The notes below the pieces were generated by a model. The model worked only from the letters and a program-made list of their open reading frames with translations. It searched no databases and had not been told where the DNA came from. The translations under genes and the position numbers were made by a program. This document shows positions 1-64,000 of a DNA stretch of 64,000 nucleotides, piece by piece. Every line of letters starts with the position of its first letter. The stretch's first letter is position 1. The DNA is from an uncultured Spirochaetota bacterium (GTDB taxonomy: Bacteria; Spirochaetota; Brevinematia; Brevinematales; JAOACQ01): assembly GCA_963783575.1 (NCBI GenBank), contig CAWAOD010000016.1:128001-192000 (forward strand), in the 5' to 3' direction.

Positions 1-897
1 GGGTTCAACTCTTTTAAGAATCATATCCATTTCACTGAAGGTTGATTTAGATTCGTCATTGACGGTCTCAAAATGTTTTTCCCCATTAATAAAGCTGGAA
101 TCTATGAGGTTGATTTGCTGAAGCATCTTTTCCCTGAAAATACCGAAATTTATTTTTGTATCCGAAGGAATGAGAAACGCCATTGCCACTCCGGATATTG
201 TGGGATTTATGCCGGTTTTCATAAAAAGCAGCCATAATATTATACCGGCCGCGAAATATATGAAACCGGTTTGGATTTTTATTTTGTTAAGTATAATGAC
301 TGCGGCAATAATAAGTGTTATAATCAAAATATAGAAAAGAGAAAGTGTTGTTGAATAAAACATCGCTATTACAATCAGAGCGCCGATATCATCGATGATA
401 GCCAGGGCTGTTATCGAGACCTTCAGGGCTTTCGAGACTTTATTTCCCAGTAAAATCATTACCCCAAGCGTAAAAGCGATATCCGTTGACATGGGAATCC
501 CCCGGCCATGGATGGTTGCCCTGTTTTGATTAAACAAGATAAAAATAACAATCGGCAGGATCATCCCGCCAAGCGCGGCTATGGATGGAAATGCCGCCTT
601 CTTAATATTTGAAAGTTCTCCGGCTATTATTTCCCTTTTGATCTCGAATCCGATTACAAGGAAGAACAAAGTCATTATTCCTTCGTTCATCCATAACTGT
701 AGTGTTTTCGACAATGAAAATACGCCGATAGTTATTGTGAACTTAATATTTAATAAATCTTTATAAACTCCTGCCAGGCTTGAATTGGCAATAATAAATG
801 CCGTAATTATACCGGCCAGGATAAGTATTCCGCTTAAAAGCTGCTTTTCAAGAAAGCTTTCGATTGAAAAATATTTGCTAATGTTGATCGGTTTCAC
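1..897 (-). CDS. nhaA: Na+/H+ antiporter NhaA (3' end runs off the window)
   Basis: Not in the ORF track. Manual minus-strand translation from GTG at 897 (GGAGA RBS upstream) gives LWMNEGIMTLFFLVIGFEIKREIIAGELS, PSIAALGGMILP, GIPMSTDIAF and ALAIIDDIGALIVIAMFYS, which are hallmark NhaA motifs. Confidence 0.93.
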   Translation of the reverse strand, partial: MKPINISKYFSIESFLEKQLLSGILILAGIITAFIIANSSLAGVYKDLLNIKFTITIGVFSLSKTLQLWMNEGIMTLFFLVIGFEIKREIIAGELSNIKKAAFPSIAALGGMILPIVIFILFNQNRATIHGRGIPMSTDIAFTLGVMILLGNKVSKALKVSITALAIIDDIGALIVIAMFYSTTLSLFYILIITLIIAAVIILNKIKIQTGFIYFAAGIILWLLFMKTGINPTISGVAMAFLIPSDTKINFGIFREKMLQQINLIDSSFINGEKHFETVNDESKSTFSEMDMILKRVEP

Positions 898-1087
898 TTT
901 ATGTCTCCGGATTTCATAAAATCACAGTAAAAATATGGTTAATTTTAATAATTGCCTTAAATTAAGTCAAATCCACTAATTGGCTTGTACTTAAACTGAC
1001 TTCTTTATTCTATTTTTCCTGAAGATGCTATCCCTGAAGTACTGTAAAGAAATAAGCGGTGAACTTGATAACCTTCCCAAAATCATC

Positions 1088-1157
1088 GCACTGAGCCTGC
1101 CCTGAACCTGCAGACTGTGTGAAAAGTATATTATTTGTCATTTCGAGCGGAGACGAG
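1088..1157. repeat. Composite REP-like/MITE-end fragment
   Basis: CCCTGAACCTGCAGACTGTGTGAAAA (1100-1125) matches the reverse complement of 50225-50250 (CCCTGAGCTTGCAGGCTGTGTGAAAA) at 23/26 positions. It is followed by a REP-like GTCATTTCGAGCGGAG. Confidence 0.6.
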
Positions 1158-1189
1158 GCAAGACCTGAATAGATCAACAGTAATCATAT

Positions 1190-1218
1190 TTGACATTTAT
1201 TCAACCGTAAAATATTAT
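1190..1218 (+). promoter_or_regulatory. sigma70-type promoter
   Basis: TTGACA (1190-1195) -17 bp- TATTAT (1213-1218), just upstream of a GGGGGA RBS and ATG at 1243. Confidence 0.65.
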
Positions 1219-1242
1219 AGTATAAAAAGACAGGGGGACATT

Positions 1243-1461
1243 ATGATTGATAACGACTCCATACCAAATGCCCATTACAGGAGGAAAGAAATGAGAGACA
1301 ACGGTTTTTTAGGCGGTATTTACGGAATGGCTTTTATCGGGGCGGCGATCTATTACTTCCAGCATGCCGCTACATTCTGGATAGGTGTTCTGGGTTTTTT
1401 CAAAGCCCTTTTCTGGCCGGCCATAATAATCCATAAAGTCCTGCAAATGCTTAATATGTAA
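1243..1461 (+). CDS. Small hypothetical membrane protein
   Basis: Two hydrophobic segments (GIYGMAFIGAAIYYF; FWIGVLGFFKALFWPA). Start is ATG 1243 (RBS GGGGGA) or ATG 1291 (RBS AGGAGG). Confidence 0.7.
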   Translation: MIDNDSIPNAHYRRKEMRDNGFLGGIYGMAFIGAAIYYFQHAATFWIGVLGFFKALFWPAIIIHKVLQMLNM

Positions 1462-1523
1462 TTCTTGGTATTTCAATAACCTTCAGCCTGTATCAGTGAG
1501 GCGGCAGTCAAAGGAGCATTAAT

Positions 1524-1922
1524 ATGACTGTGAAATTTGCTAACACAATCGTATTTGTAAAAGATATTGAGAAGTCTAAAAATTTTTATACCGAGATCTT
1601 GGGTTTAAAAATTGTTAATGATTATGGTACTGTAATAATGTTTGAAGATCATTTTGTTATACATAATTCAAAAAGTATCATAAAAACTGTTTTTAAGACA
1701 TTTAATTTACGGTCCATATTCAAACAGGGTAAAAAAAATATCCTTATATATTTTGAGAGTATTCAATTAAATGAAATATTTGAAAAAGTAAAAAAATCAA
1801 AAGTAAAAATTATTCATAAAATAGAAAAACAGGCCTGGGGACAGCAAGTATTCCGTTTTTTCGATCCTGATAATCATTTGGTTGAAATCGGTGAACCGTT
1901 TAGATTAGATGGCTTATTATAA
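1524..1922 (+). CDS. VOC/glyoxalase family protein
   Basis: IVFVKDIEKSKNFYTEILGL and QAWGQQVFRFFDPDNHLVEIGE motifs; AAGGAG RBS. Confidence 0.9.
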   Translation: MTVKFANTIVFVKDIEKSKNFYTEILGLKIVNDYGTVIMFEDHFVIHNSKSIIKTVFKTFNLRSIFKQGKKNILIYFESIQLNEIFEKVKKSKVKIIHKIEKQAWGQQVFRFFDPDNHLVEIGEPFRLDGLL

Positions 1923-1926
1923 GGGT

Positions 1927-3042
1927 TTAATCCTTAACTATTCCTGCTATTATACCGGCAATTTGATCCGCACAATCCGGGTTCCTGAAATTAAGCTGGT
2001 TCTCCCTTATTTTATTAAGTGATTTATTTTTGTCGGCAAGCAGATTTTCGACAGCTTTTTTCATTTTCCCAATACTGGGGCAAAATATCCCAAGGCTTCT
2101 GCGCACCATAAAATCAGGGTTTTTTTCTTCCTGGCCGGGAAGAGCTCCTGTGATAATTACCGGTATGCCGGAGCTTACAGCTTCCATCAAAGTATTAGGG
2201 CCTCCGCGGGCTATCAGGATATCATGGCTTGAAAAATAAATTTCCATTTCTTTAATATAACCAAGAATAGTTAATTTATCTTCATTCCCGGGAAGAAGCC
2301 GAATATCCAGTCTATTTTTCATTTTCTCATTTCTTCCGGTTATGATTGTAAGGCGGCAATCAAAATTCTTTAAGAGCATCTGCGCCATCCTTATTACTTT
2401 TTCAATACGTTCGGAACCGTTAATGAATAGAATGGAAATAGTTTTACCGCTTCTGCCTTTTGAATCGACTTTTGATTGCAGATTATTGAAGAATCTTTTT
2501 CTGACAGGGAACCCGATTACACGGATTTTATCGGAAAGTACCCCGAATTTTTTCATCAGGTCAGAGGCTTCTTCGTTGGGGCATATGGTAAGTATAGAGC
2601 GGGGATCGGCCCATAAACGCGAAAAACTGACAAGATCGGCAAGAACGGTTATAAAAGGAATATTAATATTGTTTTTTTCAAGGATATCAAGGATTGATCC
2701 CACAAAGACAGGATGGATGGTTATTATCGCCGAAGGCTTGAATTTTTCAATTATTTTTAGAAAATTGTTCCCCATTTTTTTTATTGTAATTTTGTTAGCA
2801 TAATCTTTGAACCTGCTTGAAAATTCATAGATTATTTTATAGAGAAAGGGAATATAAGTGATCATAAAGTTATAGTTTCTTTCCAGGAATGTGCCGAAGG
2901 CTTCCCCTAATGAAAAACCGTTCACAACTTCAATATTAATTGATCCCTTGTATTTTTCAAAAGCTCCGCACAACGCCTCACAAATGCTTTTATGCCCATG
3001 GCCTGTGAATTCGGAAGATATGATCAGTATATTCTTTTCCAT
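1927..3042 (-). CDS. MGDG synthase/UgtP-like diacylglycerol glycosyltransferase (GT28)
   Basis: TGHGHKS, IITIHP, GFPVR, DILIARGGPNTLMEAV and PGQEEKN motifs. Confidence 0.88.
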   Translation of the reverse strand: MEKNILIISSEFTGHGHKSICEALCGAFEKYKGSINIEVVNGFSLGEAFGTFLERNYNFMITYIPFLYKIIYEFSSRFKDYANKITIKKMGNNFLKIIEKFKPSAIITIHPVFVGSILDILEKNNINIPFITVLADLVSFSRLWADPRSILTICPNEEASDLMKKFGVLSDKIRVIGFPVRKRFFNNLQSKVDSKGRSGKTISILFINGSERIEKVIRMAQMLLKNFDCRLTIITGRNEKMKNRLDIRLLPGNEDKLTILGYIKEMEIYFSSHDILIARGGPNTLMEAVSSGIPVIITGALPGQEEKNPDFMVRRSLGIFCPSIGKMKKAVENLLADKNKSLNKIRENQLNFRNPDCADQIAGIIAGIVKD

Positions 3043-3051
3043 TTTATCATC

Positions 3052-4038
3052 CTATAAAATCCGGGCTACAATTATCCCGGTATAATGTTTGTTTACGGAA
3101 ATAATATCAGTCAGTACCGCTTTACTGATTTCAACACGTCTGCCTATTGCGGGAGCATGCAGCAGATGAAGCCGGCCTTCCTGATCTCTAACCGCAATAC
3201 CGGTATGGCTTATATCCAGCCCTTCAATGTCTGTTGTAATTGCGATTATATCTCCGTCAAGAATTTTATTTTCGATCAGGTTAATTTTATCTTTTTTTAT
3301 ATATCCAGGGGGAGAAGTATCCTGCCTGCTTGCAATTGCCGATTCAACACCCCGAATTCCGGCGAGCCATTCCGGATTATCCCTTAACTGGCTGTAACTA
3401 TTTGAATTAGCCGACATATAAAAAATATTTTTATCGTATGTTTCACCGCCAAAATTAAATGACATATTTTTTAATATTTTTTTATTTTCACCGTCATAAA
3501 TCCAATCGGTGAAATAATGAAGCCGTGAAGGATAATCCTCTAAAATGCCGTTTCTGTACCGTATCAGCCTCAATTCTCCGATAAAATCTTCAAGCGCCGT
3601 CCTGTTCGATTTGATGCATCGCGTAAAAGCCAGGGAATATTCCACAAAAGTAACACAGTCCATTCCCGTCAAATGAAAGACAATCATCTCTCGTTTAGGC
3701 ATTTCGAGTGTGCCTGCCTCATATTTTGTGCCTATAAAGCCTTTACATATCTCGGTAAATATTTCGTTAACCGGCTTTGATATCAAGCTGTTCTTTAAAG
3801 CGTAATCCATGGTATTATAAAAAATCTCAATGTCTTCAGCCCCTGTTATGACAACTTCCTCGGATACAGGCTCTTTGATCCCAGCTTCATTAATTAAATT
3901 ACGAGCAAAGGCTTTTCCGGCACTTTCTCCTTTAATAATTCCTTTACCGGCGCAGGAAGCCAATAATAAACAACTTATTATCAATATAACTTTTGTAATT
4001 TTTTCCGGTAATAAATTAATTCTCATTAAATATATCAC
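3052..4038 (-). CDS. DUF1460 N-acetylmuramoyl-L-alanine amidase-like lipoprotein (NlpC/P60 superfamily)
   Basis: GMDCVTFVEY, RYRNG..YPSRLHYFTDW, GDIIAI..GLDISHTGI and LHLLHA motifs; lipobox LASC. Confidence 0.88.
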   Translation of the reverse strand: MIYLMRINLLPEKITKVILIISCLLLASCAGKGIIKGESAGKAFARNLINEAGIKEPVSEEVVITGAEDIEIFYNTMDYALKNSLISKPVNEIFTEICKGFIGTKYEAGTLEMPKREMIVFHLTGMDCVTFVEYSLAFTRCIKSNRTALEDFIGELRLIRYRNGILEDYPSRLHYFTDWIYDGENKKILKNMSFNFGGETYDKNIFYMSANSNSYSQLRDNPEWLAGIRGVESAIASRQDTSPPGYIKKDKINLIENKILDGDIIAITTDIEGLDISHTGIAVRDQEGRLHLLHAPAIGRRVEISKAVLTDIISVNKHYTGIIVARIL

Positions 4039-4748
4039 AAACCAATTTTTCTCACTATATAATCGATATTTGTTTTATTGCTGATTTTTTTATTCAAAAT
4101 TTCAAATTTACTCCTTTTCAGCATTTCATCCAATATCCAGTCAAAAGTTGAAAATTCCTCTTTTATATGGAGAACGGCATCCTTTGCGAATTCTTTGTCA
4201 GTTTTCATTTCCAGGTCTCTGATCATATAATCCAATTCCGATTCATAATCATCGATATTAAAGGAAAATACAACATCGGATAAAAATAAAATACCGCCTT
4301 CTTTCAGGATTGAATTCATGTTTCTGAATGCCGCCATTTTCCAAAAATCAGGAAGATGATGTAACGCTGCAATAGAGATAATAAAATCAGCCGGGTCTCC
4401 TTTATGCCGGTAAGTCAAATAACCCGCATTTATAAACTCAATATTGTCAAGTCGGCTTAATAGCGCTTTTTGTTCTGCTATTTTAAGCATTTCTTTAGAA
4501 ACATCCACAGCATATAGTTTTTTACAAATCCCGGCGATCGTAATTGCCTGAGCTCCTGTGCCTGTACCTATATCGACAACAGTATGATCACCATTAATAC
4601 CCAGCAATTGTATGATTTCCTGCGCTTCTTTTTCATAATTTCTGAAAAACCTCATCTTTTCATCGTAAGCTTTTGCCCGAACAGGATCTGCATGATCGGC
4701 GCCGGCCTGGTACATTTCATCGTACTGCCAGATTGGATTTTTTTTCAA
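4035..4748 (-). CDS. Class I SAM-dependent methyltransferase
   Basis: VVDIGTGTG motif I, AVDVSKEML, ALHHLPD. Confidence 0.9.
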   Translation of the reverse strand: MKKNPIWQYDEMYQAGADHADPVRAKAYDEKMRFFRNYEKEAQEIIQLLGINGDHTVVDIGTGTGAQAITIAGICKKLYAVDVSKEMLKIAEQKALLSRLDNIEFINAGYLTYRHKGDPADFIISIAALHHLPDFWKMAAFRNMNSILKEGGILFLSDVVFSFNIDDYESELDYMIRDLEMKTDKEFAKDAVLHIKEEFSTFDWILDEMLKRSKFEILNKKISNKTNIDYIVRKIGL

Positions 4749-4789
4749 GAATACCTCCGAAAAAACCGCAATTTGGTTAAGCGAAAAGA

Positions 4790-5926
4790 TTATTCTATCA
4801 TATCGAAGCCGTCCAACTCCTCCTTTTCCTTGTTAAAAACCTTAACGCTTACCTTTTTCCCCGTTACTTCTATAATTAAAAAGTTCAGCTGATTTGTGAT
4901 TATCTTTATCCTGCCCTCGTTTTCACCGGTAATTGGGTAGAACGGAGCCCCGCCGCCCCCGGTTGTAATATACATCACATTATTTTTTTCGTACCTTTCA
5001 TAAAGATGGTCATGACCGTTCAGCACAAGGTTTACATGATATTTCTGCATTGCCGGAGCTATGGTATTCCTCAGCTTATCCGCATCGTTATCGGATTGGT
5101 GCACAGAAGAAGAAAACGGCGGACGGTGAAATGCAACGAATTTCCATTTATCCTGTACACCAGCAAGTTCGTTTGTCAGCCATAAATATTGTTCGGAATT
5201 ATTGTCAAAATCAGATTCCGTATCAAGAACTATCAGCTTTGCTTCCGGAAAATCAATGGAATAATATGATTTATTTCCCGGGTTCCTGAAGATATTGGTA
5301 AATACTTCCAGCCCTCCGTCATGATTTCCGCGTACTGGAACTATAACAGCATTTGTGATAATTGACTCTGCACTTTTAAAAAAAAGCGGCCATTGTTCCA
5401 GTTTGTTCCCGTCGTCAACCATATCGCCTGTATGAATAACAAATAATGGCCGGAATCCGGCTATAGAGTTACAGACTTCCTCATGCAGGCCATAATTGCT
5501 TCTTGAATCGCCATAGACAGCAAAAAGAAAAGGAGTATTTTCAGGGATTAAAATTCCTCCGTATTTTCCATTAAAGTGAGGATCTTCAGATTCAATACGG
5601 TAATCAGACCTGCCGCCTCGCGGATTATAAATAAAACGATGGCAATTCACCGGCTCGCTGTCTGAGATTATGAGATTTGTCTTTTCAAGGTAAATACCGG
5701 CCCTGTCCGATTGTTTATTACTTGAGAAATATGTAAGCGTTATTTGCTTTAAACCGCTGTCGGAATAACAGAGATAAGGTCCGAATGACGGATATATAAT
5801 CTTTTTTTCACTATTATCTGTCTTTAGTATGGAAATTTCAGGTTTAATTGAAGACTGTTTTTGGCTATTGCAGGAAAATAATGACAATGATAAAATTAAT
5901 ATAATGGATATGCTTAATTTTTCCAC
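4790..5926 (-). CDS. Metallophosphoesterase (purple acid phosphatase-like) lipoprotein
   Basis: YGDSR, HTGDMV, RGNHD, FHRPPF and NGHDHLYER motifs; lipobox LFSC. Confidence 0.9.
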   Translation of the reverse strand: MEKLSISIILILSLSLFSCNSQKQSSIKPEISILKTDNSEKKIIYPSFGPYLCYSDSGLKQITLTYFSSNKQSDRAGIYLEKTNLIISDSEPVNCHRFIYNPRGGRSDYRIESEDPHFNGKYGGILIPENTPFLFAVYGDSRSNYGLHEEVCNSIAGFRPLFVIHTGDMVDDGNKLEQWPLFFKSAESIITNAVIVPVRGNHDGGLEVFTNIFRNPGNKSYYSIDFPEAKLIVLDTESDFDNNSEQYLWLTNELAGVQDKWKFVAFHRPPFSSSVHQSDNDADKLRNTIAPAMQKYHVNLVLNGHDHLYERYEKNNVMYITTGGGGAPFYPITGENEGRIKIITNQLNFLIIEVTGKKVSVKVFNKEKEELDGFDMIE

Positions 5927-5935
5927 TTCGTACTA

Positions 5936-7216
5936 TCACTCCCCAATAAATTTCAGGCCTTTCTTACCGATATCCTTCCGGAAATGCGCGCCTTCAAATT
6001 TAATTTCCCTTACTTTCAGATAAGCACTATCGATGGATTCTCTTAATGTTTTACCGATAGCAGAAACACAGAGAATCCTGCCGCCGTCAGTAACAAGCAA
6101 ACCGTCTTTCGAAAGCCTTGTGCCGGCATGAAACACATATAAACCATTCTCATCAGATAATTTTCCCGTCACTTCAAAGCCTTTTTTATACCGGTCCGGA
6201 TATCCGTTTGACGCCATCACAACTCCGGTGCAGCAGCCGTTATAGTATTTTATATTCAATTGATCTATTTTTTTATTTATAACTGCCTTTACGATATCCA
6301 TAAAATCGGTTTTCAGGAGCGGGAGTATTACCTGGGCTTCCGGGTCGCCAAGCCTTATATTGTATTCTATTACGGACGGGCCTTTTGTTGTAAGCATTAA
6401 TCCCAGGTAAAGAATTCCCGAATAAGGACATCCTTCATTCCGCATTCCATTAAGCGTCGGTTTTATTATTCTCTCAATAATTTCATTTTTTATCTTTTTA
6501 TCAATAAAAGGAGCCGGAGAATATGCCCCCATGCCTCCTGTATTCGGCCCTTCATCATTGTTAAATACTCTTTTATGATCCTGGGCGCTGGCCAGCCACT
6601 GAAAATTATCGCCATCGGAAGCTATGAAAACGCTAACTTCTGTGCCTTTTAGTATTTCTTCCAGTATAACGGTTTCACCGGCATTTCCGAATTCTTTATC
6701 GACCATTAACCGGTGAATTGAATTTATTGTACTTTCAACGTCCTTATTTACAATAGCGCCCTTTCCTGCCGCAAGACCGTCAGTTTTGACTACAAACGGC
6801 TTATTTTCATTCATTACATAATTAACTGCCTCAACAGCATTTTTAAATATCTTAAAATCTGCAGTGGGAATTTTGTATTTTGCCAGAAATTTTTTCAGGA
6901 ACGCTTTGCTTCCTTCAAGCCGGGCTGCTTTTTGAGATGGACCGAAAACCGTAATACCTTTTGCGCTCAATGTATCTGTTACACCATCGACAAGCGGTGA
7001 CTCCGGACCCGCTATCACAAGATTGATCCCGGATGTTAAGCAGAATTCGGTAAGCTCCGAAAATGGCTTACTAATGTTTATCTCTGAATTTATGCCATAT
7101 TTGCCTGTACCGCCGTTCCCCGGTAAGATATAGAGTTTTTTGATTAACGGGCTTTTTGAAACGGCCCATGCAATCGCGCTTTCTCTTCCCCCGTTTCCTA
7201 GAATAGCCACATTCAT
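5936..7216 (-). CDS. purD: Phosphoribosylamine--glycine ligase
   Basis: GNGGRESA, GPE.PL..G, RLEGSKAF, KTDGLAAGKG, QDHKR..GPNTGGMGAYSP, EYNIRLGDPE, FHAGT. Confidence 0.98.
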   Translation of the reverse strand: MNVAILGNGGRESAIAWAVSKSPLIKKLYILPGNGGTGKYGINSEINISKPFSELTEFCLTSGINLVIAGPESPLVDGVTDTLSAKGITVFGPSQKAARLEGSKAFLKKFLAKYKIPTADFKIFKNAVEAVNYVMNENKPFVVKTDGLAAGKGAIVNKDVESTINSIHRLMVDKEFGNAGETVILEEILKGTEVSVFIASDGDNFQWLASAQDHKRVFNNDEGPNTGGMGAYSPAPFIDKKIKNEIIERIIKPTLNGMRNEGCPYSGILYLGLMLTTKGPSVIEYNIRLGDPEAQVILPLLKTDFMDIVKAVINKKIDQLNIKYYNGCCTGVVMASNGYPDRYKKGFEVTGKLSDENGLYVFHAGTRLSKDGLLVTDGGRILCVSAIGKTLRESIDSAYLKVREIKFEGAHFRKDIGKKGLKFIGE

Positions 7217-7374
7217 ATTCCGGCTCCTAATCCATTATAATTTACTTGCATTAATGATTATTATAAGCTTATTGAATAAAACTTTCAATATAATATTATT
7301 CTAATTTGGCTTCCGGGAATAGGAGACTTGGCCTCATTATCACACACCCGAGGGAATTCGCCTTGCGAACCAAT

Positions 7375-7408
7375 AAAAAACCCGATAGATTATTTTCTAT
7401 CAGGTTTT
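7375..7408 (-). terminator. Intrinsic terminator of the 7430-8491 lipoprotein gene
   Basis: On the minus strand, AAAACCTGATAGA...TCTATCGGGTTTT stem-loop ending in a T-run. Confidence 0.7.
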
Positions 7409-7429
7409 ATTTTTCACAAACAATTATTA

Positions 7430-8491
7430 TTATCTGGTTGTATCTTTTTTTATCCAAATTCCTCTTACCATTAAAGTACCGGAATCTTGATAACCGCATT
7501 CACTATCATTTGCTTCTGCAATATAATAAGACGGTATGGTTCCATTTGCAGTTATCCAATCGCCTGGAAATAAATATAATTTTGTAAGAAGACGGCCATT
7601 TCCATAATATCTGGTATATCCGCCGACTCCCGCTAAACAATAACCGCTTTGTACTGATTTAGAAGTATCTACTGAACATTTGTAACCGGCAACCGTAGAT
7701 GTTGTTGTTTCAGGCTGAATATTTATTTTTAAATATCCAAAGTTGGGTATTGAACTGGTATTATCAATACATATCGCATAAGCAGTAATCATTGCATAAC
7801 TAGGCAGCATATGATCTTTGGATACGGCATACCACCCATTTAAACTGTCATTTGGCCGGCTTTCAATCAATAGATTACCATAAATATTTATACCGTCTTC
7901 TCCAAACGGATACATAACCTTAGCTCCTCCGCCTATCAATTGATAATTGGGTAAAATATATGCAGTTGCGGATGGATGCTCCGAATAAAGACTTGTACTG
8001 GAAATGTATAATATTTTATTCTCAATAACACTTTTAGCTATAAAATTTCCCGAAGAATCTTTTAACTTCATACCTACGGCATAAGCATAGGTATAATGAA
8101 TATGTGGATACATATGATCCTTTGATTGAACCTCCCATCCGCGGCCATTGGCATCCTGTATCGGAAAACTTCCTGTTAAATACCCCGAATAATTAAAATT
8201 ATCAATATCGGCTGTTTCAGCTCCACCTCCGACAAGGACTTCATCATTAGCAATATAAGCAATAGCTGTATTATGCTGACCTTTTATACCTGCTGATGTA
8301 TAATAATTCAATATAACCTTTCCTGATTCATCAGTTCGAGTAGCCCTAAGAATAAGAGACTTATTAATCTCCATAATATTTGTTTGATTTTTTTGCTCAT
8401 TGCTTATTGTTGCTTGTGGTTCAGTAATTGAACAACTGATAAGAAATACCAGTAATATCATCGGTAAAATAACAGTAAATGTTTTTTTCAT
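7430..8491 (-). CDS. Lipoprotein with three internal repeats, function unknown
   Basis: Lipobox LISC; repeats VLVGGGA..LTGSFP..GWEVQSKDH..AYAVG / LIGGGA..LLIESRP..GWYAVSKDH..AYAIC / CLAGVGG..LLTKLY; AAGGAG RBS. Confidence 0.8.
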   Translation of the reverse strand: MKKTFTVILPMILLVFLISCSITEPQATISNEQKNQTNIMEINKSLILRATRTDESGKVILNYYTSAGIKGQHNTAIAYIANDEVLVGGGAETADIDNFNYSGYLTGSFPIQDANGRGWEVQSKDHMYPHIHYTYAYAVGMKLKDSSGNFIAKSVIENKILYISSTSLYSEHPSATAYILPNYQLIGGGAKVMYPFGEDGINIYGNLLIESRPNDSLNGWYAVSKDHMLPSYAMITAYAICIDNTSSIPNFGYLKINIQPETTTSTVAGYKCSVDTSKSVQSGYCLAGVGGYTRYYGNGRLLTKLYLFPGDWITANGTIPSYYIAEANDSECGYQDSGTLMVRGIWIKKDTTR

Positions 8492-8740
8492 AAAATAACT
8501 CCTTATTAAATATATTTAACTGATAAAGAATTATAATCCTCTTACACAAGAAACACAAATAATTTAAAGCTTAGGATTTAATCATAATTTGTTTCATCTC
8601 CTTATCCGCCGATGATTTCCCATTTCCTTCTGACTGACTTCAAGGGGATCCATCTCATCACCTTTTCGATGACTATAACCAATATTTTTAAACTTATACC
8701 TGAGGCATTCCAAGAAGGTGCGCCCTGCCGGGCCCACAAC

Positions 8741-8776
8741 AACAAAACCGGCATCCTAATATAAGAATGCCGGTTT
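8741..8776 (-). terminator. Intrinsic terminator downstream of the flippase gene
   Basis: AAACCGGCAT/ATGCCGGTTT inverted repeat with a T-rich tail on the minus strand. Confidence 0.6.
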
Positions 8777-8912
8777 GCTTCAAGCCCATAATTCCCGCTA
8801 TTTATCATTAAGGAAGATTAAAACAGTTTGATTAAACTGTGATATTTATTCGACAAATTATAGCTTACAATAATACCTTATTATAAGGTAAATAGTGAAA
8901 TTTTTCCAGAAT

Positions 8913-10220
8913 TTATTTTTTATCCTTCTTTTTAATTCTTTCCATAATCTGCGAATCGATTAACAATGCGGTTAAAATTATATATCCACATACACCCACA
9001 ACAATAGTGACCTGGATAAGGCTTTGATGAAAGAGATATATGCCGATAACCTGAAGTACTGCACCTGCCAATATTGTGAAGGAATAAAAAAGGTTTTCTG
9101 AAATCACATAATAATTTACCAAAAAACTGATCATAGCGTAAGGCAGAAACATAAAACCATAGAGTGGCAATATTTTCTCCATTCCTGCATAATTGTTTGA
9201 ATAAATATATTTTGAAATAAATGAACTGGTAAAACATAGAAACAGAGCATATAAAAATAGGATGCTGAATAATAAGAATAATGCCCTTTGGTTCGATTTA
9301 TTCATATTCTCCCTATCTTTTGCCATTAAAGGCAGTAAAACATAGGAAAAAGCAGTAGCTAAAAAAAACGATGCTTTTCCTATCAAATTAACAGTCCCAT
9401 AAATCCCGGCTTCAGCCGCGCTGAAGAAATGCTTAACCTGAACCATATCCAGATAAGTTAATAACTGAAATGCGCCAACTGAAAGAAGGGCATAAAAAAA
9501 AGACCTTATAAATCTTTTAAATTCAAAAAAATTACTTTTATCCGTTTTGACATCAGTCTTAAATCTAATTTCCTTAAACCTGAAATAATCAATGCTGAGG
9601 AAAGAGATACTTATAATCTGGGATACCAGTAATCCCCATAATATTCCGTAATAGCTAACCATTAGGTATACTAATCCGATGCCGAAAACAAACTTTGTCA
9701 ATGTACCAAATATGGAATAATAGATATAAATATGAAATCTCTCACGGGATTGGAGTAAACTATAGAACGGTATAATCAGAATAGTTAATGGAATCTGTGC
9801 AAAAACAAGAATAAATGCCATATTATTTTGTATATGAAAATAATTTTTAAGAAACGGAAGTGATAAAAATAATAAAAGTAGGATTATAACCAGGAAGAAA
9901 AGAAGTATTTTCATCATTCGGGCAATATATGCCTTAAGAATTCCCCATTTATTTTCATGAACCAATATTGATACTTCTTTGCTCATCACAAATTGAAGTG
10001 CGCTGGATGGAAGAACAATAATCATCAGAAGCGCATAAAGTGAGGTATATTCTCCATACATTTCTTTTGATAATATATTTGCTGCAATAATATTAAAAAG
10101 GAAGTTAATCATTCCTACGGCAATAGAAACAACCGATATCATCATTGAATTGATAAAAATCTTATTATCAAACAATTTTTTTGATAAAACAACAGCCAGT
10201 TTTCCGATTTGATTCAACAT
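8913..10220 (-). CDS. Wzx-like polysaccharide/oligosaccharide flippase (MOP superfamily)
   Basis: About 12 hydrophobic segments; LSKEMYGEY and LDMVQVKHFFSAAEAGIYG..LIGKA motifs typical of Wzx. Confidence 0.85.
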   Translation of the reverse strand: MLNQIGKLAVVLSKKLFDNKIFINSMMISVVSIAVGMINFLFNIIAANILSKEMYGEYTSLYALLMIIVLPSSALQFVMSKEVSILVHENKWGILKAYIARMMKILLFFLVIILLLLFLSLPFLKNYFHIQNNMAFILVFAQIPLTILIIPFYSLLQSRERFHIYIYYSIFGTLTKFVFGIGLVYLMVSYYGILWGLLVSQIISISFLSIDYFRFKEIRFKTDVKTDKSNFFEFKRFIRSFFYALLSVGAFQLLTYLDMVQVKHFFSAAEAGIYGTVNLIGKASFFLATAFSYVLLPLMAKDRENMNKSNQRALFLLFSILFLYALFLCFTSSFISKYIYSNNYAGMEKILPLYGFMFLPYAMISFLVNYYVISENLFYSFTILAGAVLQVIGIYLFHQSLIQVTIVVGVCGYIILTALLIDSQIMERIKKKDKK

Positions 10221-12461
10221 TGTTTTATTACCGTTAGGTTAGATAGAAAATTACCGCTCATGCTCTGGACCCCGAATTTATCGAATTTAACCTTAATCAT
10301 TTTTTCCGAAACATATGTCACTTTTCCCGCACCGAATTGCCTGTGCTTTATTGTATCACCGACAACCAGGTCCGATAACGATTCAACCTCTGTTTCATTC
10401 CCGGATATAGAACCGGATTGCCCTTTATAATCCATATCATCAAAATCTTGCGGTTCTTCCGGCTTAAAACTTTTAGAATTCATATTCATTTTATAAGATT
10501 TAACTGAGGCGATTGGAATTCCCGCCGAATTGTTTCTTGTATAAATATTTTCCTTAAGATTATTTGGAATGTCTTTTAAAAACCTCGAAGGCAGAGAGCT
10601 AATCACTTCGCCGTATTTCAAGCGGGTCTCCGGGTAAGAAATATAAAGCTTATCCTTCGCGCGCGTAATCGCGACATAAAAAAGCCTTCGTTCCTCGTTC
10701 TGCTCTCTTTCCGACATACATGAAGATGCGTGGGGTATTAGTCCGTCAACCGCACCGCTGATGAAAACCACAGGGAATTCAAGCCCCTTGGCATTATGCA
10801 TAGTCATAAGCGAAACGAAATCGGTATCCTGTTCCTGCACGAGGCTGTCAACTCCTGTTTGAAGAGTTACTTCATTCAAGAAATCCGCTATAAAAGTTCC
10901 GGGCCGGTCCGTTTCAAATTCCTTAATTGAATTTATTAATTCCTCAACGTTTGACCACCTGTCCAGACCGTCTTCATCAAAGCTTAATATATAATTCTTG
11001 TAGCCGATTGAGTCGATAAGGATTTTTACAAAATTTGCGGGAGTGATTTTTTCTATACTTTCATGCAGTTCTTTCATTACCTGGCCAAGCTCTTTTATAG
11101 ATTGAACGGCACTCTTATTCATTCCAGTAACAGCCTCAATATTTAGCAGAGCCTCTATTAAACCGGTATTCATTCCATCGGCAAATTGTTTGATTTTATC
11201 CCTGCCTGTTTCACCGATCTTTCGCTTCGGGACATTGATTATCCGGTCAAAAGAAGCGCTGTCGTAAGGATTGATGATTATCTTTATATAGGCCAATATA
11301 TCCTTTATTTCCTTTCTATCATAAAATTTTTGTCCGCCGAATATTTTATATGGAATATTATACGAAAGGAGTCTCCTCCTCAAATAGGCGTGATTGTGCG
11401 TTTGTTCTGTAAAATACCGCAAAATCCCTGCAATTCCTCTGAGAAAGCTGGTTATCGATAATATTTACAATAACTTTTGCTTCTTCCCTATCCGTATAAG
11501 TCTCGATTATATGTATTTTATCCTCAGACCGCCTTTCCGTCCAGAGCTTTTTTTCCATCCTTCCCGGGATCTTGTCAACAACGCCGTTTGCCGCATTTAA
11601 AATAACCTCGGTTGAGCGGTAATTCTGCTCAAGAGCTATGACCTTTGCTTCGTACCTATCCTTAAAATCGTAGATATTGTCAACATTCGCCCCGCGCCAT
11701 CCGTAAATTGACTGGTCGTCATCGCCCACAACGCAGATATTCCTGTTTTCTCCGCAAATCAGATTAATCAGTCCATACTGGGAAGAATTCGTGTCCTGAA
11801 ATTCGTCAACCATTACATATTGCCAGAGTTCTCTGTAATATTTTAAAATTTCCGGATTTTCCTCGAATATCCTGATGGGAAGTATTATCAGATCCGGAAA
11901 ATCCACGGCGCGGTTTTTCCGCAGAATACTCTCATATTTCCTATATACCTGAAGAGTGTTGTTGTCAAATGCAGAAATTTTTATTCTGTCAAACTCGTCA
12001 GCAGATATTTGCGAATCTTTAAGGCTTGATATTTTTTCCGCTATTCCAGCCGGATTGAAAGATTCCGGATTGATCCCCATATCTTTCATTATTGTCTTAA
12101 CCAGATTTCTGGAGTCGGTATCATCGTAAATGACAAAATCCCTTGGATAACCTATAGCCCCGGAATTGCTCCTGATTATTATAACACCCATCGAATGAAA
12201 TGTTCTAATCCAGGCATTTCTAGTATCGACACCTGTTAACAACGATATTCTTTCCTTCATCTCCCCTGCCGCTTTATTTGTAAATGTAACAGAGAGAATA
12301 TTATTAAGTCTGAGATTTTTCTCACGGAGTAAATATGCAAAACGGTGCGTTATTACCCTTGTCTTGCCTGAACCGGCACCGGCAAGCACCAGCAAAGCGC
12401 CTTTGGTATAAAGAACGGCTTCTCTTTGTTTATTATTGAGCGGATCTAAAATGGGGTCCAT
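10214..12461 (-). CDS. pcrA: ATP-dependent DNA helicase PcrA/UvrD, interrupted by a 1-nt frameshift near 11375
   Basis: N-half: LAGAGSGKT, TFTNKAA, VDEFQDTN, VGDDDQSIYGWRGA, LEQNYRS, YRTNAQSR. C-half: GGQKFYDRKEIKD, MTMHNAKGLEF, EERRLFYVAITRA and C-terminal HRQFGAG. Removing one G from GAGGAGGAGACTC restores FEERLLSYNIPY (748 aa). Confidence 0.93.
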
Positions 12462-12952
12462 AATTAATCCTTAATTATTAAATCAAAAATACAGTAAATC
12501 GGTTACAGCTTAAAAAATAAAAAACCGATAAGTATTATAAACTGATTTTGTTGAATAATCAATGAAGAAAAGATACGGCTGTCAGATCTGAGCTTAATTA
12601 ATTTTAACGTTAATGATAATTTTATTGATTTTTTATGAAATTAATAATAGTTAAAATTATTCAATATTTTTAATTTATTTAAGAAAATACAAAAAATATT
12701 TTTTATTCAAAAATAAAATATTATCATATGGGAAATAATTTTTTAGTATATACTTTATTTTATTGGCACATATAGGTTTAGTTATTTATTCTTATTGATG
12801 ATTTTAATAAGAATTAATTAATTCGGATTTTATAAGATAAATCATTATCTATTAAAAATTTTACTTTTTTTTAGAAATAATTATAATATTGTATAGTCAT
12901 TTATTATAGTATAATTTGTAAAGTAATTATAATATCTACGGGGGATATTAAT
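12462..12952. other. Extremely AT-rich divergent intergenic region
   Basis: About 490 bp; for example only 4 G/C in 60 nt at 12661-12720. Confidence 0.8.
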
Positions 12953-13540
12953 ATGATTAACAAAAAAAAACCGTTAGACCTTAAGGATCCGAGAGTAGTA
13001 GAGCTTTTGTCAAAGAAGACGCCCGCCGAGTATATTGATGCCTGTGTTAATAGTAAGCTGTCATCCGGCGATAAAATGAAGATAACACCTATCTGGTTGA
13101 AGATGACCGGGTTTGTTATCGAGGATGTACAGTATGCCAGGAATAGGCATCCATACTGGAAAGAAAAGAAAATGAAAAATTCTCTTGAGCGGAATAAAGC
13201 CAGGATTGAAAAATATAATTACAGTGACGGTTCAAGGAAAAGGTGGGGAGAAGAAGAGTTGGATGTTTTCCTTGACCTTAACAATGATCATACCGACAGG
13301 GATCTGGCGAAATATTTCGGCCGCACAATCCCTTCCATACAATATGTACGCAGACGTATAAGCCTTGCGCACCGAATCTTCAAAATGAACGGCATAAAAA
13401 AAGTGCACAAATCTTCCCTGCTCAAAAAGATACTAAAGGATGAAAAGCTTTTAAGGGAAGAGGCGCTTGGATTGGAAAACGGCTATAAAGAAAACACTAA
13501 GATTACCAAGAAAACAAAAAAAACTAAAAGAAAAAAATAG
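12953..13540 (+). CDS. Basic hypothetical protein with a Myb/HTH-like segment and Lys-rich tail
   Basis: RWGEEELDVFLDL..TDRDLAKYFGRTIPSIQYVRRR; C-terminus KITKKTKKTKRKK; GGGGA RBS. Confidence 0.7.
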   Translation: MINKKKPLDLKDPRVVELLSKKTPAEYIDACVNSKLSSGDKMKITPIWLKMTGFVIEDVQYARNRHPYWKEKKMKNSLERNKARIEKYNYSDGSRKRWGEEELDVFLDLNNDHTDRDLAKYFGRTIPSIQYVRRRISLAHRIFKMNGIKKVHKSSLLKKILKDEKLLREEALGLENGYKENTKITKKTKKTKRKK

Positions 13541-13566
13541 TAAATCAATTGAATTTTGAAAAACCT

Positions 13567-13604
13567 TTGACTTTTATATTTTTATATCGTATTATTTTGA
13601 TATA
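13567..13604 (+). promoter_or_regulatory. sigma70 promoter overlapped by a probable ArsR-family operator
   Basis: TTGACT (13567) -17- TATTAT (13590); inverted repeat TATATC-N10-GATATA (13583-13604) straddles the -10. Confidence 0.65.
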
Positions 13605-13626
13605 GAGATGTTTTGAGGTTATTCGA

Positions 13627-13893
13627 ATGGATTTTGATAAGGTCAGCGATGTTTTAAAGGCAATAGCGCATCCCATTCGCTTAAAAATATTGGCAGGATT
13701 ATCAGAAGCCAGCGAATGCAATGTTAATAAAATCGTTCAAATATTAAAGATACCGCAATCAACAGCTTCTCAGCATCTGGGGATTCTTAGGACAAGGGGT
13801 GTAATTTCTCAGAGAAAAGAAGGGGTTAAAGTTTGTTATAGCATTAAGGATCCTAAAATAACGGAAATTTTAAGCATATTTAATAAGAATTGA
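13627..13893 (+). CDS. ArsR/SmtB family transcriptional regulator
   Basis: LKAIAHPIRLKIL..ECNV..IPQSTASQHLGILR..VCYSI. Confidence 0.93.
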   Translation: MDFDKVSDVLKAIAHPIRLKILAGLSEASECNVNKIVQILKIPQSTASQHLGILRTRGVISQRKEGVKVCYSIKDPKITEILSIFNKN

Positions 13894-13964
13894 GGGCAGT
13901 GTTTTTATTGTTTTAATTCATCGCATTATTTGTATATATTGATTAAAAGAAAAAGGAGAATAAA

Positions 13965-14318
13965 ATGGAAAAATTGACAATAGATTCTTTCAAAACAAAA
14001 ATATTTGATTATGAGTCTAAAAAAGACTGGGAATATGTAGGCGAGCTTCCCAGTATAATAGACTTCTATGCAGATTGGTGCGGTCCCTGTAAGATGGTTA
14101 CTCCAATTCTGGAAGAATTGGCGAATGAATATTCGGGAAAATTGAATATATATAAGATCAATACGGATGAGCAGAATGAACTTGCCGCAATGTTTGGAAT
14201 TAGCAGCATCCCGTCTCTGCTTTTCATACCATTGAAGGAACAACCTCAAATGGCAGTAGGGGCATTGACAAAAGCGGGATTTCATAGTATTATTAAAAAT
14301 GTTTTACATTTAGAATAA
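13965..14318 (+). CDS. trxA: Thioredoxin
   Basis: IIDFYADWCGPCK active site; FGISSIPSL cis-Pro loop. Confidence 0.93.
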   Translation: MEKLTIDSFKTKIFDYESKKDWEYVGELPSIIDFYADWCGPCKMVTPILEELANEYSGKLNIYKINTDEQNELAAMFGISSIPSLLFIPLKEQPQMAVGALTKAGFHSIIKNVLHLE

Positions 14319-14332
14319 TTCAGGGGGTACTG

Positions 14333-14878
14333 ATGATTGGAAAAAATAAAGTTAATATTGCAATCGGTATTTTTATTATTATTATGATAATAATGGTATA
14401 TTCATGCAATAAGTTTAACGGCAGCAAAATTAAAATATCTCCGAAGGATGAGCAGTCTAATACTCAATTAGCTCCTGATTTTAGTGAAAATGACTTATCA
14501 GGCAAGAATACAATTTCTCTGTCTCAGTTAAGGGGGAAAATTGTTCTTCTTAATTTCTGGGCCACTTGGTGTCCGCCATGCAAGGCCGAAATTCCGGATT
14601 TTATTCGGCTGTACAGCGATAATAAAGATAAACTGATCATTATTGGCGCGTCGGTTGACGAAAATAAAAGCCTTGTTATACCATTTTTTAAAAGTATGAA
14701 AATGAATTATCCTGTAATTTATGCAACATCGGATATGATATCGGCTTACGGCGGAATCACGGCAATACCGACATCTTTTCTTATCAATCAAAAAGGGGAA
14801 ATTGTAAAAAAATTTGTGGGTTACAGGGATAAATCGGAATGGAGTAGCGAAATCAAGAACTTGCTGACAAATTTATAG
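14333..14878 (+). CDS. TlpA/ResA-family thiol-disulfide oxidoreductase (membrane-anchored or lipoprotein)
   Basis: N-terminal hydrophobic anchor ending VYSC; APDF, LLNFWATWCPPCKAEIP, IPTSFLIN. Confidence 0.92.
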   Translation: MIGKNKVNIAIGIFIIIMIIMVYSCNKFNGSKIKISPKDEQSNTQLAPDFSENDLSGKNTISLSQLRGKIVLLNFWATWCPPCKAEIPDFIRLYSDNKDKLIIIGASVDENKSLVIPFFKSMKMNYPVIYATSDMISAYGGITAIPTSFLINQKGEIVKKFVGYRDKSEWSSEIKNLLTNL

Positions 14879-14895
14879 GCAAATAAAACAATGGG

Positions 14896-15624
14896 TCAGG
14901 CTATTGCAGGAACGGCGCTATGAAAAAATTCTGTCATTTTATTTTCACATTTATGATAATGCACTATATCTTCCATTGAAATATATTTCTTATTTTCAAA
15001 ATATTCAAATATCTTTCTGACACGTGCTATATCATCCGGAGTGTCAACGGTTACCCTGATTTCGGGAGCATAATAAAGGCCGGTTGAAAGCGGTTCCAGG
15101 ACCTTAAATGAATCCCTGTTCTTGTATATAAAGGGTGTAACATGCTCCTGGTCATAGGCTGATTTTGTATTTCTATAAGAAAGGAATAATGCCTCTTTAT
15201 TAATGATTTCGACTCCGGTACCAAGCGGTATGCCAAGATAATGCGTTAAATCGGCTTCCGTATCCACATGGAGTTCAAGAGCCCTGTCCAGGAATTCAGG
15301 GCAGACAAGGGGATTGTCCCCGGTTGCCCTTATGATGATTTTTGATCCGTAAGCCTTTGAAGCCTGGTAATATCTCTCTAGAACATTCTTTTTACTTCCG
15401 ACAAAATATTTAACAAAATCATATGCCGATAGGGAATCCTTAATATCATCAATAGAATCCTCTGTAGTAGCAACTATTATGTTACGGATATATTTCGAAA
15501 GCGAAAGCCTTTCAATTATATGAGCGATTAACGGTTTACCGCCTATCTGCATTATAACCTTTTCCGGCAGTCTCTCGGAATCAAGCCTTGCCTGAACAAT
15601 AACATCTACTTCATCGGGAATCAT
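14896..15624 (-). CDS. SpsF-like cytidylyltransferase family protein
   Basis: IVQARLDSERLPEKV, NVLERY, IRATGDNP, EHVTPFI, RVTVDTPDD. Confidence 0.88.
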   Translation of the reverse strand: MIPDEVDVIVQARLDSERLPEKVIMQIGGKPLIAHIIERLSLSKYIRNIIVATTEDSIDDIKDSLSAYDFVKYFVGSKKNVLERYYQASKAYGSKIIIRATGDNPLVCPEFLDRALELHVDTEADLTHYLGIPLGTGVEIINKEALFLSYRNTKSAYDQEHVTPFIYKNRDSFKVLEPLSTGLYYAPEIRVTVDTPDDIARVRKIFEYFENKKYISMEDIVHYHKCENKMTEFFHSAVPAIA

Positions 15625-15649
15625 ATATCCTCCCCCGCTAATTTAATTA

Positions 15650-16612
15650 TTATTTTATGTCTCTATTTATTATCGAAAAAATTGTGAAATCCTCAACCGG
15701 TTTTGAAATATTATTTCTACGAATTTCTTTTGTCTTTTTCATAATATTATTTATAATCCCGATATTTTTTATTTTTAGTCTGAATAACGACCTGAAAATA
15801 ATACCGATAAGTTTCAAGACCCTTCCTTTAATAAGGTCTTTGTGAGTGATATTACTTAAATTAAACAGCAGATAATCTGGATTGTCAATATCTTTCGAGA
15901 TATCTCCTGCCGGACTTTTTAAGTAAACAGCTTTAAAGCCTCTGGCCTGTGTTATGATGTATCCCTCTTTCCAGAGTTTATACCCAAGTTCCAGAATTGT
16001 ATAAACCGGATCTTTATAATCCGATAATTCAATATCCCTTGAAATAACTGCATCCCTGTTCAGGATAAAACAGAAATATTTGGGATAAAGTGAGGAAATT
16101 GCCGTTCCTATAATGTCCGTTGATATTGTGTTGATAAAACCGTTCTTTACATTTCCCTTAACCACATTAGGTACAACTTCATTCTTCTCATCGCTTATAA
16201 GGGGAATCAGCATTCCGAAGCCGGATTCGGACAAATACATATTGAGAACCTCCAGGTTCATCGATTTAATTATAAAATCATCATCAATAAAAAGAATATT
16301 TTTAGAAAGGCTTTCCGAAATTGATATCGCAATTGCGTCTTTAATGGTAATTCTGTCGCCCGCCAATATTACCCGCATTACCGGAAAAGTGGAAAGAAGC
16401 CTATCATATTTATACCCCTCTTTTTCAAGATTCACAAGTATGAATTCGGCTTTTGACTTTGTTGTTGAAAGAAGTTGGTATATTGAATTTATTGTTTGAA
16501 CAGGATCGGAAAAACTGTGAACTATTAAGACAATAGATATGTCCATACTGATCTTTTTGCCATTGACCCTTGTTGAAAAATTTGATAATTCCGTATAAAC
16601 AGGAAGCTTCAT
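15650..16612 (-). CDS. Divergent GT2-fold glycosyltransferase-like protein
   Basis: DISIVLIV N-terminus, ILFIDDD (DxD) motif, ELGYKLWKEGY. Confidence 0.6.
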   Translation of the reverse strand: MKLPVYTELSNFSTRVNGKKISMDISIVLIVHSFSDPVQTINSIYQLLSTTKSKAEFILVNLEKEGYKYDRLLSTFPVMRVILAGDRITIKDAIAISISESLSKNILFIDDDFIIKSMNLEVLNMYLSESGFGMLIPLISDEKNEVVPNVVKGNVKNGFINTISTDIIGTAISSLYPKYFCFILNRDAVISRDIELSDYKDPVYTILELGYKLWKEGYIITQARGFKAVYLKSPAGDISKDIDNPDYLLFNLSNITHKDLIKGRVLKLIGIIFRSLFRLKIKNIGIINNIMKKTKEIRRNNISKPVEDFTIFSIINRDIK

Positions 16613-16792
16613 AAAAACTCCATGTTAGCCTATCACTAGTCGCTAGTTTATAATTAACAAATCATTTTTTAAATTCTATATATTTCTTTAACATTGCTAA
16701 ATATTAAAGACTAACGGCTAAAAAGCTAAATAAAAGTATATGGAATAATCATTAAAATTTCAACTTAATTTATTGTTTTTAGAAAAATGCCC

Positions 16793-17401
16793 TTATTTAA
16801 AAAGGTATTTAAACAGCATTTTTACCAGTTCATTTATATATTGCTCGATTTCATAATTATCTTCTGAAAGAGACGCTGCATGAACAATGTTTTCAGTAGC
16901 GCCGCTGATAATAAGCGAAGCCGCTTTTAAATTATCTGTTTTAATCCGGTCCTTATTTTTTTCAAGCATCATCATAACAAGTTTGCCGGTATCATTCTTC
17001 CAATCTGTCATAAGCTTATTTATTTCTGTGTCGTAAAACCTCATTGCCTCTATCTCCCTTTGAAAACCCGGTAATATCCTATGAGCTTCTACCAGATTGT
17101 TTATTAAAAGGTGAAGTATATTCTCATTGATGTTTTCGAGAAAAGAGGAAATTTCTTTCCCGATCTTTTCGGAAACCAACCTGTCATATTCCTTGACCGC
17201 TTCAAGAAAAATGTGTTTTTTATCTCTGAAATAGGCATAAAAACTTCCTATTGGCACACCTGCAAACCTTGAAATCTCATTCGAACTGGTTTTGTGATAA
17301 CCCTTCTCGGAAAAAAGCTTAATAGCGGCTTCCATTATACCCTTTCTGGTTTCAATGCCCCTTTCCTGGTGAGGTGTTCTTGCCTTATAATCTCCGGGCA
17401 T
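16793..17401 (-). CDS. TetR/AcrR family transcriptional regulator
   Basis: IMEAAIKLFSEKGYHKTSSNEISRFAGVPIGSFYAYFRDK HTH; ATG 17401 follows AAGGAG. Confidence 0.93.
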   Translation of the reverse strand: MPGDYKARTPHQERGIETRKGIMEAAIKLFSEKGYHKTSSNEISRFAGVPIGSFYAYFRDKKHIFLEAVKEYDRLVSEKIGKEISSFLENINENILHLLINNLVEAHRILPGFQREIEAMRFYDTEINKLMTDWKNDTGKLVMMMLEKNKDRIKTDNLKAASLIISGATENIVHAASLSEDNYEIEQYINELVKMLFKYLFK

Positions 17402-17461
17402 GATTTTCTCCTTCATTTGTATTATCATTTTAACTCATAAAATATCATCGGTTAAATAATC

Positions 17462-17532
17462 ATGAATATTTATTCATATTATTGACAAAAATTATTTCAC
17501 TTGCTAAAATAGTAATGTGAGTAAAAGCTCAT
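17462..17532 (+). promoter_or_regulatory. sigma70 promoter flanked by two related 16-bp palindromes (probable TetR operators)
   Basis: TTGACA (17482) -17- TAAAAT (17505); ATGAATATTTATTCAT (17462-17477) and GTGAGTAAAAGCTCAT (17517-17532). Confidence 0.7.
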
Positions 17533-17554
17533 AATAATTTATGGAGGCTTTATT

Positions 17555-18367
17555 ATGGATTTTTTGAATGAAATTCTTGTCTGTCCAAAGACAAAAAAAC
17601 CCCTGAAGGTGGATTGGGAAAAGAAGGTTGTATCTTCAAACGATGAAAACATACGATACCTGATAAAAGATAATATTATTGATTTTATACCGGATGTAAA
17701 AGATTATATAACGGAAACTTATGATTCCATATCACCTTTTTATGACAGAATGCTAACCGGGAAAAGCATTCCAACCAGATTATATAATATGCTGGTTTGG
17801 GGGATGGACGGCGGAGAATCTCCTGCAGAAAAACTCCTGAATTTATTTCCGGATTGCGCAGGTAAAATAATCATCGATATACCGGTCGGTACGGGGATTT
17901 TTACGGTAAATCTTTACAAAAAAATTAATGAAACTTCAAAAATAATAGCCATCGATTACTCCATTGAAATGCTGAAAAAGGCGAGGAAGTGCTATGAAGA
18001 AGCAGGCATTCATAATATTATTTATATCCGCGCCGATGTCGGAAATCTTCCATTTGTTGATGATGCCGCAGATATTCTACTTACAATGAACGGCTATCAT
18101 GCATTTCCCGAAAAGGAAAGGTCTTTAATGGAGATGGCAAGAGTTGTTAAATCCGGAGGCACTGTGCTCAGCTCTTTTTATGTCAAAGGAGAGAGATCTT
18201 TTACAGATTTTTTTATCAACAATGTCTATCGAAGGTCCGGATCATTTACGCCGCCGTTTTATAATTTAAAAGATATCAGGGAAAAATGGGGACATTATTT
18301 TGATTTCCGGCATTTTGGAAATATCAGATCGCATGCTCTTATTTCCGGAATTAAGAAAAATATTTAA
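17555..18367 (+). CDS. Class I SAM-dependent methyltransferase with a Trm112-like N-terminal segment
   Basis: ILVCPKTKKPL..YLIKDNIIDF; IIDIPVGTG, AIDYSIEML, ADVGNLPF, EMARVVKSGG. Confidence 0.88.
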   Translation: MDFLNEILVCPKTKKPLKVDWEKKVVSSNDENIRYLIKDNIIDFIPDVKDYITETYDSISPFYDRMLTGKSIPTRLYNMLVWGMDGGESPAEKLLNLFPDCAGKIIIDIPVGTGIFTVNLYKKINETSKIIAIDYSIEMLKKARKCYEEAGIHNIIYIRADVGNLPFVDDAADILLTMNGYHAFPEKERSLMEMARVVKSGGTVLSSFYVKGERSFTDFFINNVYRRSGSFTPPFYNLKDIREKWGHYFDFRHFGNIRSHALISGIKKNI

Positions 18368-18422
18368 GAAAATTGTTATGATTTTACGTTGAATTCTTTA
18401 TTACCCACTTATTATTCAAACT

Positions 18423-18620
18423 CAAGCAACAACTGGAACAGGATGTTCCATCAAAACTTTGTAATATAAATACCTACCGCCGAACATCAGTTCGGCAGCG
18501 TCACGACGGCGCACGTCCGCCAGGCCCAAGCAACTATGGAAACAGGATGTTCCATGATATCTTAACTTTTACACACCAGCCAGTGACGAACGCCAGTTCG
18601 CCAAGCAACACGATGTTGCA
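18423..18620. repeat. Cluster of short palindromic repeats between convergent genes
   Basis: CAAGCAAC x3 (18423, 18527, 18602); hairpins TGGAACA-GGA-TGTTCCA (18434-18450, near-copy at ~18537-18554), GCCGAAC-ATCA-GTTCGGC (18479-18496), CGAAC-GCCA-GTTCG and GCAACA-CGA-TGTTGC. Confidence 0.7.
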
Positions 18621-21188
18621 CTACCATTCCAACCAGAAGCCGATTGAAGGGATTATGCCGAAGAAGGCTTTTTGTTCGGTCACGATGGTATAATTGGTGT
18701 TATAAGAATAACCGGTAACCTGCAGGTCGTTGTAAACATTCTGAGCCTCCGCATAGAAACCGTATGGGAGATGGAACATCTCCCCCCTGTATTCCAATTT
18801 AAGGTTCAGGGTATGATAATCAGGAAGCTTTGCCGAGTTATAACCGGCAAAATTCGGAGTATAAGCCGTATTTGTTATAACATTAGAAACAATGTTTGTA
18901 ATGACCGTATGAGAAGTGCCCCCTGTAATTGGCGTATAATACGCTCCTGATTGAAGGCTGAACACTCCGGTTAATGACCAGTGCTTGCTAATATTCCAGA
19001 TTGCGGTGATATTCAGTTTATAATCTACCTGGTCGTCGCCTGTAAACCACTGATTTACCGGCGGATACGGTGTATTTACCGATGCCCCGGTCACACGGTT
19101 AGCGTCAACCATCTCCGAAATAAAATCGCTGCCAAGCCCGATCCAGCCATAAACAGGAAAATTACCGGGCTTCTGCATCCAGAAAATCTCATATCCATAG
19201 ACCTTTTCCTGCTCCCCGGAAGTGACATAGGTCAGCTGAAAATTGCTGCTTACATTGAGGACATTCCGGTAATCTTTAAAATATCCCTCAACTGTAAGGG
19301 ATGAAGATGGAAATACCTGCCACTGGTTCCCAATTACATATTGGTAGCATCCTGGAATATCAATATTGTTCCTGTTTGATTCAAGGCCCGAAACTACTGA
19401 CGGAGCTGTCGGGAATTGGGACATATATCCCCAGGCACCATAAATTTTTTCTCCCTTTATAATTTCATACTGAACTGTAATGCGAGGGTCAAAAGAGGTT
19501 TTATTGACAAAATCGACATAATTCGCCCGTAGACCGCCGAGAATAGAAAGCCTATTATCGAAAAAATAAGCTTCATCTTCAAGAAAAGCCGAATAAATAC
19601 CGAGATTCCCGTTATAACCGGAATCAATAAGATCTTTTGTTTCCTCCTGATGTGTAACCTGGTTTGTATAAAGTCTGTAAAACACATTTGTTGCAAATAA
19701 AGCTGGATAATAAATTATTTCTCCTCCCGGCCTGAGAACATTGTTGGGAAGGATGTTGATGTTAAGCATCGCTTTATAATGCATGTTATTGGCCGATGCA
19801 TTATTATAAGAGCTCATTAAATTGGTTGTGTTGTTTGTAGTTGTATTGGTAAAATAAAATCCCTGGTAGGAATCGCTGTAGGTTCCCTGAATATATTGCT
19901 CCAGTGATAAATTATTGTCAAAGGTATGTTTCCAGTGAAGGTTAAGCGTTCCTTCCGGATTGTAGCTTTGAGCCGATAATGAAAGGGATTGAAAAGGGTT
20001 TCCGGTCCTGCCGGGTGTATTTGTAGTTGCGAAATATATTTTTGTAGGTTCGTCTGAATATAACCAGATCAGCTGAAGTAGGTCATTTTTATCCTTATAT
20101 TGAATTTTGCCCTGTGAATCAAGATAGTATGGAAGTGAGATTGTCGTAGTTTCGATTCCCGGCTGGGTAAGATTTAGTAGAAGCATGCCTTCAAGGTCGT
20201 ATTGAGTCCTCCGGATACCTCCGGCAAAACTCCATTTACCGTCTTTAGTAGCGCCGTTTAATGTAAGATATGTGTTCAGAAGGCCGATATCAAGCTTCCC
20301 ATGGAATCCCTCATTACCGTCTATAAGGCTTACATCCAGCAGGCTGGACATAGCCTGGCCGTATTGCGGCGGAATGACGCCTTTATAAAGTGTCATCTCT
20401 TTCACCATATCTTCGATAAAAACCGAATCGGGAAAAAGTGTATGATAGGGATGATCAATCAATGTGCCGTCCATCAGTGCCATATTTTCGAGGCCTGTCC
20501 CGCCCCGGACTGAAATGCCGGAAAAATCACGATTCCCACCGAAAGATCCCCCCCCGGCTGTCCTGGTATTAGCCTGCTGTACACCGGGCATCTGGAGCAG
20601 TGTGCTGACTGGGTCTCCCGTAATAGATGTATCAACCTTCTCCTGGGTTTCCTTATCGATCACGTTTTTAGAAACGCTGCCTTTATCTTTTTCGCCTACA
20701 ACCTCAACTTCACCCAGAAATGCAGAACTTTGCGGGGTCAAATAAAATGTAAGATTTTGATTTTTTTGAAGCATTATTTCCCGGGATTCAACATAAAACC
20801 CGACACATCTGATTTCTACGGTATATGCTTCCTTTCCCAGATCTTCGAATAAAAAACTTCCGTCATTCTCAAGCTGAATATTATCAATCATATTAGTTCC
20901 CTTTTTTAAAAAAGCAAAGCCTGTGGTAATTATATCTTTGGTGTCGCGGTTCAATACCTTGCCTTTTATTTGAAAACCTGAACTTTGGACGTAAGCTGAT
21001 TGATTGGTCGTATTCTGTGCGTACTCAAAGCTTGAAAACCATATAAAAAGAAAAATAATAATTAAACCTTTGATTTTACTAATAAATTTCCCATAAGTAA
21101 TAAACCTGATTTTATTTTTTATACGGAAACCTTTAATAAAATCAGTAAAATAATTTATAATACCAGTCGGCATAATAAACTTCCTCAC
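18621..21188 (-). CDS. TonB-dependent outer-membrane receptor
   Basis: N-terminal carboxypeptidase-regulatory-like domain (IKGKVLNRDT..IRCVGF), plug (LQMPGV..SVRGG..DG..HPYH..KGVIPPQYGQ), barrel (GGLRANY, FDPRITV), terminal aromatic GFWLEW. Start codon uncertain. Confidence 0.9.
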   Translation of the reverse strand: MRKFIMPTGIINYFTDFIKGFRIKNKIRFITYGKFISKIKGLIIIFLFIWFSSFEYAQNTTNQSAYVQSSGFQIKGKVLNRDTKDIITTGFAFLKKGTNMIDNIQLENDGSFLFEDLGKEAYTVEIRCVGFYVESREIMLQKNQNLTFYLTPQSSAFLGEVEVVGEKDKGSVSKNVIDKETQEKVDTSITGDPVSTLLQMPGVQQANTRTAGGGSFGGNRDFSGISVRGGTGLENMALMDGTLIDHPYHTLFPDSVFIEDMVKEMTLYKGVIPPQYGQAMSSLLDVSLIDGNEGFHGKLDIGLLNTYLTLNGATKDGKWSFAGGIRRTQYDLEGMLLLNLTQPGIETTTISLPYYLDSQGKIQYKDKNDLLQLIWLYSDEPTKIYFATTNTPGRTGNPFQSLSLSAQSYNPEGTLNLHWKHTFDNNLSLEQYIQGTYSDSYQGFYFTNTTTNNTTNLMSSYNNASANNMHYKAMLNINILPNNVLRPGGEIIYYPALFATNVFYRLYTNQVTHQEETKDLIDSGYNGNLGIYSAFLEDEAYFFDNRLSILGGLRANYVDFVNKTSFDPRITVQYEIIKGEKIYGAWGYMSQFPTAPSVVSGLESNRNNIDIPGCYQYVIGNQWQVFPSSSLTVEGYFKDYRNVLNVSSNFQLTYVTSGEQEKVYGYEIFWMQKPGNFPVYGWIGLGSDFISEMVDANRVTGASVNTPYPPVNQWFTGDDQVDYKLNITAIWNISKHWSLTGVFSLQSGAYYTPITGGTSHTVITNIVSNVITNTAYTPNFAGYNSAKLPDYHTLNLKLEYRGEMFHLPYGFYAEAQNVYNDLQVTGYSYNTNYTIVTEQKAFFGIIPSIGFWLEW

Positions 21189-21538
21189 AGCCGTATGGAA
21201 ACTCCTTCGTTTTTCTTTCCGGCAAAAAACCGCTAATATTTAAAGTCCGGAAAGTGATAAAAAGATGCATTCTAACCTAAAACCTGTTTCTGTTGAGAGA
21301 AAAAAAGTCGTATACTAATAAAAATGTAATTCCTTATTTTATCATTATTAATTTTCGAATTAATAAAAATTAAAGTTGTAAACTTATAGCTTATTGTTAT
21401 TGAATTATGAGAAATTTCACCAAAAATTGAATAAAATAGTATTCTTCCCAGGACTATCCCATAGAGATATAATTAATTGAAATTTCACTAATGGTGCAAC
21501 ATTTTGCCTCTTTTGAAAGTCCATACACTCACATAACT

Positions 21539-21567
21539 ATTGTAATACGAACAAAACATCTTGTCAA
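21539..21567 (-). promoter_or_regulatory. sigma70-type promoter upstream of the TonB-dependent receptor
   Basis: Minus strand TTGACA-17 bp-TACAAT. Confidence 0.55.
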
Positions 21568-21592
21568 GACCATTTTTTGTTGAGTACAACTA

Positions 21593-21762
21593 AGAGTAAC
21601 TTTTTTGAGATAGCAACTCCGCCATCTGGAAGACGCCATTCCAGGAAGGGCAAACAACCTTAGCGCTAATTTTGATCAATTTTTCCCGAGTTGTCATCGT
21701 CCGGTACTGCAAAGTCTTAAGCAGCAGAGTCTGCTTTATGAAAGAATAAAGAGCTGTAGCCG
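21593..21762 (-). mobile_element. Degenerate IS1380-family transposase C-terminal remnant
   Basis: Manual minus-strand translation with shifts and stops gives RLQLFILS.. and MTT-REKLIKISAKVV..VFQMAE, resembling the IS1380-type tail (RLQLFALAYN...TTLREKLIKIGAKVV..FQMAEVA). Confidence 0.7.
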
Positions 21763-22215
21763 AAAATAGTTACCGATGAAGTAATGGCATGATTATCTCA
21801 TTCATTTCATAGTATTCTTACCTTCTTTGAAATACTGTTCAGCAGTGAATGGTTGTAAAAATGAATGTGATTTTATTGTTTATACCGAATTATTCTTTTG
21901 GCCTGATGAACTTTTAGTAACCTTAATTTTCATATCACTGTCTTTAGGCATTATATAAAGCCTTTCTTTGCATTGAACTTATCCAAATTTTTTCTATTGG
22001 GGCATGTTTGAGTTTTCAGCAAAATATTTTAAATACCTCTGATCTTAACTCTAATGATTCAATCGAGAATTTCTAATATTCAGAAATAAAGAAAAAAATG
22101 AATGAAAAAGTCTCTTAATGAAGTAACACTTCAATAAAGTAATTGCTGTTTACATAATATTATATAATCAAAGGGATCAAAACCACTTATTTCTTTAGTC
22201 TAAAGACAGTGATCA

Positions 22216-22866
22216 TCACTCATTCAATTCCAGGCTAATATTCTCAAAGTAGGTTTCGGAAGTTACAGTAACGGAAAAAGCCGAAATAAGTGTTAAAATC
22301 TTCTGTATAACGGGGATGCCTTGAAGCGTTAAATAAGTGATTTTTATCTCATAGGGATAATCCGTTTCATTGCCTTGATAAATAATCCCATCTATCGCTT
22401 TGAGCCCTTTATTATAGATTATGGTTAAAACCTTTTTTTCATTAATTTTATCTGCTTTCACAATTCCGCTAAATACAATATGACTATCCGTTTCACTTTC
22501 AGCCTTCAGCCGGTAACGGTTCAAAAAAGTAGCAAAATATAAATCTCCCATCTGTACAGGTTCTCCCGACACAGGCTTTTTTACGCCGTTAATCAGGGTA
22601 TCCCCGTTTGTTCTGATAATGATTACGACCCTCGAAGGAGAATCGATCCGATAGAGGGTGCCGTCATTCACAGAATATGAGAAAAAACCTTTCTGGTTAA
22701 GCACCTGTCCGGTTCCGGAAGTTTTGATAACAACATCTGCGTTTAAAGATTTAATCTTTCTCGAATAATACCGCAGATCCTGCATTACCTGTTCACCGGA
22801 ATAAGAAAATAAAATAGCCGGGAATATTGTTAAAACTATATACAAAACAATATTTTTATAAGTCAT
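22216..22866 (-). CDS. Exported protein with a probable LolA-like fold
   Basis: Signal peptide; IKSLNADVVIKT..KGFFSYS..RIDSPSRVVIII pattern and terminal YFENISL; AGGAG RBS before ATG 22866. Confidence 0.55.
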   Translation of the reverse strand: MTYKNIVLYIVLTIFPAILFSYSGEQVMQDLRYYSRKIKSLNADVVIKTSGTGQVLNQKGFFSYSVNDGTLYRIDSPSRVVIIIRTNGDTLINGVKKPVSGEPVQMGDLYFATFLNRYRLKAESETDSHIVFSGIVKADKINEKKVLTIIYNKGLKAIDGIIYQGNETDYPYEIKITYLTLQGIPVIQKILTLISAFSVTVTSETYFENISLELNE

Positions 22867-22922
22867 AACTCTCTCCTTCTCCATGTCCTTCAACATGCGT
22901 GCCGCTTGATCCGGGTATGATT

Positions 22923-23024
22923 CCCCGCAGTTTACGGAGTTTACCCCGAGCGAGCCGAGGGGCTACCTGTCAAGTTGGCTTCCTGCTATTCTACATTTAT
23001 AATACCCCGCATCTTACTGCGGGG
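22923..23024. repeat. REP-like palindromes between the giant gene and the LolA-like gene
   Basis: CCCCGCA-TCTTAC-TGCGGGG hairpin (23005-23024), a partial copy CCCCGCAGTTTAC (22923) and REP-like CCCCGAGCGAGCCGAGGGG (22944-22962). Confidence 0.6.
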
Positions 23025-23061
23025 AGAGTTTATTAAATGCGCCGCCTTCTATATCTCCTAT

Positions 23062-26000
23062 TTATTCTCTACCTTCTTCCCAGTCATCATCATTCCTTTT
23101 ACCGGTCACATCCTCATAAATCCTGAGTTCATCCAGGTAGAAATATTCCTTTGGGTTGAACGAGTCAGTTTCACTGAATCCAAAGTATAGTTTTCCATTT
23201 TTATCCGAATAAACGGACTGATTTGTCCTGGTAAAAAAGGTTTGCTTTAAAATATCATCAATGTAAAATTGAATATAGGGTGTATTGCCGGAAGAAGATA
23301 AATCGTAATTCACCCTGATCCTGTGCCAGTTTTGATGGTGATCATCATCATGATCTTTCCCATCTTTATCATCTGCTCCGTCATCATTGTTTGTCAAATA
23401 ATAATTTGTCTGGCCCAGACCAATTGAAATACCGTACCTGGGATCCAGGTAAATGCTGAAGAGGGAAGTGGTATCACTCCTTATCTCAAACAGGGTCATT
23501 CTGGCCGACGGTTTCATGCTGTTATCCGGGAGATTATCCTGCATCATAAACTCAATCGAGGATTTGACCGGATTTATCAATTCATTGGTAGCCATACCGT
23601 AGATAATACCGGGTGAATAATCCTTATGCGCCGTAATCCCAAGGTAATGGTCGCTGAATATATAATAGGGCTCATTGGTAAGGTTCGGTTCCCACTTCCA
23701 GTCCTTTCCATAAGGAACATATGAACAATCGTAATATTCAAAGCCGGAATAGAGCAGGAGGGTTTGTTCATAATCCTTAACAATATTGAATGCAACCTGG
23801 TTGGTCGAATGGTTCCCGGCTTCGTCTTCAGCATAAACCAATAACTGGTAATTTCCTGAATTGGTAATAATCCAGTTGGTATAAAGGATCCATTTTTCAT
23901 CGCTTTTTTTCAGGTATTCTTCAAATACAGGTTTTACCGTAAAATCATCTTTTACCGAAACCACCGGAGAAACGGATAAATAATTGTGTTTATCGATGAC
24001 ATTAATGATATTGATCTTCGGAGGTTTCTTGTCGATAACAAATTCCCTGTAAACCGAAGCGATGTTGGTGTAAATGTCCTCGGCATAAATGTTAAGAATG
24101 TGATTCCCTTCCGTATTTATTATAGCGGTTGCTTGTCCATTCATCAAACCATACAGCTTCCCATCTATGGAGACTGTCGTATTGGACAGCGATAGATTCG
24201 GGTCATCGATCTGGACAGTTAAGTATATATCATTGCTATAATACTTCTTTTCGGTTAATCCGCTTACCGAGATTGAAGGAGGTGTGGTATCATGGAGAAG
24301 GAATTCCTTAACAACATCCGTCTCATTTCCGGCTTTGTCCACAGCTCTGACAGAGAAGATATAACTGCCGGCCATTGTTATTTTCACCGAATTCGCCGTT
24401 AAAGGCATACCGTTTAAAAACGCCTCTGTTTCCGAGATATTTTCATCCAAAACGGCATAGCTGAATTCAACCGGCTTAAAGAATTCCTCAGAATCCAGGC
24501 CTGTGACCGTAATCACCGGTTTTGTCTTATCAATAACAAATGACAGGTTTACCCGGTTTGTATGATTGACAACATCCCAGGCGGCCGCCTCAATCCGGTG
24601 GATACCTTCGTTGGTTACCATGCAGAGGCCGTTTCCATTGGTTTTTTGATCTATGACGATCAAACTCCCTGACAGATTAGCGTCCGCTGCGAACATATTT
24701 ACTGAGACATCCGTATTATAGTACTTATTATTAATCGCGCCGTCGATTTGTATCGCAGGCGCAGTTTTGTCTATTATAAATTCCTTTTCTGTTTCGCTGC
24801 AATTGCTAAATATATCTCCGGCATAGACTGCCAGGTGGTGGGTTCCTTCCTGAGTAACGGCCGTGACGAATGTTGTCCCGTTAAGAATATTGGTTTTTCC
24901 GTCTATCACAGCGCAGCACGCGCTTCCCGACAGATTTGCATCGGATACCCTGATTGAAAGGTTAACATCATTTCCGTAATATTTTCCGTTATCAAGCCCC
25001 GAAATGGTAATCTCCGGAGGTATGGAATCGATCACGATGAAATTTTTCGTTAAGACGGCTTCATTGCCCGCCTTATCCTGGGCATCGATCGTAAGGGTGT
25101 AATTTCCGGCTTTCGTTACGGAATAAATGTTTGTCGATAAAACCTGGTTATTTAATGCGGCGGTTATTGCTGAGAGATTATCATCGGCCGCCGTATAACC
25201 TAATTGCACGGTATTGGAATAAACGGTTGCTTCCAAACCTGTGACCGTAATCACCGGTTTTGTCTTATCAATAACAAATGACAGGTTTACCCGGTTTGTA
25301 TGATTGACAACATCCCAGGCGGCCGCCTCAATCCGGTGGATACCTTCGTTGGTTACCATGCAGAGGCCGTTTCCATTGGTTTTTTGATCTATGACGATCA
25401 AACTCCCTGACAGATTAGCGTCCGCTGCGAACATATTTACTGAGACATCCGTATTATAGTACTTATTATTCACCGCACCGTCGATTTGTATTGCAGGCGC
25501 AGTTTTGTCTATTATAAATTCCTTTTCTGTTTCGCTGCAATTACTAAATATATCTCCGGCATAGACCGCCAGGTGGTGGGTTCCTTCCTGAGTAACGGCC
25601 GTGACGAATGTTGTCCCGTTAAGAATATTGGTCTTTCCGTCTATCACAGCGCAGCACGTGCTTCCCGACAGATTTGCATCGGATACCCTGATTGACAGGT
25701 TAACATCATTTCCGTAATATTTCCCGTTATCAAGCCCCGAAATGGTAATCTCCGGAGGTATGGAATCGATCACGATGAAATTTTTCGTTAAGACGGCTTC
25801 ATTGCCCGCCTTATCCTGGGCATCGATCGTAAGGGTGTAATTTCCGGCTTTCGTTATGGAATAAATGTTTGTCGATAAAACCTGGTTATTTAATGCGGCG
25901 GTTATTGCTGAGAGATTATCATCGGCTGCCGTATAACCTAATTGCACGGCATTGGAATAAACGGTTGCATCCAAACCTGTGACCGTAATAACCGGTTTTG

Positions 26001-29000
26001 TCTTATCGATAACAAAAGAGAGGCTTGCCGTATTAGTATGATTTACTTTATCCCAGGCAATTGCCAGAATTTGCTGTTTTCCGGACCCCGATACGGTGAA
26101 CTGACCTGTCGGGACGGTTATTCCATTTAAATAAACGGAACTTCCAGCCGGGTTGTCTTCAAGGATATTAACGGATATTGTTTTATCCGAATTATAAAAA
26201 TTTCCTTCCTCGGCACCAGTAATCCCTATAACAGGAGCTGTCCGGTCTATTACGAATATCCTGTCGATGACGGTTGTATTACTGTAAGAGTCCTCTGCAT
26301 GAATGAGCAAATGATGAGAACCTTCCAGGTTAATATTGGTGGAAAACGGAATGCTGGTAAGATAATAGATTTTACCGTCTATTGAAGCATAAGTGGCGCT
26401 TTCCAGGAGATTTTCATCCCAGACTGAAATGCTTAAACTTATGTCATTGCTGTAATATTGATCCGGTTTTAAACCTTTTAATGTTACGACAGGGGCGATA
26501 TTGTCGCTCCCGCCGGTATTTACGGTGAATGTTTTAAAGTATTCACTTGAATTTCCGGCTTTATCGACCGCTTTAACCGACAGATTGTAACTGCCGCTTG
26601 CACTGATTTTGTAATGGTTCGTACCTAGAGCCTGGCCGTTAAGCTGTGCATCGACTTTATCCAGATTAACATCGGAAACCAGGTATCCGAATTCAACCGA
26701 GCTTGTGTAATTTGTTTCAGATAATCCTGAAACGTCTATCTCAGGCTTAGTCTTATCAATAGTAAATGTAAATAATACGCTGTTAGTATTCATGAAAGTA
26801 TCACTTGCGGTCACTTCAAGGGTATGAACACCTTCGGCCGAAACCGTAAATGAATTTGTTTCAATAATAGCGCTGTCCATAACAACCCGGCTTGAATCAA
26901 GGTGCGCATCCGTTGATTTCACAGTAATTACAGCATTATTGCTGTAATAATGAGCATCTTCAATTCCCGTAACGCTTATGACTGGAGCGTTCGTATCTAT
27001 TACGATAGCAAGAGGCGGAATTTTCCCTCCGTCGTTAGTAGTATCGCACACTTCGATGAAGAGGTAATAGGGTTTACTGAAATTCCCGCTGAACCGTTCA
27101 TTCGTCCCATATTCTTCACGGTATAGATACCCATTATTGGCATTGTCCTCCGATATTGCGGCAATAAAGTAAAATCCCTTCTTTAATTCAACCGGTTTCT
27201 CAAAGCCGCTGTAAACAAAATCTTTATCAAGTATATCCTTGTCCCACCTGAACCCGGTGATATCCTGCACATCATAGTCGAAATCATGCCATCTCCATCT
27301 CCAGGCGTCATTGACAACATCTCTGTAATGGGACTCATCCACTTTTGCAATATCATACCAAACCTTTCTGATTCCGGAAGATACACCATTCACGGCAGGG
27401 TCTTCTCCGCTCATAAGGAGGATCGAGTTGGTCAAAGTTTTAAATACGTTATTCGTCAATTTACCATTGCCGATGGTGAAATTGATCACGGGTTTTGTGC
27501 TGTCCGCCAGACCTATTCCGGAATCTTGCCTGAAATTTCCCTTGCCGTCTTTATACTCGGCTTTAACCAGATATATTCCGTCATTTAATCTTTCAGTACT
27601 GCCATAATGTGGGGTTTCACCGATATATTCCCACAGTTCACTCCGTTTGTTGTAATTCCTGTCATTATACAGGCCTAACCAGTCTTCAGGTACGAAGGAA
27701 AGCTTGGTGCTGTCAAGCGGCAGGTAATCCAGCTTTTTCTTTGCCCTTTCGTCCGAATGAAATTTGACATCGAAAGGTATAGCTTGACTGTAGAAATTTG
27801 TTGCCGGCCTGACTATTTCGATCAGGTCATCCAGGGTATTGGTGATGGTCATCCAGTTACCTGGCATTCCGTAATCGCTCCATGCCCTTACTTTAGCGGT
27901 TATATTAAGTGCCTGGCCGGCTGTCAATTTGATATTGCTCAATATTGTATGGTTGGCGGAAATATTTTGAACCTGCCCGGAAACCGAGAATTCATAATTC
28001 CCGGCAGGCACATTATTCAAGTCCTTCCATTCATAAATTATATTCGTATGATTCAATACCAGGCTTGTAAAGTTCGTAATACCCGGTTCACTGTTATTGA
28101 TTTTAACTGTATAATAATGAATATCCTCATTGTTCCCGATTTTATCTATTGCCCGGAAACTGAAATCGTGGAGTCCATCATCAATGAATTTAAGCGGTAC
28201 GGTATAAGTTATCCATTCATCATTGTCGATGCGGTACTCTATCTTGTCAACTCCCGAAACGTAACCGTCGTATTCACCCATATCATCCTTTGCATCGAGC
28301 ACAATCGTTACATTGGAATTCGCCAGTATCATACTTCCGTTAGTGGTAAAATCACCACGGAGTGCTATCCAGCTTACGGGCGGCGTTGTGTCGGGAAGCG
28401 GGATGTTTACATAGTCTGTTACAGCGCTTTCGTTACTAACCAGATCCATAGCATTGAAAACAATTTCATACAATCCTTTGCTGTAAATCCCCAGGTCACT
28501 GAAAGAAATCCCGTTACCGTTTGTGTAATATGTATAAAAATTTGTTTCGATAAAAATATTATTGCTGATGCCCCTTATGGACAGTATAATTCTCTCAATG
28601 CCGCTGTCTTCCTTAATATCCGCGTTAAACCGGTTCGCCGGTGAAATATATTTTTCACCCATAATGTTCATGGGTTCTATCAAATTCGATGTGTAAACGA
28701 CCTTTAAAACAGGAGCTATACCGTCAATAAATATGTCCATTGAATTTGTAGCCCAGTTGTCCACATCATCCACACCGGCATCGTAAAGGGTATAAAATCC
28801 GTTTGTGTAACCGTAAAAAGGTATGACATCGCCTTTGGTATAATCTTTCAGAACAGGCTCCGTACCTCTCGGTACTATGCTATAGTATAAGCCTTTCAAA
28901 TCCGGATCATCGGAATAAATTGAAACGCCCGCGTTTGTACTTACAAAGAAGCTGTATTTTGTTAAGTTTGTTTGTGTATGAGCCGGTATATTTTCGATAT

Positions 29001-32000
29001 TGGTTGTGACGGTGAAATTGAGATTTGAAATACTGCCGGGGTCGAGGCCTGATAAATCAGGAAGATTGGTGAAGTAAGTTCCGCCCAAATATATGTTATA
29101 GTTTGTACTGGAGTAGGCCGCAATGTTTGTGACGGTAAAATCGAACTTGAGTGACTGGCTGCCGCTGAAAGTCTGGTTCACAAGGGGAGGAGTATTATCC
29201 ACCAGAAGATTGGTCGTAAATATGGCGGTATTCGATGCGCTGTCAACAAGCTTAAACTCTAATATTTTCATTCCATCATAATCAGCCGTATAAACATAAT
29301 TCTGATTCAGCTGGTTCGTGTCTGTCCGGTTCGTTTCGGAACTGCACATCCAGTTTCCATCGTAAATGGAATAAATTGAGCGGTCCAACCGGTAATTATC
29401 GCTGTAGTTTAAAGATATAACGCTATGGTTGACCGAGGGGCTGTTCTGCGAAATCTTAACGGCAGAGAGCGTAACGTCATTGATTTGCGGAGGCATACTG
29501 TCTATTGTGATTGTAAAATCATAATTCGTGATGTTTCCGGTAAAATCACAAACGGATAATCTTGCGTTGTATGTTCCATCGCTGAAATATGAACCGTCTT
29601 TTTGCTTACCGTCCCAGGAAAGTGTTATGTCTCCTTGCGTATTAGTCGAACAAAGCATTTCCTGATAACCGTTACCGGGTCCTTCAATCGACAAATGGCT
29701 CACCACCAGGTTGGTGATATCATTTGCGTCATTTACCGCGTTATATTCCATAAAAATCCGGCTGATGCCAGGGGAGAGCGTCCTGGAGATGCTTTTTACA
29801 GCCAGGGCAGGCGGATATATATCGTTCCTGACTTTGACAACCCCGGAATATGAAATGGATCCATTACTTACACTGTCGATCGCCGTTACTTTCAACCGGT
29901 AATCGCCCTGGAGCAGGGGTACGCCGCCCACTTTGCCGTCCCAGTAATAATCCCAGGCATTATCAGAAATACCATTGGAAGCGATGACTGCGGTTTGATA
30001 AACACCGGCATAATTGGTCCCTTCTATCTCCACTTTTTGTACCCTGATTTTTTCATCATTGGTTATTTTAATCCAGAGAAGAGAATTTTCCATCGTAGAA
30101 GAATAGATTTCCGGCTGCGCTTCAACATAAATAAAGGGCGGAGTCCTGTCTACAATAACATTAGTTGTAAAAATAGATGTATTGCCAGCAGCATCCAAAG
30201 ACTGAATCCGTATGGTATTAGTGCCTTCAGGAAGTAAATCGCTGTTTATTATTATATTTGTAGTCCCGGATTTATCAATAAATCCTCCCGCCTTCTCTGA
30301 ATCTGAAGATAGCGTATAATTTATGCTATGAGTGTCGGAAACCGTGAATTCGATTTGCATCAACCCCTTCACCTTCAAATCGCCGGGGAAGGCTGTTCCA
30401 AAGGTATTGTTACCATCTATCCGGTTTAGCTGAACTGCAGGCGGTGTGTTATCAATGTCGAGCGGAAGAGATGTCCGATTGATGTTACCGGCCTTATCGG
30501 AGGCCTCAAGTATAAATTCGAATGTCCCGTTCAGCATTGCTTTTGCCGTGTCAAACGAGCAAACGTATCTATCGATAAAACTGCTATCCATCAGATTACT
30601 TGTAATAGTTATCTCTGTGCCGTTTGTATAATAAATCCTGTATTTCAACGGATTCTGGTCATTAATAGTAACATAAAAATCAATATTTCCGGCTAATACC
30701 GCATCATTTCTGTCCGGCCTGAAAGATAAAGCCGGCACTATGTTGTCAATAATTACCTTTCTGTAATCGGAGGAAATATTCCCTGCCCAGTCTTCGGCAT
30801 TCAGGGTTATGGTATGTTCGCCATCCGGAACCTTACCGGAGGTTGTATCGATATCTGCGGTTACAGCGTTGGAATTATTATTTAAAATCCCGGATTGTAC
30901 AATCTCTCCATCCAGCAGTATATTCCAGGATTTTGGGTAATTATCAAGAATATTTCCTTTGAGTGTAAATGTTCCGCCGCATACCCCGTTGTTATCGGGG
31001 CTTGTAATCACCGTCAAAGGCGGTTCCCTATCGACAATAATGGAAATATTGGTCGTATTGGTATTGCCCGCTATGTCTGCAGCCTGAATGATTAATGTGT
31101 ATTGCCCGTTATCGTTCAAACCGGTAAAATCATTCTCAAAATCGATGCTAAACCGGTTTGTGGCAAGATTTTCGCCGGTGTATTTTTGATAACGGCCGCT
31201 GCCGTTTATTCCAATCTCGTAGTAAGCCAGGCTGTCGTTATCGCTTAAGTCCGCCGAAACCCGGAGCTTGTTCTGGATACCGCCGGTTATTATGTTCCTG
31301 ATTTCCGGCGGGTTGTTGTCCACCATAAACGGCTGGTCGATTATGTTTGTGTTTCCCGCTTTGTCGAATGCAATGAGCCGCATTGTATAAAGGCCGTTAA
31401 GATTAGCGCAGTTCCATGCTACCGTACCTGAATAATCCGGGATCAACCCCGAAATGTTTTGTATCAGGTTAAATTTGCCGTCTTGATCTATCCAGCCGGC
31501 CTGAGCCCCGTCAATATTAGCGTCCTGGATCACCACAGGTATTCTGGAAACCGCCGTTAAAGACGAAAGCCTTCCATTACCGGCAATGATATCCGCGAAA
31601 GGCTTCGCGTTATCCACAAGAAATTTTAGTGTTTTTTCATTAGTATTTCCGGCTATGTCATATGCGGTGAGCCTCAGCTCAAAGCCGTCCGCGGGGGCCA
31701 GAGGCGCAGACGTGTTGACGCCGTATGTATCGTAAGCCCCGATCTGCCCGGATTCAATGGGATTGTTCCCCTTTGCTATCCTTTCTTCAATGCCAGTCTG
31801 ATCATTTTTCAGGTAGAGTTCATAACCGGTGAGATGCTCGTCTTGAATTCCTCCGGAAATGTCCAGCATTCCCCGCACAATCTGGTTCTGTCCCGGATTG
31901 GCGATGGTCAGGGACGGCAGAATGTTGTCTACAGTAAAACTGACAGCTCTCTTGACAGTAAAGGTCTTGCCCGCACAGTTCGCGGTAAATTCGAGCGTGT

Positions 32001-35000
32001 GATCGCCGTTTGTGAGATTAACCGGCTGATATGTATATAAGTCGGTTCCCTGGGAGGAATAAACATAATTATATACATCAGTGCCGTCCAGTTTTACATT
32101 CACCGAGCAGTTTGCAACATGATAGAAACTGATTGCTAAACTGCCAGCGGAAGAAACGATCATGTTTTCCACTTTACTGATTTTGAAAATCAAATCTTCA
32201 TTGTTCTCTACTTTAAACGGTATGCGGACCTGGTTCGTATTGCTCACAGAGTCCACTGCATTTATTATCAGTTCAGAATCACCAGACAGCCCTAGCGTGT
32301 CAAACTGGGCTAGGAGGCTGTTACTAACGGTCGAGTTTATACCATCTGCCGCCGGATAACTGGTTCCCCCGTTCGCAATTGTTATGCTGTAAGCCGATAA
32401 ATGTTTGTCGCTGATGGTTCCGAGGATATCTATCATGTCGCTGACGATGGAATTTGATAATGGATAGCTTATTACTATGTCAGGATTAATATCGTCGATC
32501 TCAAGCGGCGTCACTTTAACGTTCTTATTATATGCTTCATCACGGGTATAAACTTTCGAGAAATATGTGCCGTCCGGCATGATCCTGCCGGTGTTCACAT
32601 TCCTGCCATCCCAGGCGTCGACATATTCGTCTCCCGCCGCTGTAGGCTCATCGCTTCTGTATGTATGAAGGATGATATCGCCAAGGCTCTTCGCGCAGAC
32701 ATCGAACCAGCCGTTTTTACGGCCGTTTTCATTATTCGATACGGAGGTAGTTATGTTGGATACATAAAGGTTTGATGCTGAAAAGTGTTGTGAGCCGGTG
32801 CCATAAGTATATAGATCGATGCTCCAGTTTGTCATCTGGATTAAAGTCCCATCGAATGAAGCCGGATAAGCATATTCCTTAAAAATATCCTCCTTATTTC
32901 CGTCACCGCTAAAGCTGAAGGAGACACCATGGTTTTCAACATTTATATCGGAGGTTGTGAAATCCTCCCGGTAAGTGTTCGAAATGGTAAAGCCGGTTAA
33001 ATATCCCAGAGAATTTGTATTTGTCGCCGTAAAAACAATCGTGTTCTGTGCGCACGATAAATCAAAACCGGTGAAATAGCCGTTGACGGGTTTTAAATTT
33101 AAGCTGTTGAAAAGACTCGGATAATGATCTTCATCAAAGATTGTGGGCTTTAATGCAGACAAATTAGTGGAGATTTGAACACGGTTTGTTATATTTTTAA
33201 CTACATATGAATAATTATTTTCATTAACTACCTGGGCAAATACATACCATTGATTCGGTGGATTAGATGAATTGACCGTAGCCGTTGATGAACCGTTTAA
33301 AATATTATTATCGGGAAGCTGACTCCCTTGATAGAATTTTACAGTTACTTTGTTGCTATTATCTACGGTATATGATATTGTAATATTTCCATTGTTTATA
33401 TCTCCTGGCGGAATATTAATAATATCGGATAATTTACCCAGTAAGGCTGCATTGGTGGAGGTCAATCCATACATTACATGCGAATAGGAACTCAGATCCT
33501 TTAAATAACTTATTTCACTGTCACTTAATGCCCGATTAAAAATACGAACATCATCTATTGCCCCTTTAAACAAAAAATTAACTTCATCCTGCTTTGCGCC
33601 GATTCTCAATTTATATTGTGTATTATATTTTAATATACTTTGTCCATTTGATGTAGCAACTAATGAATTATTTACATATAATTTCAACCTTTGATAATCC
33701 GGAGCCGTCCCGTCATATGCCAGGACGACAAAATACCATTGATTAAAATCGGAAACATTCGGGTTAATAACAAGAGTTCCGCCTTGATAGAATCCGCCGC
33801 AAACTTGACCTTGGAATTTTTTATCATTATTATCATTATAAAATAGCTTCATAACATCATATTCCGTCCCACCATCATACTGTGAAATAATTGTATATTG
33901 CTTTGTACCGGAAACAGACCCGGTAGGCTTAACCCAGGCCGAATAGGTTAGGCCGGTTAGTCCTCCCATATTCAGCGGTGTCTGTACAAAAGAATTTATC
34001 CCGTTAAAATCGTACGCGCTGTTTAAATTTCCAAAACGGTCTGAAGTCAGAGCCGCATTATAAGCTGATCCATGATTGCCGTTACCGCTTGTATCATTCG
34101 CGTTTCCGTTAAAAAGATATTCACTGGTAAGACCTTTTACGTTAAAGGTTACCCATTCATTTGTAACCAGATAATTAGTTTGCTTTCCATAGGCCGTGAG
34201 AGTGAGATCGGCGGGTGTTACCCGGTAGTATATCCCGCTTCCCTTTGCCGTATAGCCGTAAGGGAAGACATCTCCCTCGATGTTATGCGTGACAAAGGCT
34301 GTTTCTGTTGTAACTGTCTGGTTGGTGACCGTTACATCATCGAAGAAACCGGTGCTCTCTCCCGGTGAGAAGATGGTGTTGCCGGCAGCGGCTGCCGGTA
34401 ATACGGGAGGGGTTGTGTCTACTGTGCATTCCATAGAAACCGGTTGCGATTTGTTTCCCGCGAGATCGAAACAGGTTTCCTGTATCCGGTATATGCCATC
34501 AGGAACTAATCGCCCGGTATCATCTTTTCCGTCCCAGGTATTTGTTATCGCTGCAAAGCCAACACAATTTGTTTCTATGGTCCGGACTATTGTTTCTCCG
34601 TCCTGTTTAAATATTTCATATCTTACAAAAAGGACCGGACTTATATCATCAGTCACTGTAGTAATGACCGGCAGTTCATCCCGCATCTGATCACCGTTAG
34701 GTGAGAAAGGATCATCATATTTTGCCAGAAGAATGCTTACAGGATTCACACTGTCAACAATGATCTTGTCTTTCCGACTGAAAACGTTTCCACTGGGGTC
34801 TTCAAGGGTTATCTGAAGTTCATAACTGCCGTCTGTGGCAAAATCGCCGTTATCCATCCTTCCATCCCATTCAAATGTTTGCTCGGTGTTGTTTGAAAGA
34901 ATTCCCTGGAAAATATTCCGGACGATCATTCCATACATACGAATTGAAATATCAGCGTTGATGCTGTCCGAATCCACAGCTTTCATCTTAAATACAGCTT

Positions 35001-38000
35001 TTTGTATACCGCCGGGGTTCTGCGGTGAAATATAGCTGTTCAATAGGTTGAATTTATAAAGAGCGGGTGAAATATTATCTACAAGAATCTTTTGAACCTG
35101 TGAAGACTGCATCAGGTTGCCTGCTTCATCCGAAGCCTCAACCTTTGCGTAGTATGTTCCGTCTGGAACATACTGGCCGTTGCTATCCATGCCGTACCAG
35201 TAAACTTCATTTGTAAGTTCCAATTGATAAGGTTTAAGAACGGCTACTTCACTGCCATACTTATCAATAATCCGGACCGAGCTGTCCGGGATAGATGTTA
35301 TATCGTCCGTAACCGCATACTGCATCTGGATGATTCCGACTTTATTCGCGGTATAACCGATCCGGTTAGTGGACAGTGTCAGGAAAACTACTCCCGGTTC
35401 GTTATTATCGACAATTGCCTCAATATTTCCGGCTTTAACGGCGCTCCGGTTGCCATTTTTGTCCGATACTGAAAGCAGGGCCTGATACTGTCCTCTATAT
35501 ACCGGCCGGTTATTAAGCGTCCCGTCCCATTCAATCCGGTTCATTCCTGCATAAACCGAGTAATTTGATAATATTAAACCCAGTATACCATTATTATTGG
35601 CCAGTAGAATATCAGCGAACCCGTCTTCCGATGTAAAGAAGCTGAAGCTGGTTCTGATTTTTCCGGCGATGAACTTTTGAGGGTTCGCAACGGGTTCCGT
35701 GATAGCCGGAGCGGTCCGGTCGATTATTATCCGGATATTCTTTGTAAGGCCTTTATTCCCGGCTTCGTCTTCATAATGAATACGCAGGGTATATTCCCCG
35801 TCCGGCAGGGGGTTGAAAGTGCTATCATATGACGGCAGGGCGAATTCATCATCTTTTTTATAATCACTAATGTTCATTCCGTTAACAAAACTGCCGTCGG
35901 CGGCATAAACCTCTATGTTTATCATTACAGGTTTCGTGGCTGTGAAATGGAGCTTCGTTTCACCTGTTTGATTCACGAGGCAGCTATCGCTATCCGTCTT
36001 CAGTTCCGGCGGAACCGTATCTATGATAAAACTCTGCACCAATCCCTCGTTTACATTTCCAATCCTGTCCACCGTTGAAAAGCGGTAGTCGTAGCCACCG
36101 TCCGGGAAGACTTTCCCGTTATTATCCATGCAGTCCCAGGTGATTGTATTTGAAACTTGCGTCTGGCTGTCTATACCGTCAACAGAATCGGCAGATAGAG
36201 TTTCCGAATAAAGGGTATTCCCTTTTCGGTCATATAATTCAAACCGGACATCGCTGTCCTTTGATAAACCGTAATCGGCGGTGAACAGGTCTTTATTCCC
36301 GTCTCCATTCGGAGAAATATATTTTGAGGCGTTAAAATAATCTATTTTCGCACCGGCGCTGTCCTGGAGCACGATAATCCGGTCAACCGGGGAATTTTCC
36401 GAATCATATTTCACCGCTACATAATTCGTTCCTTCATTCAAAATAATATTTGTGAAAATGAACCACCCGGCTGGATATATGTTTGTCGTAATTGTATTGT
36501 TATTGTCCGCGGTACAGTTTGTGAGCTGCTGCCCGGAATCTCCCAGGATGCCGCTTTTACCGATAGACCGGCCCTGGCTCTGGCTGTTTATTCTCTGATC
36601 CGTGCTAACAAAACAGACCGCATTCGTAGGTATACCGCTTCCTTTCGCGGCGATCCCGGCTATTGAGATATTGGTTTGTTTTGTATAGTATAAGGATTCC
36701 TTATTTTTATCATTTAGAAATGTTTGATCTGCCGGCAAAATATCCAGATCCCGGATTAAATCCCGGCGTATCTGAGGGGCCGGCAGGTTGAAATTGGTGC
36801 CGTTCAAAACAAAGAAGTACGAGAAGTGCGACGCGCTCGCCGTAAGCTGTATAATATTGAATTTCTCCGGCCTCTGTGTATTTGTCTGGATGCTTGAGTC
36901 TACACTGCTTGTGTCCCAGGACAGGTAAAGCACGGTTGTATTCAGCGCTTCTATCCCGTTTTCTGAGATTGTATAAATGGCGGGGCTGCTGTTTATCATT
37001 CCGAATTGATTGGCTTCCTCCCAGGTATATTTTACGGTAATTCTCGGCCAATCGGCAGGATTATCGCCGAATTGATATGGCGAAGGCTCCATCTTAAGAA
37101 TAGGTCCGATTGGAGAAATGTCGGGCAGTTTGGTTCCGATTTCACTCTCTTTCAATTCATCCAATCCCATTGGTGTTACATTTACAAGAGTGTTATCCGG
37201 TACACTTGCCGGTATAACAAGTTCCACCCGTTTGTATGGCGTTGAAGTTAAGAAATTGCCGGAGCCTGTATTCGGTTTCTTATATTCGCCGATGTCCACT
37301 ACCTGCTTTGCATATTTTACTCCCTGATTATTATAAGCCTTGAGGAGAATTGTATACCTTCCGCTTAAACCGCGGACGTTCCAGTACGCGAGCGTGGCGT
37401 TGCTGATCACCTTCACGACGGGGACATTGGTAATAGACTGGAAATTATTCCCGTCATAGTAAAGAAGCTCATAAGCCGAATTTACGCTTCCCCTGATCTC
37501 GACTACTTTCTGGCCCTCCCTTCCAGGTTTCAGCGCGGCTAAAAAGTATCCGTTCGCGAAATTGGTTCCCGACTCTATTGTTACGTTCGAAACGCACAGG
37601 TCTTCATTTTTCTCGCCGTTAAGATAGTAGAACTCAATGTTATCGGCTTTGACAGAGTCTTTATCCACGATGAGCCAGGGATTGTTAATAACAATTCCGT
37701 TCGTTACCCAGAAGAGACCGTCATTACCTGTAGAATCCTGTTTCGGATAAGAATCTTTAAAGTTCAGCCTGATTGCTTTTCCGTCGAATTCCTTTCCGCA
37801 GATAACATTGGTCCCGCTGACAAGCGTATGGCCCGTCGGAGAGAGTCTTTCGTCACTGCTCATATACCAGAGGCCTGAGAAGGTGCGTCCGGTACAATTG
37901 ATTGAACCGCCTGCGTCAACGCTGCTTGTAAACATAAGGGAATTGGCTTTGTTATAATCCTGGTTGGCCGCGTATTCGGGATCGAGGGGCTCTACTTTGT

Positions 38001-41000
38001 CAACAGCTATCCCTAAGTTATTCAGGTTAATGTTGCGTATATTGCCCTCAGGTCCGGATGTGTTTAAATTAAAATTAGCGAATAAACCTGTTTTATTAAA
38101 AGAATAATCGCCTTTTGAATTATCCAGCTCAATCACATCCGAAGCTGTTATGTAGGAGGCTCCGTATCCCCCGTAATTGATTTGAGAATTATTTGGATCA
38201 AGGAATGCATTATGCAGGGATGCAAAATATTTATCGTAACATCCGTCACCGTTGGTATTAAAATTATGGCTCTGGTTCCAATTCGCCACCTGATTAAGCG
38301 TAGCTGGAAAATCAATAACAATGTCGTTTTTATCATCGATATCTGTATGGGCAATATATGTGTGGGTATTAGGAATTTGAGTGAAATACACATTGTAAGC
38401 TTTATTTGCTTCCAGATTATCGCCTTCAAACCTGAAATTCACATGGTTTCTGGGTACAAACCCATTAAAATTTGCATTTTCATCATATTCATAGCAAAGG
38501 GCTTTCCCTTTGCTAACATTCGCATCGAAATCATTCGCCATCGATACATAATGGCTGATATAACCGTTTTTGCCTTGTATTCTCCAATTGTAATAATGCC
38601 TTGCACCGTCCTCTTCGATAACCGAACCCGAAATATCAAAATGAGTATAACTATCGTAAATTGGCCCTACATTATTTGTTTCAGTCTCGTCCGAATCTTT
38701 TAAAATTTTGTTATTTTGATCTTCTTGGTTCCCATAATAATATTTATTTTCAGAGGCCCATTGGCTGAAACGGTTGAGAACATTATTCATCATTGTATTC
38801 CCTCTTCGATTTGGATCGAATGTAAAATCGAAGTTACCGACAAGATGGGAATATTTATATCCTCCGACATCCCCCCATTCTCCCACATCAGTATTTTCCA
38901 CCCTAAAATCTTCACCCGAAGCAGTTTTATGAACATTTTTCCCATTTACTGTTATATCATCCAGGCCGTACATTCCGCTCGGCCAGCATCCGACGGACCC
39001 GATCCGGTGATCGAACCAATCGCCGTTATCCCCGTTATCGATTTTATTATCGGCGCTGAAATGGATATGCTCCCCCGGGCCCATTACCTTTTCTATGCCT
39101 GCGCTGCCGGTGTCTTTTCTGTCATTCGCCGTCGATACGCTTCCCCAAAAAGATTTCTTGACTTCTCTCCTTGTAAAATCATATTTTCCTTCAACCTTCA
39201 CATAAGCCGAGTCAAACCAGCGATAGGCTTCCGTCACGAAAGGCACGAAGGGATAACCTACCACGGCCTGGCTTCCTCTTGCATTTAACCTGTATGTGAC
39301 TTTTAACGGTGGAAGGTATGCGCCCGTTACATTCTTTAAAACCCATTTAAAACGGGCGTCTCCATTTACGGCTACTACATTCTCATTGTTTGTGCTCTGC
39401 CCTTCAACGTTTAAAAGGGGGGAAAGCCCTCCGGATATTTCTTCGGGATTCAATGTAAATGGTATAAAGTTTGTTGCGGCGATATCGGGATGATCCGCGT
39501 CCCACGCCACGATCCTGAAATTGTAATTTCCTTTATCGAGAAATTCGGGAGAGCCGATTGAGTCTTTAACGCCATTATAGTTTACCTGGTTATAATAATT
39601 GCCGTTTACACTCGTGTTTTTCACAATTTCGCAAACATCCCTATTATTTGTATCCATTACAGTTATATCAACAAAGGCGCTCTTTGTTACCCTGAAAGAC
39701 AGTGTTGTACAGTTTATTCCTGTACTAAAAGGATCAAAATTTGTGGATGAAAGACCGATATTTGTTATATCTATTCTGCTGTATACTTCCAAATTGTCAA
39801 TGTTTTTTTTATCGAAACCCTTTCCATCCCTTCCTTCGGCGGTTAGAACCAGCCGGTAATTTCCGTCATTTACCAGTGATCCGTAAATATCCTTGCCGTC
39901 CCAGGTAAACGAAGGCGCCGGCCTGGCATTTTCAAGCCGGAATCCTATATTGTTTGAAAGGCTTCCCACAGAGGCCGAATAAGGATTATCATCCCCAAAG
40001 ATGGATTCAAGAACAGGGTGCTTACCGTTATCATAATAAATAAAATTCGGGTCCGCCTGGTCATTTACAAGCAGTTCGAACCAGACTTCATCCGCGTCGG
40101 TGTTAAAAATAATTTCCCTCTGTCCCTTATGGGTATTGGTTATTACCGTACCTTTATTGGTAACGATATTATACTGCGAAGTTGCCGCTTCTTTTACCGA
40201 GTCGTCCGAGGCAACCGTGTAGGAAAAACTGAATTCATTTTCAGTACGATATGTGATCCCATGGTCCCTGGTCGAAATGGCGTTGTCTTTAAGTCCGCCG
40301 ATGCCTTCCTCAGCCCTAACTCTTCCGCCAAACCGCATATCCGAAGAACCGGGGTTTGTCATAACGATATGCCAGCCCGCTTCGTCCTGGTAGACGTTAA
40401 AGCCCTCCGTCACATCCGGAGTCGGCTGAATATATGGCTTCCCGTTCAGATTATATTTCTTGCTATTGCAGACATTATTTGAATTTTGATCGTAAACACC
40501 GAAATTTACATCAGCGCTGGATACATTCTGCAGGGTTAATTTGTAATCTAATTTTACGCTGTTCTTTCCGTCCGCTATAAAATTCATTTTATCTACGCCC
40601 ACTTCCTGAAGAATGACAGTCGAAACCGAATCATCAGTGGGAATTTCTATTGCGTTGGTAATTTTAATAAAACTTAAGTCCGCCCACTGGGCTCCTTTCA
40701 ATTCCTGGAGAGAAGGCGCGGATGTGCTCGCAAGGAGTACCGACATGGGTTCTTCCCTTGCGACAAGAAGCAGGGTATAATCTCCATTCGTAAGCTTTGC
40801 TGTTTCAAGATACCCGAGCAGGGAATTCTCTTCCACGGAACGGAAGGATATGTTTGCCGTTTCCCCGGCTTTACGGTTGAGTTCCGGAACCCAGAGTGCC
40901 CCGTCTCCGTCGCTCCAGCCTTCACCGGTAAGAACGGAATGGTCCAATCCATCGGGCATGGTTTGATTACCGGGCTTGATATAGACTGCGTAGTTCATAA

Positions 41001-41988
41001 AATTCTGTTTATTGTCCCAGACCGGATCTTTCGCGATACCGGTTATGCCCACATTTCCCGATATGTTTGTAGAAATGACATTTCCGGAATCGTCATATCC
41101 TTTAGGCGATGTGATCAGTGGTTTGATTCCGCCTTTAACCAGTTCGGCATAACGGGTAGCCCTGTTACCATGAATATCATCAGCTTCGATGATGAAGTCA
41201 TAAGTCCCGCATGGAAGCTCAACGCCGTTCGTTTTTCCATCCCAATTGAAGCTGTTCTCGCTTCCGTCGGCCTGGTTCATGCAGTTGCTGAATACAGCTA
41301 CCGCTTCGTTCGCGTACTTATCCAGAATGGTGATCTTTACATCGACTTTCCCCCGGTTGAGAGGGTAATCGTCATCTTCGGACAATTTATAATAAAGATT
41401 GGCAGTCCCATTGCTGCTCTGCATAATGAAAGGCATTGTATAAGCCTGATATATCACGGGGGCTTTCCGGTCTACTATTAGTGATGTTTCGCGCACCGGT
41501 CCAACATTCCCGGCCAGGTCGGCGGCCGCCATCATTACACGGTACTCGCCGTCTTCTATTCTCTGGAACGGGTCGTAGAAAGACCAGAGATTGGTCTGGG
41601 GAATTCCGAACTTTTCCTTCTCGATTAATGAACCGCTGTAATACCTTCTCCCGTCGTTTTTGTTCTCCAAAGTCATCCGGAAATAGCCTTCGTTGTTTGT
41701 AATCGTGCTGCCGGAATCGTTTAAGGTGAAGGAAACATGGTATAAATCTCCTTTTTCAGCCGTTATGGTTCCATCCAATTCAGATTGTTTAACTTCAAGT
41801 GCGGGAGGAACCGTATCGACAATGAAGTTTTTACTGTAAACGGAGCTGTTGCCGGCCTGGTCTACGGATGTTATGGTCACAGTGTGTACACCCTCGCCGG
41901 GGTTATAATTATTTGAGATATAAACATCAGGGCCTATAGAACAAAGGGTTTTGGCACGGACAACGCTTCCGTCTATTTTCATTTCCAT
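23062..41988 (-). CDS. Giant surface protein, C-terminal 6308-aa segment (Ig-like, FlgD-Ig, ZU5-like and LamG domains)
   Basis: Dozens of D-x-A-G-N / D-x-T-x-P Ig-like repeats; many WDG(K/R)..G...DGxY FlgD-Ig motifs; (F/I)SPNGD motifs; LamG (YLFNGNANDTSGNGNHG..FKGAIDDVRIFNRALS); C-terminal LamG-like domain (LDELRIY). No signal peptide and it starts mid-domain, so it is probably frameshifted from the upstream ORF. Confidence 0.9.
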   Translation of the reverse strand: MEMKIDGSVVRAKTLCSIGPDVYISNNYNPGEGVHTVTITSVDQAGNSSVYSKNFIVDTVPPALEVKQSELDGTITAEKGDLYHVSFTLNDSGSTITNNEGYFRMTLENKNDGRRYYSGSLIEKEKFGIPQTNLWSFYDPFQRIEDGEYRVMMAAADLAGNVGPVRETSLIVDRKAPVIYQAYTMPFIMQSSNGTANLYYKLSEDDDYPLNRGKVDVKITILDKYANEAVAVFSNCMNQADGSENSFNWDGKTNGVELPCGTYDFIIEADDIHGNRATRYAELVKGGIKPLITSPKGYDDSGNVISTNISGNVGITGIAKDPVWDNKQNFMNYAVYIKPGNQTMPDGLDHSVLTGEGWSDGDGALWVPELNRKAGETANISFRSVEENSLLGYLETAKLTNGDYTLLLVAREEPMSVLLASTSAPSLQELKGAQWADLSFIKITNAIEIPTDDSVSTVILQEVGVDKMNFIADGKNSVKLDYKLTLQNVSSADVNFGVYDQNSNNVCNSKKYNLNGKPYIQPTPDVTEGFNVYQDEAGWHIVMTNPGSSDMRFGGRVRAEEGIGGLKDNAISTRDHGITYRTENEFSFSYTVASDDSVKEAATSQYNIVTNKGTVITNTHKGQREIIFNTDADEVWFELLVNDQADPNFIYYDNGKHPVLESIFGDDNPYSASVGSLSNNIGFRLENARPAPSFTWDGKDIYGSLVNDGNYRLVLTAEGRDGKGFDKKNIDNLEVYSRIDITNIGLSSTNFDPFSTGINCTTLSFRVTKSAFVDITVMDTNNRDVCEIVKNTSVNGNYYNQVNYNGVKDSIGSPEFLDKGNYNFRIVAWDADHPDIAATNFIPFTLNPEEISGGLSPLLNVEGQSTNNENVVAVNGDARFKWVLKNVTGAYLPPLKVTYRLNARGSQAVVGYPFVPFVTEAYRWFDSAYVKVEGKYDFTRREVKKSFWGSVSTANDRKDTGSAGIEKVMGPGEHIHFSADNKIDNGDNGDWFDHRIGSVGCWPSGMYGLDDITVNGKNVHKTASGEDFRVENTDVGEWGDVGGYKYSHLVGNFDFTFDPNRRGNTMMNNVLNRFSQWASENKYYYGNQEDQNNKILKDSDETETNNVGPIYDSYTHFDISGSVIEEDGARHYYNWRIQGKNGYISHYVSMANDFDANVSKGKALCYEYDENANFNGFVPRNHVNFRFEGDNLEANKAYNVYFTQIPNTHTYIAHTDIDDKNDIVIDFPATLNQVANWNQSHNFNTNGDGCYDKYFASLHNAFLDPNNSQINYGGYGASYITASDVIELDNSKGDYSFNKTGLFANFNLNTSGPEGNIRNINLNNLGIAVDKVEPLDPEYAANQDYNKANSLMFTSSVDAGGSINCTGRTFSGLWYMSSDERLSPTGHTLVSGTNVICGKEFDGKAIRLNFKDSYPKQDSTGNDGLFWVTNGIVINNPWLIVDKDSVKADNIEFYYLNGEKNEDLCVSNVTIESGTNFANGYFLAALKPGREGQKVVEIRGSVNSAYELLYYDGNNFQSITNVPVVKVISNATLAYWNVRGLSGRYTILLKAYNNQGVKYAKQVVDIGEYKKPNTGSGNFLTSTPYKRVELVIPASVPDNTLVNVTPMGLDELKESEIGTKLPDISPIGPILKMEPSPYQFGDNPADWPRITVKYTWEEANQFGMINSSPAIYTISENGIEALNTTVLYLSWDTSSVDSSIQTNTQRPEKFNIIQLTASASHFSYFFVLNGTNFNLPAPQIRRDLIRDLDILPADQTFLNDKNKESLYYTKQTNISIAGIAAKGSGIPTNAVCFVSTDQRINSQSQGRSIGKSGILGDSGQQLTNCTADNNNTITTNIYPAGWFIFTNIILNEGTNYVAVKYDSENSPVDRIIVLQDSAGAKIDYFNASKYISPNGDGNKDLFTADYGLSKDSDVRFELYDRKGNTLYSETLSADSVDGIDSQTQVSNTITWDCMDNNGKVFPDGGYDYRFSTVDRIGNVNEGLVQSFIIDTVPPELKTDSDSCLVNQTGETKLHFTATKPVMINIEVYAADGSFVNGMNISDYKKDDEFALPSYDSTFNPLPDGEYTLRIHYEDEAGNKGLTKNIRIIIDRTAPAITEPVANPQKFIAGKIRTSFSFFTSEDGFADILLANNNGILGLILSNYSVYAGMNRIEWDGTLNNRPVYRGQYQALLSVSDKNGNRSAVKAGNIEAIVDNNEPGVVFLTLSTNRIGYTANKVGIIQMQYAVTDDITSIPDSSVRIIDKYGSEVAVLKPYQLELTNEVYWYGMDSNGQYVPDGTYYAKVEASDEAGNLMQSSQVQKILVDNISPALYKFNLLNSYISPQNPGGIQKAVFKMKAVDSDSINADISIRMYGMIVRNIFQGILSNNTEQTFEWDGRMDNGDFATDGSYELQITLEDPSGNVFSRKDKIIVDSVNPVSILLAKYDDPFSPNGDQMRDELPVITTVTDDISPVLFVRYEIFKQDGETIVRTIETNCVGFAAITNTWDGKDDTGRLVPDGIYRIQETCFDLAGNKSQPVSMECTVDTTPPVLPAAAAGNTIFSPGESTGFFDDVTVTNQTVTTETAFVTHNIEGDVFPYGYTAKGSGIYYRVTPADLTLTAYGKQTNYLVTNEWVTFNVKGLTSEYLFNGNANDTSGNGNHGSAYNAALTSDRFGNLNSAYDFNGINSFVQTPLNMGGLTGLTYSAWVKPTGSVSGTKQYTIISQYDGGTEYDVMKLFYNDNNDKKFQGQVCGGFYQGGTLVINPNVSDFNQWYFVVLAYDGTAPDYQRLKLYVNNSLVATSNGQSILKYNTQYKLRIGAKQDEVNFLFKGAIDDVRIFNRALSDSEISYLKDLSSYSHVMYGLTSTNAALLGKLSDIINIPPGDINNGNITISYTVDNSNKVTVKFYQGSQLPDNNILNGSSTATVNSSNPPNQWYVFAQVVNENNYSYVVKNITNRVQISTNLSALKPTIFDEDHYPSLFNSLNLKPVNGYFTGFDLSCAQNTIVFTATNTNSLGYLTGFTISNTYREDFTTSDINVENHGVSFSFSGDGNKEDIFKEYAYPASFDGTLIQMTNWSIDLYTYGTGSQHFSASNLYVSNITTSVSNNENGRKNGWFDVCAKSLGDIILHTYRSDEPTAAGDEYVDAWDGRNVNTGRIMPDGTYFSKVYTRDEAYNKNVKVTPLEIDDINPDIVISYPLSNSIVSDMIDILGTISDKHLSAYSITIANGGTSYPAADGINSTVSNSLLAQFDTLGLSGDSELIINAVDSVSNTNQVRIPFKVENNEDLIFKISKVENMIVSSAGSLAISFYHVANCSVNVKLDGTDVYNYVYSSQGTDLYTYQPVNLTNGDHTLEFTANCAGKTFTVKRAVSFTVDNILPSLTIANPGQNQIVRGMLDISGGIQDEHLTGYELYLKNDQTGIEERIAKGNNPIESGQIGAYDTYGVNTSAPLAPADGFELRLTAYDIAGNTNEKTLKFLVDNAKPFADIIAGNGRLSSLTAVSRIPVVIQDANIDGAQAGWIDQDGKFNLIQNISGLIPDYSGTVAWNCANLNGLYTMRLIAFDKAGNTNIIDQPFMVDNNPPEIRNIITGGIQNKLRVSADLSDNDSLAYYEIGINGSGRYQKYTGENLATNRFSIDFENDFTGLNDNGQYTLIIQAADIAGNTNTTNISIIVDREPPLTVITSPDNNGVCGGTFTLKGNILDNYPKSWNILLDGEIVQSGILNNNSNAVTADIDTTSGKVPDGEHTITLNAEDWAGNISSDYRKVIIDNIVPALSFRPDRNDAVLAGNIDFYVTINDQNPLKYRIYYTNGTEITITSNLMDSSFIDRYVCSFDTAKAMLNGTFEFILEASDKAGNINRTSLPLDIDNTPPAVQLNRIDGNNTFGTAFPGDLKVKGLMQIEFTVSDTHSINYTLSSDSEKAGGFIDKSGTTNIIINSDLLPEGTNTIRIQSLDAAGNTSIFTTNVIVDRTPPFIYVEAQPEIYSSTMENSLLWIKITNDEKIRVQKVEIEGTNYAGVYQTAVIASNGISDNAWDYYWDGKVGGVPLLQGDYRLKVTAIDSVSNGSISYSGVVKVRNDIYPPALAVKSISRTLSPGISRIFMEYNAVNDANDITNLVVSHLSIEGPGNGYQEMLCSTNTQGDITLSWDGKQKDGSYFSDGTYNARLSVCDFTGNITNYDFTITIDSMPPQINDVTLSAVKISQNSPSVNHSVISLNYSDNYRLDRSIYSIYDGNWMCSSETNRTDTNQLNQNYVYTADYDGMKILEFKLVDSASNTAIFTTNLLVDNTPPLVNQTFSGSQSLKFDFTVTNIAAYSSTNYNIYLGGTYFTNLPDLSGLDPGSISNLNFTVTTNIENIPAHTQTNLTKYSFFVSTNAGVSIYSDDPDLKGLYYSIVPRGTEPVLKDYTKGDVIPFYGYTNGFYTLYDAGVDDVDNWATNSMDIFIDGIAPVLKVVYTSNLIEPMNIMGEKYISPANRFNADIKEDSGIERIILSIRGISNNIFIETNFYTYYTNGNGISFSDLGIYSKGLYEIVFNAMDLVSNESAVTDYVNIPLPDTTPPVSWIALRGDFTTNGSMILANSNVTIVLDAKDDMGEYDGYVSGVDKIEYRIDNDEWITYTVPLKFIDDGLHDFSFRAIDKIGNNEDIHYYTVKINNSEPGITNFTSLVLNHTNIIYEWKDLNNVPAGNYEFSVSGQVQNISANHTILSNIKLTAGQALNITAKVRAWSDYGMPGNWMTITNTLDDLIEIVRPATNFYSQAIPFDVKFHSDERAKKKLDYLPLDSTKLSFVPEDWLGLYNDRNYNKRSELWEYIGETPHYGSTERLNDGIYLVKAEYKDGKGNFRQDSGIGLADSTKPVINFTIGNGKLTNNVFKTLTNSILLMSGEDPAVNGVSSGIRKVWYDIAKVDESHYRDVVNDAWRWRWHDFDYDVQDITGFRWDKDILDKDFVYSGFEKPVELKKGFYFIAAISEDNANNGYLYREEYGTNERFSGNFSKPYYLFIEVCDTTNDGGKIPPLAIVIDTNAPVISVTGIEDAHYYSNNAVITVKSTDAHLDSSRVVMDSAIIETNSFTVSAEGVHTLEVTASDTFMNTNSVLFTFTIDKTKPEIDVSGLSETNYTSSVEFGYLVSDVNLDKVDAQLNGQALGTNHYKISASGSYNLSVKAVDKAGNSSEYFKTFTVNTGGSDNIAPVVTLKGLKPDQYYSNDISLSISVWDENLLESATYASIDGKIYYLTSIPFSTNINLEGSHHLLIHAEDSYSNTTVIDRIFVIDRTAPVIGITGAEEGNFYNSDKTISVNILEDNPAGSSVYLNGITVPTGQFTVSGSGKQQILAIAWDKVNHTNTASLSFVIDKTKPVITVTGLDATVYSNAVQLGYTAADDNLSAITAALNNQVLSTNIYSITKAGNYTLTIDAQDKAGNEAVLTKNFIVIDSIPPEITISGLDNGKYYGNDVNLSIRVSDANLSGSTCCAVIDGKTNILNGTTFVTAVTQEGTHHLAVYAGDIFSNCSETEKEFIIDKTAPAIQIDGAVNNKYYNTDVSVNMFAADANLSGSLIVIDQKTNGNGLCMVTNEGIHRIEAAAWDVVNHTNRVNLSFVIDKTKPVITVTGLEATVYSNTVQLGYTAADDNLSAITAALNNQVLSTNIYSVTKAGNYTLTIDAQDKAGNEAVLTKNFIVIDSIPPEITISGLDNGKYYGNDVNLSIRVSDANLSGSACCAVIDGKTNILNGTTFVTAVTQEGTHHLAVYAGDIFSNCSETEKEFIIDKTAPAIQIDGAINNKYYNTDVSVNMFAADANLSGSLIVIDQKTNGNGLCMVTNEGIHRIEAAAWDVVNHTNRVNLSFVIDKTKPVITVTGLDSEEFFKPVEFSYAVLDENISETEAFLNGMPLTANSVKITMAGSYIFSVRAVDKAGNETDVVKEFLLHDTTPPSISVSGLTEKKYYSNDIYLTVQIDDPNLSLSNTTVSIDGKLYGLMNGQATAIINTEGNHILNIYAEDIYTNIASVYREFVIDKKPPKINIINVIDKHNYLSVSPVVSVKDDFTVKPVFEEYLKKSDEKWILYTNWIITNSGNYQLLVYAEDEAGNHSTNQVAFNIVKDYEQTLLLYSGFEYYDCSYVPYGKDWKWEPNLTNEPYYIFSDHYLGITAHKDYSPGIIYGMATNELINPVKSSIEFMMQDNLPDNSMKPSARMTLFEIRSDTTSLFSIYLDPRYGISIGLGQTNYYLTNNDDGADDKDGKDHDDDHHQNWHRIRVNYDLSSSGNTPYIQFYIDDILKQTFFTRTNQSVYSDKNGKLYFGFSETDSFNPKEYFYLDELRIYEDVTGKRNDDDWEEGRE
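24500..26016. repeat. 738-bp (246-aa) near-identical tandem duplication within the giant gene
   Basis: CCTGTGACCGTAAT recurs at 24500, 25238 and 25976. The two 246-aa units differ at five residues (D/E, A/T, I/V, T/A, V/I). Confidence 0.95.
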
Positions 41989-44900
41989 ACTGCCGAAGCA
42001 TGGGTATAGGTGTGTCTTTCAGTTTGTAAGCGACCATCAATGTTTGATTATGGTTTACGATGCCGATATTTTCAATATCGGCGATCGGCGGGGTGGTATC
42101 GTTATAAAATCCGGTGACCGTGGTCGATTGATTGCCCATCATATCAATAGTCTCAATCATTACTGCATATTCCCCTTCCGGTATTATATTTTCCTTTTTC
42201 TGAAGAGGGAAGGAAACATTCCAGGATGTCGCATCGTTCTGGCTGATCGTGTAATCCGTCACCGGAGTCCAGTCATCATAGTAACCGCTGACCGTTTCCT
42301 GCATCCATGGGATAGAAAGCCGCTTGAGGTAGATCTTTAAATTATCCCGTTTCAATTCGGCTCCCATATCGGAATTGTAAACACCGACCGCAATTTCAGG
42401 ATTCTGTGTTCTATTGAGATTGACTACGTCAAATATCTTCGGATAAATAGGGTAAGCTTGCATCGGCATCATATCGAGAAAGATTTCAAAAGCATAACTC
42501 CCAATTTCCCCAGCGATTACTTCATTGCCCGACCTGTTTTTATATGCCAGGCAAGTGGTAAAGGCGATGACATTCCTTCCTTCCAGAAGATGCAAGCCCG
42601 ACAGTTTAAATTCACCCTTCGCGCTCAATGGGACTTCTTTATAATCGCTGTAATTGATTGAATACATAAGTTTTCCAAGCTGCGGAATGTTTGCCCGGAC
42701 AATCCCTTCTATTGAGTTGACGAACTCATTCAGCATGACATTTTCAACCGATGTAACCTGGCCGCTCCTTGAATTGAGGAGGGTTTGTATTCCCAATTTT
42801 CCTTCAGTAAACTTATACTGGCTAACCGGATTCCCATTTATCTTGAGGAGTAAAACCGGCGGGGCTTCCCCGCCCAATTTACTTAGGGTCAGGTTTTCAT
42901 TCGTTACGATTTTGTCGAAACTTCCCGTGATACCCCCGCCGCCACTCTGTCCGCCCTGCAGGCCGAATATTTTAGTCATGATCAGTTCGCCGCCTTCACT
43001 CTTCAGATCGGTGTTTTTAAGATAATCCGTCGCGAGTAAAGCGGCTGTTCCCATAATCGCGGCACCGGCAAAGCCGGGTGGGATTGGCACCGATACCGAT
43101 ATGTTTGGTACCGGAAGGATGCAATCCACTAATGTGGAAACCTTGTCCTGGATGATTTGTTTGGTCGCCGCGTTAAGATAGCTGACTCCCCTGTCGTATA
43201 GTCCCTGCACAAAAAGAATCGGGCGTTGTTTGATGTTTTCCAGCATTGAAACAAGACTGCTGCCTGAATAGTTCAGGTTGTTGTAAAGCTTTTCCATCCC
43301 CGAAACCTCGTCCAGAATTGAAGAAACATCCCCCTGCAGAAACGCCAGGTAGGAATCTATAAAATAGGAGAAAGCGTCGAGATGGCCACTGTTAGACAAT
43401 TCGGTCTCATTCGTTAGATCACTGAAAAACCCCCTGATTTCATTATTATCAAAAATGACTGAAATACAGGAAGAGGTATTCTTTATACCGTCCACGGTGC
43501 TGTCAACCTGATCGGCAATTTGTCCGGCCTGATCCATGTAACTTTGAAGTTCATTATAAAGGTTGTTAACGCCGTATTCATTTCCCAGCTGGTAAAAAGC
43601 GGTTTGAATTATTTCACTATAAGCATCTTGCACCATTTGTCCTGCCATACTTGAGAAATTAGGGAATATTTGCCGTATCCAATCCGGTGTATTTCCGCCG
43701 GATAGGGAATTCTCCACAGCACTTTTTATTTTACTACCGTTCAGCCATTCCCTGCCGTCGGATATAAGAGACCTGACGGTAGGACTAATTGATTTGATCT
43801 GACTGCCGATCTCAGAAATCTTATCCCCCATAACCTGAAACTGTCCACCGTAAACATCCGCAAAGGTACTATATCCTCCGGATAGTCCCGGCGTTGTCAG
43901 GATAAGATCCTTCAAACGCTTATATGCCTGGCTCCTCACTTGCTGAGGCGTACTTGAAGTGAACCGGCGGATAACCATCAAGGCATTCTTGACCTCATTC
44001 AGTTTGGACTCGATTACGGTAATGCCGCTTCCTGTTTTTTTAGTAACGATAGTCCCAATATCATCATCAGCAATTTCAAAGCAGCTGTCCGAAACCGTTT
44101 TAAGCTGATTTTCTATCTTCAGCCAGAGAGGAGTATAAACCATATTGTTCAACGCCTCTTCCGCGTATTCGGAAGCTATTTTTCCAAGCTCTTCATCCAG
44201 GTTGTTAAACACTTTACTGTCTGTTGAGAAGAGTTTGGTACCCGTATAAAGGCCGGCAAAGCCGCCGGCCCCTGCAAATACAACTACGCCGGCCTGGAAC
44301 AAAAACGGCATGTCGGGCCAGAATGCCGAGCTCGTACTTGAAACCTCTACCCCAATGTCTTCCGGGTTAAAGTTCCGGATGGAATTCATTAAAGAACTGT
44401 TGGCGTCCACGCTTAAGGCCGAGTCAGCCCTGCCCAGGAGGATAGAGATATAATTGAACGGATTTATAATATCGTCGTTTCGTACGATTTTTTTTACCGT
44501 ATCTTCTATATCCATTCCTGTAAGGGTTCTTATAATATCATTCGGTTTGATGTTGGTATCGATGCCTATCGGATTAAGATCGATATTGACGGATGAGAGA
44601 AGCCCCAATACCGGTGCGATCGTCAGGTATGCCGCGTAGGATTGCGCAGCCATACTGATAGAGTTGTAACCGTTTGCGGGCACTCCGATCTCGATAATCT
44701 TCGAAATCCTGGGAGCGGCCATCCGCTGCCCTGCGGGAAGGTCCTTTTCGTCCAGAAGCATTTTACGAACCCAGATACCGGCCTTACCCCATGTCGACAA
44801 AACAATCTTCCCTCCGCCAGCGGAATTATAGTAATCGATCACCGCCTTCCGGATCTTATCCACAGCTGCCTTTCCGCTATCACGCTCGTCTTCCGGTGTT

Positions 44901-47491
44901 ATGGAAATGCTTTTTGCGTTCACACCCTTTCCTACAAGTACATATTTCACCGGATCAATCTCAACCCCGCCTGCCGAAATACCCGGCGCAACAATCAGGC
45001 ACTTGTCTGAAACACCCAATACGTCGTAAAGAGCCTTCTTTGCGGTTTCCTCGACGATTTTATCGACATTAAAATCAATGCCGTCAACCCAGCTGTTGCC
45101 TGCGTCGTCTGCTGCCTCGACAGTAAAGACGCCTGAAAGTCCCTGAGCGAGTTTGCCTTTTCCCTCCAGGAACTCTTTAAGGTCCCATAGAATGGTGAAT
45201 TTACCGGTATTGGTATCAAAACTCACCGGTATCCCGGATATGGTTTCAACCGTTACATCGCCGAAATTTCCGGTCAAAATCCTGTCCGCATTATGTACGA
45301 CAAATTCCCATTTATTAAGCTCCTCGCCAGTGGACTTGTCCTTCGACGTTACGGAAACATGAATATTCCGGGAAAGATTATCGGAAAGGGTTAACACCAG
45401 CGCGTTTCCCAGCCCCTGCATAATGTCGCTGAAAAGATCGCCTAGACTGAATGTAAATGTGGGCGGGGTGTAGTCAATGGCAAAATCGGGGGATAGAAAA
45501 CAGCCGTCCTGGTTAAGATCGTCTTCCGGGGGATTTACATTATCCGCTAATAAAACCATATCGTTTTTAAACTTTGTTATTCCCCCCGAACTGGCAAGAT
45601 AGGAAAGCCTGTGGAAGGTTACACTATCCGCCATTAATAAAGCCAGTTTATATCTTCCGTTTGGAATTATGTTGTTATTCGCCTGAAGATTTATCGAACC
45701 GCTGTTCCAGCCATATTCTGCTGTATTATTCCTAATTTCTCCTTTAGTTAAAGGATTTCCCCATTTTATTCCATTGCCTGAGCTTACAATTTCTATTCCT
45801 CCGATATTACGTACATTGCCAAGAAAACTTTGAAACGCGTCTTTTCTCCCTTTATCATCTATACTGGATGCATAATCGCTTAAATAAGCATCTCTTTTTA
45901 AATAAAAATCATTAACTTTGTTATTGTCCGGGTTATCCGGTATTAAAAAAGCGAAGGTATTTCCTTTGTCCAATGTTTTGTCGTCATCCGCTTTAAGTTT
46001 GATTGTAATATTTTCCTTACCGATATCACTAAACAGCCTGGCTATGCCGTTGCAGGCGTTATTTATTTTCCTGAAATCCCATTCCCCAAGATTCCCTCTT
46101 TTATCGCTGACTGTATTAAAATAAGTCAAGACAGGCATCTCGTTGTCAAAACATAAGGGCAGGTACATTGGAGTTGAATGCTCGTAGTTAATGAATGCAA
46201 AGCTGCTTTGTGACGCCGAACCTGTATCGATTCCCACTTCAGTCTGAGGATCTGAGTCTACTTCGTTATTAGCCATGTCATGACCGCTCAGAAATATACC
46301 GGTTTTGTTTAAAAGAATATCTGCGCTCATCTCTATATTTTTCGCATCCATCCACATCATGTTTTCCGATTTAATGCTGTTATAAACATCAGCCGGCATG
46401 ATATTCCCAAGAATCAACCCGGTCTGGCTGATATCCGGGAAAGAACTTGGCGCCAGATTGACCAGGAAATTATCCGAGGGATTGACATTCCATCCGGTTA
46501 ATTTTGCCAGCCATTCTTCTGCCTCCGTCAGATTCAGGTTTAAATCCGATTTGCAGAATGTCAGGCTTCCATCCTTCATCCCGGCCGGGGACCGGCTTTT
46601 AAAACCGGCGTATAGCTGCAATGTAATATTACCGTCGCCATCCGCGAGAGACTTTATTTTCTTTCCGTCGGCCACGTTCACAAAAGACGAAATCCATTTT
46701 CCGCCGTTGTTTTTATAGAAATAATAATATGCAAGAATTTCTCCGCTTCCCGACGCAATGATCACCGCCCGGACCGATGCCGGGTAATAGCCCGTGTAGC
46801 GGTAGAAGATGAAAGTTGCATTATCAGAAAAATTCATTTCCTGGCGGAAACCATCCTGCTTACTTAGGTAAGTATGTGTGCCTGAAACCCAGCTTGTATT
46901 GGTCGCGGCAGCATAGAGACTAATGCTGGATAACCCGCTATTATTTCCGACCGGTTGCCAGCCGGTCTGGCTGTTAAACGAAAAAGGCCCATACTCAAAA
47001 GGATTTGAGTCACCTGATGAAAGAATAGTATCCTGTTTCTGCCCGTTTATTGATAGGTAGACATTATCCCATTTTTGATCCGCTGTCTTTTCCGCCTTCG
47101 TCAATATTCTGGAACCTGAACGAATCCGAAGCTGGAAATCAATGGAACTGCTCGCGCTGTCTATCAGATAATTATTTTGATCCAGCTGCTTCGCATTCGC
47201 CGGTGGTGTCAGGACAAATTGCGGATAGGGGGAATAATTATCAAACCCCTTTCTACTATCATAAACTGTACTGTCATGTTTTGGAAAATAAATTTCACTT
47301 TTATTACTAGCTAATCTAACCATTTCACCCTGTCTTTTGATAGCTGCAGGCGGTACTCTTGTATTGGCATCTAATAATTGCTGTATTTGATTTAATACAT
47401 TATTTTCTCCATAAAAAAATCCCGGAATTAAACCCATCTTGAGCTTCATAAATAATACCATATTTATGTTCTTTATCCTGCCAACCGCCAA
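41927..47491 (-). CDS. Giant surface protein, middle segment (Ig-like domains, degenerate alpha/beta-hydrolase, helical and hydrophobic region)
   Basis: Ig-like motifs (DYTPPTF, AADDAGNS, TIDMMGN, NDTTPP); lipase-like IVAPGIS / KIVLSTWGKAG / KIIEIGVPANG; hydrophobic QAGVVVFAGAGGFAGL and GFAGAAIMGTAALLA. Overlaps both neighbouring ORFs at frameshift-like junctions. Confidence 0.85.
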   Translation of the reverse strand: MAVGRIKNINMVLFMKLKMGLIPGFFYGENNVLNQIQQLLDANTRVPPAAIKRQGEMVRLASNKSEIYFPKHDSTVYDSRKGFDNYSPYPQFVLTPPANAKQLDQNNYLIDSASSSIDFQLRIRSGSRILTKAEKTADQKWDNVYLSINGQKQDTILSSGDSNPFEYGPFSFNSQTGWQPVGNNSGLSSISLYAAATNTSWVSGTHTYLSKQDGFRQEMNFSDNATFIFYRYTGYYPASVRAVIIASGSGEILAYYYFYKNNGGKWISSFVNVADGKKIKSLADGDGNITLQLYAGFKSRSPAGMKDGSLTFCKSDLNLNLTEAEEWLAKLTGWNVNPSDNFLVNLAPSSFPDISQTGLILGNIMPADVYNSIKSENMMWMDAKNIEMSADILLNKTGIFLSGHDMANNEVDSDPQTEVGIDTGSASQSSFAFINYEHSTPMYLPLCFDNEMPVLTYFNTVSDKRGNLGEWDFRKINNACNGIARLFSDIGKENITIKLKADDDKTLDKGNTFAFLIPDNPDNNKVNDFYLKRDAYLSDYASSIDDKGRKDAFQSFLGNVRNIGGIEIVSSGNGIKWGNPLTKGEIRNNTAEYGWNSGSINLQANNNIIPNGRYKLALLMADSVTFHRLSYLASSGGITKFKNDMVLLADNVNPPEDDLNQDGCFLSPDFAIDYTPPTFTFSLGDLFSDIMQGLGNALVLTLSDNLSRNIHVSVTSKDKSTGEELNKWEFVVHNADRILTGNFGDVTVETISGIPVSFDTNTGKFTILWDLKEFLEGKGKLAQGLSGVFTVEAADDAGNSWVDGIDFNVDKIVEETAKKALYDVLGVSDKCLIVAPGISAGGVEIDPVKYVLVGKGVNAKSISITPEDERDSGKAAVDKIRKAVIDYYNSAGGGKIVLSTWGKAGIWVRKMLLDEKDLPAGQRMAAPRISKIIEIGVPANGYNSISMAAQSYAAYLTIAPVLGLLSSVNIDLNPIGIDTNIKPNDIIRTLTGMDIEDTVKKIVRNDDIINPFNYISILLGRADSALSVDANSSLMNSIRNFNPEDIGVEVSSTSSAFWPDMPFLFQAGVVVFAGAGGFAGLYTGTKLFSTDSKVFNNLDEELGKIASEYAEEALNNMVYTPLWLKIENQLKTVSDSCFEIADDDIGTIVTKKTGSGITVIESKLNEVKNALMVIRRFTSSTPQQVRSQAYKRLKDLILTTPGLSGGYSTFADVYGGQFQVMGDKISEIGSQIKSISPTVRSLISDGREWLNGSKIKSAVENSLSGGNTPDWIRQIFPNFSSMAGQMVQDAYSEIIQTAFYQLGNEYGVNNLYNELQSYMDQAGQIADQVDSTVDGIKNTSSCISVIFDNNEIRGFFSDLTNETELSNSGHLDAFSYFIDSYLAFLQGDVSSILDEVSGMEKLYNNLNYSGSSLVSMLENIKQRPILFVQGLYDRGVSYLNAATKQIIQDKVSTLVDCILPVPNISVSVPIPPGFAGAAIMGTAALLATDYLKNTDLKSEGGELIMTKIFGLQGGQSGGGGITGSFDKIVTNENLTLSKLGGEAPPVLLLKINGNPVSQYKFTEGKLGIQTLLNSRSGQVTSVENVMLNEFVNSIEGIVRANIPQLGKLMYSINYSDYKEVPLSAKGEFKLSGLHLLEGRNVIAFTTCLAYKNRSGNEVIAGEIGSYAFEIFLDMMPMQAYPIYPKIFDVVNLNRTQNPEIAVGVYNSDMGAELKRDNLKIYLKRLSIPWMQETVSGYYDDWTPVTDYTISQNDATSWNVSFPLQKKENIIPEGEYAVMIETIDMMGNQSTTVTGFYNDTTPPIADIENIGIVNHNQTLMVAYKLKDTPIPMLRQYGNENRRKRCPCQNPLFYRP

Positions 47492-48137
47492 ATAGCATGT
47501 TATGTGTTGGATAACTGAAAAAATCTCCCCCTTTTAAATCATAAGTATCAACAGGAAGTGATATCTTTTTCAATTCATCTATACTATCCAATATATATTG
47601 TGAATTATCAGGATGTTCATATTTGTAAGCCCTAGTGACAAAACCAGTACATTCAATCCCTGCAATTTGATTAAAGTTCAAACTACCGAAAGTGTCCCAA
47701 TAATATTCCGTTCCCTGGCCGGTCTTACGATCAAATCCACCCGGTACAATTGAATCGTTTTTTATTCTATTTATATACTCATTGGGGCTGTTATAAACAC
47801 CAAAAGCATAAGGCATTATGTTAAACGAGCCTTCGTTTGCATCGCTTTCAAGGTTTTTATTTATTATGATATTGTTATTCGGATCTCTGAAACCCGTATC
47901 ATATTTATATAGGAAAGGTATTTTATCATTTCCCTCATATATTTTATAATAAATCGTCTGGAAATCTTCAGAATCATTATTCGTAATAAAAGTAACCGTA
48001 TCACTGCCAGTTTCCTGCCATGTTGGGATCTGTAAATATGATTCCGCAGTTTGAATTACACTCTGTCTTTCATTTACAACTGAATAACTATAATTAAGAA
48101 TAATAAATGAGGATATAACTAAAATTATTAATTTCAT
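47400..48137 (-). CDS. Giant surface protein, N-terminal segment: signal peptide plus NlpC/P60-like cysteine hydrolase
   Basis: MKLIILVISSFIILNYSYS signal; RQSVIQTAESY, MPYAFG, AGIECTGFVTRAY (Cys), LKGGDFFSYPTHNMLF (His), YEA; GGGGGA RBS. Confidence 0.8.
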   Translation of the reverse strand: MKLIILVISSFIILNYSYSVVNERQSVIQTAESYLQIPTWQETGSDTVTFITNNDSEDFQTIYYKIYEGNDKIPFLYKYDTGFRDPNNNIIINKNLESDANEGSFNIMPYAFGVYNSPNEYINRIKNDSIVPGGFDRKTGQGTEYYWDTFGSLNFNQIAGIECTGFVTRAYKYEHPDNSQYILDSIDELKKISLPVDTYDLKGGDFFSYPTHNMLFGGWQDKEHKYGIIYEAQDGFNSGIFLWRK

Positions 48138-48138
48138 T

Positions 48139-49647
48139 TTAATTTCCCCCTAAATAGACGGGTGTGTAACGATATATCCTCAAGCCTTTGAACAGTCCCG
48201 GGTCTTTTCTATCAATCACATTTGGAAAAGGATACTCATATAACCTTTGATCGCCGGAAATAAAATAATCCGGTCTATATATCGCATAGTTATAATAAAT
48301 ATTTTCTCCATTATTAGAAATAACAGTTATAAATGAATTATTAGCTTCAGAATAAATGTTTATTTTTAATTCCTTTTTCCCCATCTTCCAATTGTTAAGA
48401 ATTCCTTTTGAATAGTTATCATAATTTAAATTTAAATACTCAGAAAATATCCTATTAAAATAATTTGAATTTGTTGTATTCTTTGTATGCTGTATATTAG
48501 TTATAAATTCTCCGTTTGTTGTTAATATGACAAATAAATTCGTTCCATAATAATCTATTAATATATTGTTATTTATGTAGAGATCGCACCAGAAATTATC
48601 TTGAATTGTCATATTTTCTTTTGGCATTCTTACTTTCCATTTTTTTATTGTCTTACCCTCTCCATTATCTGATAAAGGCAGTTCTGCAAAATCTTCAACC
48701 AAAAATACTTTTCCATCGTCATTTTTTAATAAAAAACGGTCTTTTTCTTTCATTTTTAAGATAAAATTTAAATATGCCTGTATCTTTGATTTTTGAGATT
48801 TGACCAGACTTGCCGCAGAATCTAATTCAATTGCTTCTCTCAAATCAAAAGCTCCTGATTGGCTTTGCCAGCCTAATTTACTCAGATCGTCTAAATAATA
48901 TTCGGTTTTTTTATTCACCTTTGTCAATACATTCAATTTGCCCGTTGCCTTGTACACCTTTAATGCTTCATCAGTAGAAAGCCCTTCCTTCGGCAGGGTT
49001 AGCAGTATTGCAAGCTGCCGGGCGGCGTTGTATGTTTTGCTCACCGCTGTGGCGCTTTGAATACCGGGATTGTTGTTGGACAAGGTTTTTGTGTCAATTT
49101 TGATTTGCTCTTTGTCCCGGATAGCAATAGAATCGTCCTCACCGGTATCGATCTGCTCCATCTTTCGGACATAATCCATATTTTTCTTTTCAATATCGTT
49201 CAGGTCTTTAAGTATGTTAAAATTTGTTTTCACCTGGTACCATGAAGCCGCTGAAAGGGTTTTCCTGAGATATTCGGTTTCGAATGCATAGCCATGCCTT
49301 GCGAATATCTCATTTCGCAGGAGTATAAGGTAGGAGAGTTTGATGTTTGTAATCGGCTCTACAATTCCCGCTGGGGCTTTCAAGTCGTCTGTGTTGTAAG
49401 GCCGCCTGCCGCCGTTGTAGTTTTTCCCGGAGAAATAGGCGGCGATTTTAGTATAATAAAGGTTGGTAATGTTATCTTCAGTTTTGAATTCTGATTTTTT
49501 CTCTGTCTCTGCAGACGGCACTTTAGCCGCAGCGGTTTGAGAAGCCGGTTTTTTCTCGGCTTGGGGTTTGACGGCGGCTTTCTGTCCGCATGCTGCAATG
49601 ATGAGAGAAGTCATAGCGATAGCGGTAACTAAAATTGTTAATTTCAT
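48139..49647 (-). CDS. YARHG-domain lipoprotein
   Basis: Lipobox IAAC after ATG 49647 (AAGGA RBS); LLRNEIFARHGYAF..WY..LNDIEKKN YARHG signature; stop is 1 nt before the start of the next gene. Confidence 0.88.
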   Translation of the reverse strand: MKLTILVTAIAMTSLIIAACGQKAAVKPQAEKKPASQTAAAKVPSAETEKKSEFKTEDNITNLYYTKIAAYFSGKNYNGGRRPYNTDDLKAPAGIVEPITNIKLSYLILLRNEIFARHGYAFETEYLRKTLSAASWYQVKTNFNILKDLNDIEKKNMDYVRKMEQIDTGEDDSIAIRDKEQIKIDTKTLSNNNPGIQSATAVSKTYNAARQLAILLTLPKEGLSTDEALKVYKATGKLNVLTKVNKKTEYYLDDLSKLGWQSQSGAFDLREAIELDSAASLVKSQKSKIQAYLNFILKMKEKDRFLLKNDDGKVFLVEDFAELPLSDNGEGKTIKKWKVRMPKENMTIQDNFWCDLYINNNILIDYYGTNLFVILTTNGEFITNIQHTKNTTNSNYFNRIFSEYLNLNYDNYSKGILNNWKMGKKELKINIYSEANNSFITVISNNGENIYYNYAIYRPDYFISGDQRLYEYPFPNVIDRKDPGLFKGLRIYRYTPVYLGGN

Positions 49648-50031
49648 AAAACAATCCTTAAAAATTTTATTTAACAACTGTTAATCTGAAGCAATGAAGT
49701 TAACAATTAGCCTGATTATAAATTTTTTAGATTGCTATTAATTAAGAAAGTTCCCCGTTTATCGCTATATAATAAGTCCCCTGAAAAATTACATTAATGA
49801 ATGAAGTAATAAAATTAAAAGTTTTTTGATGTACTTTTCATATTTAAAATGTTTGAATATACTAATATTTTAAATAATATATTTTAATTTTAAAATAATT
49901 TTTTTGCACTGAAAAGCGAAAGTTTAATATAATTAAACTCAAAATATTACATAACTATTCTATCAAATATTTATTCTATGTTGTACGACTATTTATTAAT
50001 CCGTTGAGAGGAAACAAAATTCTAAGGAAGT

Positions 50032-50061
50032 ATTATAACCGATTTGGCACCAGATTGTCAA
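50032..50061 (-). promoter_or_regulatory. Consensus sigma70 promoter for the giant-protein locus
   Basis: Minus strand TTGACA-18 bp-TATAAT, about 385 bp upstream of the YARHG gene. Confidence 0.6.
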
Positions 50062-50093
50062 TATGTTGTTTATATATTTTATAAATTGATAAA

Positions 50094-50279
50094 GGGCAGT
50101 TCTAAAAACACATTTTTTACCGCCATCGTACTTGGCGAAGTATGGTTACAATTACTGCAAAACATGTCACCCATTCGTCAACAGACTGTGTGAAAACTCG
50201 ACTTTTAGAAGTAATGAAAAATAGTTTTCACACAGCCTGCAAGCTCAGGGTGACTTTTATTGAGTTTTTAAAACTGCCC
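50094..50279. mobile_element. Nested miniature elements (MITE > REP > MITE)
   Basis: Outer TIRs GGGCAGTTCTAAAAAC / GTTTTTAAAACTGCCC flanked by TAAA on both sides. Inside is a REP-like GTCACCC..GCTCAGGGTGAC (50166-50254), itself split by a 58-bp element (50182-50239) with TIRs CAGACTGTGTGAAAACT / AGTTTTCACACAGCCTG flanked by CAA on both sides. Confidence 0.8.
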
Positions 50280-50348
50280 TAAAATTACTTATAATTCAAC
50301 TTATCTCTCTTTTTTGAATTCAAAAAATGTTTACAGTAATTTCTTAAC

Positions 50349-51614
50349 TTATTTCGATTCAAGTTCAACCATTGTTTCAATGTGTACGGTATGCGGGAAC
50401 ATATCAACAGGCTTGAAGGATTTTATTTTGTATGCCTTTTCCGTGAGCAATCTTAATTCGCCGGCTAGTGTTTCAGGAGAACAGGATATATAAATTATTT
50501 TTTCCGGCTTAAGCCTGAGTATTTCCTCTATAACATCTATTCCGCAGCCTGAACGCGGCGGATCCATAATGAATGTCCTGAAAAATCCCTTTTTAATTTC
50601 TTTGAGCGTCTTTTTAACATCGGCGGCTATGAATTCAGTATTTTCGATTTTATTGATTTTTGCGTTTATAACCGCATTTTTTATTGCCTCAATATTATTT
50701 TCAATACCGGTAACTTTTTTAGCCGCCGATGCCGTCAGCAGGGTAAAAAAACCAGAGCCGCAATATAAATCAAGGACATTGCCGGCGTCTTCCCCGGCCG
50801 ATTCTTTAACCATATTCTGAAGGATTCCCGCCTGGGTATAATTTGTCTGAAAGAAACCGTTAACAGGGATATGGAAAATCAGCTCATTTATCTTTTGTTC
50901 CAGATAATCCCTGCCCTCGATTGTATGATAATCTCTATAGCTGGAAACACCTATTCCGGTTACGGATTTGATTTCTTTCATCATTTTAGTCCCGGTCTTC
51001 TTAACTTCAGGATTCATCCTCTTTACAAAAAAACAAACCCCGACACTTCCGTCTTCAGTTCCTCTAAAATGCATCTGCAGGATATCCGGCGGAAAATTCC
51101 AATTTTTTAATTTATCATAAACTTTACTTATACCGGAAATTTCCATGGGACAATTATCAAGAAATATACTTTTACCGGAATTCTCCTGTATAAAAACTAA
51201 TCTGCCGTTATTGTTTATAAGCGACATCTTGTTCCGGTATTTTTCCGGTTTTTCCATCCCGATGATTTCATCCGGCTGAACAGAATTATTAACATAATTT
51301 TTTATCAAACCTCTCAGGGTTTTATTTTTCCATAAAAGCTGTTCGCCGTATTCCATATTAAGCCAGCGGCATCCGCCGCAGCCCCTGTCGAACGAAGCAC
51401 AGCGGGATTTGATCCTTTTATTCGACGGTTTGATTATATTAATCAAATCGGCTTTAATATGACGATTTCCCTGCATTGAGATTTTTACCCGCACAATATC
51501 ACCAGGAACAGTTCCCGGGATGGGAATCATTCTGTCCCTGTATTTTGCGGTTCCAAGTCCCTGATTATTGAGTCCGAAAATTTGTAATTCAGCCGTTTCA
51601 TTTTTCCGCATCAT
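50349..51614 (-). CDS. rlmD: 23S rRNA (uracil-5-)-methyltransferase RlmD/RumA
   Basis: TRAM domain, C-x5-GCGGC Fe-S motif, YRNK, FFQTN, LDLYCGSG, DPPRSG, YISCSPETL, DMFPHTVHIE. Confidence 0.93.
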   Translation of the reverse strand: MMRKNETAELQIFGLNNQGLGTAKYRDRMIPIPGTVPGDIVRVKISMQGNRHIKADLINIIKPSNKRIKSRCASFDRGCGGCRWLNMEYGEQLLWKNKTLRGLIKNYVNNSVQPDEIIGMEKPEKYRNKMSLINNNGRLVFIQENSGKSIFLDNCPMEISGISKVYDKLKNWNFPPDILQMHFRGTEDGSVGVCFFVKRMNPEVKKTGTKMMKEIKSVTGIGVSSYRDYHTIEGRDYLEQKINELIFHIPVNGFFQTNYTQAGILQNMVKESAGEDAGNVLDLYCGSGFFTLLTASAAKKVTGIENNIEAIKNAVINAKINKIENTEFIAADVKKTLKEIKKGFFRTFIMDPPRSGCGIDVIEEILRLKPEKIIYISCSPETLAGELRLLTEKAYKIKSFKPVDMFPHTVHIETMVELESK

Positions 51615-51742
51615 ATTTTCCTACTCATAATTCTAAACATCAATTACCTATTAGTCAAAACTGAATAATGTACTTTTCAATAATTTACTGAAAATTTTTG
51701 ACTGCTTTGCTAGCTATGCATTCAAAGCAAAGTTTGCTCAAT

Positions 51743-51771
51743 TTGACTAAATGCCTTCTTTATATTAGAAT
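51743..51771 (+). promoter_or_regulatory. sigma70 promoter for the riboswitch-led GDT1 gene
   Basis: TTGACT-17 bp-TAGAAT, ending just before the riboswitch P1. Confidence 0.65.
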
Positions 51772-51777
51772 TATAAG

Positions 51778-51870
51778 GTTAAAGGGGAGTAGTTGTTTTA
51801 CAAAGTCAACATACTGGTATTAATTTACCTGGCTTTGCAGACCGTTAAACCGGGAAACGAGACTTTTAAC
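51778..51870 (+). ncRNA. yybP-ykoY (Mn2+-sensing) riboswitch
   Basis: P1 GTTAAAG/CTTTTAAC closes GGGGAGTAG..GTCAACATAC..GGC..CGAGAC; upstream of a UPF0016/TMEM165 gene, a typical target. Confidence 0.85.
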
Positions 51871-51910
51871 ACAGTCGGAAAGGATTGTGTTGCAGGCCTC
51901 GTTTTTTTTT
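51855..51910 (+). terminator. Riboswitch expression-platform terminator
   Basis: AAACGAG..TAACACAGTC-GGAAAG-GATTGTGTTG..CTCG followed by T9; overlaps the 3' P1 strand. Confidence 0.75.
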
Positions 51911-51936
51911 GGAAATATTTTATTCAGGAGCGATTT

Positions 51937-52677
51937 ATGCATACGAATTTATCAGCAATCTTATTTTCGGCGGCCGCTGTTTTTTTAGCGGAAATGGGTG
52001 ATAAAACACAGCTTCTTGCAATGGCTTTTTCTGTAAAATATAAAATTTATAAGGTTATGCTCGGGGTTTTCCTGGCGACAGTTTTAAACCACGGGCTGGC
52101 TGTTGTTTTCGGTAATTTAATTACAAGGTTCGGGCCATTGCATATCTGGGTACAGATAACCGCAGCCGTTTCGTTTATATTTTTCGGGTTATGGACTATC
52201 AAGGGAGATAAACCGGATTCGGAAAACAATAAAAGATATAAGTATGGGGCTGTAATGACTGTATTCCTGGCTTTTTTTATGGCGGAAATGGGGGATAAAA
52301 CCCAGCTGGCTACTATAGCTCTTGCAGCCAGGTTCCCCGAAGCGCCTGTCGGAGTCCTGGCCGGTACAACAACCGGTATGCTTTTCGCCGACGGGATCGG
52401 CATTGTTGCCGGGGTGGTTTTTTGTAAAAAAATACCCGACAAAATAATAAAACTTGTTTCCGCTTTCGTTTTCATCCTTTTTGGCATTGCAGGCAGTTAT
52501 CAAACAATGCATGATAGTTTAAAGTTAAATTTTAATACTATTATTTTAATATTATCTTTAATTTTAATAGCATCAGGTTTTGCAAGCTTTATTATGATTA
52601 AAAAGTACCTTAATCTTAATTCTTATGAATCAATAAACAAAGTTTGCAAAACCGACGAAAGGAAAGAACCCATATAA
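51937..52677 (+). CDS. TMEM165/GDT1 (UPF0016) family Mn2+/Ca2+ transporter
   Basis: Two EMGDKTQL motifs; true start is probably ATG 51937 after CAGGAG. Confidence 0.93.
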   Translation: MHTNLSAILFSAAAVFLAEMGDKTQLLAMAFSVKYKIYKVMLGVFLATVLNHGLAVVFGNLITRFGPLHIWVQITAAVSFIFFGLWTIKGDKPDSENNKRYKYGAVMTVFLAFFMAEMGDKTQLATIALAARFPEAPVGVLAGTTTGMLFADGIGIVAGVVFCKKIPDKIIKLVSAFVFILFGIAGSYQTMHDSLKLNFNTIILILSLILIASGFASFIMIKKYLNLNSYESINKVCKTDERKEPI

Positions 52678-52686
52678 AGAATTCAT

Positions 52687-53451
52687 TTAGAACAAATATG
52701 GTATCAGTGCTTTTCTTGATGGCGGATAATCAGGAAATTCTTTTTTGTACCATTTATGATGGGATAAAGCCCTGGGAGCAAGATTCGCGGCTGTCCATAA
52801 TGCGAAAAGCAGTCCCGGGACCGACCATGTCGCAATCGCCCAGCCTGTCCATTCGGTGATTTCGCCTAGGTAATTCGGGCATGATACCCATTTAAAAAGA
52901 CTGCCTTCCGGTATTTTGTAAATTTCCCCGCCCTTCTTTCTCAATCCCGTTAATATCAAATCGGAATTTATATTAACCGTCATTCCGGAGATAAAAACAA
53001 TCAAGCCGGTTATAAAACGGGGATCGGTTAACCATACGACAGAATAACCCGGAGAAAACCGGAACAAATAGCTGCCGTTCAAATAAGCGTTGACAAGATT
53101 GAATAAAAACCCAAATACCAGGATTAATACAGGAAAACCTTTTTTATCATTTCCCCTCAGGAATGGAAATATAAATGAACGGTTTATATAATGAGCTTCC
53201 CATAATATCAGAAATATAACGGCCATTAAGCTATAAGTCCTGACGCCTGAAAAAAACAGGATAAGCATCAGCAGCGGGGACGGAGTTTCCATGATGATCC
53301 AGGCCGCCCTTGAACCGGTTGAAATTCCCCAGCCCTGCTTTTTATGCCTGCCGTAAGGCGCGGTTACAAAAAATAGCGATATAAAAACCCCTGCCGACAT
53401 AATAAACCAGATGATTTCAAGAACTTTCACAACCTGCCGTTCATTTATCAT
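52687..53451 (-). CDS. 3-oxo-5-alpha-steroid 4-dehydrogenase (steroid 5-alpha-reductase family)
   Basis: APYGRH, AWIIMETPS, HYINRSFIFP, NINSDLIL..LRK, YKIPEG..VSCPNYLGEITEW, NLAPRALSHHKWY, YPPSRKALIP. Confidence 0.9.
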   Translation of the reverse strand: MINERQVVKVLEIIWFIMSAGVFISLFFVTAPYGRHKKQGWGISTGSRAAWIIMETPSPLLMLILFFSGVRTYSLMAVIFLILWEAHYINRSFIFPFLRGNDKKGFPVLILVFGFLFNLVNAYLNGSYLFRFSPGYSVVWLTDPRFITGLIVFISGMTVNINSDLILTGLRKKGGEIYKIPEGSLFKWVSCPNYLGEITEWTGWAIATWSVPGLLFALWTAANLAPRALSHHKWYKKEFPDYPPSRKALIPYLF

Positions 53452-54391
53452 AATAATTGTCTCTCCCTGAACCATTCGATTGTATCTTTAATAGTGTTTT
53501 CCAGAGGGCGGGGATTATACCCGACTCATTTACGGCCTTCCGGATTGAAATATTACGGTGATGCCTCAAGGCAAATAATGAAGAGCTTGTAAACAGAGGG
53601 TTGTCTCCCCTTACCTCCGCTATAATGCTTGAAAACGGCGCGGCGATTCTTGCCAATGCCATAGGAACGGCGAATTTACTGCGGCTCCTGCCTGAAACAG
53701 TACCCAATATCTCTGCCAATTCTTTAATAGTTGCCCATCTTCCTCCAAGGATATAACGCCCGCCCTTTCTGCCGGATTTTTCCGCAGAAACGGCTCCGAT
53801 AGCTACATCGCGGACATCAACCCAGTTGAATCCGCCGTTGACAAGCGCGATTAATTTGTTCCGGTATAATTCAATCAGCATCCTTCCCATCAATGAAGGT
53901 TTAAAATCGTATGGGCCGATTATGCCTGTCGGAGTAATAATAACAGCATCCAATCCTTCGGCGGCCGCTTTAAGAACAAGCCTTTCCCCTTCGGCCTTAC
54001 TCCAATCATATTTCAATCCCTGGTTTTTTGCTATCAGCGGATTTGTTTCATCGACTAAAGTACCATGCCCAGCATCCAATAACGCATGAATCGTGCTGAA
54101 ATGCATAAGCCGACTCACATTGCAGCTGATGCAGGCTTCAATTACGTTAGCCGTACCTTTTATATTGATCTCGGGAAGATATCTGTCACACCTCTTCGAT
54201 ATGGAAATCATTGCTGCTAGGTGATAAACCGTTTGAGCACCCCGGAAAGCCTTTTTAAGAGAATCAACATCCAGGCCTTCGATGGAACGCGAATCCTCGC
54301 GGATCACAGCGCGTATATCGTTACCCTGTCTCAGGAGTTCACGGATTAAACTAGCTCCCAGATGGCCTGATGCGCCTGTTATTACCGTCAT
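53448..54391 (-). CDS. NAD-dependent epimerase/dehydratase (3-beta-HSD/DFR-like extended SDR), frameshifted near the 3' end
   Basis: ITGASGHLG, YHLAA, YDWSK catalytic motif, VDVRDVA. Adding one base near 53524 gives the family-typical ELGYNPRPLENTIKDTIEWF..LL* with an ATGA overlap onto the next gene. Confidence 0.85.
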
Positions 54392-54432
54392 AGAAAAACC
54401 ATTCCCGGTTGATAATTATTTGGAGTCAAGTA

Positions 54433-55922
54433 TCAAGCTTGTAAAAAATCATCCTTCGTCTGATTAAATACATCTTTTCCGCAAAGAAGACCGGCAGTAA
54501 CCGGGGCAGCTTTTTTCACAATTGTAACCAGTTTTTCTGAAATGTTACGGATATCCCATTGGGCATGTGTATCCATTCTAAGCCTGGAAATATGATAAAT
54601 TTCCCTTAAGTTCGCCCCGATCAGAATCCTTCGCCTGTGGGCATTTGTTAAAATATATTCCGCGCCGTCTTTATGATTTTCACATAGTTGTTTATATATC
54701 CTTTCAGTATCATTCATAATACCGTTAAACAATTCCTGCTGCCCGGTCTCGATTATAGAAGGCGGAACCGTAAATCCCAGGGAAATATCATAATTCTGCC
54801 TGATTAAAGTCATCATCCTGTGCCTTTTGATCTGGGCAAAAGCGCTTGAACTTACAACCGCTTCAAACATAAAACCGGCAGTCTCAAATTCCCTGAAAAG
54901 AGAATCATGCTCGCTCAGGTCTTTTAACAGCGCCTGCAAGAACTTTTTTTGCCCCTTTTTTTCATGCTTTTCGCTTTTGAGAAACATACGCTGTAAGGCT
55001 TATCCGACACGGAATGAAGCAGCGCGGCTATAATCGCCGCATCCGGGTCAGCGGTATGATACAGCAGTTTTATGCCGGATGCTTCATCTTTACTTCCCAT
55101 ATTCAGAACCTCTCCGGCCAGTTCCCTGAGATATTTCCTTCCCGCGGTAAGAATGCCGTCGGAAACATCGAACCCGAACTGCTTTTTGAAAGCCTCCGGG
55201 TCGGAAAGAATTATTAGAGAAGGGACAACTGTCTTTGCATTTTCATATAATTTATGGCCAAGCTCCTGAACTTCCGGCAGGGGGTGATATTTAAACTTCC
55301 GGATCAGGGTTTCAATATTCCTGGCGTTTGCCGAAAACCCAAGCTGGCATTCCATTGCCATAGGCAGGACATACCGGGCATCTTCCTTAGCCCATCCCTC
55401 AATAGTATTGAGGCCGGTTTTTGAATCCAGCATATCTCTGTGTATAGTCGTCTGGTATTCAAATAGGATGGGAAATAGGCTTTTATAAGCTTGAACCTGT
55501 TTATCAACCATTGAGGCAAAAATGCTTTTTTCATTTTCATCAAATTCAGAAGGGGAAACATAATCACCTTCAAGCGTAATATAACGTTGGGATTTTTCCG
55601 TATACGAGCACAGGCGCGCTTCTTCAAGGGCTTCTGCGGCAAGCCTGGATAATCCCAGAATATCGAAATTGAGCATCGCGTGCTCCGCTACCGAGTGGTG
55701 GCCCATCTTGAAAACAATATTTTCATTTGATTTCCTGGCTTTATCGACCTCATCCCTTGAATCCGCCCGCAGTTCGTTAACAGACCTTGGATCCCTGCTT
55801 ATCCGGGCATATGCCGCAGATATAGTCTCGGGAGTAATATTGTTTTTCCTATCCCAACCCCGGGTTTTCAATTTTTCAATCACTTCCGTATCGACATTAT
55901 ACCCCGCCAGTTTAACTTCCAT
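54433..55922 (-). CDS. thyX: Two-domain FAD-dependent thymidylate synthase (ThyX family), split by a homopolymer frameshift near 54955
   Basis: AAYARISR, GHHSVAEHA, SYTEKSQRY, KEDARYVLP in the first ORF; QIKRHR, YILTNAHRR, HAQWDIR in the second. The junction is an A7-G4-C-A7 run; one extra A joins the frames (496 aa). Confidence 0.87.
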
Positions 55923-56105
55923 TGTCACCTCTGACGCTAATTAAGTTTTTCTTCAATTTTGATACAAAATTTTATCGGCGGGCTTGAAAATATGCAAAAT
56001 TTTTGATTATTCATTTGGAAACCGCACTTATTTGCCCATCTGTAAATTATTAGCTATACTTGATATGAAAGCAAATTTATACTCCGGCCTAAAAAGGAGG
56101 ATTTT

Positions 56106-56309
56106 ATGATTATTAGCGGTACCCAGCCAGTTTATGATGTTACCGATGTACAGAATAAAAAAGAAGCGGTTAAAGACGAAGAGGCCAGAAAAGCGGAGGA
56201 AACATCCGCAAGAATTAAAAATGAGAACAGGGAAGAAGTTCAACAGAAAAAGCCAGCACCTCTGCCTCAAGAGGAAAAAAAGGGAAAAAACATCGATGTA
56301 ACGGCATAA
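56106..56309 (+). CDS. Small charged hypothetical protein
   Basis: AGGAGG RBS; 67 aa ending GKNIDVTA, a tail pattern also seen in YjfB-like proteins. Confidence 0.7.
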   Translation: MIISGTQPVYDVTDVQNKKEAVKDEEARKAEETSARIKNENREEVQQKKPAPLPQEEKKGKNIDVTA

Positions 56310-56407
56310 TCCTGTCTGAAAATAATTTTTCCGTAACATTAAAAACTCAACATAATTATGATAAAATTATATTGAACAAAATATACAATCATGATATAAT
56401 TATCAAT

Positions 56408-59400
56408 ATGAAAAATGAATTTATTTTATTATTGATAAATGAATTGGGCTTCAAACTCAAAGATAATTCGATAGAAACTTACTTCAAAACTTACGCCGCC
56501 CATGATAATTATATTATTGAAGTTGATTTCCAGACAAATACAATAAATTACGGCAAACTCATCAATTTAGGGGATAAAACTACATCCAATTTTAAGGCCG
56601 GGGAAAACTTTGTTGTTCTGGAATGTGTCAACCGCTTATTGGAAAAAGGCTACAAACCTCAAAATATAACACTGGAAAAAATCTATCCAACCGGTCATGG
56701 AACCAGCGGAAAGCTTGATATATTAATAACAAATAATGATAAATCCGCATATATTATGATCGAATGCAAGGCCTGGGGACAGGAATATCATAAAGAACTC
56801 AATAAAATTAGAAAAGATGGCGGACAATTATTTACCTATTTTCAGCAGGATAGATATGCCGAATATCTGGTCTTATATACTTCCTGTTTTGACAAAAATG
56901 AAAAGGCTATTCTATATAAAAACAACATCATAAAAATTGAGTCCCATTATCGGGAAGCGGGTAATGTATTCGATCTATTTGATAGATGGAATAAATTGTT
57001 TAAGGATAATGGAATATTTGAAAACTGGGCTTCCGCTTATCAAATAAAAAGCAAAGCGTTAAAACGGAAAGATTTGCAGCCGATAAAAGAAGAAGACAGC
57101 AGCTTTATATTCGGCCGTTTTCTTGAAATCCTGCGTCATAATGTCGTTTCGGACAAACCGAATGCTTTCAATAAAATATTTACTCTTTTTCTCTGCAAAA
57201 TCGTTGATGAAAATAAAAATGATAATGAAGATCTTGAATTTCAATGGCTGGATTCGGATAACCACATTGATTTTCAAAAAAGGCTGACGGATTTATACAA
57301 GCGGGGCATGAAAGAACTGCTGGAAAAAGAAGTGACCGATATCAGCGATCAGGAAGTGGACAATAAATTTATTGGAATAGATGAAGAGAGCAAAAATAAA
57401 ATTAAGGAAATTATTACAAATATCCGGCTGAAAAAAAACAACGAATTTGCGATAAAAGAAGTTTTCGATGACGATTCATTTATCGACAACGCCAAGGTTG
57501 TAAAAGAGGTTGTCGAGCTTCTCCAGCATTATCAGATACGATATAACGAGAAACAGCAGTATCTCGGCGAATTCTTTGAACTGCTTCTGACAACCGGACT
57601 AAAACAGGAAGCCGGGCAATTTTTCACTCCCGTTCCGATAGCACGGTTCATTATAAACAGCATTCCTTTAAAAGAAATAACTATAAATAAATTGAGACAG
57701 GGAAAAGCAAATGATTTATTGCCGTTTCTGATAGATTATGCCTGTGGAAGCGGTCATTTCTTAACCGAAGCAATGGATATCCTTCAAAAAATCATTCACG
57801 AAGCTGAGATCGAAAATTTAAGCCCTAATACCAGAAAATCAATCCAATCCTGGCGTATGGATCAATTTACCTGGGCATATGATTATATATATGGAGTAGA
57901 AAAGGATTACAGGCTAGTAAAAACCGCTAAAGTGAGCTGTTACCTTCATGGGGACGGACTCGCCAAAGTGATTCATGGTGACGGTATCGGGAATTTTAGC
58001 AGCTACAAAGATTATAAAGAAAAATTAATATTAACGGATAAAGATTTTTCGCAGGATAACAAGCAATTTGATATGGTTGTGTCGAATCCGCCTTATTCAG
58101 TCGCCGCATTTAAAAATACACTTGAGAATGCCGATGAAGCTTTTGAAATCTTTAAAAGACTGACGGATCAGAGTTCCGAAATCGAATGCCTATTCATCGA
58201 GCGGACAAAACAGCTCCTGAAAGACGGCGGTTTAGCTGGAATCATACTGCCATCCAGTATCTTAAGCAATACCGGTATTTATGAGGACGCCCGCGAAATA
58301 ATCCTGAAATATTTTAAAATCATAGCAATCGCAGAATTTGGTTCCAATACCTTTATGGCAACCGGAACGAATACAATCACCTTATTTCTGGAAAGAAGAA
58401 ACAATTATGAATGGCTGAATGTCGAATCTGCCGTTAACGGCTTTATAAAAACCGGTGTGGATGCTGCTGTGAATGGGATCGAAAGGCCGTTCGGAAAATA
58501 TGTTTCGTATATCTATGAAGGACTGAATCTTGAAGATTATCTGGAATTATTAAACAAAAAACCGAACAAAAAAATGAAAACCCATGAGATTTACTCTGAT
58601 TATCAAAAAGCCTTCGGAAAACTCAGGGAGAATGACTTTTTTGAAAAAATCATAGAAATAGAAAAAGAGAAATTATTGCATTTTATATTGGCCTATCCAC
58701 AGAAAATAGTGCTGGTTAAAGCCGTTCCGCCGGATTCGGCCGATAAAAACCGTGATGAAAAGGAATTTCTGGGGTATGAGTTCAGCTTCCGGCGCGGAAG
58801 CGAAGGGCATGAAACAATACCGCGATAAAGACGGCAATTTCGCCACCAAGCTCTACGATGAAAAGGATTTAATGAATCCGGAAAAAGCTAATTATTATAT
58901 TTACAACGCTTATCTGGGCAAAAATGATTTGCCTATCCAGGATATCCTCGCTAAACATATTCAAACTGTTGATTTGACCGACCTGATGAACTTCGGGCGT
59001 GTGGAGTTTATCAAGAACATTTCCACAAGGATGTTTAAAAAAAAAGCAAAAATTGAAAGCCGATGGGAGTTGGTAAAATTGGAGGAAGTTACTGAAATTT
59101 TTAACGGAGGAACACCGGATACAAATAATGGAGATTATTGGGATGGAGGAATATGTTGGGCTACTTTGGCAGATACAAAAGAGAAGTATCTTTATCAAAC
59201 TCAAAGAACAATATCAGAACTTGGCTTAAAGAATAGCAATGCTCAATTACTCCCGATTAATACGGTATTATTCTCAAGCCGGGCTACTATTGGAGATGTA
59301 ACAATCGCTAAAGTTGAAACAAGTACAAATCAAGGATATAAGAATTTTGTATGTAATCCTGCCAGAATTTATTATGAATATTTGTATTATATTTTAAAAC

Positions 59401-60119
59401 ATGTGTCTCCCAACATCAAAAATTTAGCTTCCGGGATGACTTATCCTGAAATTTCTAAAGAATTAATATCAAACTTCAAAATTCCCCTGCCGCCCCTGGA
59501 TGTGCAGGAGAAGATTGTGAAAGAGATGGGGGTACTGGAAGGGAATGAAAGGGAATTAAATACCAAGATTTCTTCCGCCAATAACCATATAAGTCAAATA
59601 ATCAAAAAAGTTAAAGATACGAATCAAGAAATCAGAAGATTTGATAGTGTTGCTTCTTTGGAATATGGATCAGGATTGCCGGAAAGGGAGCGAATTTCCG
59701 GTGAATATCCTGTGATGGGATCAAATGGTATAGTAGGTTATCATAATCAATATTTGATAAAATCACCCTCAATAATTGTCGGAAGAAAAGGCTCGGCCGG
59801 AAAAGTAACTTTGGTAGAAAAAAACACATATCCGATAGATACTGCTTATTATTTAAAATATAATGAAACCATGATCCACTATAAATATTTGTATTATGTA
59901 TTGAAGGATATGGAATTATATAAACTATCCGAAGGCATTGGCGTTCCCGGCTTAAACAGGGACAAAGTTCATTCTCAAAGCATTATTTTGCCTCCTCTCG
60001 AAAAGCAGAAAGAAATCGTCGAGGAAATTGAAAAAATCGAGTCTGAATTAAAGATACTGGAAGCCAGGCTGGAACAATTAAATCTTGAAAAAGAAGCTGT
60101 TATTAAAAAGTATTTATAA
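56408..60119 (+). CDS. Single-polypeptide restriction-modification enzyme (nuclease + m6A MTase + two TRDs; Type IIG-like), split by a frameshift near 58806
   Basis: PD-(D/E)xK-like LDIL..IECK; GQFFTP, DYACGSGHF, VSNPPY; HsdS-like GGTP..IPLPPL..YPVMGSNG..GRKGSAG..LPPLEKQKEI. Removing one G from GAAGGGCATG gives RGSEGMKQY (1236 aa). Confidence 0.88.
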
Positions 60120-60131
60120 AGCATTTTATGG

Positions 60132-60446
60132 ATGGCACGGATGAACGGAAACAAAAAGGATATTGAAATACCCCGGATTGAGGAATTTATTAAGGGATTG
60201 AATGAAAAAGAATTGATTTATTTGAACCGGTTTGTTATCGAACGGTTAAAACTTTTATCGCAGGAAAAGAGCACAACACAGATGATGCGCTTCAATATCG
60301 GCGATTACGTCGCTTTTACCCCGCCGGACGGAAGGCAAAGAAAGGGTTTTATAAACCGCCTGAACAAAAAAACAGTATCAATCCGAACCGAAGACGGGTA
60401 TAACTGGAATGTCCCGCCGGGTTTATTAAAGCGTCTGGATAGCTGA
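60132..60446 (+). CDS. Hypothetical protein with an SH3/KOW-like C-terminal barrel
   Basis: FNIGDYVAF..G..KGFINRLNKKTVSI..WNVPP. Confidence 0.7.
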   Translation: MARMNGNKKDIEIPRIEEFIKGLNEKELIYLNRFVIERLKLLSQEKSTTQMMRFNIGDYVAFTPPDGRQRKGFINRLNKKTVSIRTEDGYNWNVPPGLLKRLDS

Positions 60447-60518
60447 CTTTTGACGATAAAAAAAGATAATAAAAGACATGATTATTTTATTTAATTAGAA
60501 CTTATTAAGGAAATCTTA

Positions 60519-60855
60519 ATGAGCGAAGTTAAAGAATCCGATTGGAAATACCTGAGAAAACTTCCATGATTCGATGCTCGAAAGACTGTGCGCCCGAATT
60601 CTTAATGAGGTTCATAATGAGTCCGATGGATCGCAAATCAAAGGCTCTTTGTATCAGCAATATTTGAAAGTATTCAAGACCATCCAAAACATGGATGAAA
60701 TTGTCGCCGATTGCTTTGATGACTGGCGGCGCAGCCGTTTTATACTTATATTGCTTCAGTTGGTAAGAAATAATGTTATAACCGGCGAGGAATTAAGCGG
60801 CTTTTCGGAAGAAACAAAAAACAGGCTGGCCTCCATCAGAGAAACATTTGGGTGA
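60519..60855 (+). CDS. Hypothetical protein (frameshift near 60565)
   Basis: AAGGA RBS + MSEVKESDWKYLRKL; deleting one C from CTTCCAT continues as HDSMLERLC.. into the 60574-60855 ORF. Confidence 0.65.
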
Positions 60856-60887
60856 ATTTCCAGTTATTGATTAATTATGAGGTATTT

Positions 60888-61430
60888 ATGGAAGCGGAAA
60901 AAAAAGGCAGACAATATGAAATCTCAAAAAAGCTTTTTGAATTCTGTAAAAAATATTTGAATGAAGAATATTTCAGTTATGCTGAAAAACTTCTTCAAAA
61001 CCTTTGCCGGAAGCGTAAGTTTGACATTACGAAGGGCCGCACCGATATCCTCGCGGCGGGTATAATGACTGCTATCGCAAGGCTGAATTTTCTTTTTGAT
61101 AAAAACAGTTCAAACTATATTTCACAGGATGATCTTTGCGCCTTTTTTCAGACGAATAAATCAACAACAGGCAGCAAGGCTCTCCAGATCATGGATTTAT
61201 GCAAACTGCATATCGGCGAAGAAGGTTATTGTTCACAGGAAATTACTGATACTTTCACTTATTATGAAACCCCGGAAGGTTTTATCGTACCAAAAAGTAT
61301 GATAAAAGACGAAGCGGAACAGGCAAGAATCAGGGAAGAAAAAGAGGCTGAAAAAAAACGGCTGCAGGAGGAAAGAAAACAAAAAGCGAAAGAGTTGAAG
61401 GAAAAAGACCAGCTTCGCCTATTTGATTAA
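60888..61430 (+). CDS. DUF6398-like hypothetical protein
   Basis: FCKKYLNEEY..LCRKR..AAGIM.AIARLNFLFDK..DDLCAFF..STTGSKA; GAGG RBS before ATG 60888. Confidence 0.7.
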   Translation: MEAEKKGRQYEISKKLFEFCKKYLNEEYFSYAEKLLQNLCRKRKFDITKGRTDILAAGIMTAIARLNFLFDKNSSNYISQDDLCAFFQTNKSTTGSKALQIMDLCKLHIGEEGYCSQEITDTFTYYETPEGFIVPKSMIKDEAEQARIREEKEAEKKRLQEERKQKAKELKEKDQLRLFD

Positions 61431-61456
61431 ATATTATTGCAGAACTTGATTATCAG

Positions 61457-61497
61457 ATATGGGCACTTCTATAACTGAATTTTAGAAATGCCCATAT
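61457..61497. repeat. 33-bp mini-element with 4-bp direct repeats; probable bidirectional terminator
   Basis: ATAT|GGGCACTTCTATAA..TTTTAGAAATGCCC|ATAT between convergent genes; ends resemble the outer TIRs at 50094-50279. Confidence 0.7.
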
Positions 61498-61507
61498 TGG
61501 TTTCGAT

Positions 61508-63478
61508 TTAAATCTTTTTATCTTTAGCTTCCGCCGTAGTTTTTTCCGTTGATTTACTTAAAAACTGCATCAGAGTCGCCGCGAGTCCGTCTACCGATGA
61601 TGAACCTCCGGAAACAAGAATATTAGGTACAAACGACAATCCCTTTTCGGCAAGGACTGTAATCGCGTTTACAAACCCCGTTTGTTCCTTTCCCAGTGCT
61701 TCGGCTTGTTCCCTGAAAGCCTTCGCGCGCGCCATACCGACTGCTTCCACCTCGGCTCCCTTCGCTTTACCGGTTTCACGAATGTAGGTTGCTTCACCGT
61801 CCGCTTCGGCTTTTCTTGCATCGGCGTTATTAACTTTGATGTCGACGCCAACCTTGCTTCTCGCCAGTTCGCTCTGCATATCGGCCGTGCCTTTTGAGTT
61901 TTCCATCGCCACCCGCTGGTCCTGGGCGTCCGTCTGCCGTTTGAATGTCTCTATTTCCTGGTTCGCGATTTCCCTTTCCGTCAAAACCTGTACAAGGTTC
62001 TGAGGAAGCTCGACATCCTGTATATATACCCCTTTTGTTTCAATTTCGTATTGGATAAGATGTTCCTTGATATGCTGGAAAGCCTCTTCCTGCACCATCT
62101 GACGGGTTTCAATAAATTTTATCGCCGGCATACTCTGGAGCTTATCCCGGAAATGGTTCCCGACAGCAGCCTGAAGGACTTCATTAACAAGGTTCTGCAT
62201 TGTACCGACAATGGAAATAACCTTTGGAGCCCTTGTGTCGGGGACATGTATCTGAACCTGCAGGTCTATCTTAAAAACAAAGCCTTCCCGGCTTTTCGCG
62301 TCTATTGACTTTAAATTGGCATCAAGCCTGTGAGCGGTTGATGTCGCTTCCGCCCAGTTGAGCGTTAAAATGAAAGTCGGAACAATCTCCGCTTCATAAC
62401 ACCTGGGGTTGATCGGATATTTACCCGTGCGGAGGGGTTCCTGCCATATTCCCCTGTGGCCGGGACGGACAAGCGCCCCGAATTTGAATTCCTCTCCCGA
62501 GATATCCTCGGTCGGCAGTCCCACATAAGACTTGATAACCGCAACCTGTCCCTGTTCGACAACAAGCATCGGCACAATCTCCACGCTGACAAGGAAGGGA
62601 TTAAGGTTATACGCTCCGTACATAAGCGGGTCATGCTGGAGGCCGATCTTTCCGCCATGGTCGATAAAAGCCTGAAAATCCTGATAATTATTGTGGAGGT
62701 TGTTTTTGTTGCCGAATATCGTTTCTATTAGCCTTGAATCGCTTTCCTTCTTTTTCTCCATTTCCTCAACATCCGCGTAAGCTCCAAGGCGGCTGGCAAT
62801 GTCTCCGGAAGGGAGGGGATCTCCCTCGTATGTGGTCACAATCCCGATCTGATCGGTGGTTTTGCCGGCGCTTATGGGTTTCGGTTCGACCCTTATAACC
62901 TCAAGCTGGCCGGGCTTTAAACCGTAAGCCTCACAGGTCAGGCCTTCGCTGCTTTTTGCCTGCTCCTCAAGATCCGGCGAAATGGGAAGCCCGAAAACCT
63001 GGTCTTTTGTAATGACCAGAAAAGCGACAGGATGAACCGGGAGGATTGATCCGGGCGGCAGTGTAGGCCTCTGTACTCCTTTCTGGCCGCCCATCTCTAT
63101 AAATGTATGAAGATCGGTGAAATTCCCGAATTCTTTTTTATAAAAAGCCGATTTCGCCCCGACTGGAAGCGGCTGGCCCGCCTGCGCTATAACAACACCT
63201 ATCTGACCCGCGGGTATCTGCACCCAGGCAAACTTCTCAACGCTGTAAATTATCCAGAACTTCAGCCTGAAACCCGGCATCAATAGCTGGGCCTGGTAAC
63301 CCGCCTCTCCTTTAAAAGCTATGGGGTTTCCCTCCGAAAGCTTTTTAAAGGAAAAGCGCTTTATGACCAGCCCGACTTGAGTCGGCCCGATGATCCGTAC
63401 GGATGGGAAGAATAGAATAATAAACAGCCCGATCGCCATGATAATAAGGCTTGTCGTTATTGAACCCGTAAATATCAT
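61508..63478 (-). CDS. SPFH/flotillin-family membrane protein
   Basis: N-terminal TM; repeated G.Q...L.PG motifs; SREGFVF..DLQV, IQDVELP; EA-rich coiled-coil tail. Confidence 0.88.
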   Translation of the reverse strand: MIFTGSITTSLIIMAIGLFIILFFPSVRIIGPTQVGLVIKRFSFKKLSEGNPIAFKGEAGYQAQLLMPGFRLKFWIIYSVEKFAWVQIPAGQIGVVIAQAGQPLPVGAKSAFYKKEFGNFTDLHTFIEMGGQKGVQRPTLPPGSILPVHPVAFLVITKDQVFGLPISPDLEEQAKSSEGLTCEAYGLKPGQLEVIRVEPKPISAGKTTDQIGIVTTYEGDPLPSGDIASRLGAYADVEEMEKKKESDSRLIETIFGNKNNLHNNYQDFQAFIDHGGKIGLQHDPLMYGAYNLNPFLVSVEIVPMLVVEQGQVAVIKSYVGLPTEDISGEEFKFGALVRPGHRGIWQEPLRTGKYPINPRCYEAEIVPTFILTLNWAEATSTAHRLDANLKSIDAKSREGFVFKIDLQVQIHVPDTRAPKVISIVGTMQNLVNEVLQAAVGNHFRDKLQSMPAIKFIETRQMVQEEAFQHIKEHLIQYEIETKGVYIQDVELPQNLVQVLTEREIANQEIETFKRQTDAQDQRVAMENSKGTADMQSELARSKVGVDIKVNNADARKAEADGEATYIRETGKAKGAEVEAVGMARAKAFREQAEALGKEQTGFVNAITVLAEKGLSFVPNILVSGGSSSVDGLAATLMQFLSKSTEKTTAEAKDKKI

Positions 63479-63573
63479 TTGATACCCCCGATTTATTTAT
63501 TATAAATCTTTAAATGGATATATAAGTATATTTCATTTATAGATTTTGTAAAGTAAAATGATATATTTCTTTG

Positions 63574-63954
63574 CTATAAATGCGCAATGGCTTCGTCTTC
63601 AATTTTCACATCCCTGGGCAGCCGGGATACTTCAACCGTCGAACGCGCCGGGGGATTTTCAGAAAAATACTTTTTATAGACATCGTTAATAATGGGAAAA
63701 TCATTCATATCTTTAATATAAAGCGTTGTTTTAACAATATTTGAAAAGTCCAATCCTGCCTCATTTAAAATTGAGCCTAAATTTTCAAGGACGGTCATGG
63801 TTTGTTCTTTTACATCATCTGTTTCGATTTTATTATTTTTATAATTAATGGGTATTTGCCCCGAAATAAAAAGGAATCCCCCCGCTTTTACACCCTGTGA
63901 ATATGGGCCGATAGGCTGCGGCGCGTTTACCGAATTTACGATTTCTTTTATCAT
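63574..63954 (-). CDS. RidA family (YjgF/YER057c/UK114) enamine/imine deaminase
   Basis: APQPIGPYSQG, FISGQIP, IVKTTLY, PPARSTVEVSRLP; ATG 63954 after CAGGAG. Confidence 0.93.
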   Translation of the reverse strand: MIKEIVNSVNAPQPIGPYSQGVKAGGFLFISGQIPINYKNNKIETDDVKEQTMTVLENLGSILNEAGLDFSNIVKTTLYIKDMNDFPIINDVYKKYFSENPPARSTVEVSRLPRDVKIEDEAIAHL

Positions 63955-64000
63955 ATGAAACTCCTGGTAATAAAGATCCTCGAGGCAGAGCCTCAAGGTA

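Follow-up and report, generated by a model that had tools for sequence, protein, structure and literature searches.

The details of CDI by CdiA/CdiI serve here as general background for comparison. Polymorphic toxin systems have been described together with their orphan modules, within the portion of the literature covered by PMC3482391. In the sections of PMC12135965 that describe subclass II WHIX effectors, these proteins carry an N-terminal NlpC/P60, M23 or Tae3 domain with an immunity gene located upstream, and AwiU, the partner of Awe1, was shown to bind and protect. The giant proteins of Omnitrophota are encoded near T2SS genes, and the role proposed for them is the binding and digestion of prey (bioRxiv 2023.11.21.568195); the main text of that preprint contains no mention of Spirochaet, NlpC, M23, YARHG or LolA. 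The YARHG domain occurs with peptidases and its function, peptidoglycan binding, has only been hypothesised since 2012, according to the relevant part of PMC3355149.

We analyzed a 64,000-nt window from the genome of an uncultured Spirochaetota bacterium (G000, 89.85% complete), whose minus strand carries three co-oriented genes, coding for a YARHG lipoprotein, a giant protein and a LolA-like protein. The coordinates and a promoter search confirmed the layout given in the preliminary description, including a consensus promoter and a 1-nt gap between the lipoprotein's stop codon and the giant's ATG (48137). The features of the locus are as follows.

50032..50061, minus strand: sigma-70-type promoter predicted from sequence, perfect consensus TTGACA-18-TATAAT, 385 nt upstream of the first ATG
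48139..49647, minus strand: lipoprotein gene, 502 aa
49153..49329, minus strand: YARHG domain, lipoprotein aa 107-165, motif FARHG (PF13308, E 8.8e-13)
48916..49020, minus strand: 35-aa motif, lipoprotein aa 210-244, at the left edge of the low-GC3 block
47240..48915, minus strand: low-GC3 cassette, comprising the lipoprotein C-terminal domain, the giant's signal peptide and the NlpC/P60 head
47400..48137, minus strand: giant piece 1, 245 aa, Sec-type signal peptide followed by a head of the NlpC/P60 type
47413..47419, minus strand: frameshift 1, at a homopolymer of seven T; probable assembly error
41927..47491, minus strand: giant piece 2, 1,854 aa, end of head, variable spacer and conserved core
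41996..45475, minus strand: conserved core, beginning with the DYTPP motif; 41-46% of positions identical in G017 and G002
~44935-44657, minus strand: alpha/beta-hydrolase-like stretch of the core, weak fold match (Z 5-6)
44305-44249, minus strand: Gly/Ala-rich hydrophobic segment of the core (hydropathy), followed by a long helical region
41989..41999, minus strand: frameshift 2, likely an assembly error
23062..41988, minus strand: giant piece 3, 6,308 aa, FlgD-Ig and Big repeats, variable insert, LamG, Ig stalk and C-terminal domain
~39207-38308, minus strand: variable insert in piece 3
33499..34131, minus strand: LamG/concanavalin-like domain in a second low-GC3 stretch (PF13385, E 1e-21)
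24494..26058, minus strand: Ig unit of 738 nt, recently duplicated in tandem (96% identity)
23062..23769, minus strand: C-terminal domain, ~235 aa, conserved in G011 (39%) and G017 (31%)
22922..23025, no strand given: small inverted-repeat element between the giant and the LolA-like gene
22216..22866 (alternative start 22896), minus strand: LolA-fold secreted protein, 216 aa, predicted fold

Perfect TTGACA-18-TATAAT sites occur 116 times in the genome, with an expectation of 0.009 per 800 nt of one strand. The inverted-repeat element is found at about 15 further places in the genome.

The giant is encoded in three reading frames of 245, 1,854 and 6,308 aa, separated by two frameshifts that had gone unreported; its originally stated length of ~8,350 aa matches the read-through protein (8,356 residues with X at both breaks), though not a single open reading frame. 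A YS(P/I)FPQ-type motif located 86-139 aa past the catalytic Cys in 10 of 15 head relatives is present 138 aa past the Cys of the window's giant, in the next frame across break 1. The sequence spanning break 2 is one continuous frame in G017 and L049, and the homologue of a Brevinematales relative is continuous over 8,114 aa. Across the assembly, 6 of the 86 genes tested contain 9 shifts in total, a background of 2.3 expected in 25 kb, and pcrA in the same window is likewise split. Because the homologues are continuous and the shift rate fits assembly error, programmed frameshifting and three separate genes were ruled out, and both breaks are, by these alignments, likely assembly errors. G017 alone among the relatives has a complete and unbroken giant, though over two contigs, while the G002 giant ends at 1,504 codons and G011 holds the C-terminal half only. 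The copies in G002 and G011 are truncated or fused.

The giant's N-terminal head contains the catalytic residues Cys163-His212-Glu231 plus an upstream Tyr110; Tyr110, Cys163 and His212 are invariant in all 15 aligned sequences, and Glu231 is present in most. The window's own sequence has no match to Pfam NlpC/P60 (PF00877), and a single head relative of the 15 matches it, at E 0.003, below the cut-off. The profile of the head family, however, matches E. coli Spr/MepS (PDB 2k1g) at E 7e-4 over Cys and His. The head's NlpC/P60 identity is thus visible only via its relatives, through which the original assignment is supported as that of a predicted peptidoglycan-cutting enzyme.

The lipoprotein consists, in order, of a lipoprotein signal, an Ala/Lys linker, the YARHG domain, the 35-aa conserved motif and a variable C-terminal domain. 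Its initial identification is upheld by the PF13308 match together with a lipobox-like site (LIIAA-C20, read by eye), and its YARHG domain is the sole copy in the genome. The 35-aa motif is 63% identical to a stand-alone secreted protein of G002, and a comparison of the lipoprotein C-terminus to PDB sequences returned nothing meaningful. We infer that the lipoprotein is likely the cognate immunity protein for the head. A predicted complex between the head (aa 22-236) and the lipoprotein (aa 205-502) scored 0.11, which decides neither way.

We found that the lipoprotein and the head are replaced together in relatives. In G002 and G017, an M23-type peptidase occupies the head position on the same conserved core and an SH3 lipoprotein takes the place of the YARHG lipoprotein, so that the conserved YARHG and NlpC/P60 synteny anticipated at the outset was not found and that pairing is limited to one locus. 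The M23-type heads conserve HxxxD and HxH and have a weak match to ActS; their assignment comes from these motifs and one sub-threshold Pfam match (PF01551 on the G002 head, E 0.0035), and their alignment against PDB sequences yielded nothing meaningful. The first 800 residues of the giant find no counterpart in G017, while from residue 801 onward every 200-aa segment matches with 23-45% identity. The exchanged region coincides with a low-GC3 block whose edges are codon 244 of the lipoprotein and residue 299 of the giant, where the head ends, with a GC3 of 0.24 compared to 0.49 outside (2dLL of 120; 30 codon shuffles, which ignore autocorrelation, reached at most 17). The G002 block begins at lipoprotein codon 270, and the G017 giant has a GC3 of 0.25 to codon 1014 and 0.68 beyond. 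In both relatives the lipoprotein stop overlaps the giant start, and the start-stop coupling is therefore kept in all three loci. For the G017 giant, the family alone of the preceding lipoprotein was determined, from C-terminal residues on contig C55; contig C7 was rejected as its upstream neighbor, as four copies of the family extend past the ends of their contigs and none shows an overlap.

Consequently, the replacement of a YARHG and NlpC/P60 pair by an SH3 and M23 pair shows, at the level of gene comparison, that the front pair is an exchangeable cassette, and the lack of the YARHG partner in relatives does not refute the system. The lipoprotein C-terminus and the head share a foreign base composition and change together. 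As a compositional signature, the low-GC3 block is a sign of recent acquisition but not of conflict. The three loci (G000, G002 and G017) provide only two types of head, and what is new here is the exchangeability of the giant's head on a conserved core.

SH3 lipoproteins are present in 4 of 43 genomes of the class (G002, G011, G013 and G017), three of which carry parts of the giant; the fourth, G013, belongs to the same genus as G017. Across nine copies, the SH3 region is ~65% identical while the C-terminal part is 15-32% identical. Five intact copies are scattered orphans, and in all five a start codon overlaps the lipoprotein's 3′ end. Two of them are followed by a clear stub of an M23 head (E 3e-15 and 2e-5); two others have stubs whose scores (E 0.02 and 0.03) do not exceed that of a reversed-sequence control (E 0.007). 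The fifth has none. No orphan lipoproteins of either the YARHG or SH3 type were found in the G000 genome, and the view that all YARHG proteins of relatives are orphans was rejected (among five search matches examined, one had a 22-codon signal-like stub and none matched the head). The orphan evidence thus concerns the M23/SH3 type.

The conserved core (41% identity to G017 and 46% to G002) was strongly found in 3 of 401 genomes of the phylum and in one metagenome contig. Searches over limited lengths of a large protein set found no relatives of either the core or the LolA-like gene beyond the window's own proteins, protein patterns of the core gave no confirmed loci in metagenome and viral contigs, and only one (L049) of 13 stretches from a motif scan was homologous. 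The core's model has an overall pLDDT of 40 and no Foldseek match at E<=0.001. Four of the top 17 rows for this model are alpha/beta-hydrolases that align with its residues 263-349 (Z 5.1-6.0, with an rmsd of 2.1-2.9 across 69-79 aa), tied with unrelated folds. The position at which we presume the nucleophile elbow of such a hydrolase to lie reads TWG(K/N), and a GxSxG conserved in four of four sequences is found ~60 aa before it (Ser1054). We dropped the designation of a dead lipase because this conserved GxSxG sits at another position in the core.

Downstream of the core, Pfam identifies Ig, FlgD-Ig and LamG domains, in agreement with the Ig/LamG array noted at first. The internal LamG domain is absent from G017 at the corresponding place. 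The C-terminal domain is LamG-like by eye only, its comparison with the internal LamG was not significant, and it has no match in Pfam, NCBIfam or PDB. Further Ig giants are present elsewhere in the G000 genome. Overall, the anatomy initially proposed is retained as an enzymatic head, a helical middle, an Ig stalk and partner genes, and its "membrane-active middle" is reduced to one hydrophobic segment, the giant's only one above 1.5 besides the signal peptide.

The model of the third gene's product (pLDDT 64) and its Foldseek matches support the LolA-superfamily fold suggested earlier; the best matches are NE2245 (LolA superfamily, E 2e-6), P. gingivalis LolA3 and DUF1329, and there are 23 matches at E<=0.001, all listed ones being LolA/LolB-type. 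This gene directly follows the giant's C-terminus in three of three loci where the end is visible, including G011 and G017. Among the neighbors of homologous giants, the LolA-like gene is kept and the YARHG partner is not. The export route, previously left unexplained, now has candidates elsewhere in the genome, namely one secretin/GspE set (T2SS) and a SprA-like protein; PorV was not found in G000. In G011 the sole secretin comes after the LolA-like gene, with T2SS genes adjacent. The reported absence of a T6SS holds in the genome search, with no TssC or Hcp found in G000 (PF05943, PF05638; the control matched in E. coli) and no Hcp in the five relatives. PF03865 (CdiB/TpsB) had no match in G000, or in any control genome.

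We propose that the locus is probably a polymorphic antibacterial system in reverse order, with an immunity lipoprotein followed by an N-terminal peptidoglycan hydrolase on a Sec-exported Ig stalk. As the head is replaced together with its partner gene in relatives, the pair is likely a long-reach antibacterial weapon and its antidote. Sec would carry the giant across the inner membrane with the tip in front, so that a membrane-anchored lipoprotein would block the tip during its passage through the producer's peptidoglycan; it would also block the same tip coming from kin. The YARHG or SH3 module likely keeps the lipoprotein near the wall. The giant may exit the periplasm via a type II secretion system or a SprA-like pore, and the LolA-fold partner would likely serve as a chaperone or tether of its C-terminal end. 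Contact with a neighbor and binding to it would fall to the Ig stalk and its variable modules, LamG and the insert, and the conserved helical core would help to deliver the tip to the neighbor's wall. Recombination at the conserved motifs would swap the lipoprotein's end and the tip as one cassette, and loss of the giant with retention of the lipoprotein would yield orphan immunity genes. Against this mechanism stands the barrier of a two-membrane target, whose wall a tip on a Sec-exported protein would have to reach. Antagonism, one of the options listed at the outset, gains comparative evidence.

Several other explanations were weighed against this mechanism. The giant could be a feeding apparatus that grips prey or debris and digests peptidoglycan as food, with a lipoprotein that only shields the producer during export. 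An adhesin-type stalk combined with a wall hydrolase, the position of G011's sole secretin after the LolA-like gene and the role proposed for Omnitrophota giants near T2SS genes, in the relevant part of that preprint, all agree with such a function; it is nonetheless unlikely, as it gives no reason for intact orphan lipoproteins, hypervariable at their C-termini, to be retained once the head has decayed, and the giant is without the many membrane helices and SecA-like domain of the Omnitrophota proteins. Alternatively, the head could open the producer's own wall for the giant's passage or anchoring, with the lipoprotein as an activator or regulator. Among solved structures the head comes closest to MepS, a housekeeping endopeptidase, M23 domains can act as regulators (the weak ActS match), and YARHG is a hypothesised peptidoglycan binder found with peptidases, within the scope of PMC3355149. 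A single fixed substrate, however, gives no reason for unrelated enzymes to be swapped with matched hypervariable partners or for orphan partners to be retained, and we regard self-remodelling as quite improbable.

It is very improbable that the giant is an ordinary Ig-repeat surface protein with a recombination-hot-spot front end, whose lipoprotein and head are passengers and whose gene is maybe dead in this strain. The window giant's two frameshifts, the truncated or fused copies in G002 and G011 and the other Ig giants in the genome would fit such a fate, but the head's catalytic residues are intact, start-stop coupling has been maintained in every locus and the frameshifts occur at the background rate that also split pcrA. 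The polymorphic antibacterial system could be extended to a contact weapon of a new class, used by free-living spirochaetes: a ~8,000-aa Sec-exported spear with no need for a T6SS or two-partner system, a T2SS or SprA-like exit, a LolA-fold tether, a conserved helical core that opens the target's outer membrane, a swappable tip that cuts the wall and a library of orphan immunity lipoproteins collected across the genome. This extension is possible, though we hold it as doubtful.

If the proposed antibacterial system is correct, polymorphic toxin logic would extend to an inverted, Sec-exported giant in a spirochaete, from an order in which no interbacterial weapon is described in the literature searched. 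YARHG/SH3 lipoproteins would gain a concrete role as anchors of variable inhibitor domains, and for NlpC/P60 and M23 enzymes new natural inhibitors would become available. The giant would be a candidate substrate of the T2SS or of SprA-like export in spirochaetes, and the locus is also a tractable case for the role of giant bacterial proteins with wall-degrading domains. Because the cassette halves are small (~260 and ~300 aa), the central claim is directly testable.

Compared to known systems, the last gene's predicted fold resembles the NE2245/DUF1329/TP_0789-like branch of the LolA superfamily, but with 8-15% identity and with ties to the giant's C-terminus in three genomes, not to Lol genes. 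The head aligns to Spr/MepS at Cys and His in the family profile, but its subfamily is divergent, has inserts and is mostly found on 220-350-aa proteins, whereas here it is fused to a giant. With the Omnitrophota giants, as characterized in the preprint's main text, the locus would share a very large exported protein that combines adhesion modules with predicted wall-degrading activity, and T2SS genes adjacent to the LolA-like gene in G011; its 8,356 aa, however, fall below their 10,000-aa class and it is without their multi-pass membrane regions or SecA-like domain. With CdiA/CdiI and Rhs, in the aspects covered by the sources used, it shares a very long carrier, a variable enzyme domain, a tightly coupled neighbor gene and orphan partner genes with toxin-gene remnants. 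Here the order is inverted, with the enzyme N-terminal, the partner upstream and a conserved C-terminal domain; the stalk has Ig/FlgD repeats and no haemagglutinin or YD repeats in Pfam; and the orphans are scattered across the genome, the partner being kept while the enzyme decays. Thus, a variable enzyme domain on a conserved carrier and orphan modules (SH3 type) are found as in polymorphic toxins, and a C-terminal toxin domain is not. The closest logic appears to be that of the subclass II WHIX T6SS effectors, which, in the sections describing them, likewise have a variable N-terminal peptidoglycan hydrolase on a conserved carrier and are flanked by two partner genes, one downstream and the other, for a periplasmic protein, immediately upstream. 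In contrast, the WHxxxH motif is absent from the G000 and G017 giants (by a motif check, with no WHIX profile) and no T6SS was found in the genome, while the giant has a signal peptide, an Ig stalk and about ten times the length, its upstream partner is a two-part lipoprotein and its downstream gene has a LolA fold.

The three-gene locus is real. Its coordinates and a promoter match bear out the preliminary description of co-oriented genes behind a consensus promoter, with 1 nt between the lipoprotein gene and the giant:

49647–48139, minus strand: lipoprotein (502 aa, YARHG type), first gene of the locus
48137–23062, minus strand: giant, starting 1 nt past the lipoprotein gene
giant aa 22–306: head, the predicted N-terminal enzyme tip
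giant aa 307–887: spacer
giant from aa 888: core, with an alpha/beta stretch, a hydrophobic segment and then a long helical region
22866–22216, minus strand: LolA-fold gene (216 aa), separated from the giant by a 196-nt spacer

The promoter match, 385 nt before the first gene, is a perfect sigma-70 consensus; 116 such sites occur across the genome of the spirochaete host (G000), and 0.009 are expected per 800 nt. Stretches 5′ of the locus (49900–50300) recur at other G000 sites, and M and S genes of a type I restriction-modification system occupy a lower-GC stretch (56372–60119). An 855-aa protein (21188–18621), TonB-receptor-like by its weak matches to carboxypeptidase-regulatory and plug domains, sits 1 kb downstream behind its own promoter-like site, and was not seen beside the giant in the relatives G011 and G017.

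The giant has the length of about 8,350 aa first described, but not in a single frame: the assembly holds three frames (245, 1,854 and 6,308 aa) that give 8,356 residues when joined across two breaks, with X at each. These breaks are most likely assembly errors, because pcrA in the same window (12461–10214) is also split into two frames (model position 362–363), because the background shift rate is similar, because a single open frame runs through break 2 in G017 (same order, Brevinematales) and in L049, a metagenome contig with only the middle of the giant, and because the head-end motif, which 10 of 15 relatives carry, is shifted to the next frame in G000, at a fitting distance. For the background, proteins of 20 loci from four relatives gave 86 orthologue-like genes (cover at least 70%, identity at least 45%), six of them frameshifted in G000. 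Their nine shifts over 33,209 aa, which are clumped and may include true pseudogenes, predict 2.3 per 25 kb, compared with two observed in the giant. The pcrA split and two overlapping frames in a ThyX-like region (55928–54433) are themselves likely assembly frameshifts. The G017 giant has 8,114 aa once contigs C55 and C16 are joined at their 55-nt overlap.

The giant begins with a signal peptide, judged from hydropathy and by eye. The window's head sequence has no Pfam match, but its proposed NlpC/P60 identity is otherwise sustained: a protein search of 1.84 billion representatives found 15 relatives, Tyr110, Cys163 and His212 are invariant when the head is aligned with 14 of them (P0016, a short-stretch match, was excluded), and the alignment profile matches Spr/MepS of E. 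coli (E 7e-4). In the core, the alpha/beta stretch has weak structural matches to hydrolases (Z 5–6), level with those to unrelated folds, and the hydrophobic segment (aa 1278–1296) is Gly/Ala-rich. As expected, Pfam identifies FlgD-Ig and Big repeats and one LamG domain past the core; the stalk region carries a recent 738-nt duplication, and the C-terminal domain is conserved, without a match in Pfam, NCBIfam or the PDB. The last gene's product is predicted to adopt a LolA-superfamily fold, in line with its earlier designation.

The core scores strongly in three of 401 phylum genomes (G000, G002 and G017) and marginally in G013 (E 8e-4). In G017, a lipoprotein end, a giant with an M23 head and a LolA-like gene follow in order. 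In G002, a 637-aa SH3 lipoprotein overlaps a giant with an M23 head that stops at 1,504 codons, and a search there found neither the C-terminal domain nor a LolA-like gene. Two lines of evidence underlie the M23 assignment: the motifs HxxxD and HxH are conserved, and there is a sub-threshold PF01551 match (E 0.0035). The lipoprotein-then-giant order recurs in both relatives, but with SH3 and M23 in place of the YARHG and NlpC/P60 pair anticipated. In G011 (L006 8846–17296, contig C2), the giant's C-terminal 2,500 aa are fused in frame to a glycosyltransferase-2 fragment, either by natural deletion or by misassembly, and are followed by the LolA-like gene and the genome's sole secretin. A second, more distant LolA-like gene in G011 lies behind a different 1,194-aa secreted protein (L014 13450–18200, contig C6).

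The best low-GC3 block in G000 spans codon 244 of the lipoprotein to residue 299 of the giant (GC3 0.24 versus 0.49; 2dLL 120, where 30 shuffles scored on a coarser grid reached at most 17), and its edges fall at the end of a 35-aa motif common to a G002 protein and at the head-end motif. GC3 in the G017 giant is 0.25 through codon 1014 and 0.68 beyond. In G002, the block begins within the lipoprotein gene, at codon 270, and there are steps near codons 436 and 1012 of the giant; the second of these falls on the same DYTPP motif, where the core begins. NlpC is paired with YARHG (n = 1) and M23 with SH3 (n = 2). As judged from sequence, the lipoprotein end and head form one cassette whose two types go together, and the giant's tip is an exchangeable, predicted wall hydrolase with a matched upstream lipoprotein.

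SH3 lipoproteins occur in 4 of 43 class genomes (two copies in G002, one interrupted copy in G011, three in G013 and six loci in G017). Nine aligned copies, excluding two partial ones from G013/G011 and one from G017, share a mean identity of about 65% at residues 51–200 and 15–32% beyond residue 250, and GC3 drops near codon 200–250. All five intact stand-alone copies have a 3′ end that overlaps a start codon, as in full loci; M23-head remains follow clearly in two (E 3e-15 and 2e-5), at a borderline level no better than the reversed control in two, and not in one. An intact SH3 lipoprotein beside a decayed M23 head is the arrangement to be expected if these copies are orphan immunity genes, as is well established in CDI and Rhs systems. 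Evidence for YARHG-type orphans is weak, and a genome search of G000 found no orphan lipoprotein. A broken YARHG-lipoprotein gene lies divergent to an SH3-type lipoprotein in G017 (L039 3070–3620, contig C7).

Gene content offers candidates for the route by which the giant would be exported. A motif scan of the giant found no RTX nonamer, LPxTG or WHxxxH, and neither TssC nor Hcp was found in G000 (4.9 Mb, 18 contigs, 89.85% complete), nor Hcp in five relatives, in agreement with the initial reading that the window shows no RTX, LPxTG or T6SS signature. The TpsB profile PF03865 gave no match in G000, nor in any control genome. Single copies of a secretin and of GspE are encoded in G000, both on contig C15 beside an Rhs gene and a further Ig-repeat giant; 24 of the 43 class genomes carry a secretin, and so mere presence says little. 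A 1,941-aa SprA-like protein (C14 258484–264309, L065) has a TIGR04189 match (E 4e-19) that falls well short of the profile's cut-off. The gene for its 1,976-aa G017 orthologue (C16 57464–63394, L010; 44% identical) lies downstream of the LolA-like gene at a distance of 3 kb, with an unrelated gene between.

Other large secreted-protein loci were observed. On C15 (64005–35975; L063, L064), divergent to the sole T2SS genes of G000, an S8-peptidase lipoprotein runs into a split Ig-repeat giant; the locus also includes an F5/8-like gene, an Rhs protein of 3,753 aa and, downstream, a small gene. On C5 (255977–270264, L062), a gene that weakly matches M74 murein endopeptidases precedes three tandem paralogues, with identical C-termini and a weak FIMAH match, and a split FlgD-Ig giant. 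In G011 (L008 125–7383, contig C2), a 1,993-aa protein with a FlgD-like end precedes a PorV/PorP-like gene (E 2e-8), an arrangement reminiscent of a cargo and its carrier in type IX systems.

The order and coupling of the genes, the catalytic motifs, the exchange of heads, the composition block and the orphans provide sequence-level support for an inverted polymorphic antibacterial system, which we consider the probable identity of the locus. The head would be toxic and the upstream lipoprotein would inhibit it; the giant may be tethered and its core may participate in antibacterial action. Alternatively, the hydrolase could serve feeding on prey cell walls, which we regard as unlikely, or remodelling of the cell's own wall, which is less likely still; that these are passenger genes or a dead locus is the least probable explanation.

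A literature search, with most subscription papers outside its coverage, found no published description of this system. Peptidoglycan binding by YARHG is put forward as a hypothesis only (PMC3355149), and subclass II WHIX effectors carry an N-terminal NlpC/P60, M23 or Tae3 domain with the immunity gene upstream (PMC12135965); the locus appears to work similarly, yet is not one of them. Its reach and its orphans are like those of CDI and Rhs, where the gene order is the reverse (PMC3482391), and it shares with Omnitrophota giants the joining of adhesion with wall digestion (bioRxiv 2023.11.21.568195).

Follow-up and report, generated by a model that had tools for sequence, protein, structure and literature searches.

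Does the minus strand of a spirochaete contig encode three proteins over some 25 kb or a single giant one, and what might a protein of that size do? The window considered here is a 64,000-nucleotide stretch of DNA from an uncultured member of the Spirochaetota, order Brevinematales (source genome G000: 4.9 Mb, 18 contigs, 89.85% complete), whose relatives include G002, of the same family, and G017, of the same order. Positions 23062-48137 hold three open reading frames on the minus strand: ORF1 (47400-48137, 245 aa), ORF2 (41927-47491, 1854 aa, with a TTG start) and ORF3 (23062-41988, 6308 aa). The entries for this gene in protein databases are pieces as well (P0053 and P0001). Such a split is a routine annotation trap, and the fragmented entries hide the architecture of the giant protein. 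The initial annotation had proposed that the three frames are one gene interrupted by two surplus bases.

A single gene across two frame changes

Homologues are unbroken at both junctions, and the three frames almost certainly constitute one gene; read through with X at each break, the product is 8,357 aa long, the length first calculated for it. The frame change is +1 at either junction, and the span is otherwise free of in-frame stops and other lesions. The start signals also agree with the original description. A signal peptide (48075-48137, minus strand, end approximate; hydropathy 2.1 at aa 3-21) is found on ORF1 alone, a hydrophobic N-terminus being absent from ORF2 and ORF3. The only strong ribosome-binding site is that of ORF1 (-9.3 kcal/mol), the best score over the first 150 codons of ORF2 being -4.1 and that of the ORF3 ATG -1.1 kcal/mol; an internal GTG at 41880 is preceded by an SD-like site of -7.2 kcal/mol. 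The locus is single-copy in G000, and no Rfam match was found in the window. ORF1 as sole query yielded no longer homologue and no match among 60 relatives, ORF2 as sole query found nothing in genome contigs, and a core alignment of three rows found nothing in metagenome contigs.

At junction 2, an extra base had been placed near 41993, within an Ig-like domain that it cuts in two. Both points hold: comparison with the G017 homologue gives the best single-base solution at 41992-41994, and none of the missing-base solutions kept the frame open. The site lies outside any long run. In G017 a single open frame, 6,240 aa long, matches ORF2 489-1849 and ORF3 2-928, 1227-2617 and 2850-3749 and crosses the junction gaplessly. 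This frame runs off the end of contig C55, which overlaps contig C16 by exactly 55 nt, in frame; C16 adds a further 1,906 aa, which match read-through aa 5784-8348, and the downstream gene that comes next is the same as in G000. The joined frame is colinear with the read-through and about 8,128 aa long; a contig continuing the G017 gene on its 5' side was not found. With a core profile, 17 matches were obtained among 1.84 billion representatives, a count that includes the window's own protein, that of G002 and one false match. Two of the proteins, P0009 (7,612 aa) and P0010 (6,462 aa, partial, labelled Omnitrophota), are single chains colinear across junction 2, which is unbroken in 3/3 homologues that reach it. 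Homologues split at the same points and equipped with starts of their own were not seen.

At junction 1, the A7 run held to contain one base too many is indeed located at 47413-47419. Read as T7 on the coding strand, it is the sole T run of seven or more in the 25-kb span (T5 25, T6 4, T7 1), where four A runs of 7-8 also occur on the coding strand elsewhere, and it falls within the approximately 40 nt that separate the last conserved residues in the ORF1 frame from the ORF1 stop. The break interrupts what is predicted to be an NlpC/P60 domain. A metagenome locus, L034, shows the same arrangement of two genes, the first encoding a YARHG protein and the second a signal-peptide protein, and the latter aligns without interruption to read-through aa 107-1057 (32.5%, 6e-119). 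Furthermore, in an outside NlpC profile of 33 sequences (31 tip homologues, P0004 and P0005), ORF1 matches profile positions 1-217 and is followed, in order, by the beginning of ORF2 at 222-300; the read-through reaches 108.3 bits, compared with at most 99.8 when the ORF2 part was shuffled (200 times). An F/Y-P-Q-F-like strand lies 100-128 aa past the catalytic Cys in 17 of 18 sufficiently long relatives, although the query that collected the 31 tip homologues excluded this motif; in the giant protein the strand (47216-47227, minus strand) sits in ORF2. Stand-alone NlpC relatives end 94-96 aa past the Cys and include a closing strand, whereas ORF1 extends only 82 aa past it and has none. The linker alone (aa 242-435) matched P0005 and P0004 no better than shuffles did (126 and 186 of 1000), so the case at junction 1 rests on the L034 alignment and the 33-sequence profile.

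Origin of the extra bases

The background rate of frame breaks was estimated by comparing G002 proteins from ~0.42 of 2.5 Mb with G000. Over 187,064 aligned bases there were 11 frame switches, affecting 9 of 186 genes, or about one every 17 kb in conserved coding sequence. The broken genes include what we take to be those for cysteinyl-tRNA synthetase and GreA; within the window itself, breaks likewise affect the genes for UvrD and a tandem ThyX. In the reverse, control direction there were 4 switches in 185,848 bases, a difference that is not significant (11 vs 4, p 0.12). When the 11 background switches were resolved against homologues, 5 were extra bases, 5 missing bases and 1 could not be assigned, and no single sequence motif explains them. 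The expected number of breaks in 25 kb is 1.47 (P(>=2) 0.43), or 0.94 (P(>=2) 0.24) after subtraction of the control rate. Two breaks in 25 kb are therefore about what the assembly background predicts, which favours errors over mutations. The assembly appears to derive from long reads, and both extra bases are very probably consensus errors of an indel-prone assembly.

If both bases are instead real, the gene, originally single, would have become a recent pseudogene in the G000 strain. This reading fits the position of junction 2, which is not within a long run, and the natural truncations and stubs that are common in the family. Decay is real in several relatives: L034 has a stop at aa 1043, where 6/6 members of its cluster end, the G002 gene ends at 1504, G011 keeps only a 5'-deleted remnant consisting of the 3' part, and a stub on contig C6 of G017 has a frame break of its own. 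We nevertheless regard it as improbable for G000, where 25 kb hold no further lesion or in-frame stop, conserved housekeeping genes of the same assembly are broken, and the background rate predicts 1.5 breaks here. Short and long forms made by programmed +1 frameshifting or by slippage of the transcript, or else three separate proteins, could account for the T7 run at junction 1, the overlap of the ORF frames and the SD-like site ahead of the internal GTG. Such readings are hardly credible, however, given that each break bisects a domain, that ORF2 and ORF3 lack signal peptides and that ORF1 ends short of the closing strand present in stand-alone NlpC relatives; moreover, the homologues have no run at either junction, and no stable hairpin lies 3' of the junctions (z 0.08 and 1.66).

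Domain organization of the giant protein

The N-terminal tip of the protein is a predicted NlpC/P60-type peptidoglycan peptidase domain (47210-48074, minus strand), assigned from profile and Atlas matches. The NlpC/P60 motif places the catalytic residues at Cys163 (47649-47651) and His212 (47502-47504). Searched against the PDB, a 31-row tip profile matched Spr/MepS of E. coli at 4.7e-8, the Cys and His being aligned, and 16/16 of its PDB matches were of the NlpC/P60 kind; a 3-row tip profile had found no PDB relative. Atlas neighbours of the tip included CHAP (0.92) and NlpC/P60 (0.91) clusters. The AlphaFold model of ORF1 has a mean pLDDT of 35. The tip resembles the NlpC/P60 endopeptidases E. 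coli Spr/MepS, RipA and CwlO in its Cys and His motifs, but differs from them in its long N-terminal insertions, its fusion to a giant protein and a score below the Pfam cut-off.

Linker beta domains join the tip to a lipase fold, and between the two lies a conserved DGxFLSP motif (45488-45508, minus strand), an apparent crossover point across which the relationships among relatives change. The lipase-like alpha/beta-hydrolase domain with helical insertions (44327-45007, minus strand, residues 1044-1270) was recognized by a profile match to 7v3k (4.6e-5) and by structural similarity to lipase A of B. subtilis (Z 11.9, with an rmsd of 2.8 A across 123 residues). In the 7v3k alignment the nucleophile Ser is aligned to a Gly, encoded at 44786-44788, and Gly occupies this position in 12/12 rows that cover it (2 of the 14 rows do not). 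The domain is therefore not a serine lipase: it shares the fold of hydrolases of the B. subtilis lipase A type but differs from them at the nucleophile site and in its large helical insertions.

Next comes a long helical region (43020-44305, minus strand; low-confidence model), a candidate membrane-contact module flanked by two Gly/Ala-rich hydrophobic segments that begin at aa 1278 and aa 1683. These hydrophobic peaks are present in G000, G017 and P0010 and absent from P0009. The AlphaFold model of the core has a mean confidence of 48 and is confident in the alpha/beta part only. The remainder is a stalk of about 6,500 aa (23062-43019, minus strand) composed, according to Pfam and NCBIfam, of Ig-like (Big_13/Big_3/OmpL47-type) and FlgD-Ig repeats; it includes a Laminin_G_3 domain (33502-34134, minus strand) and, from 23769, a C-terminal beta domain that is a jelly-roll by appearance only.

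Exchange of tips on a shared core

Relatives of the giant protein begin with other domains. Those of G002 and G017 carry an M23-like domain at the start (0.0035 in Pfam for G002, HxxxD and HxH being visible by eye), that of L035 an Amidase_3-like domain (0.0016) and both P0008 and P0009 an Amidase_6-like one (Pfam 0.0026 for P0008), the expected catalytic motif being likewise discernible by eye in both of the latter types. All three labels stem from matches that miss the Pfam cut-offs. Searched against the PDB as single sequences, the M23 and Amidase_3 tips returned no hydrolase, and the NlpC profile does not recognize the Amidase_6-like tip of P0008 and P0009.

Identity changes abruptly at the DGxFLSP motif. 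Before it, G000 is 45% identical to L034 and 21% to L035; after it, the values are 33% and 65%, and the identity of L035 to P0006 goes from 25% to 99%. In a core tree (10 sequences, 290 columns), G000, with its NlpC tip, groups with G002 and G017, which have M23 tips, while P0004, another NlpC protein, stands apart (support 100). Judged from these sequences, tip type does not follow core phylogeny, and the comparisons show a tip that has apparently been exchanged among four predicted hydrolase types on a common core. The core is present in 4/401 genomes of the phylum, all of the order Brevinematales, with one weak partial match. Two candidate members were rejected, P0015 for its cadherin repeats and a protein on contig C1 of G013 for a weak match confined to one Ig-like stretch.

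The upstream lipoprotein and gene neighbourhood

Directly upstream lies a lipoprotein gene (48139-49647, minus strand) encoding a lipobox Cys, a YARHG domain (Pfam 9e-13) and a variable C-terminal half of low GC; its product is a candidate immunity protein. The ORF tool set the start at a TTG at 49677, and a ribosome-binding site precedes the ATG at 49647. Some 385 nt upstream of this start, a candidate operon promoter was identified by inspection (50032-50061, minus strand), with a perfect sigma-70-type consensus (TTGACA, 18 nt, TATAAT). The gene matches the one upstream of the L034 homologue at 41.5%, and the two YARHG lipoproteins have the N-terminal half alone in common; the Atlas offered no usable match for the C-terminal half. 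Along the G000 gene the GC content falls from 0.46 to 0.27. The C-terminal half and the tip have GC contents of 0.27 and 0.32 against 0.46 and 0.38-0.48 in G000, and of 0.32 and 0.43 against 0.62 in G002, so that together they form a low-GC block between host-like ends in both genomes.

The type of lipoprotein differs with the type of tip. A YARHG lipoprotein precedes the NlpC tip in G000 and L034, a TPR lipoprotein the Amidase_3-like tip in L035, and an SH3 lipoprotein the M23 domain in G002 and at L064, an orphan of G017 in which an 82-aa M23 stub follows. A lipobox is present in 4/5 of these lipoproteins, the gene of L034 being cut at its 5' end. The sequences thus show an upstream lipoprotein whose type appears to change with that of the tip, in a set of only five pairs from related organisms that leaves out the full-length G017 gene, P0004, P0008, P0009 and P0010. 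All five loci with context have the variable domain at the N-terminus and the partner gene upstream. Truncated or stand-alone cassettes are represented by L034, G002 contig C1 and the G017 C6 stub, and lone lipoprotein genes without an adjacent tip gene occur on contig C5 of G002 and contig C41 of G013; no orphan cassette was found in G000. In P0025, the first residues of an amidase tip are joined to a YARHG body, a sequence that looks like a recombination scar.

On the other side, a conserved gene for a small exported protein (22216-22866, minus strand) has no family match, and its product may be LolA-like. It also lies 3' of the giant-gene family in G017 and G011, and in G011 a secretin gene and a GspE-like gene are found just beyond it. 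In G000 the secretin is encoded on a different contig, C15. Neither VipA of type VI secretion (T6SS) nor PorV of the T9SS was found in G000, which is 89.85% complete.

Relation to known systems

The closest precedent is provided by the subclass II WHIX effectors of the T6SS, such as Awe1 with AwiU, described in PMC12135965 as having N-terminal wall hydrolases and upstream immunity genes. These effectors, according to the same source, are T6SS cargo of ~860 aa with a WHIX domain. By contrast, the giant protein is some 8,000 aa long and has a signal peptide of its own, a core with a dead lipase and a stalk of Ig type, and VipA was not found in G000 at that genome's level of completeness. Classical polymorphic toxins, as outlined by Zhang et al. 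(2012; PMC3482391), exchange a C-terminal toxin and predominantly have the toxin gene before the immunity gene. The giant-protein family shares with them a constant body, an exchanged toxin domain, a linked gene and stand-alone cassettes, and NlpC/P60 is among their toxin types. In the giant-protein family, however, it is the N-terminal domain that varies, the partner gene lies upstream and the orphans consist of 5' pieces. Because of this opposite polarity, the family is not filed as a classical polymorphic toxin; it has a polymorphic-toxin-like layout that is inverted and apparently undescribed.

The giants of Omnitrophota (Archaeovorins, Dockerin type and tandem-repeat scaffolds; 10.1101/2023.11.21.568195 and 10.64898/2026.06.07.730766) are also very large and exported, with links to type II secretion genes and a proposed role in the digestion of prey walls, and one homologue of the giant protein, P0010, is labelled Omnitrophota. 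Unlike it, they are multi-enzyme proteins with many TM helices and often more than 10,000 aa. The giant protein has two hydropathy peaks only, in contrast with the many TM helices of the Archaeovorin and Dockerin types, and no glycosyltransferase, SecA, C39 or dockerin is among its Pfam and NCBIfam matches. The main text of 10.1101/2023.11.21.568195 does not mention NlpC, M23, FlgD, lipase or spirochaete, nor does the available part of 10.64898/2026.06.07.730766 mention NlpC, M23 or FlgD. Other large conflict proteins with NlpC/P60 figure in the Lipocone preprint (10.1101/2025.01.14.632903). YARHG is presented as a probable peptidoglycan-binding domain in PMC3355149, the available part of which makes no mention of immunity. 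No literature on the giant-protein family was found in main texts; the supplements of the bioRxiv giant-gene papers could list members.

Proposed function

On balance, the giant protein is probably a polymorphic wall-lytic toxin of reversed polarity with an upstream immunity gene, antibacterial or predatory in use. It would cross the inner membrane by Sec, whereupon the tip would meet the wall of the producer itself; the lipoprotein would already have been made from the upstream gene and would bind and block the tip in the producer's periplasm. This may be the reason for the immunity-first order, since a wall hydrolase exported by Sec encounters the wall of its maker before any other and the antidote must already exist. 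Exit might then proceed via a type II-like system with a secretin. A neighbouring cell would be held by the stalk and LamG domains and its envelope engaged by the dead lipase and helical part, and the tip would cleave its peptidoglycan. A new tip and its lipoprotein may arrive as one cassette, by recombination between the 5' end of the lipoprotein gene and the core.

A different use of the same parts is conceivable. Activators of wall hydrolases are often lipoproteins, and the intact giant could be an adhesin whose hydrolase works on the producer's own peptidoglycan, letting the protein or the secretion machine through or releasing the protein, with the upstream lipoprotein as activator, anchor or chaperone instead of immunity protein. 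The bulk of the protein is indeed an adhesin-like Ig/LamG stalk, and YARHG, SH3 and TPR are binding domains; wall binding, proposed for YARHG and SH3 in PMC3355149, suits such a partner equally well. Yet housekeeping would not need four unrelated hydrolase types or low-GC cassettes, and it sits poorly with the switch from 25% to 99% identity in near relatives, with orphan stubs and lone lipoprotein genes, and with a patchy presence in 4/401 genomes of the phylum. We consider a self-directed role of this kind rather unlikely.

A fuller form of the wall-lytic toxin reading is offered here tentatively, as a possibility rather than an expectation: an undescribed family of Sec-exported contact weapons of ~8,000 aa in Brevinematales and Omnitrophota, each with a cognate immunity lipoprotein encoded upstream, an exchangeable N-terminal peptidoglycan hydrolase of at least four types, a conserved dead-lipase/helical module that takes the tip through the target's outer membrane, and a giant Ig stalk. 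If this is true, free-living spirochaetes would practise contact-dependent wall lysis, perhaps predation, and lipoproteins of the YARHG, SH3 and TPR types would gain a role as hydrolase inhibitors. The family offers small, testable pairs of tip and lipoprotein, a possible function for YARHG and a conserved pseudo-lipase, and it opens a way to ask whether attacks on other bacteria occur among free-living spirochaetes.

Genes of the window and 16S copies of the source genome

Close to the gene for the giant, about 1 kb of the window (21189-22215) lacks any ORF of 100 aa, and the small gene found at the equivalent position in two other genomes, G017 (same order) and G011, has no match in this interval. 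Two other genes of the window are split: a UvrD/PcrA helicase gene (10214-12461) is broken into two ORFs by a single extra base near 11390, and a tandem ThyX gene with two Thy1 domains (54433-55928) is broken where long A runs occur. Type I restriction-modification M and S genes, the former with an HSDR_N-like start, lie at 56372-60119.

Contig C13 of the source genome (G000) carries two 16S copies (positions 1501-3032 of locus L001 and 1424-2956 of locus L002), which differ by many substitutions within the first 500 nt; the copy close to the contig end also has single-base gaps at conserved sites. These copies may represent low-quality consensus, a chimera or contamination.

Fragments and possible relatives of the giant family

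In G011 (C2, ~750800-759300; L049/L050), the start of a glycosyltransferase-like gene is fused in frame to the 3' third of the giant family, and this fusion is a deletion remnant of the family. An exported protein of another genome (L039; G013 C1, 84024-84206) contains one stretch resembling the DGxFLSP-Ig segment of the giant family, flanked on either side by unrelated domains. Among the tip homologues P0057-P0084, many have the same NlpC/P60 tip at their start, with an Ig-like domain behind it, and a few are stand-alone tip forms of 225-236 aa. Most of the tip-plus-Ig proteins end early at short contigs, and one is labelled Elusimicrobia; they may be further members of the giant family or different giants with a common tip.

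Other very large genes of the source genome

Very long ORFs on C4 (306275-320447), C10 (8600-32868) and C11 (1325-36908 and 554113-564100) of G000 read, by eye, like polyketide synthase clusters, which to our knowledge are unusual in spirochaetes. A second Ig-rich giant, broken by a frameshift into two pieces (60613-64011 and 50382-60722), lies within 36855-75138 of C15, a region that also holds a 3,767-aa exported protein and the secretin/GspE/GspF-like cluster. On C5 (255938-270264), four signal-peptide genes in tandem, some with near-identical N-termini, lie upstream of another Ig-rich giant, which has an in-frame stop at 266565. The tandem genes and this giant possibly form a second system, similar in polarity to the lipoprotein-giant pair of the window.
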